Positions 1 through 64,000 of a DNA stretch of 64,000 nucleotides are shown piece by piece (the first letter of the stretch is position 1; each line of letters opens with the position of its first letter). Source of the DNA: Pecten maximus. Taxonomy: Eukaryota. The position numbers were made by a program, and so were the translations under genes. The notes beneath the pieces are model-generated. The model was not told where the DNA came from. It saw only the letters and a list, made by a program, of their open reading frames with translations, and made no database searches. The stretch covers positions 11,780,001 through 11,844,000 of the forward strand of contig NC_047019.1 of assembly GCF_902652985.1 (NCBI RefSeq). Direction: 5' to 3'.

Positions 1-139
1 GAACAAAAGTTGTTGGTTTGCTGTTAGTGGGATTTCTGATGCCTTCTTGTGATAGTTATACTGGTCTAATACTTTTTATTTTGACAAAATAATTTACCAA
101 TAAATTATCAAAAATTCTTTTGTATTTAGTCAATTTTCT

Positions 140-430
140 TTAACTGTTGCAATACAGTACCCATGTGTTCTAGTTTTTTAATGGACACGTATTAATTCTA
201 CCTGTTACGCTGAAATTCTCATGTGTTCTATTACCAGTCTTTTAATAGTCACATTACAGTTCCCATGTATTCTATTATTAGTTTTTAATGGTGACATATT
301 AATTGTAACTGTTACGCTGAAGTTCACATGTGTTCTATTATTAGCCTTTTAATGGCCACATATTAATTGTAGCTGTAACATTCCGGTTCCTATGTTGTTT
401 TTGATTTTTTAAGGATCACATATTAATTTG
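140..430. repeat. Degenerate tandem repeat, roughly 45-65 bp unit
   Basis: The block cccatgtgttctattattagtttttaatgg..acatattaatt..ctgttac recurs about 5 times. Confidence 0.55.
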
Positions 431-1133
431 CCGTTCTTCGTTAGTTATCTACATTGGCGTCTCCTCTTTTAAAACTACGAAGTCCACACAAAGCTTGATT
501 ATCAACAAACTTAAGGCTGTATACTTTATACATCAAATGACAAAACACTAAGTGTTATACGGATTAAGCCTAGCTATTATATCACTCCTACATCGACAGT
601 GGTGTCACACCAATCTATATAAATACAAAATTTTAATTAAATTTGGATTCGGTTATTTTCACTTCGCTTATTTTTGTTAAAGCGTTCTTTATACACTCGA
701 ACCTGATGTTTTTAAACGGTATTTGGTGATATAAAATACACAGACAGCACAAACTTGTTTGTGTCGGCCTTATGTCAGGTAAAGCTCTCTAAAGTAATGG
801 TATACCAGTGATTCTTATTGATTATATGGCCACGTAGACCAAAAAATGCATTACGGAAATCTGTAATTTGTCAATTAACAATAAAAAAATCAATGCTCCT
901 TTTGTGAAAAGACTAAAAAAACGAAAGTGGCATGAATAACAAATTGCTGTATTACTGATTATGAGGTGAGGGTTAAGATAACCCGCTAAATTTAGGTAGA
1001 CATTTGCGTGATTAATTAACTTATAAACATTCAACGGAATCCATTAGGATTTAAACATGTCATTACAGGTATTTACAGAGGAGATCTAATACATACGACA
1101 CGTAAAGGCAAAATGCACAAAAAAACCCAGTTT

Positions 1134-2075
1134 TATTCACTGTAGGCCGATGGAACAGTCGTATACTGAAGGCTGAGCCAACAGTCGTATTCACTGTAGA
1201 CTGAGGGAACAGTCGTATTCACTGTAGACTGAGGGACCAGTCGTATTCACTGTAGACTAGGGAACAGTCGTATTCATTGTAGACTGAGGGAACAGTCGTA
1301 TTCACTGTAGACAGAGGGAACAGTCGTATTAACTGTAGACTGAGGAAACAGTCGTATTCACTGTAGACTGGGGGAACAGTCGTATTAACTGTAGACTGGG
1401 GGAACAGTAGTATTCACTGTAGACTGAGGGAACAGTCGTATTCACTGTAGACTGGGGGAACAGTCGTAGACAGAGGGAACAGTCGTATTAACTGTAGACT
1501 GAGGGAACAGTCGTATTCACTGTAGATGAGGGAACAGTCGTATTCACTGTAGACTGGGGGAACAGTCGTATTCACTGTAGACTGAGGGAACAGTCCTATT
1601 AACTGTAGACTGAGACAACAGTCGTAGACTGAGGGAACAGTCGTATTCACTGTAGACTAGGGAGCAGTCGTATTCACTGTAGACTAGGGAACAGTCGTAT
1701 TCATTGTAGACTGAGGGAACAGTCGTATTAACTGTAGACTGAGGCAACAGTCGTATTCACTGTAGACTGAGGCAACAGTCGTATTCACTGTAGACTGGGG
1801 GAACAGTCGTATTCACTGTAGACTGGGGGAACAGTCGTATTCACTGTAGACTGAGGGAACAGTCGTATTCACTGTAGACTGGGGGAACAGTCGTATTCAC
1901 TGTAGACTGGGGGAACAGTCGTATTCACTGTAGACTGGGGGAACAGTCGTATTCACTGTAGACTGGGGGACCAGTCGTATTCACTGAAGACTGGGGGAAC
2001 AGTCGAATTCACTGTAGACTGAGGCAACAGTCGTATTCAGTTTAAACCTAAATACTCGTATTCACTGTTCATATA
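1134..2075. repeat. 28-bp minisatellite, ~30+ copies
   Basis: Head-to-tail unit ATTCACTGTAGACTG(A/G)GGGAACAGTCGT with no spacers and decaying edges. Confidence 0.95.
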
Positions 2076-2669
2076 ACAGTTGAATTCACTGTAATGTATT
2101 ACCAGTTTGACAGAACAGTCATATTCAATTTAACAGTCATATTGACTGTTACAGGTTTTTATTCACCTTTAAATTTGAATTCATTGTAGATATACTTTTA
2201 AGATGTATATACATTAGTAGTGATTTGTGTACAGCAGTCGAATGTCACAATCATATGTATCACCTATACGTACTGAAGCGTTATATCATTAGTGATATTC
2301 CTCACTAAATAATTACATTCAATACCAATGAAATAGACATTCGAATTGTGTCAAAATGTATCAGGACCACACTATTTACGTAAATTTTATAGAATATGGA
2401 AATATTAACGATGATGTCGACTTACCTGCTGTCATTAGCGATGTAATTCCCCTTTCCACGTAATTACATAGAACTCATTTAACCAATGTCACAGTGAAGA
2501 GACGATGTCCTCACTATCCGTATACTGTGTACAGTTTGTAAGAGACACTATAAATACTTCAAGTAAGAGTTAGGGTAAACAACTATTCTTTAATTCTAAA
2601 GAAAACATTTCGTCTACTTAGATTTTTTTTATCTATAGTTGAATAAGATTTGGTTGAGTGACGGGTTTA

Positions 2670-2865
2670 TGTATATGGTATCGCACACCTAATCTTGTGG
2701 ACCCTCTACTTAACAGCGACGATATATACGACTAGCATTGAAAGGGCGTCGCCTTCAGGTGCGTGACGTGAATATAAACTACTGTAAGATAAGGACACCT
2801 ACTCTCTGATTTGAAACCCAAAACTATACGACTCGTACATTTAAAGAACCTTCTGTGTACAAACT
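2670..2865 (+). mobile_element. Degenerate SINE-like fragment
   Basis: GC-richer block ending ...tatacgactcgtacatttaaagaacct. It resembles central-domain SINE sequence of invertebrates; recognised from memory only. Confidence 0.3.
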
Positions 2866-3696
2866 TATCAAATAAGTCCAATCAGGTGGAAGAATTGAAG
2901 TGAATTACTTTCATTTAAAATTCCTTACGGTATTTCTCAGCGAAGCCTGATAAAACAGCGATAGTTTATTGGTTTTTAGCCGGAAGGTCAAATTTCTCCT
3001 AAAGCACAAGAAAGATTGGAAATGTTGGTAGTTTGTTATGTATGTATAGTGGGTTAGGTAAGGTGTAAACTGATATATTAGTGAGTTATATGGTGTAAAC
3101 ACGTTATATGAATTGTATAACAATCAGAACTGCATGTAATCATGTAAGTGATGAAAAGTAATCCTTCTAATAAAATCTCAACGTATTCACGTAAAGTGTT
3201 AATGGCCAATATGACAAGCCGACTAGAATTTCATAGGGGGATAAATATAAATTGTATTATTGCATAGATCTGGAGTGAACAGGTAAATGTATTACATAAC
3301 CAATGTTATGAAATTATTAAAGATATAATATCAGTATATGTTTTATTCAGTATTATTTACCGGTAGCACATACATTGCATAAAACTATAACAGGCTTATT
3401 TCGACAGGGACATTTTCCACTACCTAGAAAAATAATATGACGTCATTTATTTATTCTCGATAGTAATATTTCCCGTGGGTCTAATTATCATTAAAACAAT
3501 GATTAAAATAATCCAGAACAAACAATTCAAAGATTAAATAAATCTTAAACGAGAATTTGTTATCGTGCGCTAAAGAATTTTCATTTTCTTGTTTGCAACA
3601 TTATCATCACCATGTTACATCTTTCATATTTATATCCAATATATATTTTTATCCAGTGTCAGATCTACCACATGTTGTTGCCAAAGTATCAACACA

Positions 3697-6600
3697 TTAG
3701 CATGAACGTTCCATTTTGTGATAAAACAATAGATACGCGTCGGAGCAAATGGGATACCCATTGTCTGGACTCACTCGCGTGACAATAGAATCTGTGCAAT
3801 GGTACCATGTACTTGAACGGTCACGTGCATGACCACGTGTGTCGTTGTCTCTGTGGGTTGGGGTAGCAAGGTCACGCTGACCTTTCAGTGTCTGTACATA
3901 TGACACATAATGACCACCTTCGATAGTCCCTAGATGGGAAATAATGGCGTATAACTTGTATGTAACTAAGGATTTTTCGCCCTGAAAAAAAGAAAAGAAA
4001 AAAGAAACATTAAAAACATTGCATTCGTTGTCATACATTGGGGAATGATGCAGACAGTTCAAAAGTGCAGCTTATTTAATAAAGCTAGTTTCAACATTAA
4101 ATGTCAGAGGATAAACAAAATAAATGCGTTTTTTTTTTACTTTAGATATCGATATTAACCACTTACTGTATGGAGCTGTATTTTCTTGTTGTATGGAACC
4201 AAGGTTTGTAGTTTTTCTAATTTCACGAGTCCATTACTTGTTCTCACCTTTGAGAAATAGAGAAGCAGCGCATAGAACAGTATATAAATAATTTTTACTG
4301 GGGCCGTCAGTAGCAAATATAGACATTGGTGTTGAGTTCAGGTTGAAATCCCTATCAGTTTACAACATTACATTGACTGATGTTCATGACCACTGAATGT
4401 CATATAAGTATACGTTAAAGGTGTAAGACTTTATAAGGAAAGTACATTTTTACATTGGTGAAGTCTTTATACGGAAAGTACTTTTTTTACATTGGTGAAG
4501 ACTTTATAAAGATAGTACTATTTTACATTGGTGAAGACTTGATAAGGAAAGTACTGGTTTACATTGGTGAAAATACACACCTCTTTAAATCTTGCCAGTT
4601 GAAGGATAAAAATGCTGGGAGCTCTCTCAAGCAGTAACTCTTTGATATACAATTTTCCAGCCCCTGATTTCTGACCTGTAACAGTAAACTACACTTTAAG
4701 CCTATCCACACTTTTAATTCAATTCCTTATCAATAAAATGGGAGATTTCTCCTGGATCGGTGCCAGGACCCAGTAAAGGAGATAGGGTTAGTGTCTTCAA
4801 ACGACGTCTCCTTTGATGCATTCAAAACATTTAAAAAGACTTCATTTCGCGTATTCGTGTCTAACGATTTTTTCGTGGCGGTTTAATTTGGCGATTTGCA
4901 ATCATAAAAGGCATACTGTACCTGTAATTGAAACTATTTCGCGTCGATTAATTTTGCTAATTTTAATCGCCCGCGAAATACGTCCAAAATAATTGCACGC
5001 GAAAGTTCGTTGGTTATTAGTAGTGAAGGAAAATGAGAGCTTGGATTATGCCAAAGATTGTCACTGCAGTATCGAATTGTTGGATATCATTTCTAGTATA
5101 AATTGAACAAAACGTCAGCAATTCAGCCTAGTGACAGTCTGTTACCCAAAATCTCCTTTGAACAAAAACACCGAAATTTACATGTCAAATTTCAGAAGCA
5201 TGGTGTTGGGAAAAGATAAATCCGGACAAGTTACACGCACTAATTTACAATGATCTTGTTTGTACTTAACTGACTATACTTGTTTGATGCTGTATTATAC
5301 CATCCTTGAAGGCGCATTTCCCGCCATTCCTAGCCCACATTATCGTCTTAAGTCTAAAGAGTAGGTAATGTACAGTTTGCTTGCTGGTTTTAACGTTCCG
5401 TGAAGAGCCGAGGTCATTTTGAGGTGGGTATCATTGTAGTAGTTGGTGACAACCTCACTGAACAACAAACGGGAGGCCCATCCAGAGCATTGATCTAACT
5501 GACTGAGCTATCGCGGCCCCTCCTCAAATGTACAAAATAAACATACATATTTATATGTAGATATGATGCCCTTCCTTTTTTGCTGTAATTGGACTTCAAT
5601 ATTATTGCCAAATCTCATAAACTCGTGTCAGAGTTAATGCATTACCTTTACTACACGATCGACACAACATATTGGAATCTGCCAACCTTTCCTTTCGGAA
5701 AAGGAGCTGTATACCATTATCCACAGATTTCTAGAATAATAAATTGAAGAAAAAAAATGTAAATCATCACAACGATATCATTATATACCATCTCAGTCTA
5801 ACCTCTAAGTGCTCATGGTGTTAACATAGAAATCAAAACATATTTTGTACGTGATACAGAACAAGTTTAAATGATAACTATGGTATTCGGAATATGTTTT
5901 TTCTTTGATGCACAAGACCTAATATGTTGAACTTGTTGATTATAGGTTACATTTACAGGTATAATATGCTTAAAAACATTGCACATTTTATTGCATTCGT
6001 TTATTTGATTTCTATTGGAATGGGATAACAGTTTGATGATATGCACATGTTGGCCCTAACTAACCATACATCATGGTCTCATGGTTCATGACGATGGCGC
6101 TTTTGGCGATATCTTTTTTTTTTTTTTAATTTTTTTTTCTTTCACTGGTTAATACAGTCTATGAATGGATTGCAGTTATAGTCATAGTATCTTAAGCAGA
6201 ATATCTGAGTTTCACAATAAAAAACAAAATTGCCCATTTTCGTATGTTTTGATCATTACCTCAGTGACAGGAATACATAACGATGTGAAGTCCTGAAGTT
6301 CGGAACACTCTTTCTGAAAATCAATTAAAAATAATTCTCAATTCTGTGGATCATGTTAAGGAGTCTTTATAGCATTGCCAGCCATGAAAATAAACTATAT
6401 TGAGAAGTCAAAATAGATAGACTTACTTGCATACATTTTGCGCATTCAAATCGATTCTTTATCTGTCCCGTGAATAACTCCATACTGTCTAAAAGATAAA
6501 AAAAAAAAAAAAAAAGAATATTGAAATACACACACACTTTTATAATTAACATATGATATCGAACGAAACGAACATAATGATAAACATATAAATTGTTTTA

Positions 6601-9600
6601 TATTTTACATATCGTATGGAAGAGAAAGGAGCACTTCAATACACATACATTTCTATATATCACATATACATAGCAAGAAGTATTGAAATACACATACATT
6701 TTTATATGAAGCATATTATTATATATATTTTTAAGTATAACAATTTACATATTTTTTATATGGATTATTTGATTTCTAAAATGAGTATTATCATACACAT
6801 ACCAAGTGAGTCTTAATTTTCCTATTTAACCTGTAATATCGAAAAGTAAAGTGTAGCTGGGAAATGCTATCTCAACCACGCTCTGCAGATAGGGCGTAAG
6901 AATTGTACCTGCTGCCCCCATCGCATGATCGTAAGAGGCGACTGAACTTTTGTCACCTTGTCAATGCCTCACTTTGACATTTAGTTGAGCGTTCGCCCCT
7001 GTGAGGAAGGCTTTGGATTCTGTCCCCTGGCCGAGACATACCAGAGTCTTTAAAAATGGTAGTTGCTACTCCTGCTTAGCGCTCAGCATAATAGGAGTAG
7101 GACGATTGGTTCGCCCGTTGTCAGTATAATGTAACCGGGTGGGGTGTCCTGTTGGATGTCTTCGGCAGTTTGCTTCAGTGAGGTAGCACTATAAATCGGC
7201 AAAAGTTCTGGACGTACACAAGGAGACTTAACACGAACATACAGCAGCCTCCCAAAACACATTTATGCACTCACCACATGCATGCATATCGCACTCACGG
7301 GAGGCTGTTCTTAAATGACCTTTTTTTTAAATCATAATCATGCGTGCAAACTATAGACATTAAAGTATGAACCTTTTCCCAGGTCTTCTCTCAAAGCTTC
7401 AATCAGACACAACAGAAAGGAATGGCAGTCGTGCTGTTTCCAGAAGGAAAAGTCATCCCCACTACAGCGGAAAATATACAGATAGAAAAACATTAACCTA
7501 CCCACTGAAATAGTTTAACTATTTTCCTACAATAGTAAAGAGAGACAATACGAACAAAGAACACTTTCACTGTAGGGGAAAACTGTAATTTATAAATTTC
7601 TGCTGATATATAATTCATTATTTGATTTGAATATTCTATGTACATTATTGTATCATAATCATACGTTTGTCACACGATAAATATTGTTTGATAACATGAT
7701 GTTCCAACGAAAACTGATCTATGAATTTGCTTTTATTCTTCAACATAGTTTCTTCCTTTAATCCATGGTTTTTTTCGTTCATCATATGATTTGTACCAAA
7801 AAGATATAAAAATTGCACTGTTTTAATATATAACACATAAACATCGCAGAGGAAGAGCTCACAGATCTAATGTTCGGGATAATTTTATAAGTCTTTTCGT
7901 GACTGCATTTCATATATATTTGATATATTTTGTCATCTCTATTTATCTCTATTAGTATTTTTCGCTGTAAGTAATAATGATTGATATATATATACATATT
8001 GCCACATTATCAGTTACCGTCTGATGACTTCAGCTTGCAATGCTTCTGTACTACTTTGACCCAGTGCACCATTTACATCTACAATGACTTCTAAAAGTGT
8101 GCTTGCCAGATACTTTTGTTTACTCTGAAATAAAATTAAAAAAACAACTTCTATGACACTAATTTGACATGAACAAGCATATGCGTAACATCACAAATTC
8201 ACACGATTTACTAATCTAATTGCTATGGTTATTGATGTGTTGTTTACATTAGTTATTTTAAGGATTTTCTTTGTTTGGACGAATCTATATAGTAGAAAAT
8301 ATCATAACACAACACTAATCAAATTTCAGTTGTTGTTGTTTTATTTAATATCTTTGCTTTCAATTGTGAGGCGGTCAGAAATGGCACCAATACCCCCACG
8401 AAATACTGGAATAGATAATTAAATCAAATAAAACATTTTTATTTTTCTAACATTACTTATTTTTAATTTTTTATTTCTTAATTATTTTTGTACTTTTATT
8501 TTCCCAATACTAGCTATATTTTAATTTATGATTAATTCCAATTATCGATTAATTAGCTTTTTGCAACATAAGATGATGAATATATAATTTTATCATAATA
8601 CTAAGTACAAAGACAAGTTGTTCAGGACTTAAGTGAACGGTTCTGAGGAACATAAAGGTCTGCTCTGAGTGTGAACCTTACCTTACTGCAATAGTCATGC
8701 ACATCCTCAAAAAATCCTGGCGTTTGTGCTAACACCTGTAAAATAATAGGAAAACATTCAGATTACAGACCAGATAAGCTTAGCAATACTGATAAAGCGC
8801 TTTGTGTTTTCAGCAATACGAAATAAAAGGTTTTAACATCATCATCGTCGTTGTCGTCGTCGTCATTATCATCATCGAGGAATATATGTAGTTGTCGTCT
8901 ACAGGTAAATATCTTAAGGTAAATTATTATTTGTAAATCAGTCAGAACTCTTAAGTAGTTAGTACTACAGGTGTTCGACGGAAGTTATATATCAAAACAA
9001 ACATGACGTTTTTGTGATAGTTTATACATCTTTTAAAAATATATGCGTGACAAATTAGTAATAGAATGGTTACCTGTACAACAGCGTTGATGGCGCATGT
9101 CAATTTTGAGTTTTTTAGCCCCTATGTAAAAGAAACAAGTTTATGTTAATATTTCAGGTGAAGGGTAATATCAGATTTTATATTCAGATACAATATGTGT
9201 CTTAAACGTTATCCGTCCATAAATTGTATTGACAAAAAGGAAAACAACACCAAACCAATTCATTCTCTCTTTAGTTCTAAATGTTTAATATGTTACTTTT
9301 CGGAGCCGTTCTATTCTATTTTCGTCATTAGTTGATATATACGTACCCTTATTTCATATCTTTGGCTGTACTGATCATGAACGTCAGGTCCTTGTTTTGA
9401 AAGTACAGCTTCGTGTTCATACCGACGGTGATGTGCTATGAATGCGAAAGGGTTAAGTTTAATTTTCTCCTATATCGTAAAGCATGTATTAGGAGAATTT
9501 TTAGTTGCTTACTGGTATACCGCATACATGATTCCGGCTTTTTGCTAGTTGTTGTCTCGGAGACTATAGTCAATGTTCTGTCGACGTGAAAACTCAAATG

Positions 9601-12469
9601 ATAATGCTCATTTCTACCGGGTGTCTTAAAAACTGTCCCTGTTATAACAACTAAACTAAGAATCCGTAAAGTTTAAGGGTACTTGCTGATGTTAAAGTAT
9701 TTGTTGGAAAACAGAAGATACATACCGTTTAGGATACTTGGCAGGACCTGCTCGTTGTTTTTAACACTATCCTAAAACACAAATATATAGATATCTCAGT
9801 AGACGATTTGCTAACAAATATGTCATTGGTATTGGTGACGTCTGGTAACAGTCAACAAGAAATAGGATACATTCATTTCCTATGGGTTATGGCAAGCCGT
9901 TTGGGTTTTTACCTATTAAATACAGATATCTGTATTCAAAATAAAAATATCATTATTAATATAAAAATTAAAGATATCTTTAATTCAAAGAGAGATATCT
10001 TTAATTTAAATAGAGATATCTTTAATTGAATTAGAGATATCTGTATTTGAGTTAGAGATATCCCTATTTAAAATACAGATATCTCTAATTAAACACGAAA
10101 TAGAGATATCTCTAATTCAAATACAGATATATCTAATTCAATTAAAGATATCTTTATTTCAATTAGAGATATCTGCATTTCATTGTAAATAAATATATCT
10201 GTATTTAAAATAAAGATATCTTTAATTCAAATACAGATATCTCTAATTCAAATACAGATATCTCTAATTCAATTAAAGATATCTCTATTTCAAATACCGA
10301 TATCTCTTATTGTTGTAGAAATACAGATATCTTTATTTTGAATACAGATATCTCTATTTGAATTAAAGATATCTTTATTTGACATGAAATAGAAATATCT
10401 GTATTTAACCATCAAAATAGGAAAAACGACTGCTCCCTTGATTCTCCCTTTTGCGCATGACGGAAGTAAAGCAGTAGTGACGCAAAATGGCGGGAAATGC
10501 AGACCGTGTGCTGCTTTCAATGGTACTGCGTATAGCCGCAACAGTTCGCTCTATTTTCCGTAGAACAGTTGCCATGTTCTGTTCTTTAGAAATCCCCTCC
10601 AAGTAGCAAGTTCATCGGTTTATACCTACATCTCTCATGCATGCATATGGGATCCGGATAGTCCAATTTAATTACAAGCGTTTCGTTAACATTGATCAGG
10701 ATTAGGGAGTAATCATTATTTTCTTTGTGTTTCAATATTAATCTTCGCACTGAGCAAACACGTGTAAATACAGATATCTTTAATTCAAATAGAGATATCT
10801 GTATTTGAAATAGAGATATCTGTATTGCAAAGTAATTGCAGATATGTCTAATTCAATTAAAGATATCTCTATTTAAAATAGAGATATCTTTAATTGAATT
10901 AGAGATATCTGTATTTGAATTAGAGATATCTGTATTTAAAATGAAGACATTTCTATTTAAACAAAATTAAAGATATCTCTATTTAAAAAAGGGATATCTT
11001 TAATTCAGATAGAGATATCTCTATTTTAAATAAAGATATCTTTAATTGGACAAGAATTAAAGAAATCTCTATTTAAAATAAAGATATCTCAATTACAATT
11101 AAAGATATCTGTAATTCAAATAGAGATATCTTAATTTGAAATAGAGATATCTGTCATTTAAAAGAAGATATCTCTATTTTCAGTAGAAATAGAGATATCT
11201 GTATTTAAATTAGACATATCTTTATTTAAATAGATATATATTTATTTAAATTACAGATATCTCTAATTAAATAGAGATATCTTCATTTTAAATAGAGATA
11301 TCTTTAATTAAATAGATATATCTCAATTTCAATTGGTAAAAACCCAAACGGCTTGCCATAATGGGTTGTAATTAAGTGGATGTTGTAATATGTACTTTTC
11401 GATGATTAAGAGACACTTTTCCAGAATTGCCATGGCTGTTTTATTTAACGTATTACGAATCACTATAAATTCATTTTTTATATATATTTATGTATTTATG
11501 ATCTAGCGAAGCCCATGTTTCAATATGAAATCCTAAAATGGCTGCTCCCTTAAATTATTACTTTTATTATTCAAAGAAGTCGTGGTTCAGAAACAATTTA
11601 CAAGTGAAACATGATCATTTGTGGAACATATCTCTTAGCTACTCAGTCGAAATGATGGGCTATTGACCAATACAATTACTCATAACAATCATTCGTATAC
11701 TCTTTATGTCTTTACCATTACCAACAGAAGAACAAATATATAACTCATCTAATATTTGCTTATGGTTATCATTATTGTAAAATTGCTATAGAATGGATAT
11801 TATAGTATATGTTTGACAACAAGTACTTACTATGTTGAGCAGTTTGCCATATCTATGACATATTAAACATTTGTAGCAGTTTGTTAGCCTGCTTCCGTGA
11901 ATTTTACTCTTCATTGTCATTCCTCTCTTACAGTATCGGCAGTGTATGTGACGACATGCTTCAACCAGAACTGGATCCTGTTTGAGTATCGAGTTTGTAT
12001 TGTTCTATTATACACTGAACAAACACAAAAAACAAAACAAAAGCACGATATCTGAAATTGTCTCATAGTGGTGCAATTTAAATTACAATGTAGTTTTATC
12101 GAGATAAGGGGTTAAATTAACATAATCTGATAATCTCGACCACAAAGTCCAAGAAAAAGATAATTTTGCATGAATAGGTATACTGATTATGCAGTTTTTT
12201 GACTGAATAAATCGGCAAAATGCATGAATAAATCGAATATCTATTGCAATATTAAAGAAAAGAAGAGTTTGAGATAATTTTGTTTGCAGTATTTCTTTGC
12301 TCTTCTGCCTAAGAAGGGTTTTTCAGGCACACATAATGCTAAGTTGTCAGTCATTTCTTATCAAATGCATTTTAAATAAAAACAAAGCACATGCCCGATG
12401 ATAAAATTATACACTTACTGTCCCTGCGTCCATTTTACAGAAATCACAGTGCAGCGGTCCGGACGCCAT
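3697..12469 (-). CDS. Gene 1: RING-finger (C3HC4) + USP/peptidase C19 deubiquitinase fusion, ~472 aa, 15 coding exons
   Basis: Phase-consistent GT-AG exons in transcript order: 12419-12469, 11831-11977, 9726-9771, 9513-9638, 9347-9435, 9074-9121, 8682-8735, 8018-8124, 7373-7461, 6427-6488, 6260-6313, 5646-5730, 4581-4675, 4167-4247, 3697-3981. N-terminus MASGPLHCDFCKMDAGT|DPVLVEACRHIHCRYC...YKCLIC is a RING. Cys box GLKNSKLTCAINAVVQ|VLAQTP; QHDCHSFL; CAKC and CRSC zinc pairs; APSIFILQLARF; His box YKLYAIISHLGTIEGGHYVSYV...WYHCTDSIV...AYLLFY. Confidence 0.85.
4422..4572. repeat. ~33-bp tandem repeat, ~4 copies, intronic
   Basis: Unit ACATTGGTGAAGACTTTATAAGGAAAGTACTTTTT repeated in the intron next to exon 4581-4675. 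Confidence 0.8.
5375..5521 (-). mobile_element. Internally deleted tRNA-derived SINE
   Basis: The minus strand starts GGGGCCGCGATAGCTCAGTCAGTTAGA (A-box-like). It ends AAATGACCTCGGCTCTTCACGGAACGTTAAAACC, similar to the tail of the SINE at 49096. Confidence 0.55.
6880..7321 (+). mobile_element. SINE, 5'-truncated and possibly composite, in a gene 1 intron
   Basis: GC-rich block with a tRNA-like remnant (GTTGAGCGTTCGCCCCTGTG...CCCCTGGCCGAG). Its 3' end CTTAAATGACC is shared with the SINEs at 15370 and 49096. Confidence 0.55.
9888..11360. mobile_element. Non-autonomous TIR DNA transposon, IS3EU-like, with AGATATCT subterminal arrays
   Basis: Perfect 26-bp TIR TATGGCAAGCCGTTTGGGTTTTTACC / GGTAAAAACCCAAACGGCTTGCCATA. 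6-bp TSD ATGGGT (9882-9887 and 11361-11366). Dozens of ~20-bp AGAGATATCT repeats on both arms surround a unique core (~10410-10770). Confidence 0.85.
11831..12469 (-). other. RING-HC (C3HC4) domain exons of gene 1
   Basis: The spliced peptide has C-x2-C-x13-C-x-H-x2-C-x2-C-x20-C-x2-C spacing. It is split by a phase-0 intron (donor gtaagt at 12418, acceptor cag at 11978). Confidence 0.85.
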
Positions 12470-12512
12470 TTTAGAATATATCCTAAAATCATTTGTCAAT
12501 ATAATGATATAG

Positions 12513-12571
12513 GAAAACGAAAGTAAAACGATGTTTAATTATGTATTCCATGTTGAAACGAAACCGAAAGT
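12513..12571. promoter_or_regulatory. ISRE/IRF-binding motifs upstream of gene 1
   Basis: GAAAACGAAAGT (12513-12524) and GAAACGAAACCGAAAGT (12555-12571), 45-100 nt upstream of the ATG. Both match the GAAAN(N)GAAA IRF consensus. Confidence 0.7.
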
Positions 12572-15369
12572 ATCACCATGTGTGTGACTGTGCGGTAAAA
12601 CAACCTTGCTGGTTTTCAGAAATAGCTAATTTTATTTTTGCCGACACATCATCACTCTATATATAAATCTACGTCATCACTCTATATATAAATCCACGTT
12701 TTCAAAATTATAAATAGCTCTACCTGTGAGGTATTCTCGGAAGTTGAAATTTATATATCAAGATAGGTTGTTGGATATATAAATACATTAGTCTACCAAG
12801 AAAACTTGTCTTCCAAGAAAACAATTTTTCAATATTATTACAGACGTCATATCCGCCAGGTGCTTGACTCTGTATAGGTTAACAGGTGTACGATTCCATA
12901 AAGCGATAGCTATTTCAATTGTTGTCTGTTCACAGATATAAGTCTAGTTATACCAAATATTGTAACAAGCTGTGAGAAACCTTAGCAGTTTGAGTGTCCC
13001 TTGTATGGTCACCAGGTGCGAAATTTTAAAGTATAAAATACAGTGCATCTTGTTTTCCATACATCGAGTCTATAAACAATTCAACATATAAGATGACGAA
13101 ATGCAAATTTGATGAGACAGTTCAATGGTAACGATCGGTCAGCTAAATGGGCCAATGTATTACACGTAAGGAACGTTTTCTTGAAATGCATTATACAAAT
13201 ATACATAAATGTATTAATTTTTTTATTTATTAATTTATTTATTTTTATAATTTTGTGTATATAATGTATTTCATCTGATAGCATATACCGGTATACATAA
13301 ACACATTGATTTAATTTATCAATAATGAACTCAAAGACTTTATCAATAAAGCTTTTATTTTCCCAATGCACGTATATTAACATACTATATTCTTGTCATG
13401 CCTTCAATACACAATTGATTACGAAGGTAAGGGTACATAATAGGCATAGCGACTACATCAACATATTCAAACTATAGAGTATGTTTACGCACATGCCAAT
13501 ATAGAAATATCAGGCGGCACAAACAAGGAAAGCTGTAAAACACGTGCCATCCCTGTAGATGACGTAAGGATTTATTTATAGTTACAATAGTATTTATTTA
13601 ACTAAGCAGAACATGACATATGAAAACATGCATGCAAAAGTACAGAAAACGTACGTATGCTGATCCTTCTAATCAAATACCCAAACCTCTGAAAATACAT
13701 TGACAACTTAAGGATTTATTTATATTTCTCTTGAACATTTTATAATTCTCATATATGTTGTTGCTTTAATGTATATTAGAAGTTTTTTGTTGATTAAAAA
13801 AAAAGATCACTAAATTAATGCACATATTTTAATATGTTTTTATGATTTCTTTTTACCAATGGCCTCTCCTGGATTTTCACGCTTTCAGTCCCTATCAATG
13901 TTAGCACGACCTATTAGGGATATTCGACAGATACGTGGTATTACTGAATTTTAATTACCAGTGTGTTTGTGGAACCGTTCGTGATAATCTTTGTTATTAT
14001 TACCACACGAGTTTAATATTTGCTATCAAGAACAATTTTAGCGACAATGCATAATAATTTGCGGTATTGTATATGATCAGTGATTGTCTTATATGCTCTT
14101 GTGTTGATCAAATTGAACATATTCCAATTAGGTGCGCATGTATTTCTGCCATTTCTGTAGTATTTGATAAACTGAAATTGTATATATTTCCGTAAAGTTT
14201 GAGGGTACTTGCTGATGTTGTTCAACACTATGAACCACAATACATCTATCAATGTCGATTAAGACTGCGCTTGTCTGCTTTTGACTGGTCCTATGTAGCA
14301 AAACGGTTCATGCCTAAAGTTTTAAAATTAAGAATGAAATCAAAAAAATATAAGTGGGCTTAAATTAATTATAGAAACGGTATTGCTCTTCGCCGAATAC
14401 TTAACAATTCTGAAACTTTTAAAACTTGAATAATTTTACTTACTGGAATAAGGTTAATTTGATGGTATAGTTATCTGTCATAAAAGGTAGGGATTATGGA
14501 AGATCTTATGTATTTTATAAACCTTATAAATATATTGTTGATATATGCTATATATCGTTGGTTAAGGCTTCTCGTTAGCTGTGTAATGTGATAAGAAGGT
14601 TACATGTTAAAAAGGTTAAACAGGAGTGGCATTTACATCATTGTGGAGCGATCATAATTTGCCTTAATATTGTGTGATAGTTGTCCGACAAAATGGAATG
14701 GTATAAACTTTTTTGGTTTATTTTTAAACATATTTTCCTGATACTTACTTGAGGTAATTATCTCCCTTTAACCGACAGGTTTGAATTATGAAGTATGAAT
14801 GTTTGAATGATATTATTTTTCGCATCTATGATCTTGTCAGGGTATCGGGTAGACCAATCACTGCATCATTGAAACGCTCGTTTGAAAGAACTAGATTTGG
14901 TGTAGTGGTGTATACTGTGTGGAGGGCTGGGATTAGCCATTATGTACAATATATGTCCTCAGACAGGAGAGCTCACTTTCCATACATACCATACATACAA
15001 AATCAGCACTTTTTCTTATCGTTCATTTCTCAAAGCAATCGCATATAAGTTTCATATACATTCACTGTTTACTCCTTTTGGTTACCCGAGCTTTATTTTA
15101 AACTTTCTTTTATTTCAGTTCTAGCAATTATTTGCTAAAATCTAGACTTACCATTTACCTAACCTTCTGAGACCTGGGAACTCCTTTTTGGTCGTGGAAT
15201 TATGTGAATTTAATTTATTATAAAATAGCATTGATGAAGAATCAATATAAACTTGTTTTTCTATCAATTGCATACGATATGATAGAGATGTACTATCCAT
15301 AATAAATCGGATTCAAAATAAACGTTTTCTAGCTTTTATAAAACCGTCCCCAGTGAATTGGTATAAGTT

Positions 15370-15599
15370 TGGTTTGGTTTGTTTTTGTTTAATGGCCTAT
15401 TAACAACCAAGGTCATTTAAGGACGTGCCAGGATTTGGAGGTGAGGAAAGCCGGAGTACCCGGAGTACCGGAGAAAAACCACCGGCCTACGGTCAGTACC
15501 TGGCAACTGCCCCACGTAGAGTTCGAACACTCAACCATGATATAGAGGGCTAGTGATAAAGTGTTGGGGCACCTTAACCACTCTGCCACCGCGGTCCCC
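15370..15599 (-). mobile_element. tRNA-derived SINE (V-domain-like), full length
   Basis: A box GTGGCAGAGTGGTTAAG, B box GTTCGAACTC, central TTTTTCTCCGGTACTCCGG and an AAACC tail. 11-bp TSD TGGTATAAGTT (15359-15369 and 15600-15610). Near-identical to 49096-49318. Confidence 0.9.
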
Positions 15600-16426
15600 T
15601 GGTATAAGTTATAACACTTATAAGAATACTGCAATCACAAGATATAGAGTGTCAATTACATGTATTATAAAGTTTAAAAGAATAAGAATATTGACTATTC
15701 AGACAGCATGATATGGTTGATGTTTGTTCCTGGTATGTAACTTATACTTACCAATTTATCTCTAAGGGCTTCCATGAATAAAAAAAAAATAGCATTCACC
15801 AAGAATACCCTAGCATATATAAACATTTCTTACCAGTGAAGCTTACATTTCTTTCGAAAAACTCCTGATTATCTCGGTTTGTCCCCGATCGTTCAAAAAA
15901 CTAAAACCATTGTGCTAGTATATCTGTATCATTATGGACAACATTGCAAGTATATTTTGCCTAATTATGAATTTTTATTCAATTTTTTTATTTTTGTCTT
16001 TGTTAAATCCCATTGGGCGTTTTTATACTTTCACACCAGTGATATAAAACGAATTGGAAAAACAAATTGAAAAATCATCGCAATAAAGAAAGTATTTCCC
16101 TTCCTTGTAATTCATACATCATTAAGATGTTTTTCTAAACTGGAACCCTACTGCTTTTTTTAGAAAGGAAATTTAAGAATATACCACCACAGGTTATAGA
16201 AACAGATGCTTTTAAAATCGCCAGTTTAATGTATGTGTATTGTATCCATATACCATGCTATATGGCAATGTCAGAATATCGAAAGCTACTGTGTAATAAC
16301 AATATTGTCAAGTCATAAATACTGTCTTCATCTCGAAAAGAAAGAACTTTGTGAAAGTTTTAGTTATGTTCCCATCAATACGAGAAATAAAAGCCTCGTT
16401 CAGTAAATTCCATATTACACTACTAC

Positions 16427-19400
16427 TCATGTAAGATCCTCTATTTGTGGATGAAATATCATTCCTTGTTGCATTGTGACATCCTCTTTCCGACTGTAGA
16501 ACAGTAGATAGGCGTCTCCGTTCGGATTGGTTGTGGGATTGGCTCCAGTTGAGACATGCGTGTCACTACAGCGATACCAGCTGTTTCCTAATCTGACAGT
16601 AGCTGTGTAATGACCTCCATTTATACTTCCGTGGTGGTTTACAACTCCATACAGATCATAAGGTATGCTTTTACACTGTGAAATAAAATATATTGAAATT
16701 GCGGTTTCAGTAAAAGCGATTTGGACGTATACGAACGTCTTGCACATTTATAAGTATATTGTTTTTTCAACATAGGCGCTTTCTTTCGAATAGTTCACGT
16801 GTTTGCAAACGTTCAACTTAAAAATATCAGACGAATTATTAAAAGAAGTGGCAAAAATGCCGACAAAATGTTAAAGGGTCTCTTACTGTGAAGCATCGTA
16901 TTCATTATTTTACAAACATACCTTTTCATCAAGTTTTATTTCATTCGAAAATTTGATTCTTGCGATGTTCTTGCGAATTCTCTTCGTTCTATAATCCATG
17001 TACTTTATAAAGAAAATACACATTCTTTCAACATTCTGTTTAAAACATATATAGAATACAGATGACTGAAGAGAGGTGTTTAAACAGCTTCAACGGTGTA
17101 TAAGGCATGTATAGAACGGATTGGGTCATATTATTCATAAACACTTTGGAATTTAAAAAAAAAATCAAAAAACTAAAAAACAATAAATTTTATCATGGCT
17201 ATAAAGATGAATGAAATATATAATTAAGCAAAATTCTATGTTACCTCCTCGAATCGTCCCATCTGTAACACCAATATCTTAGGAAGTTTTGTAAAGACTA
17301 ATTGCTTCTTTGCTACTGTATCTGAAAAAAGACATTTTGTGGCTACAATTTTATCGCTAATAATGATTAAAAGATAATCTGACGTATCATGTTAATTTTT
17401 TATACTCAATTTGCCAAATATTCAATATGAACTAAAACAAAATATTCGATTCATCACTTCTAACTTCTTACCTAGATGTTTTTCCTCACACATTCTACAT
17501 TGAAGGAGGTTTTTCTCAAATGTTTCCTCACTGCAGAAGTCTTTTATGCATGCATACAGGTTCTATTTTGAAACGAAGATATGATGTAATATAGAATCAT
17601 GTTGATAACAAAAGAAATGGACGCAAAACTATCTTAATGAAACAATTTAGGAGGAACCTTCAATGCAATATATACGCTCCTTAAGATGATAGTTTCATGC
17701 TAACTCTTGCAGTACTGATATCTTGATCTTCTAAGCGTTTGTGTCAAACATAAAAATCGTGATTGTTAATTGATAGTCTACGATGGGCGACAGCGGTCGT
17801 CGTCTCATACACGCTATTAGAAAATATAGAAAGATGTGTGCTTGAAAAAGTATAACATCATGACACTTCGTACAGGCGTGTAAGAAAAATGTTTATAAGA
17901 ACTAGAGGCCCATGGGCCTTAACGGTCACCTGAGATTTGAAATATTTCAGTTAATTAAATTGACCGTTTTTGGCCCAAACCATCAGTCCCTAAGGGTCAG
18001 TCAAGGCCAACATGTGCACATCATCAAACTGTCATCACATACTCGTAATGTTATCCAAATTAGAATTAATTCCAAACGATCGTTAAAAATGTGATTTCCC
18101 TATATAAACTTTAGTAAAGTTTACCCCCTCCCTAGGGGCAAACGTGAAACCACAGGGTGATAAAATCCACAATTTTAGTAAAGCATCTTATACCCTTCCA
18201 TCTATGAAGAGTACCTAAAACTGTATTTGATTCTATATTATTTGGATCGTGAAAAGAAGATTCTTGAAAGTTTAGTCAATGTGAACCAAATTAGAATGAT
18301 TTCCAATGGAAATCAAACAAATCATAGTCTAAAATGTGATTTCTCTATATAAACTATAGTAAAGTTTAGCCCCTCCCCAGGGGCAAACGTGAGTCTCAAG
18401 GGTCATGAAATTCACAATTTCGGTAAACCACCTTAAGACCCTTCCATCTATGAAGAGTGTTTGATTCCACCATATCTCAGAGTAGAGAAGAACATTTTTG
18501 AAATTTCAGTCACTTTGACCCTTTTTAGCCCCACCCATCAGCCCCTGGGGGTCAATTAGGGCAACATATGCATACCATCAAACTGTCATCCTATGCTGAT
18601 AATATAAACCAAGTTAGAACGAATTCCAATAGAAATCCAACAAATAATAGTCAAACATGTGATTTCCTTATATAAACTATAGTAAAGTTTACACCTTTCC
18701 CAGGGGCAAACGCGAGACCCCAGGGTCATGAAATTCACAATTTTGGTAAAGCACCTTAAGAACCTTTCGTCTAAGAACTCCCTGCCAAATTTCTTTGATA
18801 TTTTGAGGTTTTGGAAACGAAGTTGAAAATGTAAATTGTTTAGGGACGCACGACGGACGACGACGGACAAAAGGTGATTAGAATAGGTCACTTGAGACTT
18901 CGTCTCAGGTGACCTAAAAAGTGTACCATGACAAATCGTATACTCAAACGATTGCTACCAAATTCACTAAGATTGCTACATAAAGTTTAGAACGGCAGAG
19001 ACATTTTTAACACTTCTCAGAAACCGAATACATAAGTTTATATATATATATAGGTTTACATGATTGAAACGTTATAGCAAAGTTTGTCCACCAAAGTTGT
19101 GTTGACTCGGCTGATGTTAATACAATTCTCTCCATCTTCGTGAAAATCGATTCAATTTCTTGTCATCTACATGAATATGAATGAATGATGGATCTCTACA
19201 TCTCTTTATTTTTCATATAGGGGAAATGTCAAACAGTGTAGAGTTTGAATGTCAACATTAAACAAATGCTAGGTTCAATTTTTTTTAAAACCCCGACACA
19301 TGATACGAGTACATAGCATCGTAGCATATACATGGGTAAATAAGACCAGTATGAAATCATGGGTAAATTGGACCAGTATGAAATCATGGGTAAATTAGAC

Positions 19401-22400
19401 CAGTATGAAAACAGGGCTAAATTAGACCAGTATAAAATTATGGGTAAATTAGACCAGTATGGAAACATGGGTAAATTAGACCAGTATGGAAATATGGGTA
19501 AATTAGACCAGTATGAAATCATGGGTAAATTAGACCAGTATGAAAATACGGGTAAATTAGACCAGTATGAGATCATGGGTAAATTAGACCAGTATGAAAA
19601 TATGGGTAAATTGGACCAGTATGAAATCATGGGTAAATTAGACCAGTATGAAAACATGGGCTAAATTAGACCAGTATAAAAATATGGGTAAATTAGACCA
19701 GTATAAAATCATGGGTAAATTAGACCGGTATGAAACCATGGGTAAATTTGACCAGTATGAAAACATTGGTAAATTAGACCAGTATGAAAACATGGGTAAA
19801 TTAGACCAGTATGAAAACATGGGTAAATTAGACCAGTATGAAAATATGGGTAAATTAGACCAGTATGAAAATATGGGTAAATTAGACCAGTATGAAAACA
19901 TGGGTAAATTAGACCAGTATGAAAACATGGGTAAATTAGACCAGTATCAAAACGTGGGTAAATTAGACCAGAATGAAACCATCACCTTAAGAAATAAAAT
20001 AATATAAAAGATATAACCTCTTGATTTGCTATTGGCATCAGAAGACTTGTAAAACGCTGTTCATCGGAATATTCCACCTGAGAGAGAAACAAAAAAATTG
20101 TAAAACAAATAGTTATATTGTTACCAAATATTTTTATTTCTATTGTTGCCTTTCAAACAAATTCTAACACATCACTCACTATACATTTGGTCCTTCTGTA
20201 GCATGGTCAAAATCGTACGCCTCTAATCCAGAACTTAGTTACGTTCATGATGGGAACTATTTTCATTTAATTCATTGAATTTAATTGAATTAAATCAATG
20301 TTAATTGATTGAGAATATATTGCTTTACTAATAAACACAAAATGTACTCACGTGATCACATGTGTTATATTTGAATAGGTTCGTCATCATTCCTTCAAAT
20401 ATTTCGCAAGGGTTTCCGTCTATAAACATAGAAATAACTTATTTGTTGTATCTGTAGTTGTGAGGATCATTTTCCGAAGGCAAATTTATGGAAAGAGATG
20501 ATAATCTTCAATTTAATACTACATGGTACATACTGGTAATTCTTATTTCACGGGGAGAAAACATCCTGACTATTTCTACTATATTTAAAACTTAACTTTA
20601 TACGAGGTATATCACTCAGGTTTTACATTTTTAAAGATATGTCTAAATGATTAAAAGCATTAAACAGTTATAAGCAATAAATTATGTATCATTTGCAGTG
20701 CATTTCAAAACACATGATCTAAATCGGGTAGGAGATCCTGTCCCCTGTACTGAATGTCATGGCTTTTATTTTGGTTACTGAAACTCCGTGTTCTGTATCG
20801 AAAATGTCAGACATGTGGGTAAGCTCGGTAGAGGCAACTCCATTACATCAGAATTGCCATCCAGAGCTTACAGTATTTTTTTCTGCACGTACATGTCCTG
20901 GTAGTCATAAATTACCTGGGCCATAGAAAAGAGTATTGACATTATTTAACATTTAGGTCGTTATTGTGTTTTGCTTTCTATAGCAATTCAAAACTGATTA
21001 AATTTTTTAAGCTCTACCGTTGATTAACACATCATTGCGGTTGCTATAAGCGGAGCAGGAAATGCTTGCTATCAAAACGTCTGCTTCCTCTTCATGATTT
21101 GTTTCAATATTTCCTTTTAAGATTATTTATCCATAAGTATACATTGAAACTATTGTAGATTTTTCAACGAAGTACAAACCATTTACATATTATAAATGAT
21201 AGGAAAATATCTCGGAACACATACTGAAAAGCAAATTTGGCGAATCCTCCCTTGTTCAAACAAGACAGGCTCATACTGAACTACATAATCTACGTATATT
21301 GTCGGTGGCAAGCAAAGCTGTATGATTAAAATTGACAAAGTAAGCGCTTGTTGTCTCTCTGTATACTGAAATATGTTACAATTATTAAGATTGATTTACA
21401 AAAACCAACGAATGATATGAACAAAGATATATTAACATACCTGAATCGGCCTGCACGCAGTTAATAAGTGCAAGAAAGAATGCATGACTGTCATCCTGTC
21501 TCCCTATACTAAATGAATCTTCTCTGTAATTGAGAATGAAATTTAACTACACATAAAACTGCCTGCAAAATTTCTGATTAATATCCTGCTCTGCAATCAA
21601 CCATACCACACCATAACGTTAAAAAACCTGTGCAGAATTATATCCTGTAATGGTATTGTACAGGTGGATAGTCGGAGTGCAACTGTATAAGGGCATGATA
21701 TTACGATGTGAACAACGAATCAATCCAATATTAAACCGGATAAACTTTCTGTCTATAAGTGGACGGGCGGACGGACGAACGGATTGATTTCAATATGTCT
21801 CCATAACTAGGACAAAGAAAACAAACTCAATAAAACTAAATATTCCTGAAACACCGTTTGTTAAATGCCAATACACTAGACACACGAACATTATACAGGT
21901 GTGCATACATCAAAGTAGATAAACAGACGTAGTCTCCGGATATGAATATTCTTCCAAATCAAATTCAATGTGATGGATCAATATTTGCATAACTTGACAT
22001 TAATGAACACCTAATGATTTTATGTGTTGTGATGATATCCGATCTGGAGCATCTGGAGAGTTTGAGAGATCACCAACCTTTTGAATACTGAATGAAGTAG
22101 ACTATGCACTATCTCGTAGTAGACGCAACGAGTACCAGGCGTATTTAGCTCAGTCAGTATCTTTTTCAACAGCGAACCACTCCCTTTCTGACACTACAAT
22201 GTAAAAGTTATTTGAATAATTTTCCACTAAATGCACATCGTATCATAATTGTCATAACGCTAACCACTAGATATAAAAAATAGTTCCACTTTCAAGTGAC
22301 AATATTCTAAACAGTTATACTCACATTTTCAAGATAACTTTGTAGCGAAGGTGATTTCCCTAAGACCTGTTAAAACATAGATTCGTCATCATAATGTCGG

Positions 22401-25400
22401 ATTTTAAAGTAATCAATATAAACCAAAACTTTCACAGAAATACAAAATTTTGATTGAAGCAGTATAAACATTATGCCATTCCCAACCCTATTATTCTAGT
22501 ATGGCTGCTTATAGAAACATATCATGCCATTGAACAAAATCTGTTACTTAGTTTTATTTCTACAGACATGCGTGGATGATTGATCGTGGTTATGACGTTG
22601 ACATTTGGCTTTTTTTTTAATTCATATACGCATGTCATCGAATGTCTTATCAAGGAGTTTTACTTTCAAAATATAAACACTGTCCACCATAAGTCAGTAT
22701 GTGGGGATAATTGGAAATTTCTATACCTTGGGATAGAATAGAGAAATATTCACCCTAGGAGGAGATTTTCTGTGTTTAATCGGTGGGTTTGCGGATGAAT
22801 TGATTTTATATTAAACGTTTCTTTAATTGCATCATAACTTGACTTACCTGAAGAACACTATTTGCATAACAAGTATTTCCGAGGTTAGGTATTCCCTGAA
22901 ATTGAAAGGATCATACTCATTTTACCACGTATGGCTGCACTGGACATATCGTAGTTAGTTAGTCTGATAAGTTGATAATGGTAATAAGCCCAATTACTTA
23001 AAACTGTGTTCGCATTACAATTTGTACAATGTAGAATTCTTACGAACTACATGATATGGTACTGGGATGATGAAAATGTTTTCGAAATTAAAATACGAGT
23101 ATACGGGTAGGATATATCTGCATGTACATTCAACCTACGGAAAGGTCTTTATGAAGTAGTGGATAACGACCATCCGATGAAAAAGTAAGTGATTAAATTA
23201 CCCTCGCATTCTGTAGGTACTAGGTATCATATAGCCTTTTCAAGGTTTTTTTCTGGAAACATCCATTTCAAGAAAAATTTATCGACTAGGGGAAAATAGG
23301 AGGCTTCAGTATAGACGAACACGTCAATTTGATACTCTTGTGAATGTGCCGTCATCTGATGTCATAGACTTCTATGAAGGGAGAGGTTATGAAAACAATA
23401 CAATGACAACATACCTGCAACTTAATTGGAAAGCCGTTGTTGTAATTGTTCGTTTTCAAAATGATCAGTGAGTTTCTAACTTTTAGTAGCTACGTATAAC
23501 TTACCGTTACATGAGCCCGGCCACTTGAAGTTCTTCCTGTGAAAATTGTTCAGTTTGTATAATTCATAGTTGCTTAACCATATATCATATACATAGATAA
23601 TTATACTAGTGCAACACCACAAGCAATTTACATATTTGTTGTAAAACTTTCAAATTCACGGAGAGAGTTTTTCATTAATTTAACCAATAAAAATACATCA
23701 ACATAAAACTATTTTGAGTTCTTAATTCTTCATCAACATGATCATAGTCATTATAGACGAATTATGAAACATTTGAATGTTTGTTGAGTGATAGTTTAGC
23801 AATTATATCCAGTAAGATTTTCAAAATAATCTCACCTTGAGGATAATTGCTATGTGGACTGCTTGCATTTTTTATGGATGCGTGCTGAAAATAAAACAAA
23901 AAGACAATCAAATTATCTAGGTAAACACAATTGCATGGTTAACGGGCGTTCAATCCTCAAGTGCGTGCATTTTGGTTTTGATTTTGTTTTTGTTGGGTTT
24001 TTTTTTTAGGTTTTTCAAAAAAAAAAAAAAAAAATACAAACATTTGCCCCTTATTTACCAAATCTTTATCTCCTTTGGGACATTTTCCTTTGCTCTTATT
24101 TTGATCGATCTTATAGACTTTCTCTTTTACATTTTGATATGCTTCTGTTTTCTTAAATAATGATACTAATACATTGTCCGATATTGTTTCTGCTATTGTC
24201 TTGCCGTATTGCGGAATTGCGATATACATTTACCGGGGAAAGCTGCGTATTTGTCCGAATTGTTGTCCATGTTGATTCACCCACAAAAGAATGGACTTGA
24301 TAATTCTTATTGTTTTCCTTCAAACTGGGGTTATCTTCCCTGTAAGATTTTGGAAGATCACAAGATCCGTCTGTTATATGGCTCTTTCCCTCAGAGTTGC
24401 CGTTGAGTGAAGATTCGGGCTGAACATCGCTTTGTGGATATTTTTTCTCAAAGTTATCCTCAGAGCTGGATTCAAGAGGAGCACTATGATCAGGGTGTCT
24501 CGCTTTGTCTCCAGCTACAGTTTCGGAATACTGTTTAGTGGGGCTATTGTTTTCCGGGAATTGGTTGTTTGCGGTAATGTCTTCCAATCGTATATCCTTC
24601 TGTAAATTCTTATTGTCATTGTGAATCGGTGCGGTGTTCTAAATAAAAAAATATATCTTTTACCAATGAATTGTTGATGAGTTTTACAAATCATGAAATA
24701 CCTTTCCTTTTTATATAAACTGTGCGAACAACTAGAAAACATATACAATTTTTTTTATTGCAAAATGCAATCAACAGCGTTAAAATTCTATAAAACGTAA
24801 CCAGATGTCTTTGATAATGGCACTTTGATGTATATAAAAATAGGTTTTCTTCAAATCAACAGAAACATAACATTTTATAGTATTAGAGCTGACCAAATTT
24901 TAAATGCCATTGAGAACAGTAAGTACAGTGAGGACAGTAAACAAATTGTTTTTTCTCTCTTTTTAGTGAGGAATTTCTATGGGACATCTGCTGAATTATT
25001 TTTTGACAAATTCACAAATCAATTCGAATGATCCAACAACAAAACTAATTGAAATTCTAGAAAACTCTATTACATGCAATCAAAAAATGCTTAATAGTGA
25101 AGAAAAATGTATAATTCGTTTTGCTAAAGATGTTGTAATAGTCACACATATATACATAAACATTAATGAGGAGTTTAATGGATGCTTGTAGCCATTACTT
25201 CTCTAGAGACAGCTGAATCCCTCAATGTTGTAGAACCACTCGGCGAAAAGGTCGTGACCTTCGGCGGCCCCTCTTGATGTGAAAGTGTAACAAGGTGTTG
25301 TGTGTTCTCTGACTGTGCTTTGTTGGTCTGTAAACATTATTAAAATGTGAATTAATATTGAATGGTGCTGTCATATATTTTTTCTCGAACGGATTCATTG

Positions 25401-28400
25401 CAACAGGATGATTACAAGATGCCCAAGTGCCTTAACAGTCATCTGAATTTCATCAAAGTTTGCAATTTTTACAATTTGGCAAGCAGGAAATTTGAGCAAT
25501 AGGTAAAACATTGACACATAAAGACATTGAAATGATGTTACTTCTTGTCTAATAAGCAATCTTGAATAGACCTTTTTTATGGTTTGAAATTTAAGGCCAG
25601 GTTGGTGATGTCTCACTTATAATTAACAGCAAGTCCTCCTATTGGGACTCTGTCCCGAGGGGTCAGACCTGCCTCATGTATTTAAGATATGATTGCCCTC
25701 TGCAATTGATTTCTCACGCTAAATTTGGTAGAAATCCACTCAAAGGTTTAGAAGGAGTAGTATTTTAAAGCAAAATTACTGCAAAGTTCCCATTTTGAGG
25801 CCTTGCCAATCTGGCCCCATGGATCACACCAGCCTCATTTATATAATACATGATAGCCCTTCATCAATGATGCTCCACATCGCACTTGGCTGCAATCCAC
25901 TCAGGAGAAGGAGTGTTTTGAAGCAGAATTTCAGCAAAGTTTCCAGTGGTTAGACCAGCCCCATTTATATAACATATTAATGCCCTTCCCCAATTATGTT
26001 TCCCGTCAATTTCGTTGTAATACACCAAAGGTTTAAGTAGGGGGTGGAGTTTTAAAGCAACATTTCTGGAAAGTTTCGTTTTCCGAGCCCTACCACCCTG
26101 GCCCCATAAGTCACACCAGCCTCATCTATATAAAATATTGGTCCTCATTTATAAAGAATATCATTGCCCTCCTAAACGATAATTCACACCAAAGGAGGTA
26201 ATCCGATTTGGGGTTAAGAAAGAGTTGCGTTTTGAAAAAAAATACCCGGATTACCTTAAAATGTGAATTAGATTTGAATGGTTCTGTTATATATTTACTC
26301 GAATAGATTAATTACAATAATGTGTCTTAAATTAATTTGGATATGAATCATATTTTCAAATTTTGCAATTTTATCAGTTTCCTACTGTAATTCAAAGGAG
26401 ATGTGCTATTTTGTTTCTTTAAAAAATAACTTTAATTTAAATGTTCTTGCATATACATTTCAATTGCGACTGTTATTTGACTTTCGCTTGGTGCAAATAT
26501 TAACTATTTTTAACTTATTTTAATAATCGTACATACACACTTAATTTCAAAACGTTAGTGAGACTGTTTGAAGCCCTTACCGCTGCAGAAACAGCTGTAC
26601 CCTCCAATGTTGTAGAACCTCTCTGCAACAAAGTCGTGACCTTCGGCTTCCCCTCTAGATGAGGATGTGTATTAGGTTTCTGTCTGTTCTCTGACTGTGG
26701 TTTGTTGGTCTGTAAACGTGATTAAAATACCAATAAAATTCGAATGATGCTGTCATACATTTACTCGGATTCATTGTAATAATTGGGATTTCTTTCTCTG
26801 ATTAATTTTGAATCTGATTTTGATTTTTAAATCAAGATTACAGGCAATTTTAATCAGTTTCTTACTCTAGACTTGCTGATTTGGTTTTTTTGTCTCTTGA
26901 AAAATTCAATCTAATGAGAACTGGTCCATCGATCACTAAAGCTCACAATGCAAGTTAGTAAGCTTCAAATCGAGATTTAGAAAAAAAGTCTTCAGTAATC
27001 GTTTCTGATACATCCCCCTATAACTAGAGTATATACCAGTCATCGTATCTTAGTGTGGACACTGTGTGGTCTGTTTGGATACACATAGCCGGTTCAGACC
27101 TCTATATAAAGGCTCATTAGTTGTCTAGCAAGTATAACTACTTCATTATTTGCGCAAAGCGACACATCACATACTACGTCCGTTTTCGATCTCTCAATCA
27201 CCCTCGCGCCCACGTTTTTTTTCGCAATATGCCAATATCAGCATATAGACACGATAATCAAACAGGTATTTGTCAAAAAATGATTGTAATCGATTAAAGA
27301 TAGTCACAGTCTAGATTACATTTCAATATGAAATGATCCACAGCCGAAGCAAAATAATCTGAACAATATTGCAAAGACGACAGAGGCTTCTACCTTGGAT
27401 GTTTTAGTAGTATGGCTTTATAAGCAAGAATGGGTAAAAACAGTAATATTTCAAGTTAAACTGTATATCCATCATAAAACGAATACTTGTCAAATGTGAA
27501 GGTTTGCATGTGTTTTACCAGGTTAACGTAAAAACGATGAAGATCTTAACATTCGTGTGTTATATACCACAAAGGCCAGCAAAGACATATATAACATTTA
27601 ATTTTGAGAGGAATTTGTAGAATAACTGAGAGATAATGACCATATTTACTTCTCTATTACGACCTCCGGTTGTGTGTTGTTATTAACGTGATCGATCTGG
27701 TCACGCGGTGTAGAATACTTATTACCGGATGTGTTTGAGTGCATGTAAGTGTGACAATGTCACGACCTTTTATAGCGGTCGGATCCTGCTTGGAGGCGTT
27801 TAAACTAACACTTTCAGCTTTAAGCTGCGATTGTTGTTTGACACTCGTCTGGTGCAAATGTTTCGTCATTGGTTTTACCATCCATAAAACGGAACACTAT
27901 CAGTCATACATGAATTTATTTCATGCAATATAGACCTAATAAGAAACTATCTTAAAAAACATAACTTCAATAGCTACGGACTAATTCATCCAGATGATTT
28001 TATTCCTTAATAATTACGAGTTGATGATTGCAGCCAACCTATTCATTTGTTTCGTTTTTCTTTTTAAGTTTGCATTCTTATAATATTGATCAAAATCTGC
28101 ATCTATAACAATTAATCAAAATCGTATCGGAAATTCAATTCAAACAACAAAAATAATTGGCCTTAAATATGTGTCTACATGGGAGAGAAAAACAAAACAC
28201 AATAACTTGAAAGTAAGTGACCCTCGGCGACGTGGTCGATTTCGGCTGCCAAACTGGATGTGGAATAAAGATCTGTCCGTTCTCAGACTGTATTGTATTG
28301 GCCTTTAATCCAAATGAAACTAACATTTCAATTTGTGTGGATATGTTAAACATGTATCCGGGAAGAAAAATAGCGGTTTGAATATTTTTTAAATATTTGA

Positions 28401-31400
28401 AACGATACTTTAATTACCAGACAATGTCAACTGTTTCTAACTGTAAAAAATGACATTGCCGTTGGAAAATAATTTTGACTGGAGTATATTTTTTTTACTT
28501 TAGATAACTGATCGATGAAATTTGCATTTTGCAATTGTCGTTTGGCATTCACCATGCGCCCTGGTCTTTTCACCTTCTTTTCCATCTTTAAAAAAGAACA
28601 AAATTATATAAGAAACATATATAGTGCTGTTTTAAAGATCGCCTTAATCAACCATAAACTGATTTTAAAAAATCGGAAAACAAAGCTCGTCTAAAAAGCA
28701 TTTGTCCTTTTTTGGCACAGATTCGTTTGGCTTATTTGAATGTGACAATTAATTCATATTGCTTTTCTTCATATTGATTTAACAATTTGATAGATCATAT
28801 TAAAACCCTTCAAAGTCTTACTTATCAGGATACGTAGCAATAACAATACAAACTGGATACGTGAATAAAACTTAATGGGTTTTTTTTCAATAAAAGAAAA
28901 CAAAACTATACACGTTATTCGAAAATTACAAATTATTATGCAAATTAGGTTATAGCTTTCATTTCATAATATATTTAACTGACATGTCTCCTAGGCTCTA
29001 AAACACTAAACTGGTCAATAATTTTGCTTTGTTGCCCTGATAATATATTGTGATTTTTCCATCCCCTTTCTCTCCCTTTTTTGTCTATTTATCTTTCTAT
29101 TTATGTATGTCAATACTGTCTGTATGTCTGTGTCTCTGTTTAGTCTGTCTGTGTCTTTCGGTCTAAGTAGGTTGGTGTTAGTCTATGTATCTGTTTGTCT
29201 GTATATGTCTGTCAGTCTTCCTGTATATGTCTGTGTCTCTGTTTAGTCTGTCTGTGTCTTTTTGTCTAAGTAGGTTGGTGTTGTTAGTCTATGTATCTGT
29301 CTGTCTGTGTGTATGTCTGTCAGTCTTTCTGTATATGTCTGTGTCTCTGTTTAGTCTGTCTGTATCTTTCTGTCTAAGTAGGTTGGTGTTGGTTTATGTA
29401 TCTGTCTGTCTGTGTGTATGTCTGTCTGTTTGTCTTTACATGGATGAATAGCAGGATAATAGAAACAGAATGTGTGTTTAATATGCATTTTCTTATATAT
29501 GCATGTATACAATAATATATACAACATGTGTAGTATGTGTGCACTTGTATGGGTATATTTGAGTTGTAGTAGGTGCGGTATGTGGATATGTTTTCATGTA
29601 AGTGCTGTGTGTACATGCCAATGGATGGATATCAAAATAGTACATGTATGTGTAGTAAAGCATGTGTGCTCATTGTCATATGCAATAGTTAGTATATGAC
29701 TATATGTAGTACGTATGAACATGTATATGTGTATAGTATTGTGTACATGTATGTATATGTACTAGAACATTCATGTGTGTGGGAAGGTGTTTGCGTGGGG
29801 TGTGTCATTCTCATTCATCAGAGTTACTTCCCTTCGTTTCATATGTCACTCGGTCAGTACGTAGCTTGCGTAGCTTAGCAGACTCTGGGGGGCGAGAATG
29901 GGGGTGTGTGGGTGTGTATGTACATGTGTGTGTGTGTAAGCTTGTGCGTAGTAAATTATAATAGAAATACACATCAGTGCTGAAAGGTGTGAATGACCAT
30001 AAAATGTAGATGTCTTGTGTTTGTTGATAATATATGTTTAACTGAATAAAATATAAATTACAAAAAAAAAAAAATTGCAAATTATATTTTTGAATAGCAG
30101 GAAAAACTTACTGACACAGATGAATTGTTCGATGAATGAAACATTTTTGAGATTCCCTGCTGCTGCGAGCTGGTCGGATCGTTTGGAGGATGTGGAATAC
30201 GGATACCGTCTTCATTGAATCGTCGATTTCCTATCTTTAAATCACATTGTAATGCAATTTCAATATTAGTTTGTTTATTGTTGTTGTTTTGTTTTTGGTT
30301 TTTTTGTTTGTTTGTTTTTTTTTGTTTTTTTTTTCTTTCGAGATACCAAGAAACGTTACGATTGTTTCGAGTGGTTTATTGGTTTAAAAGTAAAGAGTAT
30401 ATTATAATCGATCATATTAAGCATTAAGCAGGGCTATGACCATGTACATGTACGAATATTTTTAATAATGGTTGTCAAATAAACATTGATTACCGTTAAA
30501 CTAAAATGTATAGACATGCTTGTCTCTTACTTTAGGGGAAGTATCTTTCACATTTTCCTTCGCATTCCAATATTTAACGTGTTCATTTCAAACGATCTTG
30601 AGATAACTTATGCAGATCAGAGTCGGACCGACTCGACTTTTATTTATATTTACAGGAACACAATAATTCAAAGGTTTTAATGAGTACTTACAACCAATAC
30701 ATCATTAGGAACAGATGAACCACTCGATGGATAAGTTGTCCGTGAGTTTCTCCGCGTAGACCTAATCGGGCTCTTTGGCAGCCCCATTGGAGGATGTGGA
30801 CTGTAGTTGTTCCCCTGTATTTTGCTGGGCTTTTAAACATATTGAAATGAATGTGGCATATATTTCACTCTATTATATCAGGATTCACTATAAAAGTTTT
30901 AATTTTGCTATATAAAAATAAAAATAATAATAGCCATAACTGTCAGTCCTGTTGGTCCAGTCCATCATATTTGGCAAGTTTAAAACAGATCCAAGAATAA
31001 ATAGATAGCAATATATTCTGCTAAAATACTACCATTGTAATTTTCCTTTGGAATTCAATGATATTTTCTGCTGAGTGATGACAGGTTCAGATAAGACTGT
31101 TCTCGTTTGATACTCACTAGACGCTGACGTCTTTGCAATGTCCTCCCCGTCTGTGAAGAATGTACGAGGTAGGTTTTTAAACATAAATATTATTGTTTTA
31201 AATATCGCAGCAATCAACTATTAAACGATTGGTAAATCGGAGAATAGAACAATCTCAAAATCAATGGCGCTTGTCTTGAATTTTAAAAAAATCAGTAAAT
31301 AAAAAACATCGACATTTCTTTTATCTCCACCGACACGACTTACTAGATTTTTAATGTTACAGCTTATCTTAATGTTACATATACAACCCCCTGTGTTATA

Positions 31401-34400
31401 TTAAAGTTGAAGATAACACATTGTATATAACGTAAATATCATTGACATATTATAGACATGACTTTCATTACTAATGAGCACAGACCAAATGGACAATCCA
31501 TATAATTTTAAGACTGGCCATACTCGACACTGTGGCCTGCGTGTTGTGAAAAAAATCAGCCAAATAAACGTACCACTGTGTTTGGTAGTGATGGAGAACG
31601 TCGTGGTACATACTGGAACTTATCACCTTTGTCAATGTTTTGTCGATATCCCTGGCTCTGACAAAGGGCAAGTGTGGGTTAGAAGCGTCAATATAATTTT
31701 TTTAATTCTGAAAAATCTAGAATCCAGTTAATTAATCATGAGCATTTTTTTTTTTTTTTTTTGCATTCGAACTTGAAAAAAATAATCTTTCAAAATAACA
31801 TTGTCCCACATGATATTGATCGTGTAGTAATAATGACAGTACAGACAAGTAAATTGTCGAATATTCGAGGTAATCCATCCCTTTTTCGAGACATTAGTAA
31901 ACTAGTAAACTACAAACAGACATAGAACATTAAACTGTTACATAGTAGTAGTTCAGTAGATAACAACGTACAATATCGTTTCTAGTGTGCCCCCTAGGGG
32001 GAAAAGGCATTGTAAAAATGATGCAAAAGGGGCAAAATGGGAGAAAAAAACATAAAATGACACACATGTTTTACATCTGGTATTATAAAAGGAAAGTTAT
32101 AAAGATACAAATACTTGGTACATGATATATAATTTTGTATATTGTATTGTATAAAATATAACATAGTAATTTAGGGGTGAAGTGAATGTTATATTAAAGT
32201 AATATTCAGTTATCTCCTTAAACTTATGATTTATTCAAGGAATACAATGATGCAGCAAATATATATATAGAGATTTGCCTGTATGTATGCAATATTTATT
32301 GTCGAATAACTGCCTGAATAGAATTGAAATATCAATTATAAGTAAATTATGAATTTCCATACATTTCTATTGAGAATCTTATTACATGTATGATAAACAT
32401 TGTATTTTTTAAACAAATAGAATTGTTCAATGTCTTAATATCTTAAGACCTTTGATTTTCAAGACGGATTTTGCAAATATGAGGAAGTAAAGTTAGTAAC
32501 CCCCACCCCATCCAAGTCCGTAAAATCACGTGTAATGAGTTTCTGCTATTACCGTCAATAAAGACAAAAAAATGAAAATGCTTGATAAAAAAATCCATTC
32601 AAATTAAAGAACATGATATTTATTTATGATGTTAACATTATCAGTTCCTTTCAGAACTGATGTAACAGGCTAATTGATAAACATGTGGGAAACACTACGT
32701 TACGTTTGTGTTAATGATCCCATCATAATGAACACCTTATGTGGTGAACATATGGATATAAATAAATCGCCTAATAAAAGGTTTAAAAAGTAAAGGCACA
32801 TGTTAAACCAATGTGATGACAGCGCGTGTTATGATAGCAAACGTTTTTGTTTATCTCCGCAGGTGGCTAATTTCGTCCTATAAGACACTACCTAAGAGTA
32901 ACAACAAACATATCAGATTCTTACCCTATCATATGGAAGTTCCTTTTCCTGATTGGCGACCAAGGGCAATTGAAATTTTGCCTGTTGTCGCAGGTTTGAG
33001 CTGCTGTTATATTCGCTTATTGATTGTCTTCCCTGTTACATTAGAAGAGAAAAGGTCTGATATTTTTACGTTTTTTTTTTCATGACAAACATGTTAAAAG
33101 GGAGGGGAGGCTTACCATTGCCTTGTATAATTGTGTCAAATGATATATCAAATGTAAAATATGTTTATCATTCTGGAAGTTTTTCTTGTGAATGATAAAT
33201 ACATAGATTCTGTTATGCATTTGGTAGTTATCATTTTATATTTTGCAACGTTGATTTTAGTTTTGTATTTAAAATCTTTCGATAACATCGGTCAATTAAA
33301 TATTTCAGTAAACATGATCAAATTATCTCGAATAAACAAATGTGCCCCAAATCCTGTAATTCTGAAGACAAAAGAAGAATTTTACGAAATGTTATCTTTA
33401 CCCTACTGAGCCATGTCTTTCCGGCCGCAGAGAGGTCACACTCCTCATTGATACAGCATTGAACCTCCTTTAGACAATTATGCTTCAGACCAGATTTATT
33501 CAAAACTATTCATTCGTTTAGGACTTGTAATGATTTAGAGGAGTCACTCCTATTTACCCTATTAGGCACCGCCTCTCCGAACCCAGGGAAGCCACATAGA
33601 TTTCCTTCACCAAATAAGGTTCCTGGCCAAATTTGATCAAAATACATTCTGTGGTTAAGCGATTTAAAGGATTTGACCTATTTTTCGTATTCTGACCAAG
33701 TGAGCTAAAATAATATCTGTAATACATTTGAAATACTCATAAACAGCCTAAACTCATAGCATGCTTAATATCCCTCATTTGTAGGAATTATTTTTGTATC
33801 TATTTAAAACTTCTGTTATCCAGTCATTACATATCTATAAAGTGAGCATGGAATGCGAATTGTTGCCAGCGCGTAGTAAGTGCAAGATTTAATGGCTTGT
33901 GGTTGATTAGTTCTAGATCATATAAAATTTGTTGAATAAGTATTAAAATAAGTAAAATAAGCAAACAAACCTCCATTCGCTTATTCTGTGATTCTTTTCG
34001 TTTTTGCAATCCAGTGGGCGTTGTATTGCTGCGTGTTGAGGGAGTAGAAGCAGCAATAATCTGTGTTGTTGCTGGAGTCTGTAAAAGGGAATGTAATTGA
34101 GTTTGGAATATGCGTATATAAAGTACTCGTTTAGGACTTAATTGTTGTCGATTTGGCTTGACATTAGTGCTACGTTAGATGATTACAAACATCCATCACT
34201 TTGTACCACTATTCAAAGGTTTTTTGTTATTATTTTACCGAATTTAATAGGGAAATACACATGTTGCCTTAATTTTACATTCTCTTTGCAGTGAGTTAAA
34301 ATAAATGAAGCTTTGCATTTCATAGACCTGTGTATAAGCGAATGTAATAAATTAATGTAGTATAAGACTAGCTTAGTGTAACTAATTTAAGGTGTAGCAT

Positions 34401-37400
34401 TTCGAACTATTTATTTTACCTGATTCCTGATTATGTGACAATGCGGATATATCTGAACAGATGAAACATCAACTTCAGCTATCATGTTTTGCTTTTGTTC
34501 AAAACAAATCAAATAGGGATACTGTTGTTTATTGATAGGACCAAATAAGACTAAAACTTAACACTTAATAACTTAAGACACACTATCTATTAATCACTTA
34601 ATTGACTGTTTAGGTATTCTTTTAATCGTTAATCACCATTTGATTCTCTTCTATATCCATCTCCTCTGGCTCATCTTGGTTAAGTTCGAAATAAGCTTTA
34701 TTATCCGTCTTCACGTCGGTTTTCTGTAAAATGTTTAATTTACCTCATAAGACAAAATTTCCTGTATCTTATATTATTGCTAATATCACATGAATGAATC
34801 AATTTGATTGACTAATAGCTCTAACCTCATGACTTACAACATTTTATTAAGGTGAAGGACGGACAAAAGCTCAAAAACTAAAATTGTTCGAGTGAAAATC
34901 TACATAAGTTAGGAAAAAATATCATCGTTAAAGTCACAGAGGTAGAGCAGAAAATGCAATTGGTAGAAATTAGTATATAGTAACATAACACATCTACACT
35001 CATGTTACACATATACGTTTACATTCCACATATACGTTTACATTACATATATACATATACATTACACATATATGGTGACATTATACATTAATAATTTCAT
35101 TACACATATACGGTTACATTACATATGTACAGTTACATTACACATACATCGGATGGAAATCTAAGTAAAATAGGACAATGTATTATCGTTATAAAGTCAC
35201 CGCGATAGTGCAGCCAATGCAATTGATAGAATTTAGTATATAGTAACATTACACATCTACACTTATTTTACACATATACGCTTACATTACACATATAGTT
35301 GAAATACACATATACAGATACATTATACATACACGGTTACATTACACGTATACAGTTGCTTTATACAGATATCGTTACATTACACATATACGGTTAGATA
35401 CACATACATAGTTAAGTTACACATACATAGTTACATTACACGTATACAGTTGTTTTATACAGATATGGTTACATTACACATATATAGTTACATTACACAT
35501 ATATGGTTACATTACACATATATAGTTACATTACACGTATGTAGCTACTTTACACGTATGTAGCTACTTTACACGTATACAATTTTAGTACACATGTACA
35601 GTTATATGACACATATATAATTACATTTCAAATACATAGTTACATTACAAATACCGTAAATAATTACATTACACCTATACCGTTGCATTACGTATACGGT
35701 TACATTACACTGTACAGTTATATTACATATATATAGTTACAGGAAAGCTCAAGAAAATATTCGGAATAAACAACTATTTTGTCGAAATATATGTAAGTAT
35801 GCCCTGTAGTATGATTTTTTTCACTTGACGCTAAAATGAACTAGCATATTAAAACGTTTACCGTGCAGATTTTTAGGGGACATCTTTCTTCGTAAAATCT
35901 GCCCTTCAGCATGTGTCGTAGCTGTATACATACTCGTGCAATGGGTTGGCTTTTCAGTTCTTTTTTCCATACAGATAATATCAATAATGAATCTTTTTCT
36001 TTACATTGTATCTACAATGAAATGATTTAAACTTTCAAAAATCGCTCAGTACATCTGGTAGTGGATACAAATATTACATGATTAACTGTAGCTTTGATAC
36101 ATAAAGTTTATTTAAATGCAATACTTCTTTCATGCAAGAATAACCCGTTTTTATATAATAATTTTCATTGTTTATTGAAAACTTCGCATTTGGTTTGTTT
36201 TATCGACTTCAAGAAAGCTGCGCTTCGTGTCGAGTTTGAATTTTAAAAGGACATAGAAAAAACATGTTTGCCAGATTAATTGTATTGTAGATTTGTTTAC
36301 ATAAACAGCGTTCCTTACGTAAGATGTGCTTAAATGAATGACCGATTCATTATAATCTAATGATTATTACTAAAGTTTGGTAACTTCTTAGTCTGAAGCC
36401 AGATAGTCAATTTGTTTTGGTCGAAATCTAATCCAATTAAAAGTCATTTTTGAAAAAGGAATAGTTGATATTATCACATGGTATTACCACTATATTAATG
36501 CATTAAACACAAACAGGATGTATTCACACGAAATTCCTGTTTTGATTGCTGGATATTGTATGCAAATCCGGTTTACCACAGGTACTTGATAAACATTCTC
36601 GACTCATTAGTATGTATATATGTCTTCTAAGTGTCTTATAATACATATATACGGACAGTGGGATTTAAAATTCAGAGGAAGTTTCTGTACAAGCTTCGAC
36701 TATCCCTTTCGGCATGTTTTCAGTTCAGGTATTGGAAATGAAATAGCTGCATATGGAAGTTAACTTACTTTGAGAGGTTTTCTAAATTTACGTTCTCCAT
36801 ATAAAACCTTATATACCACTTCAGTTTTTTTCTTTTTCTTGCGATATTTTCCTTCTGTCAATACGTACAATTTAACGTACCTGCAATGAAAACGGATACG
36901 GTATTGTCCATAACAATGTAATATCCAAAATACAGAAGTTCTTTGTTTGTTTCAGTTCATATTACATTTGATGATACACGTTTTGAATTTTTCATTTTTT
37001 TTTCTCAAAAAAAAAAAACGATATTTCAAAACGAGTGTATCATAGATCTAATATGAAGCAAAACTCACGATAGACCCTATTTATCATATGACTACCGATT
37101 TATCCGGTTTTGCATTTTCCCTCCGCTGCTCGATCAACTTATTTTTTTTTTTTTGTATCATTGTTAAAAAATTTTTAAAATCTGTCAAGTGCACTTGTAC
37201 AAAAAAAAAACAATGCTCATTTTGAACATATGAATCTTTCATAAAAAAACAGGTTATCTAAAAGCAAAGAAATAAAAGAAATGTTTTACGAAACACTCAA
37301 GCGGTGTCACAGACTAGCACTTGGTGCGAAAAACATTTATCCTATGGGACCATCAAACAGCATTTCTTAACACTGTTCCATTTACGTTTAACGTGGAAGG

Positions 37401-39310
37401 TACACCCAAAGAGGTTTTCATCAACAATGTGTTGGAAATACCGTGAAGGCGAGAGTTGGACCGAATTGTTAGCACAGTCGTTTTTCACGTTTTTTGTAGA
37501 CGAAAGCGTCAGCTGATTTTTTCAGGGTCACATTCGTGCTGGAAAAATCCAAATATTTAATTCGGAGAAATGTTTGGCATTTCAGCATTTGAAAGAAAGT
37601 GTGTCACAAGTGTAGGAGTTCTCGGAACCTTCAATCACAACACAGAAAAATAACATTACACGCGTACAACAAAGGGAGAAACTTAAAAAGTTTCATTAAA
37701 TGCCACACATGGTAGTATAATCTAATATCAAAGATTAAATTAACAGTTATGTACATGTGTTACTTGATATAATTGTACTAGCATTTCCATCCACCTTAAA
37801 TGTGATATAACAGATATCAGTGAATTACAAATCTTACGTTCCAGATTTAGGGAAGACTGAAGCACGCCAACTGATGTTTTCCACTGTCACCAAGCCATTT
37901 AAATTATAATCAATGGTGCATTGTAGTGTGTTGAAGTCCTGATAAACAAAATATGGAAATATTCAAATAGTACATCACGGAATTATGTACGATTTATTGC
38001 AACGTGTCACATTCATGTCCCAACATATTTACCAAACGAATCCACAAGTGTGCATTATTGAATGATCACATGTTAATTGTGACACTTTTGTACAAATTCA
38101 GCCGTCATTTTACATCATTTTTTGTTTTGTTTTTGTTTTCAGAAGTTTACACATATTTAATGGTTAAGAACGCTTTTCGAAATAGCTGCTTAATGAAATT
38201 CAACATTCAAAGTATTAAAATTTTGTATTTCCGTTCTTTCTCTTAAAAAATCTGTCACTATACGCAATAGTGAAAAATAGTCTCACAATGATTATCTACA
38301 AGCTCCACAATCGAAAGGTTGATCATAAAAGTATTATAACTGAGTTAACTACGTTGATGATACGCCTTTACCTTCAGATGATCAGTTGTTGATTTTATGC
38401 CAAGAGGTCTCTCTTCTGCCCAGGTAATGGGCCTCGTCGTTGAATGTCTTCCTGTATGATTTAATGATAAGAAATTAAAGGAATTTCAGTTAAAGTTTAA
38501 TCATTCATAACATGACTTAGGGTAGTTATTTAGTAAGTTTATTTGCTCTTACATCACAATGTTTAACGTAAAACTCAAATTAATACAATTACGTCGAAAT
38601 ATTAATCTTATTTAGTGTACGTATTGGAGATTATACTGATGGTCAATAAATTTTGTCTCATGTACTAAATAAACGGTGGGAAATTTAGTTTAACAAAATT
38701 AGACTAAATCTCCAACTTAGCTCGAAACTTGACACTGAACTGTTAGAATACAATAATTACAACACTGAATCAAATCTCAGAGTACCAGATCGGTGCCGTT
38801 TATAATTAATATATCTCAACTAAGATTTACAATCTTAAAAACTATATTTATGATAAACACATGAAATTAAACTTACGAATCGATTTCCAACAAATAATTA
38901 ATTAATGATTGATTAGAGTACATACAGTATCTATTTATGCATGTTAGCTGGCATCATTATTTTCTCGTTTTTATGAAGATTTTTCACGATATTTACACTG
39001 TCTTTATTTATTATTCAATCTGAAATTTTGCTGCCATATAATGTCATTTTAACAATTGGGCGTTAACATTTTCACAAATATATTAAGAACATAACTTAAT
39101 TCTTGTGGGATGGTGTTGGATGATTATACTAGATATAATTTTTTTCTGAATTTTCCTGTAATGAAACCCGGAAATAGTATCATTTATAAGCGTTAAATGA
39201 TTTTTTATGTGAATTTACGCTCCCTCACATTTTAATTTATAGAATATAGATAAGTACATACCTTTTTGCTCAAATGACTCTGGATGTGTTTTACTCTTTC
39301 TTTTGGCCAT
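16427..39310 (-). CDS. Gene 2: C2 domain + low-complexity linker + USP/peptidase C19 deubiquitinase (USP16/45-like catalytic domain), ~1000-1050 aa, ~30 exons
   Basis: USP exons: 22848-22895 (GIPNLGNTCYANSVLQ), 22325-22366, 22078-22193, 21441-21523 (QDDSHAFF), 20352-20419, 20018-20077, 17472-17562 (CRMC), 17245-17321 (AKKQLVFTKLPKILVLQMGRF), 16922-17002, 16427-16675 (YDLYGVVNHHGSINGGHY...WYRCSDTHV...AYLLFY). N-terminal exons: 39262-39310 (MAKRKSK), 38372-38451, 37838-37938, 36769-36880, 35862-36011. Linker exons, less certain: 34637-34723, 34420-34452, 33971-34078, 32925-33032, 31574-31657, 31118-31150, 30692-30829, 30112-30234, 28207-28302, 27726-27896, 26581-26709, 25199-25327, 24234-24638, 23836-23884, 23505-23536, 23336-23371. 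Confidence 0.75.
17900..18920 (-). mobile_element. Helentron-associated non-autonomous element (HINE/pearl-like) with internal tandem repeats
   Basis: Minus strand: TTTTTAGGTCACCTGAGACGAAGTCTCAAGTGACC (subTIR/IR), then a GTC/GTCC microsatellite and core repeats of roughly 240-330 bp. It ends CTCAGGTGACCGTT plus the hairpin AGGCCCATGGGCCT, then CTAGTT. Confidence 0.8.
19330..19980. repeat. 27-bp minisatellite, ~24 copies, intronic in gene 2
   Basis: Unit ATGGGTAAATTAGACCAGTATGAAAAC, lying between exons 20018-20077 and 17472-17562. Confidence 0.95.
25620..26250. repeat. Degenerate satellite-like core repeats, probable HINE remnant
   Basis: About 4 copies of ggtcacaccagcctcatttatataa..atgattgccct...aatccactca..aaggagtag..ttttaaagcaaa. 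Confidence 0.55.
29105..29440. repeat. TGTC-rich ~110-bp tandem repeat (3 copies), followed by a TG/TA-rich low-complexity tract to ~29940
   Basis: Repeated block tctgtgtctctgtttagtctgtctgtgtcttt..gtctaagtaggttggtgtt. Confidence 0.8.
34920..35740. repeat. Degenerate ~20-bp minisatellite (GTTACATTACACATATACG) with local segmental duplication
   Basis: The unit recurs throughout. The lead-in tcgttaaagtcac..gcaatt..agaa.ttagtatatagtaacat occurs at ~34925 and ~35185. Confidence 0.8.
35862..37938 (-). other. C2 domain exons of gene 2
   Basis: Three phase-compatible exons give LQCTIDYNLNGLVTVENISW...SGT|YVKLYVLTEGKYRKKKKTEVVYKV...FRKPLK|IQCKEKDSLLILSVWKKELKSQPIARVCIQL...RCPL. This follows the C2 pattern (YVKxY..KKKT; LxxSVW; IxxVxIxL) with a polybasic strand and no Ca-binding aspartates. 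Confidence 0.7.
36950..37060. repeat. Short inverted repeat, probable TE fragment
   Basis: TTCATATTACATTTGATGATACACGTTTTGAA versus TTCAAAACGAGTGTATCATAGATCTAATATGAA, around a T/A loop. Confidence 0.5.
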
Positions 39311-40141
39311 GGTCCGTTATATGGCAAGATTGCATTCGAAACATCTGCTTTGAGATAAAATAAAGATATATTTATAATCACAAAGCGAAAGAACGACGCA
39401 AGTTTCATTTCCTTATATAATAATACTATATTTCAAAAGGTTCATTTCATTGGGATTTACGCTAATTATATCATGTAACTGCAACACAAGGAACAGATCA
39501 GATCTGCATCAATCAAAAGCTTGATATTGTTTCTCGGGGTAATATCCATAAGACACGACGCCTAATCAGTTAATCGCAGTATCCAGTCTACTACACGTGT
39601 GTATGTGTGTGTTTGGGGGTGGAGTGTACATGTAGACGTATTTCCAGTATGTGGAGGAAAGAGTGAGGCATTTACAGTTAGGCATATTAGTATGATGTTG
39701 AAAAATCACTAAGGTTGATTTTCTTCTTGCAAAATTCAGTATATCATTCGCTGTTATGTTTGTGTACTATTGAAAGATGTGTTGCTTAATTCACTATTTG
39801 TATGTTTTGAAATATAACTTACTGTATACCATATTTTGATATTTAAATCCTGTATTTCACTTTCATACTAAGTTAAAATATATCAAATAAACAGTAAAGG
39901 AAACTTAGAATAGTATTACATGAATAGGAGCATATCGCCCAATAGCATAACCCTCGCGATCTCAATTTTTAAATACTATCATACATTATTACTTACTGAA
40001 AGGCTTTTCATACAATCTTAACAATACGTGTACTGACAAAATAGCTCGATGATAAACCAATATCTGAAGAAACAGCTAGAACTATGATAATAATTTACTA
40101 CTCACCTGTCTGGCATGTTGATGGTAGGATAACAGATGTGT

Positions 40142-40297
40142 GGAAATCCGTTAAGTTTAACTTTCGTTTTGTTACTTTCGTTTTCATACTTTCGCTTTAA
40201 CATATTGCGATTTGTTTTTCCCAAAATGATATTATAATACAAAGTGAAAGTAGAATATGAAGAAATGTTTCTTAAAAATCTGCAACAAAGTGAAAGT
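40142..40297 (-). promoter_or_regulatory. ISRE/IRF motif array plus kappaB-like site upstream of gene 2
   Basis: The minus strand reads AAAGCGAAAGT-AT-GAAAACGAAAGT-AAC-AAAACGAAAGTT (40159-40198). AAAGTGAAAGT occurs at 40241 and 40287, and GGAAATCC at 40142. A minus-strand donor (gtgagt) near 40100 suggests a short 5'UTR exon. Further motifs lie at 39382-39411, near the ATG exon. Confidence 0.7.
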
Positions 40298-41494
40298 AGA
40301 CGTAAAAACCCATATGAATGTTTGTTATTTATCAATCGACACATCACGGTTGAAACTTTGGGACAAGGTTTAAGTTCATGTTTTATCATCTAATACCAAC
40401 ATGAGATTGCAGCTATATCTTGCTACTTGACAGGTGAGTGCTTGATTGGTATACTAACTATTGTTAAAGCAAAGCTATTTGTTGCTTTTCGTTTAAAATG
40501 GGTGATTGTTTTATCACTTTACCGCGAAGAAACACTTAAAATGTATATCACAGCAGTTTTTAAACTACCAGCCCTGAACTTCTGTTTTAGCTTAGTTCGC
40601 CTTGTGTATGTTTATTCGATGTCCAAGGGAATGCTTCCATTAACACGATTGTCATGACAAATGCCGACCACTGGTGGAAAAAATAACAACACACAATCTA
40701 GAAAGATACATTGTAGGTTGATGAATACTACAGGAAATTTTTTATTGTCTACATCTGGTCTTTCCTAGTTCTCATTTCAGAACAGCCAAATAATTTTTAG
40801 TTTGTTTACCCTCGTCTTATTGGTGTTTCGTTTGAATTATTGTTTCGCTTTCGTGTTGGTATTTGTTGTTGTATTGAGAGTGTGACCAGATTAACCTATA
40901 TTTTAATGCTGAGGTCTTCATGCAAACCTACATTGTATATATTTGTTTGTATTTTGCCCTTGTTTTATTAATTTCGAATTTTAATTTCGGTTTCATTATT
41001 TTGTCGGATTTGTCTGTTTTGTTTTCGCGAAAACTTTAAGATGTATAGACAGCAAAATTCTTGGTCAAGTAATGTCTCTGACGAGACGTAGTAGAACTAT
41101 TTATAACGGTATTATATATATTGATGGTGCTATGTACACATGTATGTTTGTGATCCTTTCATCATAACACTCATATTAAAATGATATTGGAAACAGTGCT
41201 GTTATTGACAAACAGCATATCTGAGACTGTTAAATCAATCATAATTGCTTTACCTAGTTTTCTTTCAGCTACGCTTTCAAAGAAACCAAGAAAAACGACG
41301 CTCTGATTTAATCTAATTCAATTTATTGCATAATATACACAAAGTGACGAAAGTGTTAAAAACAAAATGTACATAAAGGGCTACTTCATTTTGTAAAAAT
41401 ATACAAATGCAAATGATTTTAGTGTTATCTTACTTCAACGCTTAAATGTCACCTCAATCCTGTGCAATACTGATATAATTCTCTCTTCTAAAAC

Positions 41495-44400
41495 TTAGAC
41501 ATCTTGACTTGATTTTGATTTCTTGTAGAACAGTAGGTAGGCGAACGGTGAACAAGGCCACTCCTCATTGACCTCTAACCTTCTGACGTAAGAGTCAGCA
41601 CAGAGGTGCCAAAGATAGTGATTATCCAGGTTCCATCCATTCTTTTTAACATAACACCAGTAATGTCCTCCCTCTAAGTTTCCCTCATGGCAGATAACTC
41701 CGTATAAATCGTAATCCACACATTGCCTGTCATATAGACCCTGTGTAATATTGAAAAAAATATCTTAATTTGCATAAAACACCTTATCACCATGATATAA
41801 TGATGTCGTCTGCTATTTTCTTCATTTTGTAAGAATCGTACAAACTGATATGCCCTTAGCCTGTCCCTTAATCTTGCTGATATATGATCTTGAATTATAA
41901 AAGCTGATTTGAACGGAAGGGATTAAAAAGTAAACATATTACATCTTCAAGACATTTTTTTTCAAAACAATTTTACTTGAAAATATTACATCTTCTGATT
42001 ATTTGTTTCAAAATATGCTATATCTTCAATGCTCTGCCTACCTGTCTACTGACTCTAAGGGAGAGATTGGACGGGTAATGTACACTTTCTTCGTATTTGT
42101 ACAGTTTGCCATATCCATCCTAAGAAATATAACAGTAATACAGACATTTCCAGTACAAATGTAAATACAATTTGTAAGAACAGTTATCTTTTGTAATAGA
42201 TTTGTTATTTAGTATATTCACTTTTGATACAATAGATATGATTTTGATACGCTGTTAACATTTTGTTATAAACCATATATAGATCAAGTCGTGACTTTGT
42301 GTTATGACACTTATTAAGCGAGTTTAAAGTCTTAAGAAAAGTCACATATCAAGTCACTTAACGAGTTCAAGACAGATGAATTTCGACTACAATTTGTAAT
42401 TATTACGCATTGATGACATGATCGTATCACAAGATAAATCATTTTAGTTATGTGATGAAGTTATACTGCTCATTTGATAGTGTTGACACATTGTCTACAT
42501 TATGTTATATGCTAAAAGAACCGGTGATTATTGATATAAGTTTTCAAAACACAATCAAGCCGATGACACGTGATATATATGATGTAAATACCTGTTTAAA
42601 TCTTGCCAACTGTAAAACTAGTATCTCCGGTGGGCTTTTTATTAAACACTGTTTATAAGTCTGCGTGTCTGTAAAATATGTACCAACTCATCAATATAAA
42701 ATAGAAAATGTATAAGCTCTTAAATGCCAATATTGTCATTCAGTTTCAGTGATAGCTTATGTCTCTTGCATCATTTAAAAAGAAAAATCTCATTTTTTAA
42801 GTATAATTTTTATAGATTAGATGTATGCTACTAAAACTGTACTATGCATGTTAACAGGTCTAGTGTCTAAACTCATTTTATCATATATGATACCAATTTT
42901 AATTGTTGTCATACTTTCTTATGTACTCTATGCTATTAAATGTTATTTGTTTAGAATTTTTAAAGGGACACAATATCAAAACAAAATTAAAACTAATTTG
43001 TACGTTCGATAATCTGATCGCCTCAGATACAAATGAATAAGGCATTTAGCGGCAAGGAACATTACCCTGGTATAGGAACGCGGATATATCAATTGATACA
43101 AATAATTTGAGATAAAAACATGTATTAACCTTTATGGTGCAAATTCTTATCCAAACATATCCTGCATGGTACTTCAGCGTCGTCAAATGTTACCATCGCA
43201 TCTAACCGCTCGAGACTGTCTTCAACTGAACGCTACCAAAGTGTATTAAGCAAATGTTAAAATTACATAATGTCCATTTTTATATATAAATATATATTTT
43301 TAGATATTTGAACTAAGTTTGAATAATTAGGATGAACTTACATTTTCACAACGAAATCTTATCCTCTATATTTTGTAGCTTATAACTGGTGAATTTTCAA
43401 CTGGTCATCAGTCAGCGGATATGATGTAACAACAACTGTATGTAATACAACTGAAGAATGTAGATGTGACTTACTTGATTGTCACCAACTGTTAGGAGCA
43501 GGGACCTGATACATTCAGGAGGGCTTTCCTCCACCTGTTAATTTTTGAAATTATATTTAAACAAAGGTTGTCTATCACCCTCCCCCATTTTAAGGTGTAA
43601 AATTGGTACTCAGTGGAGTCGATACTACACAGTCAGACAAAAATAATTTACATTTTGTTTTAATAATAATTTTTGTTTTAAGCAAATAGTGTTGACTGTA
43701 CCATGTTGTTTTTCTATAACAAAAACACACAAAGAACAACGTCTACTGTTAATGTATCTGCATGAAGAGCACATCAAGAGTATTGAACAACTTTACCAAT
43801 ATTTTATCATACAATGATAAGATATCAAACACAACGAAATTATGAATAAAAAACAGTTAAACACGCATTCTTAAATTCAAAGATACTAACGTGGTCACAA
43901 GTCGAATATCTTAATATGCTTCGTGCATGCCCATCAAACAGCGATGTAGACCCTATAACAGTCAACACAACGCTAATCAATACTTGCAGAAAACATTTAA
44001 TCTAAATAATAAATTACACGAAACAAAATCATGATTTTGTTTATATAAGCACCTGATAAATTACAAAAAGTACGATTAACATGTATAGTTCCTTTCTCAA
44101 AATACGCAACTACTGAACTGTAACTATGTTGTAATGATTTCAACATACTTCTAAATGCAGTTAAGAGGAAAGATATGATAGACGTCACTGACGTTGTGAT
44201 AGAATATCTCTCCCCCAGACTGCATTACTACCGATATAAATAATTCCAAAACTGTTCAGTAGTTATATTTTCATCTAAGAAATCCTTATTTGAAATGTTT
44301 CCGTATTGAATAAAGCTATGTTAAACGTTAACGTTAACGTACATATTTTTTTCCAATTTTCGTGTGAAATGAAGGTTAATTTTTTGGAAATGCTGCTTGC

Positions 44401-47400
44401 AAATCAGAATCATCAATGGGTAGATGTTCAAAGCACTCAAGAAACGTTGCCCAACATGATGCAAAAATGACGTCACAATAATAATTATTATTCACAGTCA
44501 TGTGAAAGCCAAACGTTATTGATATAGAAATATTTGAGTGACAACAACAACAACAAAAATAAATAAATAAAAAATATGATTAAATACACATTGTGCAAGT
44601 GTAGATATTACATTGTGTTTTGCATAAGGACTGCACTACCTAGGACACAGTCTCCATAGCTACTGTCACTAAACATTGGCGGAAAGTTAAAAAGAAAATG
44701 AGTATACTCATTCATTGTGCATGTACCTTTAATTTCTTCATCCAATACATTCATCAAACACAGATATAAAGAGTGGCAGTCGTTCTGGATTCCACTTTGG
44801 TAACACTCATCCCTACAAATATATATACATATATATAACGAATTGGCCCCAGTATAGTAAAATCCAAAACCAGTAAATCACTGTCATTCTATTTCTAGAT
44901 AAATACAACATAATATATGCATATACCTTTCTGACATAGACTTTTGTAGGTCGACAACAAGATTATACAAGTCTTCATCTGTATGGCCTCTACCGTACTT
45001 GGCATCATTGATCTCCACAAATAGTTTTATTAAAGTGTTTGCTACATGGTTATTCTGTAATGAGAGTAAATTTATACCAATCGCATTATATATTCGCGTT
45101 TTCACACTAATAGTCGCATGGAGCTTTCCTGATTGAAAATATTATGTGTTATCAACATGAGAGAGTGATAAGCCTACAAGTTATGAGATATAATATACAT
45201 GATATGATTTCATTTTTATGGTAATTACAATATCAGTAGTGGCAGAACGGTGTAGTAGTAGAACCAGTAAACGTTAACACTCAATTAACTGGCAAATATT
45301 GTTTTACTTCACATAATTTCAATTATTATTAAACTTACTGAATATTTAACCGTTATTTTTTCGTAAAATAGATATATTTTGTACGTTCAAGTTTAAAACG
45401 CATTTGTGTGAGGCATCCTACCTGATTGTTGGAGAGAAGCTTGTCGATGAAACCGGGTGTCTGTGCTAAAACCTAAAAGTCAGAAAGGTAACACATACCT
45501 TTATCAAACAAATATGACAGTATAAAAACTTATATCTGGTACATTTTCTAACGAAATTAACTAAATAGACAAGATGATATATTCATCGTGAACAGCCTAT
45601 ACGAACTTAAAATTATATTATAGTAATGATTTCAAAATAGTCAAAGAACAGAAGGCATATTGATTTCAATGTTTTTCTTATGATTCGTTATTACGGCATG
45701 ATTTATAAAAACGTACCTGAATGAGTGATGATAGGTAGCATGAGCTTGACTCTATATTTGGAAGGCCCTGTGAGAAAGTTAAGGAGGAAAACAAGGCATT
45801 CAAATCTTTATTAGAATTAATCAGGATTGATTAATTGGTTTAACAATGCAAAGGATACTCTTATGAGATCTCCATCGCTTTTGTCTGTATTGTCAACTTT
45901 CTTTTCATTGTTTGTGTGATCGAAAGATTCTCGTAATCCTGAAATAAGAGAACAAAACATGTTTAACTTTTGTTTCTTGAAACACACTATCAGTTTTATT
46001 AGTAACCTTATACACATTGTAACAATAAGTTACTGAAAATATTGGATCTGAGAATTTAACTGAATAACCTTGTTTGCGCCTTACAAACACAATTTACTGT
46101 ATATCATTCATTTCCGTTCGACTTGATTTAATCGCTTTGATGCATTGCCATACTTCATACCTTTGTCCTCTGAAGCAGTGTCATCATTTGGCAGTTTCAA
46201 CTGATGTGTAGTATTTCTAAGCTTGTCATCCTGTTATGATAATATGGATTTTTTTAAAATCTAATGTATGATGTTTTCTGGCAAATATCCAAAGCATTAA
46301 GAAAAAATAAGCAAGCGAATTAATTATGTTTCAATACAAGGGAAATGTGATTTTTGAATACATTGTTTGGTTTAAAATTAAAATCCTAATTAAGGATAAA
46401 TTATCTGAGCAAATATTTGAAAACAAAGTTCAAAATAACTTATCAATTTATCAAAATATTACCTTAAAATTTTAAAGGATAAAAAATATTTCTTTTTATT
46501 ACGGAGCAATTAACTAAGTATCGGTGTGTTTGTAGCGAACCTTCATATTATATACATATAAGTAAGCCTTCTGGAGTTATCTCCCATATGCTCTACTGAT
46601 CTGACAGCTGTGATATACATATACATATACATGCGATCCCCTCCCGTCCTTACGGGAAATATACTATTTTACCGATTTCTGGTCACAATCTTTATCCAAG
46701 GGTTGATGGCCTTCTCGTGGTGAAGATGGTGGTTTTAAGTCTGATTATGTACATGGACATGAAAAAATAAACACACAGAAATAAACATGCTATGTTCTAT
46801 ACACAAGTTAAACAAACGTGTTTAGCAGGCTCGTTTTTTCTTATATTTACTGAAATATGTTGCATCTGTTTATACATTCTAAGTGCCTTTCACTTGACTG
46901 TGAGTCTTTTGTAATATCCGTTTTTACTGATATTCTCATTTGATCTCTAACAGTTATTTGTGTCACTATTTACAATTTTGATTTCTTTCTTTTGAATAAT
47001 GTAATCACACAGTTTAAAATTAACCTCTTTGTTCTGTCTCCTTGTCGATATCTTTCATCTGTTTACGTTCCACTTCGTCCGCTTCAGACGAGTTCAATTC
47101 CTGTTTATACAGTTTAGATTAACTAATTGGATTAATTGATATTGAATATTTTGACATGGCAAGATATCATCTCATTTTTATTTTAATAAATATTTGGTTT
47201 TAATATATATCAAGGATATAACTGTAATAGAGTTGATCTGGGTATTAGCATATAATGATTTTGAATTAAGATACATAAACAAAGGATTAAAAAAATACAA
47301 ACCATACGTTAGATGTTGGAATCAAACTATATTTTTCTATTGTTTGACGGGAAGATGTTATGCATTAAATCAATGGATATATTACATACACTAGTATCTG

Positions 47401-48366
47401 ATACCTGTTTATACCCTTGATCATCATTGTGTTTTGACTGATCCTCCGTTTGATTTAATCCCTCTCTGAGCCTCTCCACTGGGTCTGTAAGTAAATGTAT
47501 ATAATTTGAAGCCAGATTAAAACAGGAAATTATAAATGAAACTTTTTTTTCATTTTGTTGGCATTACAAAATAGTCTTAAGTAGTAATGTACACAATAGT
47601 AAATTTATTATTCCTTTGGACTGGACAGCAGAAATTACCATCGCCCTGGGTTTTGCTTTTGCTATCGTCATCATGCACATGTTGTTTGTCATTACTGGTC
47701 CATTGTAGCTGTTGTTTGTCGTTACTGGTCCCTTGTAGCTGTTGTTTGTCGTTACTGGTCCCTTGTAGCTGTTGTTTGTCGTTACTGGTCCCTTGTAGCT
47801 GTTGTTTGTCGTTACTGGTCCCTTGTAGCTGTTGTTTGTCGTTACTGGTCCCTTGTAGCTGATGTTTGTCGTTACTGGTCCCTTGTAGCTGTTGTTTGTC
47901 GTTACTGGTCCATTGTAGCTGTTGTTTGTCGTTACTGGTCCCTTGGAGCTGTTGTTTGTCGTTACTAGTCCATTGTAGCTGTTGTTTGTCGTTAATTTCC
48001 CCAGGTATCTGTTGTTTAATAATGGCTTCTTTCGAATTCTGTTTCGGTGTTACTGATCCCTTTAAAACACAGGCACATGTATTTATATTGATACTATAGA
48101 AAATATGTTTAAGAAATAATACAAAGTCGATTTTTTGTTTTTCTTGTTTGTTTGTTTGGGTTTTTTTTCTCTTTTTTTCTGCAAGATAACAGGGAAATAA
48201 AGATTGTGGCCATTTAGGTTTATTTTTAATTAGAAACAGTGTAAGAAAACTAAATGAACAAATAAATTGACAAGCATATAACAAATAATTTACAATTTAA
48301 AAACTTGATATTGACAGTTTGTTTACGCTATGAATGATACAGTTTGCAATTTTGTATACTTACCAT
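41495..48366 (-). CDS. Gene 3: USP/peptidase C19 deubiquitinase with N-terminal QGTSNDKQQL tandem-repeat and hydrophilic region, ~580 aa (start codon uncertain)
   Basis: Phase-consistent exons: 47639-48059, 47405-47484, 47025-47100, 46673-46740, 46161-46230, 45859-45938, 45717-45767 (GLPNIESSSCYLSSLIQ), 45422-45472 (VLAQTPGF), 44927-45054, 44727-44812 (QNDCHSLY), 43891-43952, 43475-43534, 43130-43232 (CRIC), 42592-42668 (PPEILVLQLARF), 42042-42119, 41495-41740 (YDLYGVICHEGNLEGGHY...WHLCADSYV...AYLLFY). An in-frame ATG lies at 48364-48366; an alternative first exon (MDAIPQ) lies near 49710-49729. Confidence 0.8.
47680..47995 (-). repeat. Coding 30-bp minisatellite, ~10 copies of QGTSNDKQQL
   Basis: Plus-strand unit CCTTGTAGCTGTTGTTTGTCGTTACTGGTC, in frame within exon 47639-48059 of gene 3. 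Confidence 0.9.
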
Positions 48367-49095
48367 AATATTGAATGTACTGCCTCTTCCACGTATAGTA
48401 ATGTAGGTGTATATATATCGTTCATCTAAAATGAAATTGAATGTTTTGACACTTTCACCACTCGTCATTAAACTTTAAAAGATTATCAGCGAGAGTAGAC
48501 GAAAACGCTAGATTATATATATAGCGTGTCCATGTGTGTATGTTAATGTCACCCGAATGAGAGAGTGGAATGCATGAGCATCAAACAACCGTGAATGTGC
48601 ATGCATTTCGAGAATCATCTTAGGCGCATGCGCAGCCACATCTCCACACACGCCTCAACCCCATAGCATTTTCACTTGAAGCTAGGACAAGGAGCTGGAC
48701 AGTCGATCAGAGATTTCTGGAACCTTGTAGGGCAGTCTAATCAGTATACTGTTGTATAGATATAGGACTATAATAGTCTAATAAGACATAGTTTATATAA
48801 TAATTCTTATATAACGGTACCTTTATCTAGAAATAGTCTACAATTATCTTGTCCTATGGACTTTTTACTTCTTTATTGTAATTGTAACTTCTGATGACCA
48901 TAATAATTAGCACCAGGAACTAAACCCTTGATTTGATGTTTTGTGTCCCACCTAAGCGGTTACATTTATCTATTCATTTATTTTATTATCTATTATTTAT
49001 CTATTTGTTGTCATATCAACTTTATTGCTTCGACTTGTGTCGTTCGTGTGAGAAATGCGTATTTGTATGCTTGGCATAATTCTGTTGTCAACATA

Positions 49096-49318
49096 TTTGG
49101 TTTGTTTGTTTTTGTTTAACGTCCTATTAACAGCCAGGGTCATTTAAGGACGTGCCAGGTTTTGAAGGTGGAGGAAAGCCGGAGTACCCGGAGAAAAACC
49201 ACCGGCCTACGGTCAGTACCTGGCAACTGCCCCACGTAGGTTTCGAACTCGCAACCCAGAGGTGGAGGGCTAGTGATAAAGTGTCGGGACACCTTAACCA
49301 CTCGGCCACCGCGGCCCC
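49096..49318 (-). mobile_element. tRNA-derived SINE (V-domain-like), full length
   Basis: GGGGCCGCGGTGGCCGAGTGGTTAAG (A box), GAGTTCGAAACC (B box), TTTTTCTCCGGGTACTCCGGCTTTCCTCCACC and an AAAC tail. Near-TSD TTGTCAA(C/T)ATA. Confidence 0.9.
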
Positions 49319-49489
49319 TTGTCAATATAAAAGACTCCTCCAATGTATACATATTTATAGACTGATTATGCATGTAGTACATTTCTCACCTAGATTTTCA
49401 TGTAGTAATGCTAATATATACAAATATTACACGTCGTTACTGTACATGTAAGTTATCTGATGTAATTGTACAAAAAACGAACTTTAAAT

Positions 49490-50206
49490 GGGAAATTTCC
49501 AATTAACCGACTTACCAGGCTCCACTCATGTTTAAACTGTCATGATTCCAAAATCAATCTATAAAACACACTAGAGAATTATGTTTGTAATTCCATATAA
49601 ATGATTAAATATCCATTCCAAAATATGTATCTTTCAAGCTAGGAATAAAACTGTTATACACTACAGAAACGAAAGCGGAAGTAGACACTCAACAATGAGT
49701 GACGTATACCTGAGGTATTGCGTCCATATGTTGATAAAGCGAAAACGAAAGTAGAAATATCCAGTTTACTTATAGATCTGGCTCATCTAAAGCAGAAACG
49801 AAAGTGACAGTAGGAAATCCATAACTGAACGCTGGAGGACAACATTTGGTGTTGAGCCACCCTAGAATGTAATAGTTTATGTTTTCTTAACTGTACTTAC
49901 AAGCAAGATGATGTCATTTCAGGGTTGACACGCCAGTAAACAACAAGACGACGATGTAGTCGGACTTTAGAGCAATGTAAGTAATTATGATTTTTTTATC
50001 GTATCTTGTGATAAATACCAGATGTGTTAATCTATCAATTTATCTCATATTTGTGAACATTAGCATCGTATGCAAATTCTGTTTCTTTTAAACTGTTTTA
50101 GTGTAGAATATGCTTATATTATTATTTTGTTACTTTTTTCGGGTTTTTTTTTTTTTATTTGCCGTTGGATTATTGTGTGTTACCAGAAGAAAACGAAAAG
50201 CGAAAG
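49490..50206. promoter_or_regulatory. Candidate bidirectional promoter with ISRE/IRF and kappaB motifs between gene 3 and gene 4
   Basis: GGGAAATTTCC 49490-49500; GAAACGAAAGC 49666-49676; AAAGCGAAAACGAAAGT 49736-49752; GAAACGAAAGT 49795-49805; GGAAATCC 49813-49820; GAAAACGAAAAGCGAAAG 50189-50206. A minus-strand donor near 49709 and a plus-strand donor (gtaagt) at 49977 flank the core. Confidence 0.65.
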
Positions 50207-50802
50207 AAAAATGAAATATTAAAATAAAACAAATAAATAAATTAATATACCTCTATCTTTAATATCCATTCGCCGCATTAATTGCTATTGAAGTAACTGT
50301 GTTCGTTTTAAAACTGAACCTAGTAATAGTTAATGAAGAACTCAAAAAGGAAAATAGGAAAACCCATGTACTGAAGTATTTGAATTGCCTCAAATTAAAA
50401 AAAAAATCACTTTCTCTTCTATACTGTATTGGTATAACGGTCGGTTGGTATATAGGAAGGTAATCTGTGCTGCTTGGTTTGTTGTCCTGTAAATATATTA
50501 CACGGAGAAATGAAAATACCTTTCCAGAAATCATTCTGGTATAACAATCTTTGTATGTCATTTACCTGACTCGTACAATTCACCATTAATTAAAACACAT
50601 CAAGAGCACCGTACGATATTTTAATAAATTTGAAAGGAGGAGATTAATCCTACAAAAGTAAGATTTTGGCGGGTAGAAGCTGAAACTAATTACTCTGTTG
50701 TTTTCTACTTGCCTAAGGAAAAGTAAAGATATATCAGTTTTGAGGGAATAGGGATATTGAGCATGTGGGATCATTGGGCAATATGAACTTGATACGGTTT
50801 AG

Positions 50803-51992
50803 TACGATGGCCGATATCGGACGGACAAAACAGTGTTACTAGTAGTACGTTTTTGTCAACGAAAAATGTACGTACATATTGTGTGTCAAAAATATCTACT
50901 GCTAGTAGTAGATAAATTTGTACACAAAAAGTGTACGTACAAATCCTGTGTCAAAAACCTGTTACTAGTAACACATTTTTGACACAAAATTTGTACGTAC
51001 ATATTTTGTGTACAAATTTATCTACTACTTCTAAATATCAATTAACATTCTTTCCTATCTTGATTGATCGCCTTGTGGTAGTATGTTGACTGCATCCGAT
51101 AGAAATACGAGTAAATAATTAACTTTTGTCGCATTCGCACGAGGAAACCAGATATAGTTCGGTTTCGAGTGATACCATTCTTCCATTACGTCCGCTGGCT
51201 GGATATTCTGTTTTTACTTAACGTCATACTGTAAAGCCAAATGCTTTAATGTTAACATTTCAAGATCTTAACAGTTTTCAGACTTAGTATATATCTAATT
51301 ATCGCGAATTAAAAACTGGAAGAAAATATGTATTTATAAAAATAAATGGGTTATTCCCAAAAATAATAACTGGGTCCGACAGACCAAGTTTCTAAGCGAA
51401 ATAGTCCTATAATGCAACGAGCGTGTTATCAGTCTATACAAAATGGTGGAACGCCGAATGTTTAAGCCTGTCAAAATACAGACCGATTCTGCCAAAACAC
51501 AGACCGATACTGCCAAAATACAGACCGATTCTGCCAAAAAGAAACGTCAAAGGGACTGTAATCGGCAAAACCCGAGTATTTCCTATGAATAGGACATGAT
51601 TCAATGGAACTTAGCGGGAGAGGTTTTAGGTTATTTGGGAGTATGTGGCTTTAAAATCAAGCAGATCTTTTGGCTCTGGCTTTTATTATCTTATCAGGCA
51701 AAATCAGCATACGACCGCATGGTAATCAATCAAGAATAAAAGGAATGCTAATTGATATTTAGAAGTAGTAGATAAATTTGTACACAAAATATGTACGTAC
51801 ATATTTTGTGTCAAAAATGTGTTACTAGTAACAGGTTTTTGACACAGGATTTGTACGTACACTTTTTGTGTACAAATTTATCTACTACTATAGCAGTAGA
51901 TATTTTTGACACACAATATGTACGTACATTTTTCGTTGACAAAAACGTACTACTAGTAACACTGTTTTGCCCGTCCGATATCGGCCATCGTA
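50803..51992. mobile_element. Non-autonomous TIR DNA transposon, IS3EU-like, with ~270-bp TIRs
   Basis: Termini TACGATGGCCGATATCGGACGG...CCGTCCGATATCGGCCATCGTA with long, near-perfect inverted arms. 6-bp TSD GTTTAG (50797-50802 and 51993-51998). No transposase ORF. Confidence 0.88.
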
Positions 51993-52482
51993 GTTTAGCT
52001 TAAGAGACAATTCCTCCCAGAGGCAGAGGGGCGGGTCCCAATCAGAGAAGTCAAAACTGGTTATCATTATCGAGATTGAATGCTTTTCAACATAATTGAT
52101 TTTGATCTTTGAAACCATAAAGCTTAATGTTAGTTAAAAGAATGTGTTGACTAGAGTTCATTGGTACACTGAGTGACAGATCTAAAACTGGGGAAGTATT
52201 TGTAAAATCCAGGTGAGCGATACAAACCTGTTAACGTTAGACGCTTATAAGTTGACGTGTAGCGTGTCTTGATACAGGGGAAGTAACTCCTATGGAAATT
52301 TGTACCATTACAGCTGCATTATATGGATATTGTCACCAACACCAGTGATTATGACTATATACACGTGCACATTGGTGAATCGTAGGATTGCCAATAAATT
52401 CCTAAGTTTGAATCAAGTAGTTACTATTTTCTTTTCTTTCGTTTTCAGACTGAAATTTTGTATATTTTCACATTTTTTCATA

Positions 52483-53540
52483 TTTTTAGGTCATCTGTGC
52501 GCCGTGCGCCGTGCGCCGTCCGTAAACTTTTCATATTTCAATCTTCTTCTCAAGTTCCACCACTGGGATTAAGATGAAACTTGCCAGAAATGATCCTGAG
52601 ATGATACTGACCAAGAGTTGTTATTTTTCGGGTCGGTCCGAAATCAAAGATGGCCGCCATAGCCGCCATCTTGAAAAAACACATTTTAAACTTCTTAAGT
52701 TCCATCAGTGCTATTGAGCTGAAACTTGCCTGAAATGATCCTGATATGATACCGACCAAATGTTGTTATTTTTTGTTATTTTTCGGGTCGGTCCGAAATC
52801 CAAGATGGCCGCCATAACCACCATCTTGAAAAACACATTTTAAACTTCTTCTCAAGTTCCACCAGTGCTGTTGGGCTGAAACTTGCCTGAAATGTTCCTG
52901 ACATGATCCCGATTAAGTGTTGTTATTTTTTAGATTGGTCTGAAATCCAAGATGGCTGACATATCCACCATCTTGAAAAACACATTTTAAACTTCTTCTC
53001 AAGTTCCACCAGTGCTGTTGGGCTGATACTTGCCTGAAATGTTCCTGAGATGATCCTGATTAAGTGTTGTTATTTTTTAGATTGGTCTGAAATCCAAGAT
53101 GGCTGACATATCCACCATCTTGAAAAACACATTTTAAACTTCTTCTCCAGTTCCACTGGTGCCATTGAGCTGGAAATTGGTGAGGATGTTAAGGAAGGAG
53201 GGCCAACAAAGTGTTGTTATTTTTCGGCCTCGTAAAAACTTTGACATGACAGCAATGGCGGCCATTTTGTAACATGATTGCGCAATAATGGTTTTCCTGA
53301 ACAACATCTATTTCAAACTTCTTCTCAAATTCCACTGGTGGGATTCAGCTCTAACTTACCAGAAATTATCCTTAGATGGTCCAGACCAAGTGTTGTTATT
53401 TATTGGGTCGGTCGGAAATCCAAGATGGCCACCATGGCCAACAGTGCCACTATATACTTGCTACAGAGAATGCATACTACAATAATATAAGGGTTTTAAT
53501 ATAGAGTCAGATGACCGTTAAGGCCCCTGGGCCTCTTGTT
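52483..53540 (+). mobile_element. Helentron-associated non-autonomous element (HINE-like) with ~120-bp core repeats
   Basis: 5' TTTTTAGGTCATCTG, (GTGCGCC)3, then about 7 core repeats (cttcttctcaagttccacc..tgttgttattttt..aaatccaagatggc). 3' CAGATGACCGTT plus the hairpin AGGCCCCTGGGCCT, then CTTGTT. Confidence 0.8.
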
Positions 53541-54941
53541 AGATATAACTACATGTAAATAGATTTTTGTCAATGTTTCTTTATTACAATATTTATAAAT
53601 TTTATGGCAGGAAAACGGAATTTACTTGCAATTCTGAAAAGTTACTACAAGAATGGTCATGGGTATGGAATGCGGTCACTGGCACGGGATGCGTTTTTTA
53701 TTTTGTTGATGAGAAATACCATTATACATGTAAATTAACTGTGTGTATCACCATTATATTTATAAGTTTGTTTTTTCTTTATTCATATTTGTTCTTCCAA
53801 TAAGGTTTTTCCCTCATCAATTAGGATTAATCATTTCTATCTTTTTATGAGATATTAAATTTCATGTATATTTGTAGGGTACTTAGGATTTATATACATT
53901 TGTCATGCTATTATGTGTTATGAATACTTATAGTCAACAGACATCTATGTTTTTCTCCTTTTTCATCTGAGCATTATTATTGTTACATTCTTTACACTAT
54001 TATAGTGTCGCCCCGACCCGGGTCGACGCGAACACATATCGGATCCTCATGCATCTTCTCTTATATTTCCTCCAAATATCTTTTTCCAGTCGACCTGGTT
54101 TTTCCTTTGTTCTTTTTCTGTTCCTAATACATCTTTGCTTTTCTCTTTTCTCAAATTTCTGTTATCTCTCTATCTCTTCCTACCCAACAAAACTGATTAA
54201 TCGGATGGTGCATTACTCTTATGAATATGTAGCTACCTCTGGCCACCTTCACACGTATTTCTCTAGTTATTATTTTTATCCTCCTTAGTGGGTTGTTGCA
54301 CTGATACGTGGAGGTGTTCCATTGGTACATTTTACTGCAAAACACATGGTATTGGTAAAAGGTTATACTTTACCGGCAAGTGTGATTCTTTTTTGGATGT
54401 TTAAAACAGCTGTGTATTCAAGTGTACTTTTCATTTATCTAACATGTATGCAAGTCTTTGTGAAGCAGAACAGTATAGTTTTTCTTTTATTACTTAAATT
54501 TGTGCTGTCATGTGATGACTTTGACAGTCGTGGTCCGACTGTATGTAATTCTACACCTCCTTATTCAAGTAGATATCAAAATCAAACTGTTAACTTTGAC
54601 CATTTAAAAAAGTGTATTAATTCACTAATTATGTTTGTGTTTTTATGCTTTCGAAATACCCAGATTTAGACTTTCTGTTATATGGTAATCAAGAAATGTC
54701 TTTGAATATTAATTATGAAGTATTCTTATGTGTTCAACATTTCATAAAGGACAGTAACAGGTTTTAAGAAGTCAATCGATTTATATATTAAAGTAAAACT
54801 TGTATCCATTGTGTCTTAAATGAGAATGTTTATCCTTACAAATTGTTTGTTATATGCGTTATACGTTATTGAATGTATACCATTGTTGCTTGTGTTATTT
54901 TGTACATTTGTTTTTCTTTTTTTATTGCCCATCCATTAATT

Positions 54942-55010
54942 ATCTCTCTCCCCCCTCTCTCTCCCCCTCACTCTCTCCCCCTCTCTCTCCCCTCACTCTC
55001 TCCCCCTCAC

Positions 55011-55053
<43 letters not shown>
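54942..55053. repeat. CT-rich microsatellite
   Basis: (CT)n and CTCTCTCCC runs. Confidence 0.95.
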
Positions 55054-55058
<5 letters not shown>

Positions 55059-55485
55059 TTTCTATAAAAATAAAAATCTATTATTTAATTCTAAATATGT
55101 ATTTTATAGCATTTTGTAATTATTTATATGTCATTGTGTTAGGAGAGGGCGTTTATAAGTTGTCATAACTTGTGCCCAATCCTGTTGTACATTTGTTACA
55201 ATAAAATACGTTTAAACTCAAACAAGAATATTTATGAAGAACCCATTCCGGCTTCTTCACGTTATTGGAAGGTTTCAAAAGATGTTGAAAATCATTCTAT
55301 TATGGGTAGATCATATATTCATTGTGGCGATATCACCTACCTATTTAGTGATATCACTTTAACGATTGGATGGTGTCTCTATAATGAATCAGTGATATCA
55401 CCTAATCTTAACGTTAGCTGAAAACGCTCTTTCACAATAATTGTTGATATGTTAACGTTCTTATTGTAGCAAAGAGAAGATCAGT

Positions 55486-58400
55486 ATGTTCCCGGTACAG
55501 GTGAGTACTAAGCTTTGCTACCTGGTCTAACATGTGTATATTAATCCCTCACTTTTCGTCTTAATGTCATTAATGAGTACTTTTCAAAGAAACCGTCGAT
55601 AAAGACCATAGCTTTTTAAGTGGCGATATACCATCCAATTTTCAAAATCAACAATATGTTAATTGAAATATCACCGCAATATCATTAACACAATAACGTA
55701 TTTGATTTATATCAATATTCCCGATTCATATTAAAACAAGTAGAAAAAAGGTGATACTGCACGTTAAGTTAGGATACGAACCCTGTTTATCTTGTATTCT
55801 CCAAATGTTTTGTTCTGTTATGGTGTCAGTAGAAATGCATGTCTTCCTGTTGTGTAGTCCTGGGGGAGGGGGAGCTATTTTTTTTTATTTTTTTCATAAT
55901 GAGTCACTCTTTCAAAATCTACTGAAAAATAACCAACTGAAATCAATCATAATAGGCGATTAGTACGCATAGGAATATCATACACATTTTTGACACATAA
56001 TAATGCAATATTAATGTTTGGTAATAAACTTCTGCATTTAAAGGCATCGTCGGTAAGAAATCCAATCAGGTTGATACCGGATGAGTATCCCTGGCAGCGT
56101 TGTACTCAACACGCACATTACTTGGTAAGTCACATTACATGAGTGTAAAAGTAAGCTCAAGTCCCAATGCATATCTTACTGTAAAGTTAGGATCAAAGTT
56201 CAACTGCCATCATTTCAAGTGATCTAATCTAGTCGCCCTTTGTCCTTTGACATGCGTCGTGCGTCGTCCGTTCTCAGAAACCTTTGAACTTGAACCAATT
56301 TTATAAAATGATATGGTCCCTACCGACCATGAACTGAGTGGTGAGCAAAATGGGGTCAAATTGACTGATTGTTTTTTAAATCTGCCTAAGACTCAAACTA
56401 GGTAGAATCAAATACTCGTCGGAGGTCTTAATGTGCATTATCAATATCGTGAATTTCATGATCCTCTGGTCTCACGTTTGCCCCATGGGAGGGGATGCAT
56501 TTTACAATAGTTATATAGGGAAATCCATCATTTGTTTGGAATAAATTCTAATTTGGTTAGAATTATCAGCATTGGATGACAGTTTGGTATGCATATGTTG
56601 GCCCTGATTCACCCCTAGAGGTTCATGGACGGACCCCAAAAATGGCCAAATGACTTCAATTTCTAAAATCTTCTTCTCATGATCCAAATAAGGTAAAATC
56701 AAATACTCTTTATAGATGGAAGGGTCTTAAGGTGCATTGCCAAATCTGTGAATTCCATGACCCAGAGACCATGCGTTTGCCCCTAGGAAATGGGGGTTAA
56801 CCTTTACTATAGTTTATATAGGGAAATTACATTTTGGACTATCATTTGCTGAATTTCTATTGAAAAGGCGGGGCCTATAAGGATGTAATTGGCTGATAAG
56901 GTCCAATAGGCTTCATGTTATCAATGCAATTATTGACACAGGTAAGCACACCTTACTAAAACACATCAGTTAAGAAAACAAATGCATTTTTGCGCTACTT
57001 TAAAAATCAAAATACTCGTCATTCATTGTAACAACGACAGGCAAAACAATCCCACAACTGATTGAATAGCAAGACAGCTTCTTCCAATTCGGAGTTGTCC
57101 TGGAATTAAATAAAATATATTTCTACGATAACGTAATAGTTTATTCCATTTCGGTGAGATATTTTAAACATGTTGTTTTGGCCTGCATAATAATTTATAA
57201 AAAAAGATCGAAGTTTAACGAAGCAGGTCCAAAAATCACTATAAATGGAACTATTAAACACATTTACGTAACAGACGTGTACCCATAATGTTAAATTTTA
57301 CAAGCCAACCAATCACTTCAATGATGTTGAGTCACGTGACCCGTTTTACGACGTCTTTACGACACAGAAACACGAGTTTTGTACAATTTAGGTGGAAAGT
57401 CTCCCGCGGGACGCGGTTTCACTTCAAAGTCGAAAAACGTGTTGAAAGCGGTTAATATATGAGCAAAAAAGCCACGATGCAATGACAGATGCATACATAT
57501 ATTAACAGGTTTCAAGTTTGAAGTAAAACCACGTCCCGCAGGGAACTTGCCCTCAAATTGTACAAAACATATGTTTCTGTGTCCTTCGTGTCTCAGCCTC
57601 ATTAATGTGATTGATTGGAATGGAAACTTGCAATAATAGTATAAGTTGTCACATGATTGAGTTTTACCTCCATATATAGTGATTTCTCTGACCTGTGAAG
57701 TGTAAACGTCAATTTCGTTAGTAAGGCCAAAAAGAGAGTACACGCCGGAAATGTAGATACAATGTAGTACTAGTTACACGTCAAATTTTGTTATCTTACA
57801 AACATCAAGGACAACGTTGTGCCTTTATGCCTATAGTTCCAGAATTAAATCGGAATAAAAAACACACCTGGACATGTTTATGAGACAGGCCTGGCGTCAG
57901 CCATCTTTGCCAGCCAATACTTCATAATACGAAGTTTTGATACCTTGGCAAGTGAAAATAGGAGTCCTCGGAGAACAATAATTGTCAACTAGTAGAAAAG
58001 TAGAACATTTAATGCATACATTTTGTATATGTAATTTTTATATTTTAGATTCAATTTCAATTACCCTGTTGCCATAATGTGTGTGTCATGTGCCTTACTC
58101 ACCTGAACAAGTATTTCCACACTTGTGATGCCATCAGTCACTGCAGCTATGGAGGACTTATACCAATGCGACATATTAATGACTGCATATTGTATTATGG
58201 AGAGGAGGTATAAGAAACTTAAAACTAAATAGATGAATTTACACATATAGTATTTAATATATATCCAAACTAAATGTCGATGATGAAAAAACAAACAAAA
58301 CAATAAGAGTATTAAAGAGATATAAAAATGACATGTTGTTCGGAATATAACGATCAATTTTTAGATACCTGTGAGCATTTCTTAAACTGATCGCGATTTA

Positions 58401-61400
58401 TTTTTGCGAGATCAGCTGTAATACGAAGATCAAATTAAATTGAATTGCCTGTAGTAACGCAATCTTATGCCTCTAATGATAAATTCATATTAGATTTAGC
58501 GAAATATCCTTATCCCTCCTACTAGTTTTTTTTTTCAATTTCAAAACATGTTTTATTTTGTTCGCAGACTAACAACTTGCGCTCCATCAGTATCACGACT
58601 GAGCACAATGGCTGCTATTTACGTCACAATTCAAAGGTACATGTATGTGTCTATTTCACACCTGGCTTGGCTATTAGTGCAACGGTGTTAACCGGAGACA
58701 TTTTATAGTGGTCCGTTTCTAATGAAGACATTTACACCTTACTAGATTTGAAATAGGTAAGGTACTTTCCATTCAAACTATATATTATCCAAAATGTGAA
58801 ACCGCTGCATATGCAAGATACACGAATTCCGTGTAGAACAATCAGATGAAATATTTCCCATATTCAGCATGTACATTCCTGGCTTTGGTAATTATAACAA
58901 TAATGACTTTACCAACCTAAAGAAAGGACAGCTTAAAAGTGTCCTTATGATGTCACGATTCGGATCACGTCATCACGTCATCACTATATGCCGTGTTACC
59001 ATATCGTAATAAATTGAGCAACGTCACCAGCTTTGTCGAATATTTGCAACATCCGAGATGGTAGGGTGTAGTAAGTTATTGTTTGGAATCTTAACGACAG
59101 AAAAAAGGTGTTGAATTTTTTTTATCAATAACCTCTATGTGTTACAGAGATATATTAAACTTCAGGAATACTTTAATTAAGGATATTCCCGGGATATATA
59201 TACCCCTGTTTATATCACGTAGGGTTAACCATAAAATTTCTATAATCTTCATCAAAATACATCGCTCGAAACTATCTAGTGTACTAAAATCAATTTCAAG
59301 TTTTTAAGGACATAGCTGTTATATAGCAACACATCATCAATATGTTAAATGTCTAAAAGTGAAAATAGATGACCAAGCAAGGTCTTTTTTAAGGTGTTTT
59401 TTTTTCTATAAGCTATTTAATGCATTCGAATGAAGACAACTTAAACAACAAAGGTGCAAAGTTTTGCTTCTCTTGGTATGTTAACTGTCTGTAAGAAACT
59501 TGAATGATCTAGCTACCCAACTCAATAGGAAAAAACATCGCTAACTAGACACTCAACTATTCTCATGATTACCGTGGGTCGGTGTTTCAAACTATGGTTG
59601 AGTATGATTCACAACTATATACTTGTCCTACTTGAAAACTAAAATATGTCATAAGTTGATCTGGCCCAGTTGTTCAAAAGGTGATTAGCTTAATCACTTG
59701 ATTAGTGAAAATCTCATTTCTCCTTTACTTAAAAATCTGTGTATGTATATTCCTTAAAATAGAGACTGATGAGTGTTATAGTTTCATAAAATGTTGTCAA
59801 GTTAGTTTTACAAGAAATGATTTTATCAGGTTTTTAAATTTGTTGTTAAACTGTGATTAGCCTAATCACCCTTTGAAAAACTGGGTCCTGAAGATTATAT
59901 TGTCTTGTTTGTAGGTCCAGATACGATTGTTGTGCGGTCAGAAGTACTGTATGAAATGTCTCCGGGAAAAGTTATCTGCAACGTGGTCATCTGAATATAA
60001 AATTTGTGAAAAATGTACGGGTCTTATTGGGAGACCTGAAATTCACGACTGGATGGAGGAATTGAATCGAATGGTAGGTACACAAATTAAAGCATTGACT
60101 CGATTCTAAACAATGAAGCTAGTACATGGCTCACTGTACAATTTGTTTGTTACAAAATGTAAAACTTCTAAACGTTATTAACGCAAGGACCTTAATAGTG
60201 TTAATGTTATGATTCATTAAACAAGTAATTCTTTTTCTTTTATTTATACAATGATAATTAAAAATTGCATGACATTGGCTGGATTAAGAAACAATGGGCA
60301 ATTAGCAATACGTCTTTCGTTTGCAAAATTATGCAAATGATGTATAGTGATTCTGTTCCATTTTTACAGCAAACAGCATTGGTGCATGAATGGAGACTTA
60401 TAAATAGTGAGGAAGTTTGCGAAAAGCACAGACACAGAAAGGTTCGTTTGATAGATACAACAGAATAAATAAATCCTACAAATTATACAATATTTGCTAG
60501 GTGATAGTTATTTCTCTCAGATGAAATATTTGAATGATAAAATATCGCTTAGCGATTTACAGTACGACACATGCAATTAAATTACACATTACACATCAAA
60601 TTAGTTGGATGTACAGTTTTATTATATACAATAGCGTATGTTGATAAGCTGGTGGCAGTGTTGTGTTTTATATACTTTGTAAGTATTGGTGTACGAATAT
60701 GAATTTGTATTGGTATTAGCAATCGTGTACATGATTGGCTAATATCATCATGTAGGCATTTTCGTGCTGTTCAACCTTATATCATCAAATTATCTTTCGG
60801 GAGATTACATTTCGATGTATTGGTAAGCAGCTTGATATATTTTCCTGCTTTCGAAGCTTTCAAGTCCGAATAGAGCACGTGGTCAGGCATGGATATTCCA
60901 TTCGCCATTTGAATTAAACAAGTCAGTGAATATGGTATCAATCCGGGGATGCAAACATAGGCTGTAGATAGGGATGTTACACTCAAAAAATGAATATTAC
61001 AATTAGAACATTGAAATCTGCAACTTAAAGGTAACATGTCCGCGTAGTTTATATCTCAAATAAAGAGCAACAATTCCCACGAATTCGTCCCCAGTATATA
61101 CATATATAAGTTTCATCTTAGCCTTTGTTGAGGTTTTCATCAAACACTCTTGAGTATAATTAACAACCATATACTTTTTTCGGTATTGGTTTTTTCCAGA
61201 ACTCTCATAAATGAACATAGCAGATATATAGTTTGTCTTTTCTTTTCAAAGGTACAAATAAAGATGTTGTGCGATACTGTATAGCATGTTTACATATAAT
61301 GAAATATAAACCACGTATCTGTGAAATGTGTTAAGATTGTATTCAGTGACTAGAAATAACAAGGCAGTCACGGAAAACAGCAGTCTCAGAACATTATATT

Positions 61401-62735
61401 TTTCTTGGCCATTGAAATCCTATGTTTATATTCTAAACACCATGAAGAAAATTATTGGTATTCCTTCAGTGATAGTTTGTTAACTTGCATGAAGATATAT
61501 ATATCAAATTATATGATAGTAATTAAAAATCATACATGTACGGTGTGTAACATGACATGTCTTTCATTTACGAAATTGATCAAATGATGCCTGGCAATTC
61601 TATTTCATTTTTCAAGGAGACCACATCGTTTCACGAATTGAGCTATTTAGATAGTGAGGTAGATAGCAAAGAGCAAAACTGCAGATAGCTTTTGTTTGAT
61701 TCATAAATATTGATGTGGCATAAATGAAGTAAATCCTATTAAACAACTTTACTTTGTGAAAAGGCACGGTGTGATAAAGGATAGTCAAAGACACAAGGTA
61801 TTAGCACCTTTAACACATATTTACAGATAAAAAAGTAGAGCCAATAGTGAAATAAACTGTATGTAATACCATCTAAGCCTTTACTAATGACTATGTTACA
61901 TGCAATCAAAAATTGATATCTTACCCTTTGTCCGTTATCCCGGTCCGTTCCTAAGTCGTCCATCATCCGTCAGATCTTTTAAGCAGGGCTTCTTTAGTCC
62001 GTAGCTGTGCGCACTCGATTTTGGGACTGAATGAAACAGTATTATGACAGAAAAGTTACCGTTTTATATTTTCATATTTGAAATTTGTTAAAGCTATTTC
62101 GAAAAGCGTTTTTGCTGGATCATTCTTAGATTTCACATATGGGTCCCTTTTGTTATCAAATATATATGATATGTAAACGACAGGATCCCTATGGGATTTT
62201 TTGTTTATTTTTCCAGAATAAAATATATTTGAGAATGGCTTTAATTTATTGTTATATAACCCGTATTGTAAACCTTCGTAATTTCGGTTAAATAGTAATC
62301 AAAATGTCATATCTAAACAATATCATTGTCATCGTCCTAAAACTTTATGTTGTAGGTGTGTTTGAAACTTTCATGCGGAAGACCACTTTGTCTTGTATGC
62401 ATTAGGTCTTTTATTCACATTATGGATACCCCGTTTGAAGGAAACCGACGAACCAGTATAAAGTGCAATTATTGTCATCTTTTTGTCGAACGGAGTGAAA
62501 TCCTGAAATTGCTTAAAGAACTTCCAAAGGTAAATCTACGTCTTTTAGATTAATTTGCAAGTAAGAAAAAATAGATCTATTGCGAAAAAAAGTGATCAAA
62601 TAATATTCCAACTAATAAACCGCTTTCTCTCTTTACACACTGTATAAGGAGTGATTGAGTTGACCTTACTTGAAAATAAACCTTTAATGTCATTTACAGG
62701 GTCAACAATCACTATTAGCTCTGTGGAGCTTTTAG
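55486..62735 (+). CDS. Gene 4: protein of three tandem RING-like zinc fingers, ~254 aa (putative E3-ligase-like protein)
   Basis: All exons are phase 0: 55486-55500 (MFPVQ), 56044-56124 (..CTQHAHYL), 58049-58207 (IQFQLPCCHNVCVMC..), 58568-58636 (..CYLRHNSK), 59915-60073 (VQIRLLCGQKYCMKC..CEKC), 60370-60441 (..CEKHRHRK), 62356-62529 (VCLKLSCGRPLCLVC..CNYC), 62700-62735 (GQQSLLALWSF*). The first and last exons are the least certain. Confidence 0.7.
56230..56870 (+). mobile_element. Degenerate HINE-like copy related to 17900-18920, in opposite orientation
   Basis: A GCGTCGT microsatellite is followed by reverse-complement matches to the 17900 core (gaatcaaatactc, gtgaatttcatgaccc, cacgtttgcccc, actatagtttatatagggaaat). 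Confidence 0.65.
57361..57582. repeat. Inverted-repeat (hairpin) element, MITE-like
   Basis: About 70-bp imperfect arms: GACACAGAAACA..GTTTTGTACAATTT..GCGGGACGCGGTTTCACTTCAAA versus TTTGAAGTAAAACCACGTCCCGC..AAATTGTACAAAAC..TGTTTCTGTGTC. Confidence 0.7.
59663..59888. mobile_element. MITE (PIF/Harbinger-like termini), ~225 bp
   Basis: TIRs GGCCCAGTTGTTCAAAAGGTGATTAGCTTAATCAC / GTGATTAGCCTAATCACCCTTTGAAAAACTGGGTCC. It sits just upstream of exon 59915. Confidence 0.7.
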
Positions 62736-64000
62736 TGTGACGCCACGAAGAGAACAAATGTGGGTTTTTTTCGAATTTAATATCTCCTTTAAATATATTT
62801 TAAATTAGATAACGTATTGAGCTATTTTGTGATTGAAATTACATTTAGAATCGTAAACCAAATCGAAGCAACATAAATACCAATGTACATGATATGAATG
62901 TCTGAGGCCAGCGTAAGCAATCATTTCGTTTGTATTCAGAAGTGTGCCTGATGTTTTTAGTTAATACTTACTACAATAAACATCTGAATGGGCCTGATAA
63001 TAAGTTGGCTTTAACAGACTTATTTTAACTGAAAGTACTTTCACTTAAAGATGTTCATATTAAAAACACCATATTTTGCTCGGAAACAGTATTCATTAGG
63101 CTTCGATCACTGTATGCAAGTTAAACTTTGGGAGAGTTTTGTTTTTGCTATATTCGCGAATTCTGAATAAATTAACATAACACTGAGGATATCGAGATGT
63201 GTCAAAGGACCGTATTGTTACTCTGAAATACATTATTTTAAAGAACATGTTAATAAAATCAGAAATAAAAATTGGGATGTGAAATATGTTCCGATACTGA
63301 ATAAATATCGCTTACCTGCTCGGTCATGTCCTTTCTTCAATACATTTATATTTAAGTCATGCAGCAAGATACGTGGTATAATTACAACTGTCTGTCTTGT
63401 AAAACAACAAAACACTGACTAAATTATCCATATTCTAACAATAGACTAGACAAAATCCAAACCAGACCAATTAATTGATTTGAAATAATTCATATTACTA
63501 TGGTATACTTAGAAGATACCAGTGTGTTCCTTCGAGTGAAATAACTGATGCATGACGGCAGTTGGGACCGTGTATAAACAACGTCGGATTCTCACACACA
63601 TTGACAAGCCGTGAACCCGTTTCAAAACGGACTTACAATTAAAGATAATAATGCTTTGTAAAGCGAAATAGAATAAGATTACTAATAATGATATTGATAT
63701 ACACGAATATATATCGCGATACCGAAAATATGTTCCGAAAACGCAAGCGCGAAATATTTATACTGCGAATTCAAATCTCTATTCAGTATATAAAATCTAA
63801 TTACAGGCAAATAAACAGAATGTGTATCTGCAAATTCTTCTTATACGTATTGAAATGGGTTTAAGAAAAAGCAATGCCCGAACCTATAAAATATCCTATA
63901 CAGGTATGTTTACTAGTAACAAAACACTGTTCAATTCGGTTGATGTCCGAAAGAATACGACGGGAATAAACCCGAATTGAGTCACGTGACTGCGAGTGAC

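What the first reader, a model, noticed from the sequence alone, without database searches (positions are those of the whole stretch)
3697..12469. RING finger and USP catalytic domain in one polypeptide (possible E3 + DUB bifunctional enzyme)
Seen: a complete C3HC4 RING (CDFC..CRHIHCRYC..CLIC) splices in frame, through three short linker exons, to a USP domain with Cys and His boxes. There is no stop codon in the spliced frame. Established: RINGs recruit E2~Ub and USPs remove ubiquitin; to my knowledge no human USP carries a RING, and the best-known dual editor, A20, uses OTU + ZnF. Inference: a compact chain-editing or self-regulating ligase/DUB.
Basis: partly seen in the sequence, partly recalled or inferred. 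Interest (0 to 1): 0.85.

Follow-up and report, generated by a model that had tools for sequence, protein, structure and literature searches.

The report
RING finger fused to scallop deubiquitinase
A king-scallop gene really does encode, in one expressed and evolutionarily conserved protein, a RING-type zinc finger (the hallmark of ubiquitin ligases) joined to a ubiquitin-removing USP protease, an unusual and uncharacterised pairing whose ligase activity is still unproven.

Summary
On the minus strand, 14 coding exons (12469 to 3697) have GT-AG introns throughout. They read in frame to 430 aa: a C3HC4-pattern finger (residues 8-57), a 45-aa linker and a full USP domain (Pfam UCH, E=1.5e-36).

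Spliced transcript contigs from four runs in three studies carry the questioned 11831/9771 junction, together with the next five junctions, in one contig per run.

The model equals RefSeq XP_033739906.1 ("USP2-like", Pecten maximus), so the gene is already predicted. No RING is annotated on it.

The Mizuhopecten yessoensis orthologue keeps all eight metal ligands, although the finger is only 36% identical and the linker 17%.

The finger exon occurs once in the genome. Two neighbouring USP paralogues lack it.

Pfam RING models stay below threshold, so this is a divergent RING-type finger. A ZnF-UBP origin is not supported.

E3 activity could not be tested here. The hydrophobic E2-contact positions are conserved, but the canonical linchpin position is not.

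Two ISRE-like motifs lie 44-107 bp upstream of the ATG, which hints at control by IRF factors.

Verdict: a real, lineage-restricted new domain variant of a USP. The bifunctional E3/DUB reading is plausible but unproven.

The parts
12419..12469 (-). Coding exon 1: start codon and the first RING ligand pair (C8, C11)
   Evidence: Sequence and GT donor. Identical to the N-terminus of P0151. The contig of run X1 runs 53 nt beyond exon 2, which fits this exon (indirect).
11831..11977 (-). Coding exon 2: the rest of the RING-type finger (C25, H27, C30, C33, C54, C57)
   Evidence: Weak Pfam matches to RING families only. Covered by RNA contigs in 4 runs. Found once in the genome.
9726..9771 (-). Coding exon 3: linker
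   Evidence: The joints 9771/11831 and 9435/9726 are present in contigs of 4 runs. Phase check.
9347..9435 (-). Coding exon 4: linker
   Evidence: Joints. Phase check.
9074..9121 (-). Coding exon 5: USP Cys box (oxyanion Asn115, catalytic Cys120 at 9097-9095)
8682..8735 (-). Coding exon 6: USP domain
   Evidence: RNA joints. Match to P0001.
8018..8124 (-). Coding exon 7: USP domain
   Evidence: RNA joints..
7373..7461 (-). Coding exon 8: USP 'QHDCHSF' motif
   Evidence: RNA joint 7461/8018 and a contig piece at 7373-7462. Pfam UCH.
6427..6488 (-). Coding exon 9: first CxxC of the USP zinc ribbon
   Evidence: Protein-guided mapping and splice sites.
6260..6313 (-). Coding exon 10: USP domain
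5646..5730 (-). Coding exon 11: second CxxC of the USP zinc ribbon
4581..4675 (-). Coding exon 12: USP domain ('LQLARFKE')
4167..4247 (-). Coding exon 13: USP domain
3697..3981 (-). Coding exon 14: His box (His360 at 3912-3910, Asp400 at 3792-3790) and the stop codon
   Evidence: Pfam UCH E=1.6e-12 on this exon alone..
12513..12576 (.). Two ISRE/IRF-element-like motifs (GAAAACGAAAGT and GAAACGAAACCGAAAGT on the + strand), 44-107 bp upstream of the ATG. Putative promoter elements.
   Evidence: there are 15 such cores in 64 kb, and 0.11% of random 120-bp windows hold two. Their function is inferred, not shown.

Best explanation
Shown: this is one real, transcribed, single-copy gene of the king scallop. 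It encodes an N-terminal divergent C3HC4 RING-type finger, then a poorly conserved linker of about 45 aa, then a compact USP cysteine protease with all catalytic motifs. The same architecture is kept in another scallop subfamily. Inferred mechanism: the RING binds an E2~ubiquitin and acts as a ligase module, while the USP domain on the same chain removes or trims ubiquitin. That would keep the enzyme from tagging itself for degradation, or would edit the chains it builds. In effect, an E3-DUB pair that usually works in trans is here fused in cis. The ISRE-like promoter motifs and the surrounding cluster of USP and RING genes suggest a role in inducible innate-immune signalling.
For: There are 14 in-frame exons with GT-AG introns and no internal stop. 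Six consecutive splice joints, including 11831/9771, lie in one contig per run in 4 runs from 3 studies, one of which is a recorded RNA-Seq library. The genome holds no retrocopy, since the RING exon and the last exon are each found once. The model is identical to XP_033739906.1. The orthologue XP_021362760.1 of Mizuhopecten yessoensis keeps 8 of 8 ligands, with identity of 36% in the finger, 17% in the linker and 65% in the USP domain. The C3HC4 pattern is far beyond chance. The USP domain scores Pfam E=1.5e-36, and Asn115, Cys120, His360 and Asp400 are conserved. The hydrophobic positions that contact E2 in known RINGs stay hydrophobic in both species: C1+2 is F/V, C2+2 is M/I, C6+4 is M/M and C7+1 is L/L (read against established RING-E2 structures). 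Protein-language-model neighbours of residues 1-70 are all RING families, and structure neighbours are cross-brace fingers (leads only). For the ISRE-like motifs.
Against: No Pfam RING model reaches its threshold. The best scores are 14.4 bits on exon 2, and 8.4 bits for zf-RING_5 across the whole finger of the orthologue. The residue just after the last ligand, which is the usual Arg/Lys 'linchpin' that activates E2~Ub, is His in one species and Gly in the other; a conserved Arg sits one position later. The AlphaFold model gives pLDDT below 50 for residues 1-116. No E2-binding or activity test was possible. M. yessoensis also has a predicted isoform that starts in the middle of the RING, so the finger may be dispensable for some functions.
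Confidence: 0.45

Rival explanations
1. The fusion gene is equally real, but the RING-type finger has no ligase activity. It is a zinc-stabilised docking module that brings the protease to a partner RING E3, an E2 or a substrate, as the inactive RINGs of BARD1, MDMX or BMI1 do, and as ZnF-UBP fingers assemble Ubp8/USP22 into their complex. It could, for example, pair with one of the RING proteins encoded next door.
For: The finger is too divergent for Pfam RING models. The canonical linchpin position is not basic. RING-like genes lie in the same cluster. Accessory fingers of known USPs are non-catalytic (established knowledge).
Against: The hydrophobic E2-contact positions are conserved between two species that share only 36% identity in this region. 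No partner has been identified.
Confidence: 0.35
2. The finger is not a RING but a degenerate ZnF-UBP inherited from a USP22/27/51/Ubp8-type ancestor, in which a ZnF-UBP precedes the USP domain.
For: Whole-protein language-model neighbours are ZnF-UBP+UCH clusters at a score of 0.90. NCBI named one isoform 'USP27-like'. There is a short local likeness between Y-x-C-L-x-C-G and the W-x-C-L-x-C-G of ZnF-UBP.
Against: Pfam zf-UBP gives no match at E<=10, although it finds 13 of the 58 nearest USPs. A zf-UBP profile built here scores the two N-termini at 5.5 and 3.6 bits, and hhalign gives a probability of 9.9% over 15 columns. The ligand order and spacing are those of a C3HC4 RING.
Confidence: 0.06
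3. The fusion is an artefact: two neighbouring genes joined by read-through or chimeric assembly, or a decaying pseudogene.
For: The exon 1 to exon 2 joint was not among the joints listed, since 17 rows were not shown. The contigs are assemblies, not single molecules.
Against: The same six joints lie in one contig in each of 4 runs from 3 studies. The linker exons contain no start codon, so the USP part has no start of its own. The frame is intact over 14 exons. The architecture and the ligands are conserved in a second genus.
Confidence: 0.04

Closest known systems
A20/TNFAIP3 (a ubiquitin-editing enzyme)
   Same: One polypeptide that both removes and adds ubiquitin, working in inducible innate-immune signalling. 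This is a likeness in proposed function only.
   Different: A20 uses an OTU protease and a ZnF4 ligase. This protein has a USP protease and a RING-type finger. There is no homology, and activity is unproven here.
ZnF-UBP-USP enzymes (USP22/USP27X/USP51, yeast Ubp8, USP16/45)
   Same: An N-terminal zinc finger followed by a USP core of similar size. They are the nearest whole-protein neighbours by language-model features, and USP16 is the best solved-sequence match.
   Different: Their finger is a ZnF-UBP (PF02148). That family was tested and not found here.
Compact USP cores (USP2, USP8, USP21)
   Same: The catalytic domain aligns with them at E of 1e-13 to 1e-15, and RefSeq names the protein 'USP2-like'.
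   Different: The similarity is weak and there is no clear orthology. None of these carries a RING.
E3-DUB pairs that work in trans (for example MDM2 or ICP0 with USP7, NRDP1 with USP8)
   Same: A RING ligase is coupled physically to a USP that protects it from self-ubiquitination. This is the logic proposed here (established knowledge, not tested here).
   Different: Those are two separate proteins. Here the two domains are fused in one chain.
BRAP/IMP (RING plus ZnF-UBP)
   Same: It combines a RING with a module typical of USPs.
   Different: BRAP has no USP catalytic domain.

Membership tests
USP / peptidase C19 (Pfam PF00443 UCH) | Profile match above the curated cut-off across the whole domain | tested here: met
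   126.7 bits against a cut-off of 23.9, residues 111-423 on profile positions 1-254 of 254. The last exon alone gives E=1.6e-12.
USP / peptidase C19 (Pfam PF00443 UCH) | Cys box with the catalytic Cys and the oxyanion Asn; His box with the catalytic His; the downstream Asp | tested here: met
   Asn115, Cys120, His360 and Asp400 are invariant among the six scallop proteins. His360 is invariant, and Asp400 is at least 90% conserved, among 60 USPs.
USP / peptidase C19 (Pfam PF00443 UCH) | Ubiquitin (or ubiquitin-like) hydrolase activity | not testable with these tools
   Needs a Ub-AMC or Ub-PA assay.
RING finger, C3HC4 type | Eight ligands in the order and spacing C-x2-C-x(9-39)-C-x(1-3)-H-x(2-3)-C-x2-C-x(4-48)-C-x2-C | tested here: met
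   C8, C11, C25, H27, C30, C33, C54 and C57. The pattern matches in both orthologues, in 9 and 4 of 200,000 shuffles, and in 0 of 155 other session proteins.
RING finger, C3HC4 type | Match to a curated RING profile above its cut-off | tested here: not met
   The best is zf-C3HC4_2 at 14.4 bits (cut-off 27) on exon 2. zf-RING_5 gives 8.4 bits over the whole finger of the orthologue. Nothing was reported for P0151.
RING finger, C3HC4 type | Ligands kept by selection in relatives | tested here: met
   8 of 8 ligands are identical in M. yessoensis, against 36% identity in the region.
RING finger, C3HC4 type | Cross-brace two-zinc fold | tested here: inconclusive
   AlphaFold pLDDT is below 50 for residues 1-116. 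The ESM Atlas model of residues 1-70 resembles B-box, PHD and RING models at a TM-score of 0.5-0.65.
RING finger, C3HC4 type | Basic or Asn 'linchpin' right after the last ligand, and E2 binding with ligase activity | tested here: inconclusive
   The position after C57 is His in one species and Gly in the other, and a conserved Arg lies one residue later. E2 binding could not be modelled, because every E2 gene found in the genome is split by introns.
ZnF-UBP (PF02148) | Profile match to the family | tested here: not met
   No Pfam match at E<=10. The local profile gives 5.5 and 3.6 bits, and hhalign gives 9.9%.
A20-type ubiquitin-editing enzyme | OTU protease domain plus A20-type zinc fingers | tested here: not met
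   Pfam finds only UCH families. The likeness is functional and hypothetical.

The most novel reading that the evidence does not exclude
This is a true natural RING-USP bifunctional enzyme. It would be an IRF-inducible scallop protein whose RING builds ubiquitin chains with an E2, while its own USP domain edits them or strips them from itself. That would be the first described case of a RING ligase and a USP protease working in cis.
Probability: 0.3. Interest if true: 0.75.

Novelty: new variant of a known kind. Interest (0 to 1): 0.45.

Why it matters
RING ligases and USP proteases are usually separate proteins that find each other. Many E3-DUB pairs are known, and the DUB in them often shields the ligase from self-destruction. 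A natural fusion of the two, kept across scallop subfamilies, argues in the manner of a 'Rosetta stone' fusion that such coupling is selected for. It would also give a compact one-protein system in which to study how ligation and removal are balanced. If the ISRE-like promoter motifs are functional, it would add a new kind of regulator to the poorly known antiviral signalling of bivalves. The importance is limited for three reasons. The gene appears restricted to scallops. The finger is divergent. No activity has been shown.

Tried and rejected
Orthology and synteny rest on proteins and accession order only.
2. The spliced model was searched exon by exon, by reference. My own joined sequence was not sent to any search. 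Full-length work used the database protein P0151, which a search returned and which proved identical to the model.
3. AlphaFold2 on a six-sequence alignment gave no usable model of the finger, so no fold search was run.
4. An E2 for a complex prediction could not be obtained as an unaltered reference, because all UQ_con matches in the genome are partial exons.
5. The ZnF-UBP origin was tested and not supported.
6. Word-indexed searches with P0001, with the RING region of P0151 and with alignment A1 found only the scallop proteins and one 28%-identical fragment. The exhaustive search with the last exon found one close cluster only. Word sensitivity and length limits mean this does not prove absence elsewhere.
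7. Pfam on the 58 nearest long USPs found 13 with zf-UBP and none with a RING.
8. Literature searches for a natural RING-USP fusion and for the accession numbers found nothing relevant. Subscription journals are not covered.
9. The very deep RNA signal at 6899-7296 is not an RNA gene, with no Rfam or tRNA match. It is a high-copy dispersed repeat.
10. A strict kappaB consensus (GGGRNWYYCC) occurs nowhere in the window.

Full report
**What is in the sequence.**
The window matches the Pecten maximus assembly. The genome handle has 918,306,378 bases in 3,983 contigs, exactly the figures published for that assembly (PMC7191990). The window is contig 5, 11,780,001-11,844,000.

On the minus strand I read exon 1 (12469-12419). 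It holds the start codon and the first Cys pair. Exon 2 (11977-11831) holds the remaining six ligands. Two short linker exons follow (9771-9726 and 9435-9347), then the 48-nt Cys-box exon (9121-9074). The last exon (3981-3697) carries the His box and the stop.

The remaining exons were placed by mapping a related protein onto the window and reading the splice sites. A local per-exon phase check, which carried only split codons across joints, gives:
- 14 exons and 13 GT-AG introns;
- 1293 nt, which is 430 codons plus the stop;
- no internal stop.

I did not send my own joined sequence to any search tool.

**Transcript evidence.**
One search for runs and one laying of contigs on 6700-12650 were allowed. 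In all four runs laid (three studies, one of them a recorded RNA-Seq library), a single contig per run carries six consecutive joints: 11831/9771, 9726/9435, 9347/9121, 9074/8735, 8682/8124 and 8018/7461. Each joint has GT..AG ends on the coding strand.

The exon 1 to exon 2 joint was not among the rows shown. In run X1 the contig extends 53 nt beyond exon 2, which matches exon 1 plus two bases, so the support for that joint is indirect.

The contigs cannot come from a processed DNA copy. The RING exon and the last exon each occur once in the genome.

**Identity with a database protein.**
An exhaustive search with the last exon found one close cluster. Following it led to XP_033739906.1, [quoted passage not shown], 430 aa (P0151). 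It is letter for letter the model above.

So the gene is already predicted in RefSeq. Its precomputed domains list only UCH families, and no RING is annotated.

**Is the N-terminal finger a RING?**
Evidence for:
- The ligands C8, C11, C25, H27, C30, C33, C54 and C57 fit the C3HC4 order and spacing.
- The pattern matches both scallop orthologues.
- In the Mizuhopecten yessoensis orthologue (P0154, XP_021362760.1, 433 aa) all eight ligands are identical. Identity is only 36% in the finger and 17% in the linker, against 65% in the USP domain.
- Positions that contact the E2 in known RINGs stay hydrophobic in both species.
- Language-model neighbours of residues 1-70 are all RING families. The Atlas model resembles cross-brace fingers. 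These are leads only.

Evidence against:
- No Pfam RING model reaches its cut-off.
- The canonical linchpin position is His in one species and Gly in the other.
- AlphaFold gave no confident model of residues 1-116.

I therefore call it a divergent RING-type finger.

The main alternative is a decayed ZnF-UBP. Whole-protein neighbours of the USP22/Ubp8 type suggested it. It is not supported. Pfam zf-UBP is silent, a zf-UBP profile built from 12 session proteins scores 5.5 and 3.6 bits, and hhalign gives 9.9%.

**The USP domain.**
Pfam UCH covers residues 111-423 end to end, at E=1.5e-36. Asn115, Cys120, His360 and Asp400 are conserved, as are both CxxC pairs of the zinc ribbon.

The closest solved sequences are USP16, USP2, USP8 and USP21, at E of only 1e-13 to 1e-16. 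It is therefore a divergent, lineage-specific USP with no clear human orthologue.

**Distribution and context.**
- The finger exon is unique in the genome.
- The window holds two more diverged USP paralogues on the same strand, with last exons at 16490-16666 and 41513-41743. They lack the RING core motif.
- The paralogue at 41513-45924 is the orthologue of M. yessoensis OWF45889. That gene lies on the same scaffold as OWF45891, which is the RING-USP. The cluster therefore predates the split of the two scallop subfamilies (PMC7191990).
- Among the 58 nearest long USPs, 13 carry a ZnF-UBP and none a RING.
- Word-based searches found no further relatives.
- Literature searches found no described natural RING-USP fusion.
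- I could not run an architecture query on InterPro, so I cannot exclude that the combination exists uncharacterised elsewhere.

**How it most likely works.**
Shown: one conserved, expressed chain with a RING-type finger, a flexible linker and a catalytically complete USP.

Inferred, and my preferred reading (0.45): the finger recruits an E2~ubiquitin, and the USP in cis strips or edits the product. This is the fused form of the many E3-DUB pairs that work in trans.

Nearly as likely (0.35): the finger is only a docking module.

A predicted M. yessoensis isoform starts in the middle of the RING, so a RING-less form may coexist.

Two ISRE/IRF-element-like motifs lie 44-107 bp upstream of the ATG. 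Only 0.11% of random 120-bp windows hold two. Similar motifs mark other gene starts in the cluster, which hints at inducible immune regulation. This is inference only.

**Limits.**
- E2 binding could not be modelled, because every E2 gene found is split by introns.

**Verdict.**
This is a new domain variant of a known enzyme kind, restricted to scallops as far as could be seen, and already present in RefSeq as an unremarked prediction.

Noticed in passing
window 16487-21540 and 41513-45924, minus strand: Two further diverged USP paralogues lie in tandem with the RING-USP gene, at about 30-35% identity in the last exon. Neither shows a RING core motif. The second is the orthologue of M. yessoensis OWF45889/XP_021362847, so the cluster is syntenic between the two scallops.
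   Followed up: partly
window 12513, 12560, 26074, 40176, 40843, 40985, 49741, 50189, 52437: GAAA-CG-AAA type ISRE/IRF-element-like motifs recur near likely gene starts across the cluster. A strict kappaB consensus (GGGRNWYYCC) is absent from the whole window, which bears on note s1-792435.
   Followed up: partly
window 6900-7296 (intron 8): A dispersed repeat of 340-400 bp has thousands of candidate copies in the genome at 87-92% identity. Its summed depth in transcript contigs is extremely high. It has no Rfam or tRNA match and looks like a SINE or another small mobile element.
   Followed up: partly
window about 9900-11350 (intron 2): An AT-rich tandem or interspersed repeat fills much of the 2059-bp intron between the RING and the linker exons. 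Related but non-identical copies appear in transcript contigs.
   Followed up: no
window 47577-48284, minus strand: A 235-aa open frame made of about 13 tandem copies of a 10-residue unit (QLQGTSNDKQ). It lies upstream of the third USP paralogue and may be part of that gene's N-terminal region.
   Followed up: no
window 59915-60106 and 62356-62550, plus strand: Exon-like frames with RING-like second halves (C-x4-C-x2-C ... C-x2-C). They belong to the 'triple RING-like' gene of note s1-792310. RING genes thus sit beside the USP cluster.
   Followed up: no
P0001 / XP_021362761.1 (M. yessoensis isoform X2): This predicted isoform starts at a Met inside the RING and lacks the first six ligands. 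The same Met is present in P. maximus (residues 37 and 39), so a RING-less isoform is conceivable there too.
   Followed up: no

What the first reader, a model, noticed from the sequence alone, without database searches (positions are those of the whole stretch)
3697..62735. Candidate IRF-inducible ubiquitin writer/eraser cluster: RING-USP, C2-USP, repeat-USP and a triple-RING gene
Seen: all four reconstructable genes are ubiquitin-system genes (three tandem USP paralogues with swapped N-termini, plus a divergent multi-RING gene), and each 5' region has clustered GAAAN(N)GAAA motifs. Established: these motifs are IRF/ISRE sites, molluscs have IRFs and an interferon-like antiviral response, and vertebrates have an IFN-induced USP (USP18) and IFN-induced RING ligases (TRIMs). 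Inference: this is a lineage-specific, co-regulated innate-immune ubiquitin-editing locus built independently from a USP16/45-like domain. I know of no description of such a cluster but cannot search the literature.
Basis: partly seen in the sequence, partly recalled or inferred. Interest (0 to 1): 0.9.

Follow-up and report, generated by a model that had tools for sequence, protein, structure and literature searches.

The report
Scallop deubiquitinase cluster with interferon-type promoters
In the king scallop genome, three neighbouring, very different deubiquitinase genes (one fused to a RING-like zinc finger) and an adjoining array of RING-like exons carry dense interferon-response-type DNA motifs at their starts. 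The same motifs precede antiviral IFI44-like genes in this genome, so the locus is a good but unproven candidate for an infection-induced ubiquitin-editing unit.

Summary
The window is Pecten maximus, G000:C5:11780001-11844000.

**Genes.** Three tandem minus-strand USP genes are real, and all keep the catalytic Cys, His and Asp.
- Gene A (3700-12469) is an NCBI-annotated 430-aa protein. Its first 66 residues have C3HC4 RING spacing, which is conserved in the Mizuhopecten orthologue.
- Gene B is the orthologue of a 1071-aa Mizuhopecten USP. The claimed C2 domain was not confirmed.
- Gene C probably starts with about 11 decapeptide repeats.
- Gene D is a series of RING-like second-half exons. 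The series continues at least 13 kb beyond the window.

**Motifs.** The motif claim holds statistically.
- AACGAAAGT occurs 6 times against 0.76 expected.
- There are four clusters of three or more IRF-type sites per 200 nt, against about 0.03 simulated.
- The clusters lie at the 5' ends of A and B, in intron 1 of B, and in the C/D intergenic region.
- Gene A's sites are among the longest conserved blocks shared with Mizuhopecten.
- The B and D promoter segments are single-copy.
- The same motif pairs lie upstream of IFI44-like genes elsewhere in this genome.

**What is missing.** Induction itself could not be tested.

**Earlier notes.** This scan has unchecked notes of ISRE-like boxes at other immune-type genes of this genome.

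The parts
3700..12469 (-). Gene A: RING-like zinc finger + USP deubiquitinase. It is the NCBI protein 'ubiquitin carboxyl-terminal hydrolase 2-like' of Pecten maximus, 430 aa, with 14 coding exons.
   Evidence: P0152 maps exon by exon at 100% with GT-AG introns. Pfam UCH E 1.5e-36. The orthologue P0151 in M. yessoensis is 56% identical.
11831..12469 (-). The two exons that encode gene A's cross-brace zinc finger (12419-12469 and 11831-11977), separated by a phase-0 intron.
   Evidence: C3HC4 spacing is conserved in both scallops. Pfam RING models reach only E 0.025-0.033 on exon 2. ESM Atlas structural neighbours are B-box, RING and PHD at TM 0.39-0.46.
12513..12744 (-). Gene A 5' region. It holds two ISRE/IRF-E-like elements (12513-12528 and 12556-12573), a CRE-like ATGACGT (12671-12677), a TATA-like block (12707-12716) and a GAS-like TTCCGAGAA (12734-12744).
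   Evidence: These are the longest perfectly conserved runs in the alignment with the M. yessoensis orthologue's 5' region (A1).
16427..40116 (-). Gene B: a long USP gene. USP-core exons are about 22848-22907 (Cys box), 21441-21525, 20352-20419, 20018-20110, 17465-17562, 17242-17356 and 16427-16675 (His box). A large linker exon lies at 24234-24638. The predicted ATG exon is 40106-40116.
   Evidence: Pfam UCH hits the last exon. Exon-by-exon conservation of 55-75% aa with the 1071-aa UCH gene upstream of the orthologue in M. yessoensis is shown. The part upstream of 24.6 kb comes only from my heuristic model and is unreliable.
40160..40296 (-). Gene B 5' cluster. Five IRF-type sites (three AA[AG]CGAAAG and two AAGTGAAAG) lie 40-180 nt upstream of the predicted ATG, followed by a kappaB-like GGATTTCC.
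   Evidence: The segment is single-copy in the genome.
39296..39410 (.). A second, weaker cluster of three IRF-type sites inside the predicted intron 1 of gene B.
41495..48366 (-). Gene C: USP with an N-terminal run of about 11 decapeptide repeats. The heuristic model has 15 exons and 588 aa. The repeat exon is 47639-48059, the Cys box 45717-45767 and the His box 41495-41740.
   Evidence: Pfam UCH hits the last exon. Anchors are and the model. The Cys-box exon and the next exon are 51 nt each, as in gene A.
49490..49811 (.). Intergenic C/D regulatory block. It holds a kappaB-like GGGAAATTTCC (49490-49500) and three AAACGAAAG sites (49667, 49743, 49796), one of them next to an ETS-like GGAAGT.
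   Evidence: The segment is single-copy. It is separated from gene C's predicted ATG exon by a tRNA-like SINE at about 49062-49321.
49830..62553 (+). Gene D: a gene of RING-like modules. It has a putative non-coding exon 1 ending at the donor at 49976/49977, an ATG exon at 55470-55500, and module exons at 58049-58207, 59915-60073 and 62356-62529.
   Evidence: ORFs and shared C-x4-C-x2-C...C-x2-C spacing. Prok-RING_2 E 3e-4. The best PDB matches are RNF4, TRIM25 and RNF125, at E 0.02-0.6. Like modules lie beyond the window end (L024, L025).

Best explanation
This is a scallop-specific (pectinid) locus. Three old tandem duplicates of a USP deubiquitinase gene have each acquired a different N-terminus:
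- gene A a RING/B-box-like cross-brace zinc finger;
- gene B a long unassigned region;
- gene C decapeptide repeats.

The three genes lie next to an array of RING-like-module exons.

All three USPs keep the catalytic triad, so they are most likely active ubiquitin (or ubiquitin-like) proteases.

Genes A and B, and the C/D intergenic region, carry tight clusters of IRF-E/ISRE-type sites (AAACGAAAG, AAGTGAAAG) next to kappaB-, GAS- and CRE-like sites.

The most likely working model is as follows. After nucleic-acid or virus sensing through the RLR/STING-TBK1 route known in oysters, scallop IRFs, possibly with STAT and Rel factors, bind these sites and switch the genes on. The induced deubiquitinases and RING proteins then edit ubiquitin chains on signalling or viral proteins, acting either as negative feedback or as effectors.

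Shown here: the gene content, the catalytic residues, motif enrichment, motif conservation, and motif sharing with IFI44-like genes.

Inferred: IRF binding, induction, E3 activity and the substrates.
For: - USP identity and intact catalytic motifs.
- Gene A equals an annotated protein with conserved C3HC4 spacing.
- Motif enrichment and clustering at 5' ends.
- The longest conserved runs in gene A's 5' region shared with M. yessoensis are the ISRE-, GAS-, TATA- and CRE-like blocks.
- The A-B paralogue split predates the Pecten/Mizuhopecten split, yet both genes keep the same element type.
- The B and D promoters are single-copy.
- At least 4 IRF genes are present.
- The same elements lie 150-200 nt upstream of the ATG of an IFI44-like gene (L018) and upstream of a second one with TLDc plus P-loop exons (L020).
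- IFI44 and viperin are virus-induced in oysters (PMC7460283). Oyster IRF activates ISRE reporters (PMC5869526).
- No such clusters occur in 40 kb of flanks.
Against:
- Transcription start sites are unknown. In gene A the sites may lie downstream of the TATA-like block, that is, in the 5' UTR.
- Gene C's proximal region has only weak sites.
- Scallop viperin shows just one such site about 130 nt upstream of its ATG, so dense clusters are not universal at antiviral genes.
- Only 2 of 7 IFI44-like genes show the exact motif pair.
- GAAA-repeat sites are also bound by PRDM1-type repressors.
- Of 16 non-satellite motif-pair loci sampled, most could not be assigned to an immune gene.
- Fast divergence (56% identity between orthologues) would equally fit reproductive genes.
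Confidence: 0.5

Rival explanations
1. These are ordinary lineage-specific paralogues with constitutive or tissue-restricted (for example germline) expression. The GAAA-rich boxes are bound by some other factor, or have no role in immune induction.
For: - Rapid divergence of orthologues (56%) and of paralogues (29-37%) also fits reproductive or otherwise fast-evolving genes.
- No expression evidence was obtained.
- Most sampled motif-pair loci had no recognisable immune gene.
Against: - Four clusters against about 0.03 expected, placed at predicted 5' ends.
- The exact elements are conserved between genera.
- The same elements occur at IFI44-like genes.
- kappaB-, GAS- and ETS-like sites occur alongside them.
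Confidence: 0.3
2. The sites are immune-type, but they act mainly as targets of a repressor (PRDM1/Blimp-1-like or IRF2-like). They would keep these ubiquitin genes silent except in particular cell states, rather than driving interferon-like induction.
For: The core AAGTGAAAGT (gene B) matches the overlapping PRDM1/IRF consensus as I know it from the vertebrate literature. This was not tested here.
Against: Nothing here separates activation from repression. The presence of the sites at IFI44-like genes favours the activating reading.
Confidence: 0.1
3. Part of the cluster is not functional. Gene C and/or the RING-like modules would be decaying duplicates or unexpressed exons, and only genes A and B would be real genes.
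For: - Models of C and D rest on my own heuristic gene finder.
- Two of the three gene D modules lack the His ligand.
- Gene C has lost one Cys pair of the USP zinc ribbon in the model.
- A protein search with a gene D exon found nothing.
Against: - Long open frames with canonical splice sites and conserved exon sizes.
- Gene C's catalytic residues are intact.
- RNA-labelled runs hold 9-13% of the sampled words of gene C's region.
- RING-like modules recur six or more times with preserved cysteine spacing.
Confidence: 0.15

Closest known systems
USP18 (UBP43), the interferon-induced USP of vertebrates
   Same: It has a USP-fold cysteine protease. Its gene is driven by ISRE elements as part of an antiviral programme, and it gives feedback on signalling. 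USP18 chains are among the PDB sequence matches of gene A (E 2e-8).
   Different: It is not an orthologue. USP16, USP2, USP8 and USP21 score far better (E 4e-16 to 2e-13). The scallop genes carry extra N-terminal modules and occur as a tandem trio. ISG15 specificity and induction were not tested.
A20/TNFAIP3, a ubiquitin-editing enzyme with DUB and E3 functions in one chain
   Same: In concept it resembles gene A: a deubiquitinase domain and a zinc finger of a ligase-associated type in one polypeptide, under an immune-type promoter.
   Different: A20 has an OTU protease and A20-type zinc fingers, not USP plus RING. There is no sequence relationship. E3 activity of gene A's finger is unproven.
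Interferon-inducible RING E3 ligases (TRIM family, e.g. TRIM25; RNF125)
   Same: Gene D's module exons align, weakly, with the second half of the TRIM25, RNF4 and RNF125 RING domains (E 0.02-0.6). They also align with several Pfam RING models (E 0.002-0.14). The modules are tandemly amplified, as many TRIM clusters are.
   Different: No B-box, coiled-coil or SPRY domain was found. There are several RING-like modules per gene. The His ligand is replaced in most modules. All matches fall below the curated thresholds.
USP2/USP8/USP21/USP16-type catalytic cores
   Same: Gene A's core has full-length Pfam UCH coverage (1-254 of 254, E 1.5e-36) and keeps the Cys box, the QQD box, zinc-ribbon cysteines and the His box. 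Genes B and C show the same boxes on separate exons, but in my model gene C has lost one Cys pair of the zinc ribbon.
   Different: No one-to-one orthology could be established. NCBI names for the scallop proteins vary (USP2-like, 27-like, 8-like). The Cys box is atypical in A and C: N-S-K-L-T-C and I-E-S-S-S-C in place of N-x-G-N-T-C.
IFI44-like genes of the same genome
   Same: They share promoter elements: AAAACGAAAGT pairs and ACTTTCACTTT, 150-500 nt upstream of the coding start.
   Different: The proteins are unrelated (TLDc + GTPase) and lie on another chromosome (C3).

Membership tests
USP/UBP deubiquitinases (Pfam PF00443) | Significant match to the UCH profile | tested here: met
   Last exons of A, B and C score E 1.6e-12, 7e-14 and 3e-13. 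Whole gene A protein scores E 1.5e-36 over profile positions 1-254.
USP/UBP deubiquitinases (Pfam PF00443) | Catalytic Cys (Cys box), His (His box) and Asp/Asn present | tested here: met
   Cys-box exons are at 9071-9121 (A), 22848-22907 (B) and 45717-45767 (C). The GGHY and C-[ST/A]-D-[ST] motifs are in all three last exons.
USP/UBP deubiquitinases (Pfam PF00443) | Isopeptidase activity | not testable with these tools
   Needs recombinant protein and Ub-AMC or di-ubiquitin assays.
RING finger (C3HC4), gene A N-terminus | Eight zinc ligands with cross-brace spacing C-x2-C-x9-39-C-x1-3-H-x2-3-C-x2-C-x4-48-C-x2-C | tested here: met
   The spacing is present in P0152 residues 8-59 and in the orthologue P0151.
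RING finger (C3HC4), gene A N-terminus | Significant match to a RING profile or a confident RING fold | tested here: inconclusive
   Pfam gives E 0.025-0.033 on exon 2 alone, below cut-off, and nothing on the whole protein. My AF2 model has pLDDT 34. ESM Atlas neighbours are B-box, RING and PHD at TM 0.39-0.46.
RING finger, gene D modules | Full set of ligands, including His at position 4 and the first C-x2-C pair | tested here: inconclusive
   His is present only in module 1 and is replaced by Q or R in modules 2 and 3. The first ligand pair lies on unverified upstream exons. Matches to RING models and RING structures are all sub-threshold.
C2 domain (PF00168), gene B | Match to the C2 profile | tested here: not met
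   No Pfam hit on candidate exons 37837-37962, 37472-37603 and 36763-36951. The M. yessoensis orthologue has only UCH on record. A C2-like beta-strand pattern was seen by eye only. The joined exons were not searched.
Interferon/IRF-stimulated genes | ISRE/IRF-E elements near the transcription start | tested here: met
   Clusters lie at 12513-12573, 40160-40296 and 49667-49811. Start sites themselves are inferred from ATG exons, not measured.
Interferon/IRF-stimulated genes | Induction by viral or nucleic-acid stimuli, dependent on IRF | not testable with these tools
The available runs are contigs without expression levels.
USP18 orthologues | Closest relationship to USP18 among USPs | tested here: not met
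   USP18 scores E 2e-8, against USP16 at 4e-16 and USP2 at 7.5e-15.

The most novel reading that the evidence does not exclude
Scallops have evolved their own IRF-driven ubiquitin-editing module. It would include a single-chain RING-USP enzyme (gene A) that can both write and erase ubiquitin, two further inducible USPs with different targeting N-termini, and an amplified family of RING-like proteins. This would be an invertebrate, independently assembled counterpart of the vertebrate USP18 / A20 / TRIM set. The shared AAAACGAAAGT-type element would define the scallop 'ISRE regulon', which also includes the IFI44-like genes.
Probability: 0.25. Interest if true: 0.75.

Novelty: new variant of a known kind. 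Interest (0 to 1): 0.55.

Why it matters
Molluscs lack recognised interferons, yet they mount an interferon-like antiviral response. What that response switches on, and through which DNA elements, is poorly mapped.

This locus offers a compact, testable set of candidate target promoters: single-copy, motif-dense and partly conserved between genera. It also offers a motif shared with IFI44-like genes that could be used to define the scallop IRF regulon genome-wide.

A USP fused to a RING-like finger is an architecture I could not find described in the held literature. If both halves are active, it would be a natural single-chain ubiquitin editor.

If the genes turn out not to be inducible, the locus is simply a fast-evolving paralogue cluster.

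Tried and rejected
**1. RNA evidence.**
No splice or expression evidence could therefore be obtained.
- After that I kept those places out of targeted queries. By oversight, the whole-window Rfam scan (no matches) included them.

**2. Structure of gene A.** AlphaFold2 on P0152 with a 3-sequence alignment gave pLDDT 34 and is unusable.

**3. Protein search with a gene D exon.** It found no candidates. The length filter excludes full-length proteins.

**4. C2 domain of gene B.** Pfam found nothing on the single exons.

**5. Heuristic gene models.** My gene finder gave a plausible gene C model. For the N-terminal half of gene B it strung together transposon-like fragments, so that part is not used.

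**6. Joined models.** Exons were searched one by one by reference.

**8. Literature.** Searches for induced USPs in bivalves, for ISRE motif work in molluscs, and for RING-USP fusions found nothing relevant.

**9. Transposon origin of the promoters.** Rejected for B and D, because both segments are single-copy.

**10. Specific USP16/45 ancestry.** Not resolvable from near-tied PDB scores.


Full report
**Origin of the window.**
- Gene A's last exon found a 72%-identical Mizuhopecten yessoensis protein.
- Searching with that protein's longer isoform found P0152, named 'ubiquitin carboxyl-terminal hydrolase 2-like [Pecten maximus]', 430 aa.
- P0152 matches the window exon by exon at 100%.
- The window is G000:C5:11780001-11844000 of a 918-Mb genome.

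**The three USP genes.**
- Pfam UCH hits the last exons at 3700-4071, 16430-16747 and 41498-41764, all on the minus strand.
- These exons are 29-37% identical to each other, so the duplications are old.
- Gene A has 14 coding exons between 12469 and 3700 with canonical splice sites.
- Homology-guided searches located the Cys-box, QQD-box, zinc-ribbon and His-box exons of B and C. The catalytic Cys, His and Asp are present in all three genes.
- Gene C's Cys-box exon and the next exon are 51 nt each, as in gene A. This points to conserved intron positions.
- Against solved structures, gene A's core matches USP16, USP2, USP8 and USP21 almost equally (E 4e-16 to 2e-13), and USP18 only at 2e-8. The data give neither a USP16/45 origin nor USP18 orthology.

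**The N-termini.**
- Gene A. Residues 1-66, on exons 12419-12469 and 11831-11977, have full C3HC4 spacing. The spacing is conserved in the M. yessoensis orthologue. Profile support is weak: Pfam gives E 0.025-0.033 on exon 2 and nothing on the whole protein. My AlphaFold run failed at pLDDT 34. The ESM Atlas model's nearest structural neighbours for residues 1-110 are B-box, RING and PHD clusters at TM 0.39-0.46. I therefore call it a RING/B-box-like cross-brace finger. Ligase activity is unproven.
- Gene B. Single-exon Pfam searches did not confirm the C2 domain, and the M. yessoensis orthologue has only UCH on record. Two exons (about 37840-37962 and 36769-36880) show a C2-like strand pattern by eye only.
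- Gene C. An ATG immediately followed by a donor (48366-48364) joins in frame to an exon (48059-47639) that encodes about 11 decapeptide repeats. My heuristic model gives 15 exons and 588 aa.
- These models come from a small gene finder that I wrote. It uses codon log-odds from gene A, simple splice scores and homology anchors. The N-terminal half of the gene B model is not trustworthy.

**Gene D.**
- On the plus strand, three exons of 159-174 nt (58049-58207, 59915-60073, 62356-62529) share the pattern L-x-C-x4-C-x2-C ... C-x2-C. They align with gene A's finger exon.
- The best PDB sequence matches of one module are the RING domains of RNF4, TRIM25 and RNF125, at E 0.02-0.6.
- The same kind of exon recurs beyond the window end, at L024 961-1218, L024 4773-5063 and L025 2895-3137 (about 1-13 kb past the end). 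These hit five different Pfam RING models at E 0.002-0.24, always over the second half of the model.
- 'Triple RING' therefore undercounts. This is an array of at least six RING-like modules, in one or several genes.
- The His ligand is kept in only one of the three in-window modules.

**Synteny.**
- In M. yessoensis (locus L001) a 1071-aa UCH gene, the RING-USP orthologue and an EF-hand gene follow each other on one strand.
- The window and its left flank show the same order: B, A, EF-hand.
- The A/B duplication therefore predates the split of the two genera.
- Whether C and D are conserved could not be checked.

**The motifs.**
- Counts against dinucleotide shuffles:
  - GAAANNGAAA: 15 against 5.2.
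  - GAAANGAAA: 14 against 5.7.
  - AACGAAAGT: 6 against 0.76, with five of the six at 12516, 40160, 40174, 49744 and 49797.
- With the IRF-E pattern AANNGAAAS there are four clusters of three or more sites per 200 nt, against 0.03 in Markov simulations:
  - 12515-12562, which is 45-100 nt upstream of gene A's ATG;
  - 40161-40288, which is 45-170 nt upstream of gene B's predicted ATG exon;
  - 39296-39402, in the predicted intron 1 of B;
  - 49667-49796.
- The last cluster lies between C and D. It is 1.3 kb from gene C's ATG exon and separated from it by a tRNA-like SINE at 49062-49321, which has a second copy at 15335-15601. It is about 30-300 nt upstream of a plausible non-coding first exon of gene D that ends at the donor at 49977.
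Only RNA data can decide this.
- The 40 kb of flanks hold no such cluster.

**Are the motifs functional?**
- Conservation. In an alignment of gene A's 5' region with its M. yessoensis orthologue (63% identity), the longest perfectly conserved runs are a GAS-like ACTTCCGAGAA, the ISRE core GGTTTCGTTT, a TATA-like block, the second ISRE-like element and ATGACGT.
- Copy number. The B and D promoter segments are single-copy, so they are not transposon cassettes.
- Trans factors. At least four IRF genes are present.
- Association with known antiviral genes.
  - A genome-wide search for two AACGAAAGT within 40 nt gave 139 matches, against 51 for the reversed control; many matches are satellites.
  - Of 16 non-satellite loci fetched, two are the upstream regions of IFI44-like genes. 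These show TLDc (Pfam 1.1e-8) plus a P-loop exon, and the exons are 65% identical between the two genes.
  - In L018 the pair lies 150-200 nt before the ATG.
  - L020 carries three ACTTTCGTTTT and one ACTTTCACTTT, the same element types and orientation as genes A and B.
  - A third locus precedes a fibrinogen-domain gene.
  - IFI44 and viperin are virus-induced in oysters (PMC7460283), and oyster IRF activates ISRE reporters (PMC5869526).
- Counter-weights.
  - Scallop viperin has only one such site near its start.
  - Only 2 of 7 IFI44-like genes show the exact pair.
  - Most sampled loci could not be assigned to a gene.

**What could not be done.**
There is therefore no RNA support for exon chains or start sites, and none for induction.
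- RNA-labelled runs do hold 9-13% of the sampled words of gene C's region. That is compatible with expression but is not proof.
The whole-window Rfam scan (no hits) included them by oversight.

**Verdict.**
- The gene-level observation is sound, apart from the C2 domain and the count of RING modules.
- The motif observation is sound and clearly non-random.
- The reading 'IRF-inducible ubiquitin writer/eraser cluster' is the best available explanation, at about even odds. It rests on promoter logic alone.
- The genes are already in public annotation under generic USP names. The held literature yielded no description of the RING-USP architecture, of the cluster, or of its promoter elements.
- Other first-stage notes of this scan report ISRE-like boxes at further immune-type genes of this genome. 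I treated those as leads and did not test them.

Noticed in passing
G000, at least 17 dispersed places (e.g. C1:12827588, C5:779379, C12:13026670); not in the window: A dispersed repeat family carries a 56-nt cassette: AAAACGAAAGT, then a palindromic GAS-like TTCCGGGAA, then AAAGTGAAAG. The reversed control pattern gave 0 matches. It looks like a transposon that spreads ISRE+GAS-type elements, as some mammalian elements do.
   Followed up: no
L018 (G000:C3:22815500-22825400) and L020 (G000:C3:10136400-10146300): IFI44-like genes (TLDc + P-loop exons) have AAAACGAAAGT pairs or triplets just upstream. Seven such GTPase exons occur in the genome, four of them in a tandem group at C3:22.66-22.84 Mb.
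   Followed up: partly
L024 961-1218, L024 4773-5063, L025 2895-3137 (1-13 kb beyond the window's right end): Further RING-like second-half exons of the gene D type lie here. The module array is therefore larger than the window shows.
   Followed up: partly
window 2534-2994 (also 916-1081): A single-copy, ORF-free block about 0.7-1.2 kb downstream of gene A's stop is 84% identical over 467 nt to M. yessoensis (L001 17863-18327). That is better conserved than gene A's coding exons. It may be a 3' UTR, a non-coding RNA or a regulatory element. Rfam found nothing.
   Followed up: partly
window 15335-15601 and 49062-49321: Two copies, about 76-84% alike, of a tRNA-like SINE. One lies between genes A and B, the other between gene C and the C/D motif cluster.
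   Followed up: no
window 18000-18900 and 56200-56870; 19232-20007; 50774-52133; 52500-53300; 1066-1756: Interspersed repeats shared between gene B's intron and gene D's intron, in opposite orientation. A long tandem repeat that is open in several frames lies inside gene B's intron. There is also an inverted repeat pair and two further tandem arrays.
   Followed up: no
L019 (G000:C15:24858300-24868200): An AAACGAAAG pair lies about 1.2 kb upstream of a gene with a thrombospondin-like exon and a fibrinogen C-terminal domain (Pfam 1e-41). This is a candidate immune lectin.
   Followed up: no
G000:C11:2824828-2838237 (L002-L005): This is the viperin locus. The exon matching model positions 101-159 occurs twice, at 2831385 and 2833980, which suggests a partial or tandem duplication. 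Only one AAAACCGAAAGC site lies about 130 nt upstream of the ATG.
   Followed up: partly
window 12734-12744: A GAS-like TTCCGAGAA upstream of gene A is the longest perfectly conserved run shared with M. yessoensis. This hints at STAT input beside IRF.
   Followed up: partly

Follow-up and report, generated by a model that had tools for sequence, protein, structure and literature searches.

A Pecten maximus locus likely to encode a predicted C2 domain and a ubiquitin-specific protease in a single protein

Gene model and protease domain

The window analysed here is a 64,000-nucleotide stretch of the Pecten maximus genome (NC_047019.1, positions 11,780,001 to 11,844,000). The locus under study lies on its minus strand, from an ATG at 39310 to a stop codon ending at 16427, so that the interval 16427..39310 given in a first-pass annotation is correct at both ends. 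RefSeq annotates two models here, a 354-aa 'uncharacterized' protein (P0121) and a 581-aa USP (P0001). When P0121 and P0001 are bridged by one unannotated exon (exon 12), a model of 28 exons, 2919 nt and 972 aa without internal stop is obtained, in which 27/27 introns are GT-AG and which is identical to P0121 over aa 1-350 and to P0001 throughout. The split annotation is thereby corrected: the locus likely encodes a single 972-aa protein. An acceptor for exon 12 at 30230 was rejected because it puts stops in frame, and suspected frameshifts in exons 3 and 5 were ruled out, both exons being open and matching P0121. The features are as follows.

39262..39310, minus: exon 1, coding part; ATG, basic N-terminus MAKRKSK (P0121 aa 1-16)
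38372..38451, minus: exon 2; unstructured N-terminal segment, aa 17-43 (pLDDT <50)
37838..37938, minus: exon 3; C2 β1-β2 and Asp-free β2-β3 loop, aa 44-77 (predicted fold)
36769..36880, minus: exon 4; C2 β3-β5, basic cluster Y78, K80, K93, K95 (predicted fold)
35862..36011, minus: exon 5; C2 β6-β8, W129, Asp-free β6-β7 loop, aa 115-164 (predicted fold)
34637..34723, minus: exon 6; acidic segment after C2, net charge -7; start conserved in Argopecten
33971..34078, minus: exon 7; linker, phase 0/0
32925..33032, minus: exon 8; linker, phase 0/0
31574..31657, minus: exon 9; linker, phase 0/0
31118..31150, minus: exon 10; linker, 33 nt, duplicate of exon 13 short form
30692..30829, minus: exon 11; linker, related to exons 14 and 15
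30235..30691, minus: intron 11, 457 nt; links the two RefSeq models (GT-AG and in frame; splicing predicted)
30112..30234, minus: exon 12; absent from both RefSeq proteins, aa 351-391 (3' end from RNA, X1 and X2; acceptor inferred from frame)
28499..28585, minus: exon 13; P0001 'start' but internal, AG directly before ATG, alternative donor 28553 (RNA joints, loose ends)
26581..26709, minus: exon 14; linker, tandem duplicate of exon 15 (RNA joints X1, X2, X6)
25199..25327, minus: exon 15; linker (RNA joints X1, X2, X6)
24234..24638, minus: exon 16; linker, 405 nt (covered in 4/4 RNA runs, with loose ends that continue into exon 17)
23836..23884, minus: exon 17; linker (gene model and RNA)
23505..23536, minus: exon 18; last linker exon
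22848..22895, minus: exon 19; Cys box of the USP with N672 and C677, the catalytic Cys (codon 22871-22869)
20018..22366, minus: exons 20-24; USP domain (22366-22325, 22193-22078, 21523-21441, 20419-20352, 20077-20018)
16922..17562, minus: exons 25-27; USP domain (17562-17472, 17321-17245, 17002-16922)
16427..16675, minus: exon 28; His box with H912 (16612-16610), S927, D928 (16564-16562), stop

The C-terminal part of the model contains a UCH domain (PF00443) that scores 132.7 bits against a cut-off of 23.9 (E 2e-38) and in which the catalytic residues N672, C677, H912, S927 and D928 are intact. Its Cys-box exon, GIPNLGNTCYANSVLQ (22895-22848), lies nearer to the usual USP Cys box than GLPNIESSSCYLSSLIQ and GLKNSKLTCAINAVVQ of the two neighbours in the window, which agrees, for this box, with the earlier description of the domain as the most canonical of the cluster. 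The USP fold is seen in a model of the Argopecten orthologue, for which USP21 (E 1.8e-23) and Ubp8 are the top fold matches, at 22-26% identity and tied with many other USPs. From its sequence, the domain is very probably an active USP enzyme. A serine at the third catalytic position is tolerated, being described for the active USP16, USP30 and USP45 (PMC10867860).

Fold and basic surface of the predicted C2 domain

Residues 44-164 (exons 37938-37838, 36880-36769 and 36011-35862) fold, in our structure model, as an eight-stranded C2 sandwich with pLDDT 60-90 across the domain. This agrees with the first-pass proposal of a C2-like fold encoded by three exons, and the structural check suggested there for residues ~45-165 gave a best Z of 12.1 (VIA, synaptotagmin XIII C2A; rmsd 2.5, 111 aligned). 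Each of the top 25 of 50 VIA rows is a C2 domain or a protein that bears one, as are all 43 listed among 90 Foldseek matches at E<=0.001 (best E 2e-6), and an Atlas model reaches TM 0.75-0.76 to synaptotagmin-2 and DOC2B. The best-matching C2 structures are 13-22% identical to it (Foldseek). Chance is not the explanation: all 43 listed matches are C2 domains or proteins with one, and in an independent species this domain is again joined to this USP. From the model, a C2 fold is virtually certain, and it is predicted to be of the synaptotagmin-type topology I.

The domain escapes sequence searches. PF00168 has no match in P0121 (no family at E<=10), Pfam finds no C2 in P0134 or in the C2 part of P0122 (E<=1), and no C2 was matched by Pfam, by phmmer or by profiles run on PDB sequences. 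Judged from the model, the Pecten C2 is a divergent member recognised by fold only. Of 7 candidates from a word-based homologue search with exon 4, the one homologue was the protein itself, a second copy of the C2 in the Pecten genome was not among the best candidates scored (queries exon 4 and P0134), and a scallop C2 profile had no match among the remaining 137 proteins in a set of 141, or in the rest of the window with 80 kb of flanking sequence. Folding of the fused Argopecten protein gave its C2 a pLDDT <50 because the alignment held unrelated N-termini, so that this model does not bear on the C2 or on a C2-USP contact, and an Atlas search with this protein returned USP clusters only, at 0.82.

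As regards calcium, the β2-β3 loop (69-76) holds no acidic residue and the β6-β7 loop (131-138) one Glu and no Asp; the earlier claim that acidic calcium-binding residues are missing from the loops holds for Asp. The five-Asp pattern of calcium-dependent C2 domains is absent, with no Asp in either loop of Pecten or P0122. The polybasic strand noted previously is present, although it reads GKYRKKKKKT with five Lys and not GKYRKKKKT with four. A Tyr/Lys pair on β3 (Y78, K80) and a Lys-x-Lys motif on β4 (K93, K95) recall Slp-4, with a spacing of +13/+15 vs +12/+14, an equivalence that rests on the model and on spacing because identity is so low. The Asp-poor topology I C2A of Slp-4 binds PIP2 through K398, K410 and K412 (PMC7857503). 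Slp-4/granuphilin C2A, PI3K-C2alpha C2, RIM1 C2B, synaptotagmin XIII C2A and KIBRA C2 share the topology I fold with the Pecten model (Z 10-12), and like the Pecten domain lack Asp in both loops; their Lys cluster on β3-β4 may correspond to its basic cluster. These calcium-independent domains are 13-20% identical to it, with no sequence-level match, and are attached to a trafficking protein or kinase, whereas the Pecten C2 is attached to a protease. Membrane targeting is plausible; in the model the basic residues would occupy the PIP2-cluster positions of topology I C2s, which is better support than the bare lysine run, and by analogy lipid targeting is somewhat favoured as the job of the domain.

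Comparison of three distinct scallop copies bears on this choice. Y78, K93 and W129 are kept in 3/3 and K80 in 2/3, a second Argopecten copy having Glu at that position, and the fused Argopecten protein has only KIKVK where Pecten has five consecutive lysines. The C2 might instead be a protein-binding or self-regulating module within one C2-USP protein, recruiting substrates or adaptors or clamping the USP, a reading that we consider unlikely. It would fit the very low identity to lipid-binding C2s, the Glu in place of K80, the presence of Munc13-1 C2A and RIM among the structural matches and the acidic segment that follows the C2 in all three copies and could cover the basic face. However, all three copies are strongly basic (net charge +16, +13 and +10), and they carry Lys/Arg in the β6-β7 loop and alternating Lys on β4, like electrostatic membrane binders.

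Transcript, linker and scallop relatives

RNA contigs from one study (X1 and X2) splice exon 12 onto the P0001 'start' exon at 28585, and RNA joints span exon 12 to exon 17. Loose ends at 28585 read into exon 12 in 2/4 RNA runs (X1 and X2 of the same study), which have depths of 0 and 0.13 immediately upstream of that position. RNA joints begin at exon 12; the splicing of intron 11 (30691-30235) and the joints of the C2 exons are predicted from the in-frame GT-AG model. Exon 10 is homologous to exon 13 (score 75 against 43 for the next best), and their acceptors and donors match. Exon 11 aligns with exon 15 (68) and exon 14 (46), ahead of a next score of 35. Hence a single array of duplicated exons runs through both RefSeq models.

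One transcript across the locus is strongly but not completely supported. The competing possibility, which we regard as improbable, is that the main products are separate: one would be a protein with the C2 alone that stops within intron 11, the other a USP transcript that begins within or close to exon 12, and the fusion would be ancestral or minor in Pecten. Its basis is that RefSeq calls two genes, that an AATAAA lies at 30644, 36 nt beyond the P0121 stop, that the second Argopecten copy is annotated as two records (consecutive accessions XP_069109383.1 and XP_069109384.1), that an X6 contig is unspliced through 28553-28643, upstream of exon 13 (depth 3.8, 5 differences), and that the RNA joints begin downstream of intron 11. 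On the other hand, AATAAA has a frequency of 1.47 per kb on the minus strand, exon 11 ends in a GTAAGT donor in phase with exon 12, through which RefSeq P0121 reads to its stop, exons 10-11 are duplicates of the internal exons 13-15, and the fused Argopecten protein is annotated with isoforms X1 and X2.

The linker comprises 13 exons, fewer than the approximately 16 first counted, and 504 aa of the 972-aa model. Its Ser/Thr/Pro/Gln-rich character, reported from the outset, is confirmed by an S+T+P+Q fraction of 0.36, compared with 0.17 for the C2 and 0.21 for the USP domain. A long disordered arm finds no support as a general feature of these proteins, as the fused Argopecten protein has a linker of ~76 aa, to which 0/13 Pecten linker exons aligned above the best of 200 shuffles. 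The Pecten linker grew partly through exon duplication. Together with the phase 0 exons and the alternative donor, this would suit a flexible spacer of freely varying length rather than a conserved ruler.

The bay scallop (Argopecten) protein XP_069140326.1 holds both parts in one annotated protein, identical to Pecten at 64/145 positions in the C2 region (44%) and 183/305 in the USP (60%). In a tree of 19/21 rows (P0128 and P0004 left out by a motif filter), the three scallop sequences group with six of oyster type in a single branch (97/95), the nearest USP clade being oyster 'USP2-like/USP15-like' proteins. Neither the oyster relatives nor the three neighbouring USP genes have a C2 that the scallop C2 profile finds, and a Solemya relative has RING fingers instead of C2. 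PF00168 was found in none of the best 120 of 153 USP matches, nor in 15/15 of a second set, a weak absence because Pfam misses the Pecten C2 too. The C2-USP combination has so far been seen in two scallop species only, and literature searches on this enzyme family found no report of it among the records listed.

Proposed mechanism and known systems

In the main reading, to which we assign a probability of about 50%, the calcium-independent C2 predicted for the 972-residue protein binds acidic lipids such as PIP2 and holds the predicted active USP near membranes. Y78/K80 on β3 and K93/K95 on β4 are predicted to form a concave basic patch, through which the C2 would dock, without calcium, to the plasma membrane or endosomes from the cytosolic side, and the docked USP would trim ubiquitin from membrane cargo or signalling complexes. 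That the basic strand and N-terminus are instead nuclear import or nucleic-acid-binding signals of an enzyme acting on chromatin or nuclear substrates is very improbable, since the resemblance of KYRKKKKK and MAKRKSK to classical import signals and the top fold matches to USP21 and Ubp8, which act on nucleosomes, are set against lysines that lie in a folded strand in the model, a run broken by hydrophobic residues in Argopecten and USP matches that are of low identity and tied with many others.

NEDD4-family HECT ligases (Itch, Nedd4-2 and Smurf2) likewise place an N-terminal C2 before a ubiquitin-system enzyme, of opposite activity. The first-pass remark that C2 is typical of NEDD4 is loose in this case: a circularly permuted topology II is expected for NEDD4 C2s, whereas the Pecten model aligns over β1 with topology I domains, starting at residue 43-46, and only from residue 56 with the three ligases (Z 7-8). 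The closest published analogue, and the precedent for C2 with a deubiquitinase, is plant DUC, which as described (10.64898/2025.12.04.692294) has an N-terminal C2-like domain, a flexible linker and a C-terminal cysteine-protease deubiquitinase, and reaches the plasma membrane via a calcium-independent, phosphoinositide-binding C2, the behaviour proposed for Pecten. By the same description, DUCs are plant-specific and K63-selective, with an NT-C2/EHBP1-like C2 and a non-USP catalytic domain that resembles no other DUB family in sequence; the Pecten protein is set apart from this description by its UCH (USP) domain and predicted synaptotagmin-type C2. On these grounds, the resemblance is convergence, not homology.

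By this analogy, we tentatively suggest that scallops independently built an animal counterpart of DUC, in which a captured, strongly diverged synaptotagmin-type C2 would put a USP on PIP2-rich membranes and rescue ubiquitinated receptors from endocytosis, while duplicated and alternatively spliced phase 0 linker exons would adjust how far it reaches. If true, animals too would have reached lipid-targeted deubiquitination, by a separate fusion. Besides the corrected annotation, the locus exposes a C2 subfamily missed by sequence profiles.

Proposed joining of two database records into one gene

In the public annotation, the single gene proposed by the first-pass annotation is split into two, as two RefSeq proteins of Pecten maximus map to the minus strand within the locus. 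LOC117326816 (P0001, a USP of 581 aa; NCBI) is 100% identical to the last exon of the locus, and a search with exon 4 retrieved LOC117328540 (P0121, 354 aa, annotated as uncharacterized), which holds the C2 part.

RefSeq proteins mapped to the window
39310-30680, minus strand: P0121
28585-16430, minus strand: P0001

Joined by coordinates, the exons form a model of 28 exons (2919 nt, 972 aa) with no internal stops and GT-AG borders at 27/27 introns. Residues 1-350 of its product are P0121 and the entire P0001 follows from residue 392 on, the 41 residues in between being encoded by exon 12 (30234-30112), which is absent from both records. The C-terminal end of P0121 is a read-through of the GTAAGT donor at 30691, and an AG lies immediately 5' of the P0001 ATG. 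The linker between the C2 (exons 3-5) and USP (exons 19-28) domains comprises 13 exons rather than the about 16 counted earlier, 11 of which begin and end in phase 0. Exon 10, flanks included, duplicates exon 13 in its short form, the splice acceptors and donors of both lining up (score 75, against 43 for the runner-up position in the window), and exon 11 is similar to exons 15 and 14 (68 and 46; next, 35), its donor lying ~9 nt beyond the position of theirs. Both RefSeq models thus have one duplicated exon array in common, which further supports a single gene.

Among 24 RNA runs listed, 8 had sequence from 20000-24700 and 4 were aligned, as contigs only, to 24070-29100. In these four, the spliced joints 24638/25199 and 25327/26581 occur in runs X1, X2 and X6, and 26709/28499 in X1 and X2. 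An alternative joint, 26709/28553, which drops 18 aa, occurs in X1, X2 and X6; both exon 13 donors, 28553 and 28499, are in use (X1 depth 18.5 and 33.4), changing the linker by 18 aa. Loose contig ends at 24234 continue into exon 17 in 4/4 runs. In X1 and X2, two contigs per run have loose ends at 28585 (median 76 nt), and these continue into exon 12 at its 3' end, so that the first exon of P0001 is internal in these runs, which belong to one study and whose RNA label is a guess, though their contigs are spliced. As counter-evidence, one X6 contig is unspliced as far as 28643 (depth 3.8). The C2-USP feature of the locus is considered real: the open 28-exon model, the RNA joints and a fused protein in Argopecten strongly but not completely uphold the proposed single gene, splicing of intron 30691-30235, the remaining link between both RefSeq models, being inferred, as the RNA alignment spans 24070-29100.

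When 1.84 billion representatives were searched in full by HMMER with P0121 as query, three proteins matched, P0121 itself and two from Argopecten irradians. The fused one is XP_069140326.1, with 557 aa (559 aa in a listed isoform X1). It is also the best non-self match of the USP domain, and its identity to Pecten is 64/145 in the C2 region and 183/305 in the USP. The other, XP_069109383.1, is C2-only, and its accession adjoins the USP-only record XP_069109384.1, the longest contig being 63.5 kb for both; together they probably represent a second Argopecten copy, split like the Pecten locus.

Several further features were observed in the locus. A candidate exon at 27896-27726 (minus strand, inside intron 13) is open and in phase 0; it is probably not a regular exon, given low contig depth and absence of joints. 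Intronic repeats at 25750-26250 and 28943-29100 have very high contig depth (hundreds to >1000) and are probably dispersed elements common to many transcripts. A possible upstream exon at 40107-40120 (minus strand) ends in a GTGAGT donor and has an ATG whose frame differs from that of the main ORF; with the acceptor at 39347, it likely forms a 5' leader containing a short uORF. The ~21-nt tandem repeat at 19344-19980 in USP intron 24 is open in several frames and looks non-coding.

The C2 domain and its proposed role

Pfam detected no family in P0121 at E<=10, and a PDB sequence search with this protein gave no match. By predicted structure, the domain is clearly a C2. The ESM Atlas model of residues 44-170 has a TM of 0.75-0.76 to the synaptotagmin-2 and DOC2B C2 domains, its feature matches being C2 clusters (0.90-0.92), and AlphaFold2 (4-row alignment) predicts eight strands across 47-159 (block pLDDT 60-90; <50 elsewhere), the beta-sandwich that the first-pass annotation had anticipated for residues ~45-165. 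Foldseek gave 90 matches at E<=0.001 (best, synaptotagmin I C2A, E 2e-6). VIA-align (48,161 chains) placed synaptotagmin XIII C2A first (Z 12.1, rmsd 2.5, 111 aligned), other matches including rabphilin C2A (11.1), synaptotagmin 1 (11.0), PI3K-C2 (10.6) and KIBRA (10.5), the highest non-C2 row being at Z 8.0. Alignments to synaptotagmin-type C2s start at residue 43-46 and those to Itch, Nedd4-2 and Smurf2 at 56, which fits topology I in the modelled Pecten C2, versus the topology II of these NEDD4-type domains.

Calcium binding is unlikely because loops 69-76 and 131-138 are Asp-free. The earlier claim that they lack acidic residues holds for the first loop, the second having one Glu. PIP2-binding topology I C2 domains are described with a Lys on beta3 and a Lys-x-Lys on beta4, as K398/K410/K412 of Slp-4 (PMC7857503), and dysferlin with a Tyr, Y23, two residues ahead of the first Lys (10.1101/2021.02.10.430549). 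Judged by position in the sequence, the putative equivalents are Y78, K80, K93 and K95 in Pecten, which are spaced one residue further apart than those of Slp-4. In the fused Argopecten protein they are Y94, K96, K109 and K111, on an alternating KIKVK strand. In the proposed mechanism, the C2 would bind acidic membranes without calcium and thereby concentrate the USP close to ubiquitinated membrane proteins; we consider this whole chain most likely, with a probability of about one half.

The second Argopecten copy has Glu at the K80 position, and net charges of the three scallop C2s are +16, +13 and +10; a C2 acting as a protein-binding or self-regulating module is an unlikely alternative, if the first to be weighed. 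That the locus yields mainly split products is clearly less probable; the second Argopecten copy can be read either as a repeated annotation error or as real split products. A nuclear role seems the least probable of all.

Literature searches, covering titles and opening abstract text, turned up neither a C2-USP nor any work on this gene. The plant DUC family is described as combining a C2-like domain, a linker and a non-USP deubiquitinase, with calcium-independent lipid binding and plasma-membrane localisation (10.64898/2025.12.04.692294). The scallop protein would work alike, yet it is not a DUC as far as that family is described there. Lipid-binding domains are found on USPs elsewhere too, since PF00787, which we take to be the lipid-binding PX domain, is present in at least 7 of 120 USP matches listed (P0096, P0097, P0102, P0105, P0109, P0114, P0115), those named among them being oomycete. 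The C2-USP is not claimed to be unique among USPs beyond the scope of the literature search.

The USP domain, its relatives and neighbours

The USP domain matches Pfam UCH with 132.7 bits and has the catalytic-site residues in place (N672, C677, H912, S927, D928). USP16, USP30 and USP45 are reported to be active with Ser as third residue, and in most tested USPs it is the next residue, Asp, that is essential (PMC10867860). The Argopecten orthologue is predicted to fold as a USP. In a tree of 19 USP domains (21 submitted, 2 removed by a motif filter), the three scallop sequences form a group (98/98), to which six oyster-type sequences are joined with support of 97/95. A scallop C2 profile found no trace of this C2 in the oyster relatives or neighbouring USP genes, including that at 48500-41500, and the linker is ~76 aa in XP_069140326.1 and 504 aa in Pecten. 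In the simplest history, a single member of a bivalve USP subfamily would have acquired the C2 module within the scallop lineage, and its linker would later have grown in Pecten.

Other USP genes of the cluster
~48500-41500, minus strand: neighbouring USP gene, Cys box GLPNIESSSCYLSSLIQ at 45767-45717
~12500-3700, minus strand: neighbouring USP gene, divergent Cys box GLKNSKLTCAINAVVQ at 9121-9074
~11.866-11.886 Mb, plus strand: fourth USP, ~40 kb past the window (L004 2105-2203, L005 4922-8692, L006 93-2269; G000:C5)

The two genes in the window share the strand of the main locus. The first has an exon of tandem GTSNDKQQLQ-type repeats (~48050-47650) and the second has Cys/His-rich N-terminal exons (12469-12419 and ~12000-11831) resembling a zinc finger; the region upstream of the fourth USP weakly matches (E 0.29) a RING-like segment from a Solemya USP. 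Exchange of N-terminal modules (C2, RING or zinc finger, repeats) seems to occur in this subfamily. A short interspersed element is present in two similar copies, judged from near-identical translations, at 15450-15600 and 49130-49320.
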